This document shows, piece by piece, positions 1 to 42,063 of a DNA stretch of 42,063 nucleotides. Source of the DNA: a virus. Under the pieces are notes generated by a model. That model saw only the letters and a program-made list of their open reading frames with translations, was not told the origin of the DNA and did not search any database. The position numbers and the translations under genes are program-made. Location: IMG/VR virus record IMGVR_UViG_2645727538_000003, one strand, 5' to 3'. The stretch's first letter is position 1, and each line of letters opens with the position of its first letter.

Positions 1-1
1 G

Positions 2-376
2 TTAGACCAGAACAAGAAATGGCTCATGAATGATGAAGACATTAAGCCTGGACAAAAACTCTATGTCTATAAGGTCATTAAAGACAGATTGTTGAAGATA
101 CATGAAGACGAGGAATATGTTGCTGATGTTTTAGTTAAGCATTTATATAAAAAGAAAAGCAAATTTAAATCAACATTATGGGAGTGCTTTGGCGATGTAA
201 TATTGGAAAACATACAGAATAATCTAAAAAGATTTAAATCTTGTTATAGTTGTGGAAAGATGTTTAAGTCAATCTCCAATAAATCAAAATATTGTAGTAA
301 ATGTGCATTGGAAATTGAAAAAAAGAACCATCGAATAAGGCAAAAAAAATACAGTAAGAAAAAAATGACGAAATAG
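2..376 (+). CDS. yonO: 3' end of phage single-subunit RNA polymerase YonO (5'-truncated by window edge)
   Basis: Frame open from base 2; C-terminal CxxC...CxxC zinc ribbon (CYSC...CSKC); lies directly upstream of the HU gene as in SPbeta. Confidence 0.75.
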
Positions 377-452
377 AAAGTGCCTTGAGCCTTACTCCCC
401 CAAGGGGTACAGCGATTTTACCGGAAAAAGTTTAACGAAAAAAGCGCCTTGA
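377..452. repeat. Direct repeat AAAG(T/C)GCCTTGA x2
   Basis: AAAGTGCCTTGA at 377-388 and AAAGCGCCTTGA at 441-452. Confidence 0.5.
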
Positions 453-629
453 ATCCTTGATATGACTGGTCTGAAAGCCCCTTTTGAGATAATCGCCATA
501 AGGGAGAAAGAAAGCTAATTTCCACATATAAGGGTGAGTACGTCTCCCATTTTTTCAAAAGAAGCACAAACGATACCGTAATTATACTTTAACACAAAAA
601 TAAACAAAATCACTAGGAGGAATTAAAAC

Positions 630-905
630 ATGAACAAAACAGAATTTGTTGGAGCAGTTGCAGACGAATTAGGAGTTACTAAGAAAGAATCTACGCCTAA
701 TGTAGAGGGAGTGTTTAAAGTACTTTCAGAAACATTGGCAAAAGGTGAATCAATCAAGATTCCTGGAGTTGGAACATTTGAAGTTCGTGAACGTGCAGCT
801 CGTAAAGGGAGAAATATTCAAACTGGTGAGGAAATCGAAATCCCTGCTTCAAAAGTAGTGAAATTTAAGCCTGCTAAAGCACTAAAAGACGCAGTAAAAG
901 CTTAA
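630..905 (+). CDS. yonN: HU/HBsu-like DNA-binding protein
   Basis: MNKTEFV...GVGTFEVRERAARKGRNIQTGEEIEIPASKVVKFKP HU signature; RBS AGGAGG at 615-620. Confidence 0.95.
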   Translation: MNKTEFVGAVADELGVTKKESTPNVEGVFKVLSETLAKGESIKIPGVGTFEVRERAARKGRNIQTGEEIEIPASKVVKFKPAKALKDAVKA

Positions 906-915
906 TAAAATTAAT

Positions 916-1017
916 GAGGACGACAGGAAAGGCTTCCTGCACGCTTTGTCATGTCACATAGAGCTTATGCTCCTAAAAGTGGCAGAGTTAGATGTTATGG
1001 AGGAAATTGTCGCCCTC
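916..1017 (+). ncRNA. Candidate ~100-nt multibranch structured RNA
   Basis: Closing stem 916-925/1008-1017; inner stems 943-952/979-988 (G-U rich), 924-929/934-939, 961-964/969-972. Confidence 0.45.
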
Positions 1018-1031
1018 CCCTCTTTTCCCTA

Positions 1032-1177
1032 GAATGCGGTGGCGAAAAAGGTAAACGCGTAGATCGAGGTGGTATGACTGACCTTCGGGAATCTCGAGGC
1101 CAACCTTCAAGAGAAGACTAATAGTTGGCGAATTGTCATCCATGAGAGGTGCAAATCCTCTCCCGCATTCATCTCCA
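1032..1177 (+). ncRNA. tRNA-like RNA with expanded structured insert in place of the anticodon/variable arm
   Basis: Acceptor stem GAATGCGG/CCGCATTC; D-arm TGGCGAAAAAGGTAAACGC; T-arm GAGAGG-TGCAAAT-CCTCTC; no canonical anticodon arm. Confidence 0.7.
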
Positions 1178-1198
1178 GGTTAATTAATTAGAGTTCTT

Positions 1199-1666
1199 TT
1201 ATTGATGGCGTGGGGGCGTCGTCAATAATAAGCTGTTTACTGATATGTGGGATATCAGTTCTCGGCTAATATTCATTTGTTTGAGGACTTGGAATGCCAG
1301 GATTTCGGATAAGTGGATATTAGCGGGGTATTCCCCATCGTGGATGAAGCTTTTTCTAAACATGTCTATTCTCACTTTCATACGAACAAAAGCATTAAAT
1401 TCGACTTTACAGCTACAACTGGTCATTGTAGTTAGTCGGATAATGGTCACTTATGAGGGTTCGAGGTTAACTCGGATGTCTGTGTCTAAAAAGAGACAGG
1501 TAAATGGCTATTATCGGGCTAAAAATGTCGGTAAGACCATTGCTACTCAAGCTGAAAAATTGCTGTTTATGTAGGGTGAATCCCATCACAGTCTTACTAT
1601 GGGTGACATGTAGCCTGAATATTCGGCTTGCACTTAGGGAAGGAAGATGCGTCTCCCTTCCCTTTA
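1199..1666 (+). ncRNA. Candidate large ornate ncRNA (~460 nt)
   Basis: Dense series of G-U-containing helices, e.g. a 20-bp stem 1265-1284/1305-1324 with 5 G-U pairs and no mismatch; ends in GC hairpin 1636-1663; no credible ORF. Confidence 0.65.
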
Positions 1667-1856
1667 AATAATGCCCTTGTAAGCTTTTTTGCTTTGTCAT
1701 ACTATTGCCAACTATTAATAATCATGATGTTTATTTGTCTTAAGACAATACCAACTCAAAAAGCAAATTAAATTATTTCAATTTTTGTTATTTATGAAGG
1801 AAAAATGGCATTCGTGTCGAAATATCCTAGTTGAATATAAACTAGGAGTGAGTCTT

Positions 1857-2777
1857 TTGTCATCTAAAGTAATAACTATTAGAGGAAATTTCTTTAACTT
1901 TTCCGAACCAAACGGCGAAGAAAATGGAATAGACAAGCTGTTTGAACATCAGAAAGGAATTATCGATCAGCAAAAAGTAGATAATATAGAGGCGGGTGGA
2001 AATGTTTTACGGATTACTTTTTTAGAAAAAAACAAAGAAAATGAAGCATCTCAACGTCACTTTTGGGTGGGGGTATTAGAAAAGCTTGATGTAACTTCTG
2101 AAGGCGAAATAGCCAAACTTGATGGTACAAGAACAAAATATGCTGATGGGCCTGATGAAGGAACTATCGTTAATACAGGTTTTTTGTATTATCCTCTTAC
2201 TAAAACCCTTTTACTTCATAAAAAGCATGGTGGAGTTAATGACAAAACTTTTGGAGTTTTTATTCGAAAGCTTCTAAAGCATACTGGCATATGCTCTCAG
2301 CATAACAAGTTTAAAATGGATGTAGTGCCCGATGCTAAAAAGCTATTAAGACTTTCGAATGCAAAAGGAATTGAAGAAGTTCAGTACTCTTTCTCCCTTC
2401 CAAAAAATTTAAACTTTAAAAAGTTAGAGAATAGACCAATTTTAGGCGATATGTATTTAGCCCATTTCCTTGGTGGAGAACGGGTTAAAGTTACTGTTAG
2501 TGCAAAAGAACAAGGTATGAAAGTGTTTGATACTGTTAGGAAAATCAATGACCTGATTAAATTAGGTGAAAATGTATCATCCCTTAAAGCAGTATCAAAG
2601 CATGGAGATATCACAGAGCCGCTTGATTTACTAAGTGATCGTTTTACTGATTTTATTCGTGTAAAGTTAGACAAAAATCAAAAAGAAACAGCTACTTTGA
2701 TAATGGAATCTTTAAAGACCATCTTTTCAAAGCAAAAAACATTAATAGAGACAATGTATATAAGCAGCGACGAATAA
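1857..2777 (+). CDS. Soluble DUF6731/DUF4747-like (RexA-like) protein; putative anti-phage sensor subunit
   Basis: ORF 1785-2777; start moved to TTG 1857 behind AGGAG; 306 aa; family recognised from memory (F..F.....LLLHK.HGG pattern) and from pairing with a 4-TM gene. Confidence 0.55.
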   Translation: MSSKVITIRGNFFNFSEPNGEENGIDKLFEHQKGIIDQQKVDNIEAGGNVLRITFLEKNKENEASQRHFWVGVLEKLDVTSEGEIAKLDGTRTKYADGPDEGTIVNTGFLYYPLTKTLLLHKKHGGVNDKTFGVFIRKLLKHTGICSQHNKFKMDVVPDAKKLLRLSNAKGIEEVQYSFSLPKNLNFKKLENRPILGDMYLAHFLGGERVKVTVSAKEQGMKVFDTVRKINDLIKLGENVSSLKAVSKHGDITEPLDLLSDRFTDFIRVKLDKNQKETATLIMESLKTIFSKQKTLIETMYISSDE

Positions 2778-2799
2778 TTAACAATAAGGCGGTGTTAAA

Positions 2800-3237
2800 T
2801 TGGGTGGGTTTATTATTAAAATTTTTCTTTTTGTAATACCATTAATTATAGCTTTTATTATCCATCCCAGTTACGACAAAATTGTGAACTTAAAGGATGT
2901 ATTATTAGGGTCAATCGCATTTGGGTCAACTTCCGTTGGTTTTTTTATTGCGAGTGTTTCGATATTACAGACATCTAACATAAGCAAATTCTATAAACAT
3001 TTAGTTGCGTTAGGAACAAATAAAAAAATCATATCTTGGCTAATGACAGCTATTGCCTATATGTTTATTTTATCACTCTTGTCCCTGATTGTGTTATTTT
3101 GCTTAAACGGAAGTTTTAGTAATTCCCTTGTGATACTTTTAAATTTCTGGTTAGCATCTCTTTGTGCTTCTTTTTTGTCAACCCTTTGGATTATCCTGTT
3201 TTTCTTAATAATCTTTTCACTCAAATCAAATAATTAA
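2800..3237 (+). CDS. 4-TM membrane protein (RexB-like); putative effector
   Basis: 145 aa with four hydrophobic segments; 22 nt after the upstream ORF; RBS-like AAGGCGGTG. Confidence 0.65.
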   Translation: MGGFIIKIFLFVIPLIIAFIIHPSYDKIVNLKDVLLGSIAFGSTSVGFFIASVSILQTSNISKFYKHLVALGTNKKIISWLMTAIAYMFILSLLSLIVLFCLNGSFSNSLVILLNFWLASLCASFLSTLWIILFFLIIFSLKSNN

Positions 3238-3266
3238 AATTTGCAACTACCAAACGCAATCAGAAC

Positions 3267-3299
3267 GAGGCTTCCGCACCCTACGGCGGAGGTCTTTTT
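3267..3299 (+). terminator. Intrinsic terminator-like hairpin after the two-gene cassette
   Basis: GAGGCTTCCGC/GCGGAGGTCTT stem followed by T-run. Confidence 0.6.
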
Positions 3300-3301
3300 G
3301 T

Positions 3302-3482
3302 GCTTGCGTTAGCCTACGGGCCGACCGGAATGTCCTTACGAGCGTTCTGGTACGCAAGTTATCAATAATCTCCTTCGGGCGTTTCCCCAACGCCTATCCG
3401 ACTTATATTTTCATCTCCTTATATCCCCTTTTCGGATGTTACCGATGCTTCGGATCATCGGGCTTCCGAAGGAGCTTATTGA
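3302..3482 (+). ncRNA. Structured RNA or leader upstream of yonK
   Basis: Three-way junction 3302-3359 with a cUACGg loop; second domain closed by 3362-3378/3466-3482. Confidence 0.55.
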
Positions 3483-3515
3483 ACGTAAATAAAACACATA
3501 TTGGAGGAATTTAAT

Positions 3516-3701
3516 TTGGCTAAGAAAGTTCATACAGTAAATTTAAAAGGTAACTATACTTACATTGATGGGATTATTGAAGAAGAAACAAAAACAGACA
3601 TCGAGCGTTATGATCTGAATTCAATTTTAAAATCATTTGATGGTCGGAAAGTGAAAATTTCTATTACCGAGGAAGACGAACTTCCACAAATCAATGAGTA
3701 G
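3516..3701 (+). CDS. yonK: YonK-family protein
   Basis: KKVHTVNLKG...F.G+KVKISITEEDELP resembles YonK; TTG start behind GGAGG (3503-3507). Confidence 0.85.
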   Translation: MAKKVHTVNLKGNYTYIDGIIEEETKTDIERYDLNSILKSFDGRKVKISITEEDELPQINE

Positions 3702-3712
3702 GTGGTGACTGA

Positions 3713-4912
3713 ATGTCAGCTATTTTAAACCCTGTGTTGCATCGTGAAAAAGACGAATCGTTCACTGATTATCATATTAGACTTTTCAAAAACAAAGACA
3801 CTTATCATATTGACACAAAAACAATTGCTGCCCTTCTAAATAAGGATCAGGGAACCAACTATGATGAAAGCAAATGGCGTAAAGACTTTAAACAATTTGA
3901 ACGCTGGCACGATTACTTTATCTCAAAGAATATGAACAAAGAAGTTCAACAAAAACATGAAGAAATTCGCATTGAATCTGAAAAACAAACAATTAAAGCA
4001 CGAGATCAAAAAAGAGAATTCCGGAAATTCATTGCCAATCAAGCACGGTTTGAACAAATTAAAGATGATGTTGTTCAAGCTATTGCATCTCTAGAGTCAA
4101 AAAGACCCCTTCGCTTCACCTTCCCATCACCTGCTATTGCTGAAAAACATGGACTTGCTCTATTCAGTGATTGGCACTTCGGAATGGAAATCGACAACCG
4201 TATTAATAAATTCAATAAAGAAATCTTTAATGAACGTGTAGAACATCTCACCAACAAAGTGATTGAGTATGGTAAGCAGAATCACGTTTCCACACTACAT
4301 GTAGCAAATCTCGGTGATCTAATTGGAGGACTTATTCATGTGTCTACAAGAGTTCAGGCCAATGAAGATGCTGTAGAACAAATTAAATATGTATCAGAAA
4401 CGCTTGCTGAGGTTTTAGCGATGTTGGCAAGTGAGTTTCAAGAGATTAAATTCTACAATGTGGCAGGAAATCACGGTCGCCTCTCCCCTTCTAAAAATGA
4501 TGTAGGGATTAAAGAAAACTTTGAATACCTCATTAATTGGTATCTTGAAGCCAGATTAAAGAAGATAGAGAACATCTCCATTGAACCTGAGCAAGACGGA
4601 TTCATCCCCGCTAAAATCAACAATCAGGAAGTCGTGTTTGTGCACGGACACTACGATCGTGTTGATCAGTGCGTAACACGATTACCTCAATTACTTGGCT
4701 ACATCCCTTCTTACATATTCGGCGGTCATATTCATCACAATTACGAAAAAGAGTACGGCAGCACAACAGTTGTAGTAAACGGAGCGCTTGTTGGTGCGGA
4801 TGATTATGCTATGCAAGGTCGGTTTGGCACAAAACCTTCTCAAAAATTTATGGTTTTTGATGATGCAGGTATTGAGGCTACATACATAATTCGCTTTAAA
4901 AATGAAAAGTAA
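3713..4912 (+). CDS. yonJ: Calcineurin-like metallophosphoesterase/nuclease
   Basis: SDWH, GD, GNHG, HGH, GHIH motifs; 399 aa; synteny. Confidence 0.85.
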   Translation: MSAILNPVLHREKDESFTDYHIRLFKNKDTYHIDTKTIAALLNKDQGTNYDESKWRKDFKQFERWHDYFISKNMNKEVQQKHEEIRIESEKQTIKARDQKREFRKFIANQARFEQIKDDVVQAIASLESKRPLRFTFPSPAIAEKHGLALFSDWHFGMEIDNRINKFNKEIFNERVEHLTNKVIEYGKQNHVSTLHVANLGDLIGGLIHVSTRVQANEDAVEQIKYVSETLAEVLAMLASEFQEIKFYNVAGNHGRLSPSKNDVGIKENFEYLINWYLEARLKKIENISIEPEQDGFIPAKINNQEVVFVHGHYDRVDQCVTRLPQLLGYIPSYIFGGHIHHNYEKEYGSTTVVVNGALVGADDYAMQGRFGTKPSQKFMVFDDAGIEATYIIRFKNEK

Positions 4913-4925
4913 AAGGAATGATCCT

Positions 4926-5021
4926 ATGTCTGCAAACGATTTTATAGAAATATTAGCAGCGCAGTGGGACAACCTGTCCCCTGAAAGCCAGAGCACTCTA
5001 GTAAATTTGATTGTTAATTGA
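4926..5021 (+). CDS. Unannotated 31-aa peptide MSANDFIEILAAQWDNLSPESQSTLVNLIVN
   Basis: AAAGGA RBS upstream of ATG 4926; TGA at 5019-5021; fills the intergenic gap. Confidence 0.5.
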   Translation: MSANDFIEILAAQWDNLSPESQSTLVNLIVN

Positions 5022-5022
5022 T

Positions 5023-5040
5023 ATAAAACTTTAATTTTAT
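5023..5040. repeat. ATAAAA-N6-TTTTAT palindromic site
   Basis: ATAAAA ctttaa TTTTAT. Confidence 0.7.
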
Positions 5041-5060
5041 ACAGATGAGGATGATGAAGT

Positions 5061-5540
5061 ATGAAAATGACGAATGAAGACTTTAAATATTTAAACAAGC
5101 ATTTTGAACAACTTATTAAATTAAGAGAATCTGGCTATAAATGTGATTTTGAGATTAGAACTGTCTTAGATAAATTGCATGAAAAAATGGGTCTTGAGAA
5201 AAGAGCAGCTATCGGAACATGTTCAATGCCTGGAATTAGTATAAAAGAACCTTCCGTTGTTGTTTCACAAGGAGCAGTTAATTATTCACCGGGATTTGGG
5301 TCATCTAAAGGTGATACCCCCTTAAACAGTCAGAAAGATAAACCTAGGCTATTGATTCTTGGTGAACCTAGTTTGCTTTTTGAATTTTTCAAAGCATATA
5401 TTGTACCTGAATCAACTATAGTAAGATGCAATATAAGTCGAGATCAATCTCAGATAATTACAGAGGAAATTGAGATAACTTTTTTGAAGAAGACGTCCTC
5501 TACTAGGGGGATGCGATTTGATTATAAATTGTCTATGTAA
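5061..5540 (+). CDS. yonH: Hypothetical phage protein (yonH position)
   Basis: 159 aa ORF; size and synteny between yonJ and yonG. Confidence 0.55.
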   Translation: MKMTNEDFKYLNKHFEQLIKLRESGYKCDFEIRTVLDKLHEKMGLEKRAAIGTCSMPGISIKEPSVVVSQGAVNYSPGFGSSKGDTPLNSQKDKPRLLILGEPSLLFEFFKAYIVPESTIVRCNISRDQSQIITEEIEITFLKKTSSTRGMRFDYKLSM

Positions 5541-5627
5541 TTAAAAACACATTTTAAGAGCGCCCAGTGATGAATGAAGTCTCCACCACTTCTCTATTGC
5601 TGGGCGTTTTATAAAACGTGTTTTTGA
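5541..5627. repeat. Long imperfect inverted repeat (~30-bp stem)
   Basis: TTAAAAACACATTTTA-AGAGCGCCCAGTGAT pairs with ATTGCTGGGCGTTTT-A-TAAAACGTGTTTTTGA. Confidence 0.7.
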
Positions 5628-5650
5628 ACCAATTATTTGGAGGTGAACCA

Positions 5651-6580
5651 ATGCCAAGAAAAGCTAAAGAAAAGGAAAAATTGATCTGTGCTGCTTGTCA
5701 AAAAGAAAAGGACAAAGAGTCGGGGTTCTACAATTCACGAAGTAGCCTTTATGAGAAAACAGGCAAAGTCCCTATTTGCAAGACTTGCTTGAAGAAAAAT
5801 ATTGATTACAGCAATATTGAGTCAATATATACAGTCTTACAACAGATCGATGTTAAATTTGATCCTTTGTATTGGGAACAAGCTGAAAAGAGAAAAACAG
5901 ATACATTTAGCGCTTATATGACAATGGCTAATTCTTTGAAGCAATTTAACGGTACTGGTTACAAAGACAGTATATTTACAAAAGAAGATAAAACAAATGT
6001 AACAGCTAATGAAGAAGAGAGCCAAACATCTCAAGACATTGACTCAGACTATCTAGAGAAACTTAAAGAAAAATACGGATATGGCTACCCCGATGATGAC
6101 TACCTCCTTTTCGAAAAGAAATTCCTTCAACTAAAACCCTCTTTTCAGTTACTCACCACAATGCACGAAGAGTGCTTACGAGAATACTGCGTAAATAAGG
6201 TATATGAGACCCTTGCAAAAGCAAAAGGAGATTTTAAACAAGCTAAAGATTGGGCTGCAATGGCAAAAGATACAGCTGAAGCAGGTAAATTAAAACCTTC
6301 TCAAATGAGTAAAGCTGATTTATCGCAAGGTTTGGATGGATTTGGACAACTGGCGAGAATGGTTGAAGAGAAAGTTGACATTATCCCTATTCTACCCAAG
6401 TTTGTCTCTCAACCGAAAGATAAGCCAGATGTAGTATTATGGTGTTATTTAAATTATGTGCGGGACTTAAAAGGTCTTCCACCTGCTGATTATAAAGATA
6501 TCTACAACTTCTATGAAGAGCGCAGAGCAGATTATGAGAAACAAGAATTAGATAATGATCCTTCTATGCGGGAGTTATAA
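5651..6580 (+). CDS. yonG: Zn-finger phage protein; candidate terminase small subunit
   Basis: ATG 5651 behind GGAGGTG; CAAC...CKTC; immediately upstream of terL (function inferred from position). Confidence 0.65.
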   Translation: MPRKAKEKEKLICAACQKEKDKESGFYNSRSSLYEKTGKVPICKTCLKKNIDYSNIESIYTVLQQIDVKFDPLYWEQAEKRKTDTFSAYMTMANSLKQFNGTGYKDSIFTKEDKTNVTANEEESQTSQDIDSDYLEKLKEKYGYGYPDDDYLLFEKKFLQLKPSFQLLTTMHEECLREYCVNKVYETLAKAKGDFKQAKDWAAMAKDTAEAGKLKPSQMSKADLSQGLDGFGQLARMVEEKVDIIPILPKFVSQPKDKPDVVLWCYLNYVRDLKGLPPADYKDIYNFYEERRADYEKQELDNDPSMREL

Positions 6581-6582
6581 AT

Positions 6583-8358
6583 ATGGCTTCGAGAAAGAAC
6601 TTCCAAAGAGATAATTTTAAATACACCAAACAAAGTTCAAGATTGGACAGTGACCCTGAGTTTAACTCCCCTGTTCAAGCAAATCAAAATAAGGTTGATA
6701 CTTTTGAGCGAAATTTAGAAAAATGGATTGAATTTGTTCAATGGGCAAGATGGTTTCCTGATTTATGGTACGACTTGATTAAGCCAGAAAAAGGCGGTAT
6801 GAGACTAGATTTAGATCAAAGGGTTTTCCTAAGATGTATGAGTCGTTTTGTAAGTACATATGGAGTTTTCCCTCGTGGATTTGGGAAAACCATGCTTGAG
6901 TTAATGTCAATTTACCATACTGCTATTTGGTTTCCTGATATCACGATAGCCATGTCAGCACAAACAAGAGAAAATGCTGCTTCAATTAGTGAAGAGAAAC
7001 ACAATGAAATTATGAAGTGGTTTCCTTTAATGAAAAATGAATTAGCTGGTAAACCTTCTTTTACTAAAGACTCGGTCGAAGTAAAGTTCTCTTCCGGAGG
7101 AGTTTATTCTGTATTAGCAAACGCACAGTCTACAAAAGGACAACGGAGAAGAAGACTTAACGTTGAAGAATCAGCTCTTTTAAATAACGAGCTTTTTAAA
7201 GACGTACTTGAACCAGTCGTAAACGTGCCCAGAAGAACAATCGGCAAGCTTGCTACAGTAAACCCTTTTGAATTGAACGGGATGATTAATTACCTAACAA
7301 CGTCAGGCTATCGAGGATCAGATGAATTTAACAGGATTCTAAATATGCTTGATGAAATGGCTGAATTAAAAGGAAAAATTGTTCTAGGAGCAAGCTGGGA
7401 ATTACCTTGTCACTTTGGTAGAGGTGAAACACGGACTCAGATACTTGCAAAGAAAAATGATCCTACAACCTCATCAACTGCTTTCGCAATGAACTATGAG
7501 TCTAAATGGGTTGGAGCGAGTGATGGCGCACTTATCAACATTAGCAAGTTGATTAAAGCAAGGACAATTACAAACCCAGAACTGGCTTGTCCTAGAGATA
7601 AGAATAAGAATTTCTTATTAAATGAATATGTTATCGGGGTCGATGTTGCCCGCTCAAGTGAGAAGTCAAACAACAAAACAGCTATCATTGTTCTCAAGAT
7701 TGTTCGCAACTCCAATAATGCAATTAGGCAAGTCCAGGTTGTAAATATAATCGAACCACCAAACGGACTAAATTTTAAAGAACAATCAATCATGGTTAAA
7801 AGGGTTTTCAAAAATTATGGAGGTAATGAAGATCTATCTATATCAAGAGTTAGAGCTGTGATTGTAGACGGAAACGGAGTCGGAAGTGGACTGGTGGATA
7901 GACTTCTAGAAGATGTTACAGATCCAGAAACGAATGAAGAATTAGGATGCTGGGCAACAATCAATACTGATCAAAAACCAGATGTTCCAAACTCCCCTGC
8001 TATTGTTTATAACCTCAAATCTCAAGGGATTAACGACAAGATTATTACCACTTTCTTAGATTATGTTGAATCTGGAAAGTTGAAATTATTGAGACCATAT
8101 GAAGAAATAAAAAGCAAAAAAGTTATTAGTGACGATATAATGGTTGAGGCCACATGTATACAAACACAATTATTAATTGATGAAGTAGCCAACTTAAGGT
8201 TAAAGAAAACACAGAACTCAATTAGCGTCGAGCAAGTAGTTAAACGTATTGATAAAGATAGGTACAGTGCATTGAGTTATGCTCTTTACTACATAGCTTT
8301 GTTTTTAGAAAAGGAAGAATCCGATGATGAGTATTCATTTGGATTCTTTTTTAATTAG
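6583..8358 (+). CDS. yonF: Terminase large subunit
   Basis: Walker A PRGFGKT, Walker B LNVEE, nuclease GVDVAR and KDRYSA motifs. Confidence 0.93.
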   Translation: MASRKNFQRDNFKYTKQSSRLDSDPEFNSPVQANQNKVDTFERNLEKWIEFVQWARWFPDLWYDLIKPEKGGMRLDLDQRVFLRCMSRFVSTYGVFPRGFGKTMLELMSIYHTAIWFPDITIAMSAQTRENAASISEEKHNEIMKWFPLMKNELAGKPSFTKDSVEVKFSSGGVYSVLANAQSTKGQRRRRLNVEESALLNNELFKDVLEPVVNVPRRTIGKLATVNPFELNGMINYLTTSGYRGSDEFNRILNMLDEMAELKGKIVLGASWELPCHFGRGETRTQILAKKNDPTTSSTAFAMNYESKWVGASDGALINISKLIKARTITNPELACPRDKNKNFLLNEYVIGVDVARSSEKSNNKTAIIVLKIVRNSNNAIRQVQVVNIIEPPNGLNFKEQSIMVKRVFKNYGGNEDLSISRVRAVIVDGNGVGSGLVDRLLEDVTDPETNEELGCWATINTDQKPDVPNSPAIVYNLKSQGINDKIITTFLDYVESGKLKLLRPYEEIKSKKVISDDIMVEATCIQTQLLIDEVANLRLKKTQNSISVEQVVKRIDKDRYSALSYALYYIALFLEKEESDDEYSFGFFFN

Positions 8359-8376
8359 AAATTGAGGAGGTGAATA

Positions 8377-9918
8377 ATGACTACACCTGAACCACAGTCA
8401 TCATATGAATTTAATACAAATTTAGCACCGCTTGATTCATTGTTTTTCAATGATTTATTTAACGGCATTTCTTACGACAAAGTTAAATCATGGCTCAAAG
8501 ACCACAACATCTATAATAAACAGATCAGAGATGCCTCTAAACTACTTTATAACGCAAATGGTGTGTATAGAAATGTTATTGACTACATGGTAGCCCTCCC
8601 TACTTTAGACAGAGTTATTTTGGGATCAAGTAAAGTAGCTGATTTCAAATTGAACAAACAAAAGTTCAATCTGGCTTTAAGGAAAATCAGCGACAAAAGT
8701 GTTGTCAGGGATGCATTAGGAAAACTCAGCAAATATGGCACTGGTTGTTATTATTTTGATTCTGTAGTGAATGATTCCTTCCCGACTACTCTAAGTGACA
8801 ACGAGATCGGATCAATAACTGAATCAAATGCTATTGACGACTTTAATTGTTCTGTCCTCCCCCTTCCCCTCGATTATTGCAAAATTATCGGCAGGAAAAA
8901 TTCCTCTTATCAGTTAGCTTTTGATGTCTCCTATTTTGACAAGTTCACAAGTAACGGAAGATCGCTCAAGCTTAGACGATGGCCAGAAGAAATCAGGCAA
9001 GGCTACAGGACTTATAAGAAAGATCAAAATCGAAAATGGTTAGTTCTTGATAACAATAAAACTATCGCTGTTAAAGGAAGCAGTGACATTGAAGATCAAT
9101 GGGGACGCCCAATCGGTTTATCTGCATTTATTGATATGGTTTATGATGAATACTTTGTTGACACTAAACGGAACATTTTAGATGAGCTTAACAGTACTTT
9201 AATCTACCAGACCTTCCCTGAAGGGGATCAAAAAGGGAAATCGGCTTTATCTCAAAAGCAACAGGAGCAGCAACATGAGAATATCAAAAAAGCGTTAGTT
9301 GCTAAAGGAAGCGTTAAAGGTGTTAAGTTCTTCTCTTTGGCCTCTGGAACAAAATTAGACAAGTTAGAAACTAATGTAGATTTCTTGAAGGTTAAAGGTG
9401 AAGACGAGCTCATTAAAAGAATCACTACAAATTTAGGTTTTGCTGGTTCTGCTCTTAACGGGCAAGATGGTAACTACTCTTCTCAACAAACCAATATCGA
9501 GATGGTTTCTTCCCAAATATTCTCCTGGTTAGAACAAATTCAAAGTGAGTTTAACAAGGTGATAAACGCAAATATCATCAAAGATCCTCGCTCTTATATT
9601 GAGGTTTACTACCTACCTCTTACCCACGTTAACAGGAAAGAAAAAGTCCAAAACATGAAAGACCTTTACACAAGTGGTCGAGGCAGCCTTATTGCTTGGA
9701 TAGCCGCTACTGGATGGAATCCTGATGCTTACTTATCCCTAATGGAATATGAAAAAGACGAAGGTTTTGATGAAAAATTCCCTGTTCATGCGACCTCTTT
9801 CACAATGAGTAAGAATAACGATAAGTCAGCCGGCGCACCTGAGATCGATAATCCGAAAAATGAAAACACGATTAAATCGAAGACAAATAACAGTAACGGA
9901 ACGCCTTCTGGCTCTTGA
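8377..9918 (+). CDS. yonE: Portal protein
   Basis: 513 aa, follows terL; WGRP motif; synteny. Confidence 0.8.
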   Translation: MTTPEPQSSYEFNTNLAPLDSLFFNDLFNGISYDKVKSWLKDHNIYNKQIRDASKLLYNANGVYRNVIDYMVALPTLDRVILGSSKVADFKLNKQKFNLALRKISDKSVVRDALGKLSKYGTGCYYFDSVVNDSFPTTLSDNEIGSITESNAIDDFNCSVLPLPLDYCKIIGRKNSSYQLAFDVSYFDKFTSNGRSLKLRRWPEEIRQGYRTYKKDQNRKWLVLDNNKTIAVKGSSDIEDQWGRPIGLSAFIDMVYDEYFVDTKRNILDELNSTLIYQTFPEGDQKGKSALSQKQQEQQHENIKKALVAKGSVKGVKFFSLASGTKLDKLETNVDFLKVKGEDELIKRITTNLGFAGSALNGQDGNYSSQQTNIEMVSSQIFSWLEQIQSEFNKVINANIIKDPRSYIEVYYLPLTHVNRKEKVQNMKDLYTSGRGSLIAWIAATGWNPDAYLSLMEYEKDEGFDEKFPVHATSFTMSKNNDKSAGAPEIDNPKNENTIKSKTNNSNGTPSGS

Positions 9919-9935
9919 GAGGAGGTGATTAGTAT

Positions 9936-11090
9936 TTGAAAAGCACGATTTTAGAAATTAACAATCAGAAAAAAACCAGTGGTCAAACATACATCAAGTG
10001 GGTCGTTCTTGAAATTCATGAAAACAATACTCAGTTTAACAAGAATGGCATTACCTGGCTGGAGAAATACATAAACGCTAACCTTGAATCAATCAAGTTA
10101 ATGCCAATTTGCGCAGAGTTCTTGGATGATGAAAACAGTGAGCCATTCGGACACGGGTTAACAGAAGTCAAGGACGGTACCCCTCTCTTTGAAAACAGCG
10201 CAGTAGTTGGTACGACTACCAATGCTTACATTGACACTATAGATGTTAATGGTGAGCCAAAAAGAGTGTTAATAGCCGAAGGCTTCCTATACAACCAGCG
10301 CTACCCTAAATTTGTTCAATGGTTAAAATCAAAAATGTTTGATGGCGATTTCCCTGAAACCTCGGTTGAGATAGCAGCTGTAGAAGGTTCAGATGCAATT
10401 GAATATGAAGGTGGTTGGAAAGAGCAAGGGCGTATACCTATGAAGTTTGACTTTACAGGTGATGCAATTTTAGGTATCGATCCTGCAGATGATGCTGCCA
10501 TTTTACTTGAATTAAACAGTAACAAAAAGGAGGATAATTTAATGTCAAAATCTCAAGAAGAAGTAGTCCTTGAGTTAAACAACAAACTTGATAATAAGAA
10601 TAAAGAAATTGGAGAGTTAAATCAAAAAGTTGAGAAACTTACTGAGGACTTAAAGCAAAAAACTGAAGAACTGAATGCCGCTGTTAAAGCTGCAAAGGAT
10701 GAAAAAGCTAAGGCTGATGCAAAAGAAAAAGAAGCGCAAAAAGCTAAGGATGAAAAAGCCAAGGCAGATGAAGAGCTTAATTCCCTAAAGGAATTCAAAA
10801 ACAAGGCGGTAGCCGAAAAGATGCAAGGAGAGCTTAACCAAGCTTTAAAGGAATATTCTCCTGAAGAAAAGGATGTCGCAAAAGAGAAAATTGAAATGTT
10901 CTCTAAGTCTCCTTCTGTCGAGCTTAAAAACGAAATTATTTCTGAAATCAACTCAGCAATCGCTCGATCCTTCATCGCTGAACGCTCAAAGAAGCAAGCC
11001 TCTGAGACTAATAGCACAAATTTCGATATTTATTCAGAAGTTCGTGATTCTGGGCAACAAAGTTCAGTGACTATTGATGATCTTTATTAA
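9936..11090 (+). CDS. yonD: Prohead protease / scaffold fusion
   Basis: Globular N-domain (NKNG, GHG, ETSVEI, FTGDAILG) plus long coiled-coil C-terminus; between portal and capsid genes. Confidence 0.7.
   Translation: MKSTILEINNQKKTSGQTYIKWVVLEIHENNTQFNKNGITWLEKYINANLESIKLMPICAEFLDDENSEPFGHGLTEVKDGTPLFENSAVVGTTTNAYIDTIDVNGEPKRVLIAEGFLYNQRYPKFVQWLKSKMFDGDFPETSVEIAAVEGSDAIEYEGGWKEQGRIPMKFDFTGDAILGIDPADDAAILLELNSNKKEDNLMSKSQEEVVLELNNKLDNKNKEIGELNQKVEKLTEDLKQKTEELNAAVKAAKDEKAKADAKEKEAQKAKDEKAKADEELNSLKEFKNKAVAEKMQGELNQALKEYSPEEKDVAKEKIEMFSKSPSVELKNEIISEINSAIARSFIAERSKKQASETNSTNFDIYSEVRDSGQQSSVTIDDLY
10542..11090 (+). CDS. Nested in-frame scaffolding protein (182 aa) from an internal start
   Basis: AAGGAGG at 10527-10533, 8 nt before in-frame ATG 10542, at the domain boundary. 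Confidence 0.6.
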   Translation: MSKSQEEVVLELNNKLDNKNKEIGELNQKVEKLTEDLKQKTEELNAAVKAAKDEKAKADAKEKEAQKAKDEKAKADEELNSLKEFKNKAVAEKMQGELNQALKEYSPEEKDVAKEKIEMFSKSPSVELKNEIISEINSAIARSFIAERSKKQASETNSTNFDIYSEVRDSGQQSSVTIDDLY

Positions 11091-11091
11091 G

Positions 11092-11109
11092 ATAAAATAA
11101 CACTTTTAT
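11092..11109. repeat. ATAAAA-N6-TTTTAT palindromic site
   Basis: ATAAAA taacac TTTTAT. Confidence 0.7.
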
Positions 11110-11130
11110 AAAATTTAGGAGGAATACTCA

Positions 11131-11595
11131 ATGTTCAAATTCGGAACAATTGGTGCTTATAAACAAGTACGAAATAATCCACGTTGCAAGGCTAGTGTCG
11201 ATTTAGTCCCTGGTCTAGTCGTAATCCCTAACGATTCTTCTGGTAACGCATTCCCTCCAGGTGCATCTTCAACTGCAAAAGGTGATGTGTATGTTGTTGG
11301 AAACATTATTGATAAACCTGAAATTCGCAATAAAGAAGACTTCAAAGTTCTAAAAGGTGAATATGTCCTTGCTTTTAATTTAGCTGACTTAAAAGGACTG
11401 CCAATTGAACTTAGCTCAGACGTAGTAGTTGATTATGATGCGCTTGTTAAAGATGACGTATTGGTTCCTGCTGCAGACAAATCAGGTAAATGGGTTAAAG
11501 CTGGAGATGACGTTGCAGAGTTTAAAGTATCTCTAAAAGTCTTAGAGAAAAATACATTTGGCGGAAAAGGTTTGTACCTAACAGTACAGGCTTAA
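11131..11595 (+). CDS. yonC: Capsid decoration / head structural protein
   Basis: 154 aa, beta-rich; strong RBS; directly before the capsid gene. Confidence 0.6.
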   Translation: MFKFGTIGAYKQVRNNPRCKASVDLVPGLVVIPNDSSGNAFPPGASSTAKGDVYVVGNIIDKPEIRNKEDFKVLKGEYVLAFNLADLKGLPIELSSDVVVDYDALVKDDVLVPAADKSGKWVKAGDDVAEFKVSLKVLEKNTFGGKGLYLTVQA

Positions 11596-11618
11596 TTATA
11601 TTCTGGAGGTAATTATTA

Positions 11619-12725
11619 ATGTTTACAGTTGAATTAAACAATGTTCAAAAAGACTCAAACCATTATGCAAATGCTAAATTGAATGCTAAGTCCCCTATTG
11701 TAGAAATCTTTTCTGCAGCTGCAACAGGTCAAGATCTTTCCAAGTTTGGAGCAAAAGCCAATGCTGCTATGACCCATGTGAAGGAACTAGCTTCCAAAGC
11801 TCTTATGGGCAACCCTGTAGCTAAAGCCGAGATCAACACAATTGTGCGTTATGCCATTGAGCCTAAGCTTATTTCAGCAATTAAGCTATTTGATTTTATG
11901 GGCACATTTAGAACTATCGGCTATGATCAGCAACCAATGATGACATCATACGCGCATGAATCCATCCGAAGCCAATTCCAAGCTTCCCGTGGTGACGTAC
12001 CGTTCGCTACTACAACTTGGAGCGAATACCCGATTGGAACTCAAACCATTTCTTCTGGCTATGCTGTTAACTATCGTGAGATTCAAAGTGGAAACCTCGA
12101 TAAAGTAGCAGAAGGCATGGAGCAAGTTCAAACAGATATGATGAACAAAGCGATGTACTATGTAGTAAATGAAATGTTCAATGCAATTAAAAATGCAACA
12201 GGTGTTAAATACTTTGCTGAAACTGAAGGTATCACCAAATCATCTGTAGACGATATTATCACAAAGATTCGCCGATTTGGACAACCTTCTATTGTTGGTG
12301 ACTTTTCTGTTGTTTCTCAGTTAAATGACTTTGCAGGGTTCCAGGCTGTAACCGGAGATGCTTCAAGCACTAAACTCCCTCAGTCTGTTATGGATGAAAT
12401 CCGAAGAACAGGATTACTTAACACTTATAAAGGTTCTTCTGTTGTAGAATTACCTAATGCTTATAATCTAACTGAATTAAATAAAGCCGGCGATAACTTC
12501 AAAACATATCTTCCTGAAGGACTTCTCTTCTTCATTCCTCAAGGTAAAAAGTCTCCTCTTCAAGTTTTCCAAAAAGGCGGACTCACATCGATGAATGGTA
12601 ACGACATTATCACTGGAACTGAAATCACTCGTTTTGATATGGAAATTGGAGCTGGTGTAGCCAAAGGACAAGAACATCAAATTGGTCTCATCAGAGACAC
12701 AAAATATGAATTACCACAAATTTAA
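11619..12725 (+). CDS. yonB: Major capsid protein
   Basis: 368 aa; position; strong RBS; followed by a terminator. Confidence 0.8.
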   Translation: MFTVELNNVQKDSNHYANAKLNAKSPIVEIFSAAATGQDLSKFGAKANAAMTHVKELASKALMGNPVAKAEINTIVRYAIEPKLISAIKLFDFMGTFRTIGYDQQPMMTSYAHESIRSQFQASRGDVPFATTTWSEYPIGTQTISSGYAVNYREIQSGNLDKVAEGMEQVQTDMMNKAMYYVVNEMFNAIKNATGVKYFAETEGITKSSVDDIITKIRRFGQPSIVGDFSVVSQLNDFAGFQAVTGDASSTKLPQSVMDEIRRTGLLNTYKGSSVVELPNAYNLTELNKAGDNFKTYLPEGLLFFIPQGKKSPLQVFQKGGLTSMNGNDIITGTEITRFDMEIGAGVAKGQEHQIGLIRDTKYELPQI

Positions 12726-12739
12726 ACAATTTAAAATTT

Positions 12740-12768
12740 AGGAGGGCTGTATCCCTCCTTTTATTTTT
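12740..12768 (+). terminator. Intrinsic terminator after the capsid gene
   Basis: AGGAGGG-ctgtat-CCCTCCT + TTTATTTTT. Confidence 0.75.
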
Positions 12769-12779
12769 GGAGGGATTAC

Positions 12780-13253
12780 ATGTCTTTTAATTTAGATAAA
12801 AAGATTACAATTAAAAATTTATGTCCATGGGATTTATATTTCCGAAAGATTGACTCTCACGGTGACTTCAGATTGCCGGCCAATGGAATTAGACAGATCA
12901 CAGCTGGGGAAGTGCAATCCCAAGTCTATGACAATACCTCACTATTTACTGGAACTGACGGTCAAGGTACTCATGCCAAAATCTATATTGATGACAAAGA
13001 AACCCGTGTGCACTTAGGTTTTGAGACCGAAGATAAAGACGACAAACAAGAAATTGTTACTGTAGAACGAATTAAACAAATCTTGGGATACAAAACCCAA
13101 AAAGCCTTCGAAGAAAATGTTCAAAAGGAAATCTTACTTGAGTCTGAAAAAGCTCAGCTGTTTGATGTAGCTAAAAAAGAAAAGATTAATGATTACGCTA
13201 AGATTAAGTTCATTGAAGAATACACTGGATTTAAATTTGATACTCAATCCTAA
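12780..13253 (+). CDS. yonA: Phage head-associated protein
   Basis: 157 aa; synteny. Confidence 0.6.
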   Translation: MSFNLDKKITIKNLCPWDLYFRKIDSHGDFRLPANGIRQITAGEVQSQVYDNTSLFTGTDGQGTHAKIYIDDKETRVHLGFETEDKDDKQEIVTVERIKQILGYKTQKAFEENVQKEILLESEKAQLFDVAKKEKINDYAKIKFIEEYTGFKFDTQS

Positions 13254-13265
13254 GGGGGTTAAATC

Positions 13266-13652
13266 TTGACTCCTTATGAGAAAGTAATTAACGTTTTCCA
13301 CTCAATGTTTCAATCAAATGAAATTCTCCCCGATGGACTTGAGCAGCAATTTTTCACTAACGCCGTAGGTGAATATGAAACTGAACTAACGGAACTTGGC
13401 TTTGATGAAGAGTCCAATACATTTAAAGATCCACTCACATCTCCTCAAATTCAGATTTTAGGAATGCTCATGTATAAAGGCTATCTTGGAAGATACCGTG
13501 ATAGAGCCTTAAAATTAAATAATGTTGTGGGTCGAGATATTCAATTGACGGGGTTAGCAAATACAAAAGCTCAAGTTAACAGAGCATACGAAGACCTAAT
13601 CGATGATATCGAAAAAAAGTTGAGTAAATTAAAAATGAATAACTTTGATTGA
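13266..13652 (+). CDS. yomZ: Putative head-tail adaptor
   Basis: 128 aa helical protein (MTPYEKV..F); synteny. Confidence 0.6.
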   Translation: MTPYEKVINVFHSMFQSNEILPDGLEQQFFTNAVGEYETELTELGFDEESNTFKDPLTSPQIQILGMLMYKGYLGRYRDRALKLNNVVGRDIQLTGLANTKAQVNRAYEDLIDDIEKKLSKLKMNNFD

Positions 13653-13661
13653 GGTGATTAG

Positions 13662-14327
13662 ATGTCTATAGATTGGTATCTAACCTCTTCTTCAAATTAT
13701 TTGAGTGGCTGGGAAAACGAAGAGTTTAATTCAAACAAGTATGAAATTTTCAAAGAAATCTTAGCAAATTCACCTGAAACTTACGACATTGAATTAAATG
13801 GCAAGCCTGAACAGGTGATAATTCAAACCACTCAGGACAGTGAAACAAAAAAAGTCCTTACAGTTTTAGGCTTATTAAATCGAGGAGACTTGATTTTCTA
13901 TGACGGTAGTTACTGGTTAGTTAATTCGCGCCCTACTGATAACAAAATGAATGACAGTGCTACTATGCGGCTTTGCAATTCATCAATCAGTCTAACATCT
14001 TCTGATAAACTAATTGATTCCGGAAAAATTGATGAAGTCACAGGTAGACCGATAAAGATTATAGTGCCTGGTGAGAAGGTTGACATCCCGTGTGTATTAG
14101 AACGAACAACCTCAACAATTGGATCAGAATTGGCTATAAACATTCCTGAAGGGCAAGCACATGTCACCATCCCTTTTTTAAAACATGAAAAATTAAAGAA
14201 GGGTCTTTTTCTTTCTTTTTATGGTGAGGAATTCCGTGTTGATGATATAGACTATTCCAAGGTCTATGGAGACACCGGAACAATTAGACTTATAGCCAAA
14301 AAGAAAGTTGGAGGTGATAGCGATTGA
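13662..14327 (+). CDS. yomX: Putative head closure/stopper protein
   Basis: 221 aa beta-rich (RGD.I.Y....WLV...MRLCN); synteny. Confidence 0.55.
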   Translation: MSIDWYLTSSSNYLSGWENEEFNSNKYEIFKEILANSPETYDIELNGKPEQVIIQTTQDSETKKVLTVLGLLNRGDLIFYDGSYWLVNSRPTDNKMNDSATMRLCNSSISLTSSDKLIDSGKIDEVTGRPIKIIVPGEKVDIPCVLERTTSTIGSELAINIPEGQAHVTIPFLKHEKLKKGLFLSFYGEEFRVDDIDYSKVYGDTGTIRLIAKKKVGGDSD

Positions 14328-14830
14328 GTATGATGGTTGAACATATGACAACTGTATTTAGAACTATTATGAATGATACAGAATTGAATCGTCTTTTATA
14401 TTATAAAGATGACCCTCTCTCCTCTTCTCTCCCTGATGTTCAGACGTTGGAAAATTATTATGATCCAGTTGATGATTCCCCATCAATATTAAGCTCAATA
14501 ATTAAACGTGCTCCCAAAACTGATGATTTAACCGATCAACCAATATGCAGACTTTGTGTTTATCTCGGCAATGGAATCCCTAAACCCTCAACCCAAAGTG
14601 TGATGCTGCTAGATCAAGACTTGATGATTGATGTTTATACACACATTAACACTTATGAGGAGACCGAATTCAGGAACCTGAAAATTACTGATCGTATTTG
14701 TGACATGCTCTTCAATCAAAATTTTGCTGGCATCGGTAAAAATGTTAAATATACAAGGTTGCTCATATCAAATGCGCCTGAAGGGTACTTGGGATACAAA
14801 TTGATATTCACTTTCGGAGCAAGTAAATGA
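14324..14830 (+). CDS. yomW: Putative tail terminator/completion protein
   Basis: 168 aa; IDVYTH...RI..M pattern; synteny. Confidence 0.6.
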   Translation: MSMMVEHMTTVFRTIMNDTELNRLLYYKDDPLSSSLPDVQTLENYYDPVDDSPSILSSIIKRAPKTDDLTDQPICRLCVYLGNGIPKPSTQSVMLLDQDLMIDVYTHINTYEETEFRNLKITDRICDMLFNQNFAGIGKNVKYTRLLISNAPEGYLGYKLIFTFGASK

Positions 14831-15537
14831 ATGTGTTAAAGGATTTTTTCTTTTTAGGAAGGCCTATTAATACTGAAGTCGGTGCAATAAACTTTATCCA
14901 CTTAAGAGATTACCCAGAGTACATAAGCGAGCTAAATATGATGAAAATGAGCAAGAAGGAAATCATCAGAAACTTTTCAAAAATCAACAATGACGGTTCA
15001 TTAAATGATTTAATTATCGAATTGAAGAAGAATAGTCTCTTCAAAATTGTTCATGATTACTTACCCGAATTTAACCAGGCTTATTTTAAAGTGTTTAGCA
15101 AAGTATTTGTGGACAAGGAATCACTACATCTTATTGATCAGAGAGCATTTAACAATGTTAGAAAATTGATATTAGAGATGCATTGCCTGACTGAAGAGAA
15201 AATTGTTGAGAATGATGAATTACAGGAGTTTCATGATTTGAATAATCAATTAAAACTCCAAAATTCTCAAAATGATTTAAAGGACATCGCTAGCTGTGTG
15301 GCTGCATTTAATGGATACACATATCAAGAGGTAGCCGATATGACAATTTATCAATTGTACCTGTCATATTACAGAATGGGTGAAATAATGAATTATAACA
15401 CTTCTGCGTTATTTGCCACTGTATCAACTGATGTGAAAATCGGTGACTGGAATAGTCATGTTGATATGTATAGAGAAGAAAAACACCACCTCAGTACAGC
15501 AGATGCTAAAAATTTAGAGCAATTATTCGGAGACTGA
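14827..15537 (+). CDS. yomV: Phage tail-module protein
   Basis: 236 aa; MTIYQ motif; synteny. Confidence 0.6.
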   Translation: MNVLKDFFFLGRPINTEVGAINFIHLRDYPEYISELNMMKMSKKEIIRNFSKINNDGSLNDLIIELKKNSLFKIVHDYLPEFNQAYFKVFSKVFVDKESLHLIDQRAFNNVRKLILEMHCLTEEKIVENDELQEFHDLNNQLKLQNSQNDLKDIASCVAAFNGYTYQEVADMTIYQLYLSYYRMGEIMNYNTSALFATVSTDVKIGDWNSHVDMYREEKHHLSTADAKNLEQLFGD

Positions 15538-15577
15538 TTCACAGTCTCTTTTTCATTTTAAATTAGGAGGAAAACAC

Positions 15578-16381
15578 TTGGCAAAACAAACAGTTATCCA
15601 TGAAGTTGGCAAGGTGCTAACCAAAAGACTTAGTGACCACAAGGTTGTTGCATCTTCTGTAACACAAATGACTCAGTTCTCCCAACAAGTCCAACAAGAC
15701 TTTTTAAAAGGCGGATGGGGAAATAGAGACCTGTATGTCATCAACTCAAGCAAAGAGGTTTCAGGCAACGTAAAAAATGCTTTCTTTGATCTTGATTTTA
15801 TGGCAATGCAGCAAGGTGTAAAAATTGAAAACGAGACGATTTCTGTATGGGAAGATGAAAGTCTTACTGTAAGTGATACCGGCACAATCAAAATCGCGTA
15901 TACTCCTTTATCCAAAGTCTCACTTACAAATGAAGACGGAGATCAACAAGAATTTAATGTTTCAGACAAAACAATTACTGTTCCTGAAACGTTTGCTGCT
16001 AAAGGGAACGCTGTAACAGCTCACTATCAAATTGAAGTTGATGCAGAAACAGTTGAAATTAGTGGTGAAAAATTCTCCGAGAACTATTACTTCGAAATCC
16101 ACACACTTGAGTACGATCCAAAGACATCAAGAATTTACAGTGACCTTTATATCCAGTTACCTAAAGTTAATTTCTCTGGTGAAGCAGACATGTCCTTAGA
16201 GGCTGGACAAGCCTACACACCTGAAATTGGATACCGAGCATTAGCTGATGATAATGGCAAGATCGGTACTTTTGCCCGTGTTAAGCGTAACCCTGATGGG
16301 ACAAAAGGAATTAAAACTGAACAAGAAGATGCGACATCGAATAGCAGTGTAGACATTGGAACAACGCAAGAAACAAAATAA
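15578..16381 (+). CDS. yomU: Major tail tube protein
   Basis: 267 aa; strong RBS AGGAGG; GGWGN motif; synteny. Confidence 0.7.
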   Translation: MAKQTVIHEVGKVLTKRLSDHKVVASSVTQMTQFSQQVQQDFLKGGWGNRDLYVINSSKEVSGNVKNAFFDLDFMAMQQGVKIENETISVWEDESLTVSDTGTIKIAYTPLSKVSLTNEDGDQQEFNVSDKTITVPETFAAKGNAVTAHYQIEVDAETVEISGEKFSENYYFEIHTLEYDPKTSRIYSDLYIQLPKVNFSGEADMSLEAGQAYTPEIGYRALADDNGKIGTFARVKRNPDGTKGIKTEQEDATSNSSVDIGTTQETK

Positions 16382-16399
16382 CGTTAGGAGCTTGATATC

Positions 16400-16798
16400 T
16401 TGGCACTTTTAAACAAAGACGGAGACATTTACACTTCAGCTAGAGACGATGGAACTGGTAAACCAATCACCGATATTCATCTAAAATCACAAGAAAAACC
16501 ACTACAAGTTGACTTTCCTCAAGCTGGTTTCTCCTCTTTTAAAACGGATAAATTCACTGTTACTTCAACAGCTCAAAAAGTTACCGCAGGTATCACTGAC
16601 AGAACAGCACTTACTATTTACCCACCTGCAGAAGGCACGATTTACATTGGGAACTCAACTGTAACTGCTGATACAGGTATCCCATTAACAGCCGGTGACA
16701 AACCTTTTTCAGTTCCTGTCGCCGCTGGTAAAACACTTTATGTCTATGTGATCAATGACGGTACTGACAGAGACGTAAGAGTATTTGAAGCTAAATAA
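16400..16798 (+). CDS. Small beta-sandwich structural protein (tail decoration?)
   Basis: 132 aa, Thr/Val rich; own RBS AGGAG; followed by hairpin 16802-16826. Confidence 0.6.
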   Translation: MALLNKDGDIYTSARDDGTGKPITDIHLKSQEKPLQVDFPQAGFSSFKTDKFTVTSTAQKVTAGITDRTALTIYPPAEGTIYIGNSTVTADTGIPLTAGDKPFSVPVAAGKTLYVYVINDGTDRDVRVFEAK

Positions 16799-16829
16799 TT
16801 TGAGGGGATTCTTCCCCTCTCCTTTTTAA

Positions 16830-16847
16830 ATAAAAGTCAGTTTTTAA
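16830..16847. repeat. ATAAAA-N6-TTTTA(A) palindromic site
   Basis: ATAAAA gtcagt TTTTAA. Confidence 0.6.
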
Positions 16848-16869
16848 ACAGACTTAGGAGGTGGAGTTG

Positions 16870-17226
16870 TTGACAGAAACCGATGAAAATATTTTAAAAA
16901 CCATTCCAGATAAAGCAACCTTTACATTCCACGAAGCAACAACTGCCCCGTCTGAAGGTGAAGAATTTGTAGTATCACATTATCGGGATATTACTGTTAA
17001 GATCTCTGGTTCCTCAACTTCAAGAGAAATAAAATTCTTTGCCGTAGATGAAAATGGTGAAAAGACAGAAATTGCTGGAACAAACAAAACTGATTTTCAA
17101 TTAGGTACGGGCACATTGAATACAAATGAAAACTGGGATTTCGATATTGCGGGGCTTTTCAAATTCATGGTTGAGGTCATTTCCGTAAATGGAGATGTTA
17201 CGGTTAAAGGAATTGCGGTGAGTTAA
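16870..17226 (+). CDS. yomS: YomS (XepA-related beta-sandwich protein)
   Basis: TTG 16870 gives 118 aa MTETDENILK...; RBS GGAGGTG; synteny. Confidence 0.75.
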   Translation: MTETDENILKTIPDKATFTFHEATTAPSEGEEFVVSHYRDITVKISGSSTSREIKFFAVDENGEKTEIAGTNKTDFQLGTGTLNTNENWDFDIAGLFKFMVEVISVNGDVTVKGIAVS

Positions 17227-18560
17227 TGAGTAGCAGTAAATTTGTAGGTCAGCTCAAACAAAACAATATACAAATCAATAACCTTAAAGATCAATTTTTC
17301 AGAACTGAATCTCATATGTCTGATCATGAAAAACGTTTATCTGACAAAGTCGATGAGTTCATGGAAAAGCAAAATTCGGAATTAAAGTCGCATACTCAGA
17401 ATACAGAAAACCCGCACAAAGTGACTAAAGAGCAAGTCGGATTATCAAATGTACTTAATGAAGAGCAAGCCACAAAAGTTGCTTTTGATGACCATCTTAA
17501 TGATAAGAAAAATCCTCATGCAGTTACTAAAAGCCAAGTTGGTTTGTCTAAGGTTGATAATGTTCAACAAGCAGCAAAAATTGATTTTGACGCTCACGAT
17601 GCAGACCTCGATCGACATATCACAAAGGATGAGCGCAGTTATTGGAACAGCTCTGATGAAAGGTCAAAGTCTTTCTTAGCTGAACATACTAACGATCAAT
17701 CAAACCCACACAAGGTAACTGCTGAACAGGTTGGACTTGGGAATGTAGACAATGTAAAACAAGCTACTAAAAGTGACTTTGATAATCATCTGAATGACAC
17801 TAATGTCCATATCAACAAATCTGATCGAGATAGATGGGACGCTGCTCAACTTTTCAAACTCACTGCCGATGATGGGAAAGTATTCTACAAAGGTAGCTCC
17901 GAAAAAACGGAGTACAATGATTTGATTAACACTGGATTTTATTTAATCGCAAACCAGGGGCTTCACTCCCCTGCCAACTTATCCAATGTCTATTTAGCTG
18001 TCATGAACTATGGAACTACAATTGCACAATTTGCATTAGAAGCGTATTACGGAACACATACTTATTTCCGTTTTAGAAAAAGTGATTCAACTTGGACTTC
18101 ATGGCAAACACACGAAACGACTGACGGAGCACAAGCTAGAGCTACTACCGCACTCAACTCAGCGAAAGCCTACACCGATGCCCACGAAGCAAAAACTGAT
18201 ATTCACGTTACTTTAGATGACAAAGCTAGATGGAGTGGTACATCAGGTTCTTGGAACCCAGTCACACTTATTAATGGAGCTACACAATACTCCACTTACC
18301 CTTTCAAATTCTCAAGTGTAAATAACGTGCTATGGCTAAGAGGATCTTTCGGAACATTGCCGGCCATTGGAACTGCAGTTGCTAAATTCTCAACCAAGCC
18401 AACACAGCTGGTGGATTTTGTAGTACCCACAATTGGATCATATGGAACAGCGAGATTTGCCTTCACAACAGATGGAGATTTACGTTTTGACGGATTGTAC
18501 GCTAATGACATTAACAGTGTTTCCAGAGTTTCATTTAATATAGGAATTCCTTTATGGTAG
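17226..18560 (+). CDS. yomR: Tail fibre protein with NPHxVTxxQVGLxNV repeats and knob domain
   Basis: Three NPH(K/A)VT..QVGL repeats; TGFY...WTSW knob-like segment. Confidence 0.75.
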   Translation: MSSSKFVGQLKQNNIQINNLKDQFFRTESHMSDHEKRLSDKVDEFMEKQNSELKSHTQNTENPHKVTKEQVGLSNVLNEEQATKVAFDDHLNDKKNPHAVTKSQVGLSKVDNVQQAAKIDFDAHDADLDRHITKDERSYWNSSDERSKSFLAEHTNDQSNPHKVTAEQVGLGNVDNVKQATKSDFDNHLNDTNVHINKSDRDRWDAAQLFKLTADDGKVFYKGSSEKTEYNDLINTGFYLIANQGLHSPANLSNVYLAVMNYGTTIAQFALEAYYGTHTYFRFRKSDSTWTSWQTHETTDGAQARATTALNSAKAYTDAHEAKTDIHVTLDDKARWSGTSGSWNPVTLINGATQYSTYPFKFSSVNNVLWLRGSFGTLPAIGTAVAKFSTKPTQLVDFVVPTIGSYGTARFAFTTDGDLRFDGLYANDINSVSRVSFNIGIPLW

Positions 18561-18574
18561 TAGGTGAAAATATT

Positions 18575-18892
18575 ATGCATGTTCTTTATTACGATGAGAA
18601 CTTTATGTACGCTGGAGAAGACTTCATTGAAGGCGATGTTCTCCCTCCAAATAGTACAACTGCTGTCCCAGACCCCACAATAATCTTGCCCAAATATGAT
18701 CCCAAGAAAAATAAATGGATTGAATCAGCAACTGAAGAATACAAGGATAGCGTTAAACCAGATACTCCTGAGCCTAGCGATATTGACATTTTAGGACAAA
18801 CACTGTCCCAACTCCGTATAAGTTTGTTACAAGTCAACAAAACAATAAACACAATGTTAAAAGATATTGCCGATCTAAAGGGAGGTTCATAA
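18575..18892 (+). CDS. yomQ: Tail fibre chaperone-like protein
   Basis: YDENF.Y.G...P.NSTT..P....PKYD....WIE pattern; ATG behind AGGTGA. Confidence 0.65.
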   Translation: MHVLYYDENFMYAGEDFIEGDVLPPNSTTAVPDPTIILPKYDPKKNKWIESATEEYKDSVKPDTPEPSDIDILGQTLSQLRISLLQVNKTINTMLKDIADLKGGS

Positions 18893-18893
18893 A

Positions 18894-19094
18894 ATAACTA
18901 CAGCTACATATAATTATTGGGTTAAGGCCCTGAGTCGGAAATGGGCAACCGTCGATCAAGTCAAAGAAGCTTACCAGGAATTCAACGATGTGACAAAAGA
19001 AGAGCTACAATTAGGCGTAAAGAATGGCTTAGTCACATTAGAAGAGTACAAAGAAATCACTGGCGAAGACTACGAAGAAGCAGAGACAGAATAA
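18894..19094 (+). CDS. yomP: XkdX-family protein with ATA start (non-canonical start or start-loss pseudogene); missed by ORF track
   Basis: Translates (I/M)TTATYNYWVKALSRKW...GLVTLEEYKEITGEDYEEAETE; GGAGG 8 nt before ATA; in-frame stop at 18876-18878. Confidence 0.75.
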   Translation: MTTATYNYWVKALSRKWATVDQVKEAYQEFNDVTKEELQLGVKNGLVTLEEYKEITGEDYEEAETE

Positions 19095-19108
19095 AATACA
19101 AGTTTTAT
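19091..19108. repeat. ATAAAA-N6-TTTTAT palindromic site
   Basis: ATAAAA tacaag TTTTAT, overlapping the yomP stop codon. Confidence 0.7.
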
Positions 19109-19110
19109 TT

Positions 19111-19142
19111 AGACACCTCTCCCCTTTTGAGGTGTCTTTTTT
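19111..19142 (+). terminator. Intrinsic terminator after the tail fibre block
   Basis: AGACACCTC...GAGGTGTCT + TTTTT. Confidence 0.75.
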
Positions 19143-19176
19143 AATGTGTGCAGAGGATATATAAGGAGGAATTGAA

Positions 19177-19662
19177 ATGGCATCGAAAAAATTAAATCTT
19201 GGGTTGATCGAAGAAAGTGTAAGCAAATATGACAAGAAAGAACGAGTGCAACTAACTGATGACGTTCATGTTTTTATTTACCCGTACTTCTCCCCTACCC
19301 GCTTAACCAAAATGCTTACTGAATTAATTACGGATCCACAAAATGCTCAAGAAAAAAACATTGACTTTAAAAGCATAAATCCTGTTCAATGGGGATTCTT
19401 TTCACTAATTAAAGAATTTACAGACTTGGGTATTCCAAGTGATATCAAAAACAAAGTTAAGTGGTTTGTTAAGCTTGTGGACTCTGAATTTTTCCCATTG
19501 ATTATTAGTAGCTTCCCTGAAGAAAGCATGAAAAAATTTGGAGAAGCAACAAAGATGATGCAAGAGAATTTAGACAAACTTTCAAACATATCTCCTGAAG
19601 AAATAAATGATCTCATCCTTAATAAGGTCGAAGAGATTGAAAATGAACAAGAGGCTGAATAA
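19177..19662 (+). CDS. yomO: Putative tail assembly chaperone
   Basis: 161 aa; strong RBS AAGGAGG; synteny. Confidence 0.6.
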   Translation: MASKKLNLGLIEESVSKYDKKERVQLTDDVHVFIYPYFSPTRLTKMLTELITDPQNAQEKNIDFKSINPVQWGFFSLIKEFTDLGIPSDIKNKVKWFVKLVDSEFFPLIISSFPEESMKKFGEATKMMQENLDKLSNISPEEINDLILNKVEEIENEQEAE

Positions 19663-20078
19663 TGGCCAAGAACATAAAAGAAATAGCAGCACTAATTGAA
19701 TTTGCCGCAAAGCAAGCCGTTCAAAAACAATCCAACACAAAAAATACGATGATTAAAACGGGTCAAGAGCATGTGCAATCTGATGTATATGACACATACG
19801 ATCCTCTTGTATATGAACGTACTTCTCTTTTGAAGGACTCTTTTGTCATTCAAAACGAATCTAACGGAATTTCATTAGACAATACCCGTGAAGACAACGG
19901 CAAGGATGTTGCTACGGTTGTTGAGACTGGTCAAGGATACACATATCCAGATAAATACGGTTATGGTTACGGAAAACCTCGCCCATTTATGAAGAATACT
20001 GCTGACTCCTTAAAAGATGGACGATTAGTTGCTACTATGAAAAAAGATTTAAATGCAAGTGGTATTAAAACAGAATAA
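19662..20078 (+). CDS. yomN: HK97-gp10-like tail completion protein
   Basis: YERT..LKDS...VE.G...PRPFM motif. Confidence 0.7.
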   Translation: MAKNIKEIAALIEFAAKQAVQKQSNTKNTMIKTGQEHVQSDVYDTYDPLVYERTSLLKDSFVIQNESNGISLDNTREDNGKDVATVVETGQGYTYPDKYGYGYGKPRPFMKNTADSLKDGRLVATMKKDLNASGIKTE

Positions 20079-20091
20079 CGGTGGTGTATTA

Positions 20092-21093
20092 ATGGCCAGA
20101 GAAATAAAACAAAACATGATGCGCTCTAGAGCCGAAAAGTTGCCCGAAGTCACGGATGAAATGTGGGGTCAGGTTGATGACGAGCATAGAAGCTTAACAC
20201 AAGAATTTCTTGATGCCCACTCATTCCGAGATAAAACCAGGAAGCAATACAACTCCTCTCTTCGTCAGTTCTTCTGGTGGGTGCATAATTCCTTGAATGG
20301 GAAGAAGCTTTACAAAATATCCAAAAGGGATTTCATCAGATATCAAAGCTTCCTGAAAAATAGAGGGATGTCTTCAAGTGGAATCGCTTTAAAAAAGGCT
20401 GGAGTATCTTCTTTAAATAACTATATCGAGAATGTTGTTGCTGAAGATGACGATAATTATAAGTCATTCAGGAACTTCACAAGAGGTCTTCCTGCCATCC
20501 CTAAAACAACTACGTATGAAAAAGTAAAAGTTACTTACGATGAATACAGAACAATGATGAAAGTGCTTGAAGAAGATAAGAACTATTTGGGGATGGCTTG
20601 GTTAGCTACTGCTTTTAATGTAGGTGCCAGAAGAGCTGAAATTATTCAGTTTAAAACCGAAATCCTGAATTATGAGATACCTGAAGGTCAATCTTATGTC
20701 ATGGCTCACAAAGTTCTTGGAAAAGGAAAAGGCGAAGGGAAACCCCTCGACTACATGATTAACACAGAAGCTCTGGAATATTTGAAGCTTTGGCATGAAC
20801 AACGGGGATATGACCATGAGTATCTATTTACTACACAGTACGGTGGCCAACCAAGACAAATGTCAGAGGGTTGGGCTGACTATTTTTGTTCTGATGTTCT
20901 TTCTGATATCCTCGGCCGCCGCATTAACCCTCACCTCTTTAAAGCCTCCTGTATTACTTACCTTCTTGAAGTCAAGAAAATTAAGATTGAGCTCGTGAGT
21001 AAATATGTTGCACAGCATAATGATGTGTCTACAACAATTAAGCATTACGACCTTCGTGATTTTAAAGAAGAAAAGAATCAAATCTTCTCGTAA
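20092..21093 (+). CDS. yomM: Tyrosine recombinase/integrase-like protein
   Basis: SAM-like N-domain; GARRAE, GKG, HLFKAS (HxxK), QH...TTIKHY; 333 aa from ATG 20092. Confidence 0.85.
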   Translation: MAREIKQNMMRSRAEKLPEVTDEMWGQVDDEHRSLTQEFLDAHSFRDKTRKQYNSSLRQFFWWVHNSLNGKKLYKISKRDFIRYQSFLKNRGMSSSGIALKKAGVSSLNNYIENVVAEDDDNYKSFRNFTRGLPAIPKTTTYEKVKVTYDEYRTMMKVLEEDKNYLGMAWLATAFNVGARRAEIIQFKTEILNYEIPEGQSYVMAHKVLGKGKGEGKPLDYMINTEALEYLKLWHEQRGYDHEYLFTTQYGGQPRQMSEGWADYFCSDVLSDILGRRINPHLFKASCITYLLEVKKIKIELVSKYVAQHNDVSTTIKHYDLRDFKEEKNQIFS

Positions 21094-21098
21094 ACATT

Positions 21099-21353
21099 AT
21101 GAGCCTCTTCAATCCTCACCAAAGTTCAATTGAGAATATGCAACAGCAAATTAATAAATTGAACGAAGCTGTTGCTGAATTAACTAGGCAGCTTGATGCT
21201 AAAGCTGATAAGAACCAATTCGGATCTAAACAGATTGATGAATCCAAGATCAGTGATGGTAAAGTTCTTGTTTACAACGCAAGCACCGGTAAACTTGAAT
21301 ACGGGAAGATTAAGAAAAGCTTGTTGGGTGACATATCAATTGATTTGCTTTAG
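21099..21353 (+). CDS. Small coiled-coil phage protein (yozP position)
   Basis: 84 aa; DGKVLVYNASTGK fibre-like motif; 5 nt after yomM. Confidence 0.6.
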   Translation: MSLFNPHQSSIENMQQQINKLNEAVAELTRQLDAKADKNQFGSKQIDESKISDGKVLVYNASTGKLEYGKIKKSLLGDISIDLL

Positions 21354-21365
21354 GCAGCACTCTTT

Positions 21366-21383
21366 ATGAAATCCCTCTTTTAT
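21366..21383. repeat. ATGAAA-N6-TTTTAT palindromic site variant
   Basis: ATGAAA tccctc TTTTAT. Confidence 0.55.
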
Positions 21384-21390
21384 TCAGAAT

Positions 21391-21416
21391 CAAAATCCTT
21401 CAATTGAGGGATTTTG
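21391..21416. terminator. Hairpin separating the late operon from the membrane-gene island
   Basis: CAAAATCCTTC-aatt-GAGGGATTTTG. Confidence 0.6.
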
Positions 21417-21475
21417 CTTATGGATAAAACTTAAACATGTTTCCATATTTGACGATAATATGGAGAGGTGATTGT

Positions 21476-21949
21476 ATGGAAGCAGTTAAGGCCTATAAGA
21501 ATATTTATAAACATAAATTTGCTGAAAAATTAATATGCTCCAGTAATGAAGAGCTCCTTAAATTTATCGAAGAAGAATTCCCTAGAAAGCCTATCAGTTC
21601 TTATAATACTTACAAACAAAAAATAGAGGCACTGAGCACCTTAGATGACACAGAATTAAATTTAGCAATAGCTAGAATGACCAATATTGAAAATATACAC
21701 GATCACACCAAACTTTGGCCTGTTGGAAGTTTATTAGTAGCCACCTCTTTTATTGCTCTACAAATCATATTAAAAGTGAATATAACAAAAATAGATAAAG
21801 ACAACTATCTTAACGCTTTGTACTATGTTTTGTTGGCTATGGCTGTGTGTTTATCATTCTTATTAAGTATGCAAAAAGAAAGAAAAAAAGTAGTAACGGC
21901 AAGCTTTTTCAAGGAATTGTTGATTCAAATTAAGTCAGATAAGGATTAA
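21476..21949 (+). CDS. 2-TM membrane protein (yomK position); accessory
   Basis: ATG 21476 behind GGAGAGGTG; two hydrophobic helices in the C-terminal half; AT-rich. Confidence 0.65.
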   Translation: MEAVKAYKNIYKHKFAEKLICSSNEELLKFIEEEFPRKPISSYNTYKQKIEALSTLDDTELNLAIARMTNIENIHDHTKLWPVGSLLVATSFIALQIILKVNITKIDKDNYLNALYYVLLAMAVCLSFLLSMQKERKKVVTASFFKELLIQIKSDKD

Positions 21950-21959
21950 TGTTGAGTTA

Positions 21960-21988
21960 TTCTAACTCACTGGAAACCATGATATAAT
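21960..21988 (+). promoter_or_regulatory. SigA-type promoter for yomJ
   Basis: TTCTAA-N17-TATAAT with extended -10 TG (TGaTATAAT at 21980-21988). Confidence 0.65.
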
Positions 21989-22016
21989 GTAGGAAAATAA
22001 TACTGGTGGTGGTTGG

Positions 22017-22697
22017 ATGGGTTATAAGATTATGGCTTATGGCGGCTATTTTTTATTCAGCCTTTTCTTCTGTTTAATGGATGGTTGGAAACCTCTGGGA
22101 GTTTGCTTGACAATCCTAGGCTTACTTATATTAGCTACTGAGCCGTACAGGATAAAATCCGCAGCACTTGCAGATAAGATTAGAAAAAATGCTGAAATGC
22201 TAAAGGCCTACGATAGCGAATTTAATCCTGATAATTTCTTTAGCACTTATAAAACCAAAATTGCTTATAATGAAGATAAGAGTATTCTTAAGGTATATCA
22301 GCTTAATGGCGAAGAAATAAACGAGTATGTTATCCCTTTTGACCAAATTATTCAATCTGAAATCTCACTGGATGATCAGGTGATTTCGAAGGTTGCCAAA
22401 TCAGGGATTATTGCTGGAGGATTATTAGGTGGTGGAATCGGTGCAGCAATTGGCGGTTTGTCAGCCTCCTCTACTCAAACAGAAATGGTGAAGTCAATTA
22501 CGCTTAAAATTACAGTCGAAAACCTCAAAAATCCTATACACTATATCCACTTCCTTCCTTCTCGTGAGGATGATGGATATGAACCTCAAGGTTATAAAAA
22601 AGACGGTAATATAATTCAACAGGCTTTGAAAAACGCCGAATATTGGCAAAGTGTTATGGATGTAATTATCAAGAAAACAAGTACAGTCGCTCAATAA
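22017..22697 (+). CDS. yomJ: Membrane-anchored protein; putative immunity/superinfection exclusion
   Basis: 226 aa; 2 N-terminal TM helices; glycine zipper GGLLGGGIGAAIGG; own promoter and terminator. Confidence 0.7.
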   Translation: MGYKIMAYGGYFLFSLFFCLMDGWKPLGVCLTILGLLILATEPYRIKSAALADKIRKNAEMLKAYDSEFNPDNFFSTYKTKIAYNEDKSILKVYQLNGEEINEYVIPFDQIIQSEISLDDQVISKVAKSGIIAGGLLGGGIGAAIGGLSASSTQTEMVKSITLKITVENLKNPIHYIHFLPSREDDGYEPQGYKKDGNIIQQALKNAEYWQSVMDVIIKKTSTVAQ

Positions 22698-22717
22698 TTT
22701 GAGTGGCTTTTTTATTT
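22685..22717 (+). terminator. Terminator after yomJ
   Basis: AGTCGCTCAA-taat-TTGAGTGGCT + TTTTATTT. Confidence 0.7.
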
Positions 22718-22755
22718 GCTCTGATTAGCCCCACTTGAAAGGATGTGACTTATTT

Positions 22756-25700
22756 TTGAGTCAAGATTTAAAAATAATATTGACCCCAAAAGCTGATACC
22801 TCCTCAAAGACTGTCGAACAGTTAAATCAGCAAATTAAATCTTTAGAGAAAAAGCTTAATTCCCTTAATTTAAAGACCAATATTGATGCCTCTGCTTTAA
22901 AGACTCTCAACGACTTCTCCTCTGCGGTTGACACTTACCAAAAACATCTCAAATCCTTCAATCAAACAATTAAAGAAACTACAATGATTACCAGAAATGC
23001 TGATGGCACTGTTGAAAAACTTACGCAGCAGTATAAGAAAAATGGCGAAATCATTCAGCGTGAAACAAAGACCATAGACAATCGCAATCAATCATTACGA
23101 GAACAAACGCAAGAAGTTAACAGGCTTGCTCAAGCGACTGAAAAACTAGGTCAGGTACAGAAAAGAACAGAACAGAAGAATTCTCAAGGACAAACAACGA
23201 GGGTTACTCAAAAGAACCGCAATGGGTTCGATGATATAACATATACGACTGATCCAAAAACAAACGCTACTACGTCAAAAGTAACAACGAATTATGATCA
23301 ACAACGAAAAGCTATTGAACAATTAAAGCTAGATTTAGAAAAACTTAGACAGCAAGGAATTGTAACTGACACCACCCTCTCTTCTCTTGGACGGAAATTA
23401 AACACTGCTCAAACAGCTCAACAAATTGAAGCATTACAAAACAGAATTAAAATGCTCGATGATAAGTCTGCTGCTGTAGCTAAAAATAATGAACTCCGAA
23501 AAACTATTGAGCTTTATCAACGGCAAGCGCAGGTAAACGTACAAAACCTTAATACGCGTTATGGCGATACGATGGGCGCTGGAAGTAGACAAGCTATCCA
23601 AGAATATCTGAATGCAGTTAATAGTCTTAACGTAAGTGTCGGCGGAAGCAATATCAGATCTCAAATGCAAAGCTTGAACATGCAATTCAGGGAATTGGCT
23701 TCAAATGCGCAATCAGCAACTAGTCAAGCCTCTTCTTTCGGCGCGGAGCTAACACAAGCTTTCAAAAGTATGTCTACATATTTAATCTCTGGTTCTTTGT
23801 TCTACGGCGCTATATCTGGACTCAAGGAAATGGTATCTCAGGCTGTTGAAATTGATACTCTAATGACAAACATCAGACGTGTGATGAATGAGCCTGATTA
23901 CAAGTACAATGAACTTCTTCAAGAGTCAATCGATTTAGGTGACACACTTTCAAACAAAATCACTGACATTCTCCAAATGACCGGTGATTTCGGGCGTATG
24001 GGCTTCGATGAAAGTGAATTGTCCACTCTAACAAAAACCGCCCAGGTTCTACAAAACGTCTCTGACTTAACTCCTGATGACACAGTTAACACTTTAACTG
24101 CCGCCATGTTAAACTTCAATATTGCAGCCAATGATACAATTTCAATTGCAGACAAGCTAAATGAAGTGGATAACAATTACGCAGTAACTACTCTTGATCT
24201 GGCCAATTCTATTCGGAAAGCAGGAAGCACCGCTTCGACTTTCGGCGTTGAATTAAACGATCTGATTGGTTATACTACAGCAATTGCAAGTACCACTCGT
24301 GAATCAGGAAACGTTGTTGGTAACTCACTTAAAACTATTTTTGCCCGGATAGGAAACAACCGAAGCGCAATCAAAGCGTTGGATGAAATCGGAATTTCTG
24401 TAAAGACTGCAGGTGGAGAAGTAAAATCTGCGAGTGAGTTGATTAATGAGGTAGCAGCCAAATGGAACACATTAACTGATGCTCAAAGACAAAACACTTC
24501 TATTGGCGTTGCGAATATCCATCAATTGTCTCGATTTAATGCCTTAATGAACAACTTCTCTATCGCCCAAAATGCCGCAACAACTGCTTCTAATTCTGCA
24601 GGTAGCGCTTGGAGCGAACAACAGAAATACGCAGATAGCTTACAAGCAAGATTAAATAAACTTCAAAACAATTTCACCGAATTGGCTATAGCTTCATCGG
24701 ATGCCTTTATTAGCGACGGATTGATTGAGTTCACTCAAGCTCTGGGTTCTTTGTTAAAAGCATCTACTGGAATAATAAACACTGTTGGTTTCCTCCCCCC
24801 TCTTTTTGTAACGATTAGCACCGCTACATTGTTACTCAGTAAAAACACTCGAACTTTAGCTACTACTCTTATATTTGGCTCAAAAGCAATGAGACAAGAA
24901 GCATTAGCTAGCATCGGATTAGAAGCAGGTATGACCCGCGCTGCTATTGCATCAAGGGTTTTGAAAACTGCTCTTAGAGGGCTTCTGGTTTCCTCAGTGG
25001 TTGGGGTTGCATTTGTTGCACTGGGCTTTGCTTTAGAAAGCGTAGTTTCATCATTCGCAGATGCCAAAAAAGCTAAAGATGATTTTGAACAGAGTCAACA
25101 GACTAATGTTGAAGCAATTACAACCAACAAAGACTCCACAGATAAACTGATCAAACAGTACAAAGAGCTTCAAAAAGCTAAGGAATCAAGAACCCTTTCA
25201 TCAGACGAAGAACAAGAATACCTTCAAGTTACTCAGCAATTGGCTCAGACCTTCCCCGCTTTAATTCAAGGTTATGACTCTCAAGGAAATGCTATTTTAA
25301 AAAGTAATAAAGCTTTAGAAGAGGCTATTGCAAATACTAAAGAATATCTTGAACTTAAAAAGACGGAAACTAAAGATAGCTCTAAGAAAACATTCGAAGA
25401 CGCTGCTAAAGAAATCAAAAAGTCTAAGGATGAACTGAAGCAGTACAAACAAATCGCTGATTATAATGATAAAGGTAGACCAAAATGGGACTTCCTTGCT
25501 GATGATGACGATTATAAAATTGCAGCTGATAAAGCGAAACAAGGAATGCTTAAAGCGCAGTCTGATATAGCAAGTGGAAATGCAAAGGTTAGAGACAGTG
25601 TCCTCTCAATCGCCCAAGCATACAGTTCTATAGATATCAGCAACACTTTAAAGACGAGTATCAATGATATTGTTGGTAAACTCACTTTAAAAGATGATTT

Positions 25701-28700
25701 GAATCCTGATGATCTCGATAAATTCTCTTCTGCACTGGGTAAACTCCAAGAGAAAATGCAAACGGCGTTGAATTCAAACGATGAAAAAGCATTTGATAAC
25801 GCAAAAAAAGACCTGCAAACTCTTTTAGAGACCTATGCTGACTCTGGTTCATCAATTGATGTCTTTAAGTTGAGTTTTGATAAGGCACAAAAGAATATTA
25901 AAGATGGCGACAAAGCCATTTCTTCTGTTAAATCTGAAGTTGGTGATTTAGGGGAAACTCTTGCTGAGGCAGGTAACGAAGCTGAAGATTTTGGTCAAAA
26001 GCTCAAAGAAGCACTCGACGCAAATGATATCAGTCAGATTAAAGATGTAATCAAAGGCATGTCAGAATCAATGCAGTTTGACTCTGTTCAAGGCATTCTT
26101 AACGGGGATATTTTTAATAACACTAAAGAACAAGTTGCTCCTTTAAATGAACTTTTAGAAAAGATGGCTGAAGGAAAGAGCATTTCTGCCAATGAAGCTA
26201 ATGCTCTAATCCAAAAAGATAAAGAATTAGCCAAAGCAATAAGTTATGAAAATGGTGTTATAAAGGTTAACCGAGATGAAGTAATTCGTCAGCGAAAAGT
26301 TAAGCTCGATGCATATAATGACATGGTTCAATATAGTAATAAGCTAATGAAAACTGAAGTCAATAATGCCATTAAAACCTTAAACGCTGATTCTTTACGA
26401 ATTGACAGCCTTAGAAAGCTTCGGAGAGAGCGTAAGCTCGATATATCCGAGGCAGAATTGTCTCAGCTCGAAGTTAAATCAATTAATAATGTAGCTGATG
26501 CGAAGAAAGAATTACATAAGATTGAAGAAAAAATGTTGCAACCTGGTGGATTTTCTAACAGCCAAATCTCTGCAATGGATAGCGTTAGAGCTGCTCTTAA
26601 ATCCTACATCTCAGCATCTGAAGAAGCTACATCTACTCAGGAAACAAACAAACAAGCGTTAATAGAATCAGGTACTTCCCTTGAAAAATGGACAGACGAG
26701 CAAGAGAAAGCAAATGAAGAAACCAAAACGTCCATGTACGTGGCTGATAAATACAAGGAAGCTCTGGAGAAAGTTAATGCTGAAGTCGAAAAGTACAATA
26801 AGCAAGTAAACGACTATCCAAAGTATTCCCAAAGTTATCGAAATGCCCTGCAGAAAGAAATTAAAGCTCTTCAACAAAAGAAAAAGCTTATGCAGGAGCA
26901 AGCCAAACTCCTCAAGGATCAAATTAAATCAGGGAACATTGCACAATACGGTATAGTTACCTCCTCCCTTTCCTCTGGTTCATCTTCCGGTGGTTCTTAT
27001 TCTTCTGGTGGTGGGTCTTACTCGGGTAAATACTCCAGCTACATTAATTCTGCCGCAAGCAAATATGGTGTCGATCCAGCTCTAATTGCAGCTGTAATCC
27101 AACAAGAATCAGGATTCAACGCTAGAGCTCGTTCTGGAGCAGGCGCAGCCGGATTAATGCAGTTGATGCCTTCCACTGCTAAAAGCTTAGGCGTAAACAA
27201 TGTTTATGATCCTTATCAGAGCATTATGGGTGGCACGAAATATTTAGCCCAACAACTAAACAAATTTGGTGGCAATGTTGAAAAAGCACTTGCTGCTTAT
27301 AACGCAGGGCCTGGTAATGTAATTAAATATGGTGGAGTCCCTCCCTTCAAAGAAACACAGAATTATGTTCAGAAGATCATGTCAAATTACACCAAGTCAA
27401 TGACTTCTGCTAATTCCTCTATTGCAAGCTACTACACGAAGAACAGTGCGTTTAGAATAAGTTCTAAGTATGGTGCACAAGATGGCGCTTACCGATCAAC
27501 TCCACACAAAGGTATCGACTTCGCAGCAAAAGCTGGAACCGCAATTAAATCGGTTCAGAGTGGGAAAGTTCAAATTGCTGGCTATAGTAAAACTGCCGGT
27601 AACTGGGTTGTCATTCAACAGGATGATGGAAAAGTTGCTAAGTATATGCATATGCTTGATACCCCTTCTGTTAAAGCCGGTCAAACGGTTAAAGCTGGCC
27701 AGACCATCGGTAAAGTTGGCAGTACGGGTAATTCAACTGGAAATCACCTTCATCTTCAAATTGAGGAAAACGGAAAGACAATTGACCCTGAGAAGTATTT
27801 AAAAGGTGTCGGTACATCTATTTCAGATGCATCTCAAGCTGAAGCAGAACGACAACAAGCAATAGCGCAAGCTAAATCCGACCTCCTCTCCCTTCAAGGT
27901 GACATTGACTCAGTAAACGATCAGATACAAGAGCTCAGATATGAGATCGTTCAATCGAAGCTCGATGAGTATGACAAACGTATTGGTGATTTTGATGTAA
28001 GAATCGCTAAAGACAAAGCCCTCGCTAGTCATTATCTGAGCGATAGTAAAGAGTTCCGTAAGTATACAAACGATCAGAAAAAAGCTTTAACTGAACAGCA
28101 AAAGATTCAAAGTCAGAAGGTTTCTTTTATTGAAAAAGAAATCAAAACAAACAAAACTCTGAATGCCGCTCAAAGAGCACAGCTTGCTGAGGAATTAAAA
28201 CAAGCTAAGATTGATCTCATCAATTTCCAAGAAGAAGTAAGAGAACTTCAGGGACAGCTCATCCAATCCAAAGTTGATGAAACGCTTAACGGTATAGAGA
28301 AATCAACCAAGAAAACTGAATCCAAGCTTAAAGATGTTAGCAACAAAATATCCATGACCGAGGAAGATAAAGACAAGGTTAAATATTATAGCCAACAGAT
28401 TAAGCTTATTCAGCAGCAACAGAATGAAGCGAAGAAGTATATCAAACAGTTGGAAGCACAAAAGAAAGCTGCTAAAGGATTCCCGGATATTCAGAAACAA
28501 ATTACTGAAGAAATCGAGAACTGGAAAGACAAGCAGAAGGATTACAACCTGGAGCTTTACAACACAAAGAAATCAATCAAAGATGTGTACAAATCTCTTG
28601 CTGATGAAGTTGTCTCTATCTACAAAGAGATGTACGAAAAGATGCGTGATATCGAATTAAAAGCGCACCAAAAAGCTACACAAGACTTGATTGATGAGAT

Positions 28701-29646
28701 TGATAAAACTGATGATGAAGCTAAATACCAAAAAGAGCTCAAAGAAAAGAATCAGGCTATTCAAGAAACCAAAGATAAGCTAAACAAACTATCCCTTGAT
28801 GACTCAGATGAAGCAAAATCACAGGTTAAAGACTTAGAAAAGCAACTTCAAGAACAGCAAGAAGCATTAGATGAGTTTCTTAAAGATCGTGAAAACAGTA
28901 AACGAAAAGAATCGTTACAAGATCAGCTTCAAAAAGATGAAGATTCAATTAACAAGAAATATGATGATCTCGTTAATGATGAGCGTGGGTTTAAGGAACT
29001 TGAAAAAAAGCTAATGGATGGGAAGATTACTGATATTGCTAAGCAACTGAATGAATTCTCTAAGTTCATTAACAGCAATATGGAGTCCATAGGGAAAAGT
29101 ATCTCCAATAATCTTATCGATAAGCTTAAAGAAGCCTCCAATGCTCTGAATACTGTGACCAAGGGTAATAAAACTGGGAAAAAGGTATCCTCTTTTGCAT
29201 CAGGTGGATATACAGGTACAGGACTAGGTGCAGGTAAGCTCGCCTTCCTACACGATAAAGAGCTCATCCTTAATAAAACCGACACTGCAAATATCTTGGA
29301 TACAGTAAAAGCTGTACGTGAGAACAATGCTCCAAGAGAAGAGACGCCTAAATGGGGTCAAGGTGGAAAATTAGCAGCCTTGATTAACAAAGGAATCACC
29401 ACTATTCCATCAATAATTCCGAATATTAATCAATCAAGTCTTTCTAATAGTTTGATACCGAGCATTCAAAACCTCTCTTCCCCACCAGATGCAGCTAAGT
29501 CAGTAAATGGCACTATAAACAACAATGATTTTAAAGTTGAATTCACCATTAACGAATCAGGAAATCCTCAGAAAACAGCTGATTTTGTATTCAATAAATT
29601 TGCAAATGGTCTTAAAAACAAGGGCATAAATTTCAACAACTCATGA
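22756..29646 (+). CDS. cwlP: Tail tape measure protein with lytic transglycosylase (SLT) and M23 peptidase domains
   Basis: TP901-like TMP core; IQQESGFN...GLMQLMP...AYNAG (SLT); HKGID...HLH (M23); TTG start 22756 (yomI). Confidence 0.93.
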
Positions 29647-29690
29647 GCCAGTGTATATGCTGGTTCTTCTTATTTTTGAGGTGATAAAAA

Positions 29691-33100
<3,410 letters not shown>

Positions 33101-33208
33101 ACAGGCGCTATTGGTTACGTCTTTTTGTTTTAAAGCCCACTTTATTTATATATATTAGATTCCTTTTCAATCATTAAGAAATCGTCGATAACCTCAGTCT
33201 TTACTCCC

Positions 33209-33802
33209 CTATTTTCCCACTAGAACATCAGGCAAATGAAATTCTTTTGATTCAGTCTTATGCTTTGTCCAAACACTGCTAATATTATGTTCTTTACACA
33301 TTTGGTAGGCTTCTTCACCTAAGCACTCTTTAGTTTTTTGCAGGTTTCTCACTTTTTCACCTTTGATATTGTTATCCTTCCATCCTTTGAAATAAATCTT
33401 CTCTCCATCTTCATAGGATGGACGATTCAATTCAGCTATTTCATGAATTGCAACTCTTGAATTAACATTAACCCTTTCAGGAATCTGGATATTTAATTCA
33501 TCGAAAAAGTACTTTGGTTTAAAAGGATTGTTCGGATCGTACTGTAATCCTAAAATCTCAACTAAAGCCTTGTACTGGTCTCTTTCAATGGAAGTTTTTA
33601 TATCATAATCAGTACTTACGGACACGGAAAGGCAAAACAATTCAGAACGTATACCGATTAAAAGTTTATATGGTTCAATATCAGCTAAGAATATCGCTTT
33701 AAAAAGTTTTCCGTTTTTTCTAAAATCAAACTTCACACGTTCCAAATTGTTTTCTTTCATATTCTGATGAAGAATTTCTAATCCATCTAGTTTCATGGCC
33801 AT
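33209..33802 (-). CDS. Accessory protein, DUF6037-like
   Basis: Only credible minus-strand gene; RBS AAAGGAG directly upstream on the minus strand (start may be the second Met); MKLDGL..L...MK.....R.KF.F and C...NISS.W pattern recalled as DUF6037. Confidence 0.7.
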   Translation of the reverse strand: MAMKLDGLEILHQNMKENNLERVKFDFRKNGKLFKAIFLADIEPYKLLIGIRSELFCLSVSVSTDYDIKTSIERDQYKALVEILGLQYDPNNPFKPKYFFDELNIQIPERVNVNSRVAIHEIAELNRPSYEDGEKIYFKGWKDNNIKGEKVRNLQKTKECLGEEAYQMCKEHNISSVWTKHKTESKEFHLPDVLVGK

Positions 33803-33875
33803 CTCCTTTTTTGATGTTTATCATTCAATTTTAATGTTCTATGGACTATTTTTCCACTAAACAGATGACTTTTAA

Positions 33876-33893
33876 ATAAAATTCTTCTTTTAT
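33876..33893. repeat. ATAAAA-N6-TTTTAT palindromic site
   Basis: ATAAAA ttcttc TTTTAT. Confidence 0.7.
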
Positions 33894-34043
33894 GCAAAGA
33901 CTTGACCGTTTTCATACGATTACGCCCCTTTTTCACTTAAAAATACCTTGTAAATTACAAATGATTTTACCACTTGATTCCATAATGGAAATTGTGTCAT
34001 GATGGATTTTAAGTGTTTAACAGAAAGAGTGAGGGGATCAGCA

Positions 34044-34211
34044 ATGAGTGACAAAAAATATGAATCTATACACTGGTTTGCGTCAGTACTAGCGTTTACA
34101 TTAATAATTTTGAATAGTTTTTTTATAAAAATTGAGGGTGTAACTGTTGGTATTGCGATTGCATATATAGTGATCATGGGAATTGTTAGGAGGACATGGA
34201 AAAAAGCTTAG
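34044..34211 (+). CDS. 55-aa 2-TM small membrane protein
   Basis: GAGGGG RBS before ATG 34044; two hydrophobic helices and a basic tail RRTWKKA. Confidence 0.6.
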   Translation: MSDKKYESIHWFASVLAFTLIILNSFFIKIEGVTVGIAIAYIVIMGIVRRTWKKA

Positions 34212-34305
34212 AGAGAAAAGACTGCAGAGTTTAGAAGAGAGAGGTCGCGCACTTAGAAGAATTGCTCAAATCAATTACACAATAAGAAAGGACGGTGAAT
34301 TTAGT

Positions 34306-35121
34306 TTGGATTTTCCTCAGCTCTATAACGACCCTACCCTTTCTCAAAAAAGGAAGGGTTCAATCGATGACCCTTATTTAAGCTATAGTGAAACTTTAAC
34401 TGTTTACAATGGTCGAGTCTTACTTTCAGAAGTACCTAACCGTGAGTACAGGGTCGAGGTTAGCGGTGACAGTAAAGAATGGCGAGAAATCGAAGATGGT
34501 GAATTAGAAGACAACTACTTTAAGGTTGATTACCTTATGGGAGTTGTCTTTTTCAATGGTTCAAATGAAGGTAAATCACTTACTTTTACATATCAAGGAG
34601 AAGGCGCATCCTTCTTCCCTGCCTCAAGAATATGGATTAAACGGCAAGGAAATATGGTCATTGAAACACTTCAAGGCTTAATTGATGATGCTGAAGATGC
34701 CATTATTCGTATCAACGAACGTATTGCTGAATGTGAACGTGTCACCAAGCGATGTGTTGAAATAACAAATTGGTGCAGACAAGCGACCTCAGATTATGAG
34801 TATGTAGTTGAGAACACTAGAAAGATTTACTTGCCGTTCGTGTACACCTATCAGGATTTATTGAACACTTATCCTTCCCCTCAAATTGGTTGGACTGTCA
34901 CTGTAAAAGAAACAGGCATTGAATATCGATGGGATGGTTTCGACTGGATAAATATTAGCGTGTCAGATAAGTATGATGGTTTCAACATTGTTTCCAGCTA
35001 TGTTGAGCCTTACAACATCAGATCAGTATGGTTGAGAACGAACAATGCTCCCAAAAAGATGAGGATAAAACCTTCTGTAGAACCCCCTGACGGAAGTATG
35101 GTTTGGATTAGAAAAGGATAA
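34306..35121 (+). CDS. yomF: Baseplate / tailspike-attachment protein
   Basis: TTG 34306 behind AAGGACGGTG gives 271 aa; synteny. Confidence 0.65.
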   Translation: MDFPQLYNDPTLSQKRKGSIDDPYLSYSETLTVYNGRVLLSEVPNREYRVEVSGDSKEWREIEDGELEDNYFKVDYLMGVVFFNGSNEGKSLTFTYQGEGASFFPASRIWIKRQGNMVIETLQGLIDDAEDAIIRINERIAECERVTKRCVEITNWCRQATSDYEYVVENTRKIYLPFVYTYQDLLNTYPSPQIGWTVTVKETGIEYRWDGFDWINISVSDKYDGFNIVSSYVEPYNIRSVWLRTNNAPKKMRIKPSVEPPDGSMVWIRKG

Positions 35122-35134
35122 GGAGGAGTATATA

Positions 35135-37684
35135 TTGAGCGACAATTTAATTCCCGTAAACACAATGGGTTATAAGGACGAAGAAACAGAGCAATGGATA
35201 CCCATTGATGCCATAGGGTTAAAATCAAATAATATTAGATATACTGCAGACGATATTCAAGAGGCTTTTGATAAAGCTTCTAAGGATATTAAAAACGTAA
35301 TAAGCACAGTTGATTCTGGTTTAACAGAAATCACAAACACTATTGGAGACATTTCAAAAATCCCTGCATCTGGTGCAACAATTGTTGATAAAGTCTTAAA
35401 TGAGTTTATCAGACGAAGTGTCAATGTTCAGGATTTTGGGGCTAAGGGTGATGGTGTTACTGATGACACTGAAGCTTTCAAAGCTGCCTTTGCAAGTGGG
35501 AAACGAGAGGTTTTTGTACCTGCAGGTATTTATATGGTTCAAGGATTACATATCCCTTCTTATGTCAGACTTTACGGTGTTGGATCAGGGTCTATTATCA
35601 AGCTTCATCCAACTGCTGCCGGAACATCTTGTGTGTTAACCAATAGCGACTACACAAACGGAAACGAATATATCTTAATTGAAGACTTAGACCTCGATTG
35701 GAATTTAGACAAAAAGGACAACACCATTACAAATGGAACAAATGCAAACTGTGTGGGTATTGTTAACTCTAAATTTGTTCGGGTTAGAAACGTCAATGCT
35801 CGTAATCCAGGTGTACACGGTTTTGATGTAAGCTCCCCTGTTTGGAACTCTTCTTCTGATGGAGCAGATCATTATCAGCCAAATGGTAGCAAATATGTTT
35901 GGATTGAAAATTGTACTGCAACTAATTATGGTGATGATGGCTTCACAACTCACTATTCTGATTACATCTTCTTCACTAACTGTTACGCCTATGACGCTAA
36001 TGGATCCGCCCACAGTAAAGGAGCTTCAAATTCAAATGGTTTTGAAATTGATGATGGCTCTAAAAATGTGTGGCTGGTGAACTGTTACAGTCGAAAAAAC
36101 TGTAGAGGTTTTGAAGTCAAAGCTCACAGCAGAGCACCGGCAGCAAGAAACGTAAACCTAATTAACTGCTATTCTGAAAATGATATCCGTGCATTTGACT
36201 TTAGACACATCGGCTTTCATCTAGCTTCTGAAAAACCCTCCCCAAATGCATTCGACATTAATGTCGTTAACTGCACTGCACAACATCCTATTTTCAGTGA
36301 TCTTTATCAAGGTTTAAATCCTCGCGCACTAGTCATTTCCGCTTATAGAAATGTCAACGTTTCGAACTTCAACGCAATTGGTGATCCAACCTATGATTAT
36401 AAAAACACTGCAATCATCACCACCCAATATAAAAGCAAAAATATCAACCTAAGCAACATCACTGTTTCGGGATTTACAACAGCGAGTAACGATATCTATG
36501 TAATCGGTGGAGCTCAAAAATCAGATAATGTAAACATCTCGAATGTAACCATTAACCAATCTGCTTTAGTTGGTATTGCTGTGGGAAGTAAAGTTGGCTC
36601 AGTCAATATCAATAACGTTAACATGACGGGATCAAACAAAGCAGGTTCGATAGGTGTTTACTGCACGAATTCACAAGCTAATATTAGCGCTGCGATGTGT
36701 GAACAATACGCTACTCCCAGTAAAATTGCCGGAAAAACCTACACGTTTATCCCGAATAATTTCAAGGGCGGTCTACGTGGGGCTACGACTTCTGGCTATG
36801 CTAAAACAAATACTAGTGCAGTATTAGCTTCATCGGGTGAACCTCAAGCACTTGGAGATGCCACTTTAGTTGGAGCTACTACCGGAGGATGCGTTGCAAA
36901 GGGAACAAGAACCAACGTTTTCGGCTCATCAGGCGGAAGCTCTGTAGATGGATCTCGTAGCGGTGTTTACAACTCCAATGATTCTCATATCGAGGGGCAA
37001 AATGTATCACGTGAAATCCACGCTTCTGGAGGTGTAAAACTTGGTGAAAATGATCGCTATATGGTGGTTGGCGGATATGGCGCTACTCCGTCCAGAGCAA
37101 ATATTAAATGGATGCTAAACTCCATGAATGGGGATATAACATCGGCAGGAAAGATGAATGGCGGAGCCACCTTTAGTGATTACGCTGAGTATTTTGAAAG
37201 TCTTGACGGAAAAGCAATTCCGACAGGGACAATTGTCACTCTTGAAGGAGCTAAAATTCGCCCGGCGAGAAAAGGTGAAGATGTACACGGAGTAATCTCT
37301 GAAACTGCAGGAACTATTCTAGGAGGAGCTGATATTCACTGGCAAGGTAGATATTTAAAGAATGAGTTTGGTGGATACATATATGAAGATGTGGTCAACC
37401 CAGAAACCGGTGATGTTAAGAAGCTGCCTAAAGTAAACCCTGAGTGGATTGAAAAAATAGATTACGTCCCTCGTGAAGAACGTCCTGAATGGAATATAGT
37501 AGGATTGCTTGGACAGGTTTATGTGAAAGTGGACAGTACTGTTTCTGTGGGAGATCGAATTGAAGGTAATTATGGAATCGGCACAAAAACAGAAGACAGG
37601 TTTTACTCTTGGAAGGCTATGGAGATTGTAACTCCATATTCAGACAAGCTCGGTTACGGCATTGCCATCTGCTTAATTAAGTAA
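35135..37684 (+). CDS. yomE: Tailspike: pectate-lyase-like beta-helix + peptidase G2 autocleaving chaperone (phi29 gp12 pre-neck appendage-like)
   Basis: VNVQDFGAKGDGVTDDTEAF; DYAEYFE cleavage motif; PREERPEW..VGLLGQ. Confidence 0.88.
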   Translation: MSDNLIPVNTMGYKDEETEQWIPIDAIGLKSNNIRYTADDIQEAFDKASKDIKNVISTVDSGLTEITNTIGDISKIPASGATIVDKVLNEFIRRSVNVQDFGAKGDGVTDDTEAFKAAFASGKREVFVPAGIYMVQGLHIPSYVRLYGVGSGSIIKLHPTAAGTSCVLTNSDYTNGNEYILIEDLDLDWNLDKKDNTITNGTNANCVGIVNSKFVRVRNVNARNPGVHGFDVSSPVWNSSSDGADHYQPNGSKYVWIENCTATNYGDDGFTTHYSDYIFFTNCYAYDANGSAHSKGASNSNGFEIDDGSKNVWLVNCYSRKNCRGFEVKAHSRAPAARNVNLINCYSENDIRAFDFRHIGFHLASEKPSPNAFDINVVNCTAQHPIFSDLYQGLNPRALVISAYRNVNVSNFNAIGDPTYDYKNTAIITTQYKSKNINLSNITVSGFTTASNDIYVIGGAQKSDNVNISNVTINQSALVGIAVGSKVGSVNINNVNMTGSNKAGSIGVYCTNSQANISAAMCEQYATPSKIAGKTYTFIPNNFKGGLRGATTSGYAKTNTSAVLASSGEPQALGDATLVGATTGGCVAKGTRTNVFGSSGGSSVDGSRSGVYNSNDSHIEGQNVSREIHASGGVKLGENDRYMVVGGYGATPSRANIKWMLNSMNGDITSAGKMNGGATFSDYAEYFESLDGKAIPTGTIVTLEGAKIRPARKGEDVHGVISETAGTILGGADIHWQGRYLKNEFGGYIYEDVVNPETGDVKKLPKVNPEWIEKIDYVPREERPEWNIVGLLGQVYVKVDSTVSVGDRIEGNYGIGTKTEDRFYSWKAMEIVTPYSDKLGYGIAICLIK

Positions 37685-37717
37685 CCCTTAAAATTAAAGG
37701 AGGTGGTTATGTTCTAG

Positions 37718-37735
37718 TTAAAATATAAATTTTAT
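37718..37735. repeat. TTAAAA-N6-TTTTAT palindromic site variant
   Basis: TTAAAA tataaa TTTTAT, directly after an RBS-ATG-TTC-TAG mini-ORF. Confidence 0.55.
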
Positions 37736-37782
37736 TCAATTTACAGCATTCAAAAACAGAGATAACAAGAGCATATGTGAGA

Positions 37783-37817
37783 TAAAGAGAGATTGGGATT
37801 CCACCTTCTCTCTTTTT
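37783..37817 (+). terminator. Hairpin/terminator before the endolysin
   Basis: AAAGAGAGA...TCTCTCTTT + TTT. Confidence 0.55.
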
Positions 37818-37855
37818 GTGTTCTTAAAACTAAGATTATTGGAGGAATAATTTTT

Positions 37856-39238
37856 ATGAATATCACTCAGAACCTTTTGACTCCGAATAGTTATTCAAGA
37901 CCTCGCACTGGTTTGAATAAAGTTAAAGCTGTTGTAATTCACTGGGTTGCAAATCCTGGTTCTAGCGCTGAAGGAAATCGAAATTTCTTTGAAAGCCGAA
38001 AAAGTGGAACGAACGGATACGGATCAGCACACTACATTGTAAAAGAGAACACAGTTATTCAATGTATTCCAAACAATGAAATGGCTTATCATGTAGGCTC
38101 AAATGTGTACACTCAAAGTGCACTGCGAAATCTTAGCTCGTATCCAAATAACTGCACTATCGGGATTGAAATGTGCCATAACGATATGACAGGTAAGCCT
38201 ACAGACGCAACTTATAAAACAACATTAGAGCTAGCTTGCTCCCTATTGAAAAAATATGGCCTGACTCACGAAAATCTTTGGACTCACCATCAGGTTGTTG
38301 GGTGGAAAGATTGTCATAGATATTACACTAACAATCCATCAGAATGGGTTCGATTTGTGCAAGACGCTTCTAAAATTCTAACTGGTAAATCTGTCACAAT
38401 TCCTACCCCTACTCCTGCTAACAATAAAGACCTTGAAGCTCCTGATGTTAAAACGAGAGAGTCATATATTAAGAACACAGTTATCGCAGACAGTCTTAAT
38501 GTGAGAACACAACGCAATGCAAACTCCTCTATTGTACTTACCCTTCCTAAAGGCTCTACTGTTCAATACCAAAAAGGATCAACTCAAAATGGTTGGGGTT
38601 ATATCAAATATACAAACTCCAAAGGTGCTACATATAGTGGGTACGTCAATGTAAGTTATATTAAGAGTGATGCTGAGCTTGGGAAAGGTGGCTCAAAACC
38701 CAAGACAACTCCATCTAAATCAACCGGAGTGACAAAGAAACAGGTAGTTCTTCCCGCTTCAGCTTCTTCTTGGAGAATCTATCCTCTTGGCAAAGCCCCA
38801 GTTAAAGCAAACGCTCTTTCTACTCAATTGAATCCAAAAAAATTTGGTGGATTAACCTACGACATTTTAGATAACCCTCAAACAGACGTTTACACAATTA
38901 AGACTGATCAGTTTGGTAAAGTGAATATTTATGCCGCTGCTTCAACAGGAGCTAAGATTGTGGGTACGTCTTCCCCAAAGTCTAAATCCACTCCTAAGCC
39001 TAATAGTAGTGGGGTCAAATCGGCAGGCAAAATTAAAATTGTCGGTGTAAAAAGCGCTGCAATCGTTATGGACAGACCCGATAAAAACAAAGCAAAGAAT
39101 CTTGACACCGTAAAGTTAGGTGACACGCTCAGCATTTCTGGCTCAGTAAAAGGTTCAAACAATGCTAAGGGTTACTGGGAAGTGATCTATAAAGGTAAAC
39201 GCGGCTACATCTCAGGTCAGTTTGGGTCAAAAATCTAA
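37856..39238 (+). CDS. blyA: Endolysin: N-acetylmuramoyl-L-alanine amidase (Amidase_2) with SH3b-type cell-wall-binding domains
   Basis: VVIHW, SAHY, AYHVG, IGIEMC, H...KDC motifs; LNVR SH3b; ATG behind GGAGG; name by position. Confidence 0.85.
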   Translation: MNITQNLLTPNSYSRPRTGLNKVKAVVIHWVANPGSSAEGNRNFFESRKSGTNGYGSAHYIVKENTVIQCIPNNEMAYHVGSNVYTQSALRNLSSYPNNCTIGIEMCHNDMTGKPTDATYKTTLELACSLLKKYGLTHENLWTHHQVVGWKDCHRYYTNNPSEWVRFVQDASKILTGKSVTIPTPTPANNKDLEAPDVKTRESYIKNTVIADSLNVRTQRNANSSIVLTLPKGSTVQYQKGSTQNGWGYIKYTNSKGATYSGYVNVSYIKSDAELGKGGSKPKTTPSKSTGVTKKQVVLPASASSWRIYPLGKAPVKANALSTQLNPKKFGGLTYDILDNPQTDVYTIKTDQFGKVNIYAAASTGAKIVGTSSPKSKSTPKPNSSGVKSAGKIKIVGVKSAAIVMDRPDKNKAKNLDTVKLGDTLSISGSVKGSNNAKGYWEVIYKGKRGYISGQFGSKI

Positions 39239-39256
39239 ATATATTTAAATATCTTT

Positions 39257-39303
39257 GAGGATGATTGTTGATCGAGGTATATCAATGATTATCCTCTTAT
39301 TTT
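39257..39303 (+). terminator. 16-bp hairpin between endolysin and holin genes
   Basis: GAGGATGATTGTTGAT/ATCAATGATTATCCTC + TTATTTT. Confidence 0.6.
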
Positions 39304-39352
39304 AGGAGGTGATGTAATGTCACCTTTCTATTTTATCAAAGGTTGGTGACAA

Positions 39353-39745
39353 ATGGATAACTTTGAGCAAAGCACCATTTCAAGATTAAGTGCACTTGAA
39401 GAAAAAGCTAAGCACACTGATAACAAAATTGACTCTCTTGAAGAAAGAACAAATGTTATTGGGCGTATTGCTACGCTTGTTGAGCAGCAAGTCGAAATTA
39501 ATAAGGATTCTCAAGCACAATCGAGAGAACAGTTCAGCACTCTGAACGAAATGAGCAACAGTTTAAAAAATCTGAGTAAATCATATGAAAAACTGGACAA
39601 TCGAGTTGAAATATTGGAACGCTCTGATTCTACTCGCAAAATTGATCCCTCTCAGTTTACTAAAGACCTTGTGTTTAAGGTACTGCCCAGTGTAATTGCG
39701 ACTATTGTCGCAGCCTGGTTACTCATACATTTTGGCCTTAAATAA
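39353..39745 (+). CDS. Coiled-coil protein with C-terminal TM helix (XhlA/BhlA-like lysis accessory)
   Basis: 130 aa; single C-terminal TM helix; between lysin and holin. Confidence 0.65.
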   Translation: MDNFEQSTISRLSALEEKAKHTDNKIDSLEERTNVIGRIATLVEQQVEINKDSQAQSREQFSTLNEMSNSLKNLSKSYEKLDNRVEILERSDSTRKIDPSQFTKDLVFKVLPSVIATIVAAWLLIHFGLK

Positions 39746-39765
39746 AATGAACAGGAGCGAATTTC

Positions 39766-40017
39766 ATGACTAAAATTAACTGGAAAGTAAGACTTAAAAA
39801 GAAAACATTCCTGGTTGCAATCTTCTCTGCAACTCTTTTGTTTGCACAAGCAATTGCATCAGCTTTTGGATACGATATTTCTGTTTTTAGTGATGAACTC
39901 ACTGAGAAATTTAATGCACTGCTGACATTTTTAACTGCCATGGGAATTGTGGTGGATCCAACCACTACAGGTATCTCAGATAGTGATCAAGCAATGGAAT
40001 ACACAGAACCAAAATAA
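39766..40017 (+). CDS. Holin (phi LC3 family)
   Basis: INWKVRLK...GIVVDPTT.G.SDS..A..Y..P signature. Confidence 0.9.
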   Translation: MTKINWKVRLKKKTFLVAIFSATLLFAQAIASAFGYDISVFSDELTEKFNALLTFLTAMGIVVDPTTTGISDSDQAMEYTEPK

Positions 40018-40020
40018 TTC

Positions 40021-40046
40021 GGGGGAGTTCATCTCCCCCTTTTTTT
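40021..40046 (+). terminator. Terminator after the lysis cassette
   Basis: GGGGGAG-ttcat-CTCCCCC + T7. Confidence 0.85.
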
Positions 40047-40073
40047 CATTTTTAATTAAGAAAGGAATGATTA

Positions 40074-40361
40074 TTGAACATGCAAATAGGATCTGGATAT
40101 ATCGGGAGTCCAATGCTTGAGAAGTCAGAGTCTAACCATGAAGTAATCCCTTCCCCACCTGCAACCTGGACGATTAAATATTCTTTCTATAAATTCAGCT
40201 TTTCGAATGATCAGGAATGCCACGTATCAATCAATGGTGGAAATCCTATCTATTTAAGAGCTGGACAAGGCTTTCAAATGGACGCTCACGATTCACCTAT
40301 CACAAGCTTCAAAATTTCTGAGTCAGGAATAACATATAATTTTTTGGGGGCGCATAAATGA
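40074..40361 (+). CDS. Hypothetical beta-rich protein
   Basis: 95 aa; AAAGGA RBS; overlaps the next gene by 4 nt. Confidence 0.65.
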   Translation: MNMQIGSGYIGSPMLEKSESNHEVIPSPPATWTIKYSFYKFSFSNDQECHVSINGGNPIYLRAGQGFQMDAHDSPITSFKISESGITYNFLGAHK

Positions 40362-40636
40362 GTTTTTTCAATCCAATGGTTAATGTCTCAATTGTCACTG
40401 GGAAGTCTGCTTATGATATTGCAGTGGACAATGGTTTTTCAGGAACTGTAGAGGAATGGTTAGCTTCACTAAAAGGTGAAAAAGGCGATACTGGAGCTAC
40501 AGGAGCAACCGGGGTTAAAGGTGCTACTGGCGCTGCCGGTAAAGATGGAAAATCAGCATATGAATTAGCCGTTCAACAAGGTTTCTCAGGAACATTAGAT
40601 GAGTGGCTTGCTTCTCTAAAAGCAACAGCAAACTGA
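40358..40636 (+). CDS. Short collagen-like protein
   Basis: G-X-Y run flanked by two GKSAY..AV..GFSGT..EWLASLK repeats. Confidence 0.75.
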   Translation: MSFFNPMVNVSIVTGKSAYDIAVDNGFSGTVEEWLASLKGEKGDTGATGATGVKGATGAAGKDGKSAYELAVQQGFSGTLDEWLASLKATAN

Positions 40637-40642
40637 TCACAT

Positions 40643-40671
40643 CCCTTCTCTAACGAGAAGGGTATTTTTTT
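40643..40671 (+). terminator. Intrinsic terminator
   Basis: CCCTTCTC-taac-GAGAAGGG + TATTTTTTT. Confidence 0.8.
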
Positions 40672-40786
40672 CGTTTCGTTCACAATCAAATTATTGGTTT
40701 GTTTTTAATTTTCACTCAAATCCCCTTTACATTTCTTTCCTCTAATGCAACTATATAATAAAATGAATATGAAAGGGGTTTAGGAC

Positions 40787-41947
40787 TTGAAGAGTGAAAA
40801 GGTCATTCCTTATGATTTAGTAGCAACAAAGATGAATCATTGGTATGTGGCTATTAAAAAGAATTGGGTCGGTAGAGCAGAAGACATGCGTAAAGAAGTT
40901 ATGCAGGAAATAAAAGTTATGGAAGAAAACCAAGATGTTTTACTATACTACTCCCTACTTGAGTTTAGACATAAGCTAATGTTGGCATATATGTATCCTA
41001 ACGCTATAAAAGACATTGAGAAAAATTATGGTGAGTTAAAAACATATGAAGGTCATGAAAACTTAACAGGAATGCTCGAATATTACTATTATTTTTTCAT
41101 GGGCATGTTCTATTTTAGACAAAAGGAGTTGGCTTTCTCCCTTAATCACTATAGACAAGCTGAGAGGTATTTGGATTCAATTGAGAGCGAAGATATTGAA
41201 GTTGAAAAAGCTGAATTTTATTTTAAATTGTCAGAAGTGTATTACCACATGAAACAGACTTATTTTTCAATGAATTATGCCATGAGGGCTTACGATATAT
41301 TTAAAAAGCAACCTGCTATTGACGGGAGCTCTACATACGGGGTACAAAAGGTACGCTGTCAATTCGTCATATTTGGTAATTTATTGGACAGTATGAAGTT
41401 TGATGAAGCTTTAAAGCAAGCATACAAAGCGTATCAGGAAGCAGTAGAGCTTAACAAAAGTGAAAAGAATCGTGGGCATTTGATGCGTTCAGCACTGTTT
41501 AATATTGGATTATGTTATAATCAAATGGAAGAACTTGATAAAGCATTTTTTCACTTTAATAAGTCACTTCAAATCATTGAGCCGGAAAATCATGATTACG
41601 CTGCTAAAACATTATTTGTTATCTCCTTCTTAAAGGGAAGGCAAAATGACATTGGAAACGCAAAAAAATTTTATGAACAGGCCAAACAGTTGGCTGAACG
41701 GCATAACAATGAAATGGTACTTGAAAAGTTAAAAATGGTTAAAGGACTTTTCTTGGACTATGATTTAGACTTAGTTAGGAAAACATTCGAGTTCTTCAAA
41801 GAAAGAAGTATATACCCTGACATGGAAAGCTATGGTGTCTCTGTAGCAGATTTTCTCACTGGAAAACAGGATGCTTGGGGTGCAGTTGAATTTTATCGTT
41901 TGGCAAATGAAGCAAGAAGACAAATCAAAAGGGGAGAAGCAATATGA
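40787..41947 (+). CDS. rap: Rap-family TPR response-regulator aspartate phosphatase
   Basis: IPYD.V...MN.WY..I, MEENQDVLLYYSLL.FRH, L.GML.YYYYFF.GM, EKAEFYFK motifs. Confidence 0.93.
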   Translation: MKSEKVIPYDLVATKMNHWYVAIKKNWVGRAEDMRKEVMQEIKVMEENQDVLLYYSLLEFRHKLMLAYMYPNAIKDIEKNYGELKTYEGHENLTGMLEYYYYFFMGMFYFRQKELAFSLNHYRQAERYLDSIESEDIEVEKAEFYFKLSEVYYHMKQTYFSMNYAMRAYDIFKKQPAIDGSSTYGVQKVRCQFVIFGNLLDSMKFDEALKQAYKAYQEAVELNKSEKNRGHLMRSALFNIGLCYNQMEELDKAFFHFNKSLQIIEPENHDYAAKTLFVISFLKGRQNDIGNAKKFYEQAKQLAERHNNEMVLEKLKMVKGLFLDYDLDLVRKTFEFFKERSIYPDMESYGVSVADFLTGKQDAWGAVEFYRLANEARRQIKRGEAI

Positions 41948-42063
41948 AAACTAAACTATTTATCTGTGCAGTTCTATTATTCGGCGTTGCCGGAACAGTG
42001 GGTGCTTCCTATCTCCAACAACAAAATGATACGTTCAAGGTTGCTGAAAGAGCCGAAACGTAA
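41944..42063 (+). CDS. phr: Phr pro-peptide (39 aa; predicted mature ERAET or AERAET); missed by ORF track
   Basis: MKTKLFICAVLLFGVAGTVGASYLQQQNDTFKVAERAET; signal peptide; ATGA overlap with the rap stop; RBS AAGGGGAG. Confidence 0.9.
   Translation: MKTKLFICAVLLFGVAGTVGASYLQQQNDTFKVAERAET

Follow-up and report, generated by a model that had tools for sequence, protein, structure and literature searches.

How the gene borders of mosaic phage genomes arise is a long-standing question, and such borders are usually credited to illegitimate or short-homology recombination. The window, a stretch of 42,063 nucleotides from an SPbeta-like Bacillus phage record of 125,329 bp, raises this question in a concrete form. 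Palindromes of the type ATAAAA-N6-TTTTAT lie dispersed across it, and the original prediction took them for core sites at which YomM or another phage recombinase inserts, excises or swaps genes in the manner of integron and Tn916 integrases. We find that part of this proposal stands, namely the core-site type, the location of breakpoints in the centre of the site and YomM as the best candidate enzyme, while integron/Tn916 behaviour as the main mode does not. Judging from the comparison of related genomes, the sites are switch points between shared and unrelated DNA, at which YomM probably joins partners with matching centres.

A dyad with a fixed 6-bp centre

A motif scan of the window recovered five perfect and three one-mismatch copies, eight in total. 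The seven listed originally (four perfect, three with one mismatch) are correct in coordinates and spacers; the fifth perfect copy, at 30692 (spacer acagaa), had been overlooked, and since it lies inside a yomG-like tail gene, the statement that every copy is intergenic or overlaps a stop codon is true of the seven but not of the eighth. The claimed excess over chance is borne out: shuffled windows are expected to contain 0.05 perfect and 1.11 one-mismatch copies, and neither five nor eight copies were reached in any of 100 shuffles. Across the whole record, a spacer of 6 yields 9 perfect copies and 28 with at most one mismatch, compared with 0-2 and 1-10, respectively, for the 13 other spacer lengths (0-13), and the SPbeta genome holds 13 and 38 at spacer 6.

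The full site (Table 1) is a 28-bp 11-6-11 dyad with arms close to TYTRRATAAAA-N6-TTTTATYYARA, so that inverted arms surround a fixed overlap within the 6-8 bp of tyrosine-recombinase core sites. At a PWM score of at least 16, 11 genomes gave 328 matches with a 6-bp spacer, compared with 1-13 for spacers of 3-5 and 7-9 bp. Site numbers range from 7 to 65 per genome. The present 125-kb genome has about 41, of which 33 lie more than 30 kb away from yomM, as well as a 16.3-kb gap between sites whose middle holds only a degenerate candidate. Most sites are placed between a stop codon and the following ribosome-binding site, some fall within conserved genes, and many inter-site intervals consist of one small gene.

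Table 1. Sites and candidate recombinase gene in the window
Feature	Position	Strand	Context
28-bp site, address ctttaa	5018..5045	.	left arm contains stop codon of 31-aa ORF; active exchange point
Weak copy, centre cgtgtt	5606..5633	.	precedes yonG-like gene; below PWM threshold in present genome
28-bp site, address taacac	11087..11114	.	directly 3' of yonD-like gene stop
28-bp site, address gtcagt (SPbeta: gacagt)	16825..16852	.	precedes yomS-like gene; absent by deletion in G006
28-bp site, address tacaag	19086..19113	.	on stop codon closing tail-fibre block; right end of fibre-module swap
yomM, 333-aa tyrosine recombinase, candidate enzyme	20092..21093	+	alternative upstream ATG 20053 gives 346 aa
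28-bp site, address tccctc	21361..21388	.	3' of yomM and 84-aa ORF
28-bp site, address acagaa/tcagaa	30687..30714	.	within 877-aa yomG-like tail gene, codons L-I-K-T-E-F-Y
28-bp site, address ttcttc	33871..33898	.	adjoins inserted DUF6037 gene (33209-33802, minus strand)
28-bp site, address tataaa (SPbeta: tataga)	37713..37740	.	between receptor-binding/depolymerase gene and endolysin gene

Exchange at the centre of the site

Individual sites differ in how much exchange their relatives record. The 11 copies of the ctttaa site show four left and six right flank alleles, and in public contigs (runs X1, X2, X5) a different left flank gives way to homology at 5023/5024; the 31-aa ORF proposed to precede this site is real. 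At 21361 the centre is identical in SPbeta and phi3Ts, whose left flank differs, while the taacac site shows a single junction type among 8 copies, with no flank exchange. Two copies had been described as bracketing the tail-fibre block, which is not swapped as one cassette: in G003, G004, G005 and G008 divergence starts at a point within the fibre gene and homology returns exactly at the 19086 site. [quoted passage not shown] The latter is, as anticipated from the position of SPbeta yomD, orthologous to the site that separates yomD from yomE in SPbeta. The site inside the tail gene is retained in 8 close relatives; in phi3Ts, where identity is 70%, it carries a single mismatch, and it was not found in G001. 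The weak copy at 5606, whose counterparts in G001 and G006 match the motif better, is probably a decayed site.

Aligning relatives places gene-content breakpoints within the 6-bp centre, as the original prediction required. Among pairs of close relatives with only one flank in common, the centre is identical in 119 of 139 and 88 of 103 cases, or 207 of 242 combined, against a background of 684 in 34,716 junction pairs; a second, unrelated clade repeats the result (31/38 and 44/49). Pairs sharing only the left flank keep an identity of 0.94-0.99 through the centre and fall to background at the variable positions of the right arm, and pairs sharing only the right flank give the mirror image. When two sites have the same address but differ in both flanks, the median length of uninterrupted identity is only 17 bp (n = 553). 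The crossover is thus confined to the overlap, and the overlap is identical between partners, a comparative pattern that is the signature of tyrosine-recombinase exchange, apparent in the sequences as allele exchange between matching addresses. There are about six clear joins between unlike centres among 297 junction types; these retain one of the two centres, save one that makes a new centre, acaaga, between actatc and tcacga. Rare deletions between unlike addresses stop exactly at a centre.

The centres behave as addresses. Each occurs once per genome in 12 close relatives, and no centre is repeated within any of 24 records or 3 more (joint P ~5e-4 for 8 records that are not fully independent). 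The order of shared centres shows 0 inversions in 15,599 pairs, flanks remain at their own address with few exceptions that shift to a neighbouring one, and in no genome examined does a gene have the same centre on both sides. Because no two sites of a genome carry the same centre, they would not act on one another, and neither deletion nor inversion would follow.

Of 370 sharp breakpoints, only 56 fall at sites, which cover 1.1% of the DNA, and the other 314 lie elsewhere. Of the 16 ends of near-identical SPbeta/phi3Ts blocks, only 3 lie strictly inside a site and a further 3 no more than 14 bp from one. No crossover resolves to a site in four laboratory hybrids of SPbeta and phi3T; most lie within identical blocks of 1.4-18 kb and one in a site-free stretch of 39 bp, several short flips are labelling artefacts (one from a deletion in the parental phi3T record), and the paper describing the hybrids places 15 of 16 crossovers at homology. 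As direct proof of crossover at sites, the hybrids are uninformative or negative. The accessible part of 10.1101/2020.05.06.055103 describes a single non-homologous junction "following yosA", near SPbeta site 116409; we found no phage records with this junction.

Taken together, these observations suggest the following scheme. YomM would join two sites only when their centres match, and the partner would be the same address on a sister copy of the genome, a co-infecting phage or a resident prophage. One crossover at a matched address would fuse the two genomes; a second one, either at another address or through ordinary homologous recombination between copies of a shared gene, would separate them again with the interval swapped. 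We infer all three elements of this scheme: catalysis, the identity of the enzyme and the fuse-and-resolve route.

YomM and the spread of the motif

Tyrosine recombinases share the catalytic set R-K-H-R-H/W-Y. In YomM, where catalytic residues were assigned by conservation rather than superposition, R180, K211, H281, K284, H309 and Y319 are invariant in 37 homologs, and R180, H281, H309 and Y319 also in 13 distant ones; the second catalytic arginine, that of HxxR, is replaced by Lys in the SPbeta clade and is present in 10 of the 13. The predicted structure (pLDDT 84.5) has a core-binding plus catalytic fold, and Foldseek relates it to XerA, Cre and Tn1549 Int (E 5e-9 to 1e-6, TM 0.4-0.5). Among contigs chosen by motif, YomM-family profile matches occur in 14 of 14 site-rich and 2 of 12 site-poor ones (P = 1e-5), or in 11 of the 14 when only full-length matches count (P = 0.005), a co-occurrence confounded by shared ancestry. 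G047 and G053 have YomM-like genes yet few sites, and a search there for a variant dyad co-varying with the divergent YomM gave no significant de novo motif.

The motif is specific to prophages rather than host-wide, with 18 of 31 strict matches in a 4.5-Mb genome lying within 109 kb. A host-wide regulator motif was rejected: G064 has 29 matches in its first 4.0 Mb against 31 control matches genome-wide, and there is no enrichment outside prophages in G065 and G066 either. New here is that the same core occurs in distant siphoviruses of Bacillota, its carriers being phages that infect Bacillus, Staphylococcus, Enterococcus, Leuconostoc and Lactococcus. These include small phages with a YomM-like protein as the only detected tyrosine recombinase, such as phiLM33_01 (26 perfect copies, 0.27 expected) and 9183 (6, 0.15 expected), where it is the sole PF00589 match; since the PF00589 search missed YomM itself in the present genome, "only one recombinase" is a lower bound.

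In some phages the sites recur evenly every 10-15 kb. Even spacing is supported in 9183 (circular P = 0.0017 for 7 sites, or 0.02 for a stricter set of 6) and in SpP (P = 0.003), and KKP_3916 has a largest-gap P of 0.01. As a universal rule it was rejected, being unsupported in SEP9, Ldl1, phiL47 and Staphylococcus SPbeta-like phages, as well as in PBC2, G053, VPE25, CF1 and LW81. The even spacing suggests, with mixed support, a role in genome maintenance, and its occurrence in some small phages, together with in-gene sites, hints at maintenance rather than exchange as the selected function. Exchange may be what selection acts on, or a by-product of genome maintenance acting on sister copies, either circularisation of terminally redundant DNA or the making or resolving of multimers. 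More speculatively, and with doubts of our own, one could imagine that a widespread class of Bacillota siphoviruses, temperate and lytic, carries one late-operon YomM-family enzyme acting on a genome-wide ladder of uniquely barcoded sites. Its first job would be to join sister copies at any shared address, for instance to close a terminally redundant, permuted chromosome after entry, and large SPbeta-like phages would have multiplied sites in accessory regions into natural multi-address cassette exchange, a programmed phage sex.

Rival readings and known systems

Address-matched recombination could be the work of another enzyme, YopP (SroD) or a host Xer-type recombinase. YopP of the present genome is the only PF00589 match there, with an intact R-K-HxxR-H-Y set, and YopP-like genes co-occur with YomM in SPbeta-like, Tsamsa-like and 949-like phages. 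We nevertheless regard this as unlikely: YopP is merely 33% identical between SPbeta and phi3T, although motif and addresses are common to both, no second PF00589 gene was found in the site-bearing 9183, SEP9, Ldl1, phiLM33_01 and SpP, and the core spans phages of five genera while host chromosomes lack enrichment. Scarcely more probable is that the dyad docks a dimeric regulatory or architectural protein and that swaps proceed through short homology, by an annealing-protein or RecA-type route. SPbeta encodes a Sak4-like annealing protein by annotation, the laboratory hybrids do recombine in site-free short homology, and the intergenic placement of most sites would suit a regulator, but the shared identity is a median of only 17 bp, and the motif of the known repressor box is another one. 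An operator would also leave unexplained why centres are unique within a genome, why the crossover stops at the edges of the centre, each variable arm position following its own flank, and why unlike-address deletions end exactly at a centre.

Insertion and excision of single cassettes with any centre, as in integrons or Tn916, draws on the few unlike-centre junctions, including the new centre, and on the single-gene intervals. We judge it very improbable as the main mode, given that identical centres prevail in exchanges, that no gene lies between duplicated centres, that address order never changes and that no array is anchored at the recombinase gene. An RNA or single-strand hairpin was rejected: at none of the 14 variable arm or centre positions (n = 297) does pairing differ from what shuffling predicts, and without arm covariation there is no attC-like hairpin. 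YomM acting on matched centres thus remains our preferred reading. If it is true, SPbeta-like phages possess a built-in, address-matched gene-exchange system, and the dozens of naturally orthogonal addresses served by one recombinase could be of use in genome engineering. The "integrase" of lytic phages, so far without an explanation, would likewise gain a function; in one such phage, VPE25, no lysogeny was found (PMC4999554). The model phage SPbeta offers a defined site, a partner rule (matching centre) and a candidate enzyme, so that B. subtilis 168 allows a direct test of the site-specific route.

Integrons (IntI/attI/attC) and Tn916 integrases also pair tyrosine recombinases with gene-border sites, and the rare joins between unlike 6-bp centres recall them. 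Here, in contrast, there is no hairpin covariation, no cassette array beside the integrase and no reordering, sites being genome-wide and fixed in order, and matching centres are the rule, whereas Tn916 partners can differ in their 6-bp overlap. In cassette exchange with heterospecific lox or FRT sites, overlap identity picks the partner and a double crossover swaps the interval. The present sites resemble these engineered ones in their symmetric arms and in that unlike sites on one molecule would ignore each other, and differ in being natural, with a 6-bp overlap, 11-bp arms, dozens of addresses and an enzyme that is still a candidate. Cre/loxP of phage P1 circularises headful-packaged DNA and resolves dimers. 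Cre, with XerA, is the nearest solved relative of YomM, and the available text of 10.1101/2021.11.22.469490 assigns SPbeta-like phages pac/headful packaging like that of P1; P1 has one site, in contrast to their many barcoded ones. For Tsamsa, a relative of the site-bearing PBC2, a fixed 284-bp end repeat has been reported.

Another repeated intergenic element of the same phages is SPBRE, the MrpR/SroF operator, bound by a recombinase-fold protein according to the accessible parts of PMC10516654 and 10.1101/2025.11.27.690993. It is a distinct, non-dyad 15-mer at about 10 promoters, which a de novo search found again at each of the 10 ChAP-seq genes; 12 of its 13 matches lie clear of any site, and the remaining one shares 2 bp with an outer arm. 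Identity of the sites with this operator was rejected, as for 4 of the 10 genes the nearest site is more than 400 bp away and the shared 15-mer differs. The pdif sites and dif modules of Acinetobacter plasmids (XerC/XerD), as far as the consulted part of PMC9455709 describes them, are comparable in that many dif-like sites of a replicon border accessory modules and that cointegrates form and resolve there to give hybrids. pdif arms are asymmetric, for XerC and XerD of the host, while the dyad described here is symmetric and prophage-specific. We also did not find the same module in several unrelated contexts, as dif modules occur; unlike pdif, the present sites combine one likely phage enzyme with unique centres, a fixed order and positions within genes.

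The dyad motif and its addresses

The seven copies of the ATAAAA-N6-TTTTAT motif listed in the original prediction lie at the coordinates it gave. An eighth, perfect copy, with its inner core at 30692, had been overlooked; it lies inside a yomG-like tail gene, so the copies are not all intergenic or on a stop codon, as had been claimed. The supposed excess over shuffled DNA was borne out: none of 100 shuffles of the window reached the observed counts, with 0.05 perfect and 1.11 near-perfect copies expected. The window makes up the final third of G000, a provirus record of 125,329 bp that is about 74-78% related to SPbeta across part of its late region. Genome-wide, G000 has 9 perfect and 28 near-perfect copies with spacer 6 and, for 13 other spacer lengths, 0-2 perfect and 1-10 near-perfect ones; SPbeta has 13 and 38. 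Of its 41 sites overall, G000 carries 33 in the early region (72 kb) and 8 in the late region (53 kb).

Across 174 distinct co-directional sites from 11 genomes, the motif consists of 11-bp arms flanking a free 6-bp centre, here called the address. No co-variation was found between variable arm positions, which rules out a hairpin reading of the dyad and argues for a double-stranded protein site. The expected bias away from coding sequence holds, since only 35 of 314 near-perfect copies lie within ORFs (from our own ORF caller), which make up ~80% of the DNA, and the remainder are mostly on or after a stop codon, 15-37 bp ahead of the next start. In-gene sites are preserved within conserved genes in the reading frame x-K-x-x-F-Y. 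The names yomS, yomR, yomP, yomG, yonD and yonG were assigned by position against the SPbeta annotation, Pfam matches excepted.

That every spacer differs extends genome-wide, no centre being duplicated in any record examined: no repeat within one genome, in either orientation, was found in the close set of G000 (nine relatives 94-96% identical over 40-67% of it, plus SPbeta and phi3Ts), and none in 12 records of greater distance, which carry as many as 65 sites each, or in three additional records. When centre columns were resampled, the joint probability of such uniqueness by chance was about 5e-4, for eight records that are not fully independent. Pairs of the 12 close genomes have 8-31 exact centres in common, and their order is never inverted (0 of 15,599 comparisons). 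The records G017, G020, G021 and G023 form a second clade with its own collinear set; of 58-65 centres 36-41 are shared within it, and 3 only also occur in G000.

Exchange at the centres

Centres were compared across junction pairs drawn from 417 sites. They are identical in 119 of 139 pairs whose left flank alone is shared and in 88 of 103 pairs whose right flank alone is shared, the background being 684 of 34,716. In flank-sharing pairs, identity spans the centre from either side and then falls to background level once the variable positions of the opposite arm are reached. This step points to a crossover confined to the six-base centre, in keeping with the earlier suggestion that gene-gain and gene-loss breakpoints would fall inside the spacer, as far as sequence comparison can tell. 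The second clade has an equal identity step, with identical centres in 31/38 left-flank and 44/49 right-flank pairs. Where same-address sites differ in both flanks, the unbroken identity between them has a median length of 17 bp. Unlike centres are joined in about six junctions, most of which delete the addresses in between (gaccga to tacaga in the relative G007, tcatcc to ggaata in G003, aattga to tatcgt in G005), and one generates a new centre. The run shared by two phi3Ts sites (see table) is likely a trace of exchange between unlike sites.

The expectation that breakpoints in relatives fall at the motif stood only in part: sites account for 56 of the 370 distinct sharp breakpoints, an enrichment given that they occupy 1.1% of the DNA and 4.6% of the DNA not deep in ORFs, but most lie off sites (142 within ORFs, 173 elsewhere). 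Site-bearing intervals were broken in 202 of 375 cases versus 383 of 1,693 for site-free ones, in genomes that are not independent. None of the crossovers in four laboratory hybrids maps to a site. Two sites bracket the tail-fibre block, but the block is not swapped as one cassette; the change there ends exactly at the 19086 site in four of the five relatives concerned, but it begins inside the fibre gene. Orthologs of sites 19086 (G007, G009), 21361 (G002) and 16825 (G006) have decayed through small duplications or deletions in arms or centre, and individual late-region sites are therefore dispensable.

Features of the window and of two other phages (window sites by the start of the 28-bp dyad)
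Feature	Coordinates	Strand	Observation
Site	5018		both flanks swapped
Site	11087		no swap seen
Sites	19086, 33871, 37713		each one end of a swap; other end in shared sequence
yomM	20092-21093		733 homologs at E<=1e-5
HU-like DNA-bending protein (PF00216)	630-905		may assist recombination as an accessory factor
Slot, HU gene to yonK	1785-3237		two genes (330 aa; 145-aa membrane protein) that lack a Pfam match, possibly accessory or defence genes; content differs among relatives
Tail-fibre region	17226-19113		alternative 3' fibre-gene part and two other genes (92, 282 aa) in 5/9 relatives
DUF6037 gene	33209-33802	minus	inserted against tail-operon direction; between these addresses solely in G000 and G006
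Prophage end	40787-42063		Rap-family TPR protein, then short Phr-like peptide gene
phi3Ts sites	phi3Ts 107374-107401, 120507-120534		different addresses; identical 28-bp run ending exactly at centre edge
KKP_3916 recombinase	OQ846916.1 26864-27779		two frames, while 12 sites persist

Candidate recombinases and distant phages

YomM has a Xer/Cre-like fold with an invariant catalytic Tyr; at the Arg position of HxxR the SPbeta clade has Lys, and 10 of 13 distant homologs have Arg. All 27 virus records selected by YomM carry TAAAA-N6-TTTTA (5-61 copies versus 0-5 for a reversed control). The YomM-like gene is the sole PF00589 match in phages 9183, SEP9, Ldl1, phiLM33_01 and SpP, although the same search missed YomM in G000. 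In a sample not based on YomM (26 long contigs, many incomplete, from 80 listed of 123 motif-scan loci), the YomM-family profile matched 14 of 14 contigs with at least 10 sites among the loci listed, 11 near full length, and 2 of 12 with fewer, a comparison confounded by shared ancestry. YopP, another recombinase of G000, remains a rival as enzyme of the sites, with its catalytic set intact, but the SPbeta and phi3T versions of it share 33% identity. Whatever the enzyme, address-matched site-specific recombination is likely, and that YomM carries it out is reasonably probable.

In host genomes the motif is enriched only in prophages. A de novo dyad search returned the same core as top result in E3, a Staphylococcus SPbeta-like phage, PBC2 and phiLM33_01, and as second in 9183; it did not recover it in phiL47, Ldl1 or SEP9, where the copies are looser and number only 4-12. 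Site/control counts in ten more phages were 31/2, 4/1, 12/0, 28/1, 7/2, 10/2, 9/3, 35/5, 17/6 and 4/0. Alicyclobacillus phage KKP_3916 carries sites, and none of its genes matches the close YomM profile; its split recombinase, either a sequencing error or a pseudogene, lies ahead of a long tail gene, which is YomM's position. In phiL47 and LW81, lactococcal phages of the 949 group, a GTAAAA-N6-TTTTAC variant recurs every 16-19 kb along part of the genome, leaving a large arc uncovered.

Function and known systems

Since centres are unique, a site would naturally pair with its own counterpart on a second genome molecule. If two genomes fused at one address and were resolved at another place, the interval between would be swapped, which may explain the swaps; such a route is described for pdif sites (PMC9455709). 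Two features suggest that sites are also needed across the whole genome: those inside genes, and even gaps of 10-13 kb in 9183 and, over most of KKP_3916, of 13-18 kb. A Cre-like circularisation role would fit SPbeta-like phages, reported to be pac/headful and permuted (10.1101/2021.11.22.469490), and VPE25, reported to be permuted and lytic with a recombinase without explained role (PMC4999554). Nevertheless, significantly even spacing appears in just 3 of the 12 genomes tested and a fixed 284-bp repeat is reported for Tsamsa, both of which count against circularisation, and this reading seems less likely than not.

The literature within reach of our search, which excluded most subscription journals and the 1999 SPbeta genome paper, yielded no description of the motif or of YomM function and no paper on yomM together with SPbeta; it also included PMC10516654, 10.1101/2025.11.27.690993, PMC11984713, PMC8270828, PMC8612738, 10.1101/2020.05.06.055103 and PMC3903500.

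The site system is real and highly structured, and probably a form of multi-site tyrosine-recombinase module exchange. Cre/loxP, RMCE, integrons, Tn916 and Xer provide its comparison material. The integron-like analogy of the original prediction was not upheld as the main mode, since exchange mostly joins identical centres whose order is never inverted; unlike an integron, this system would exchange modules by matching addresses.
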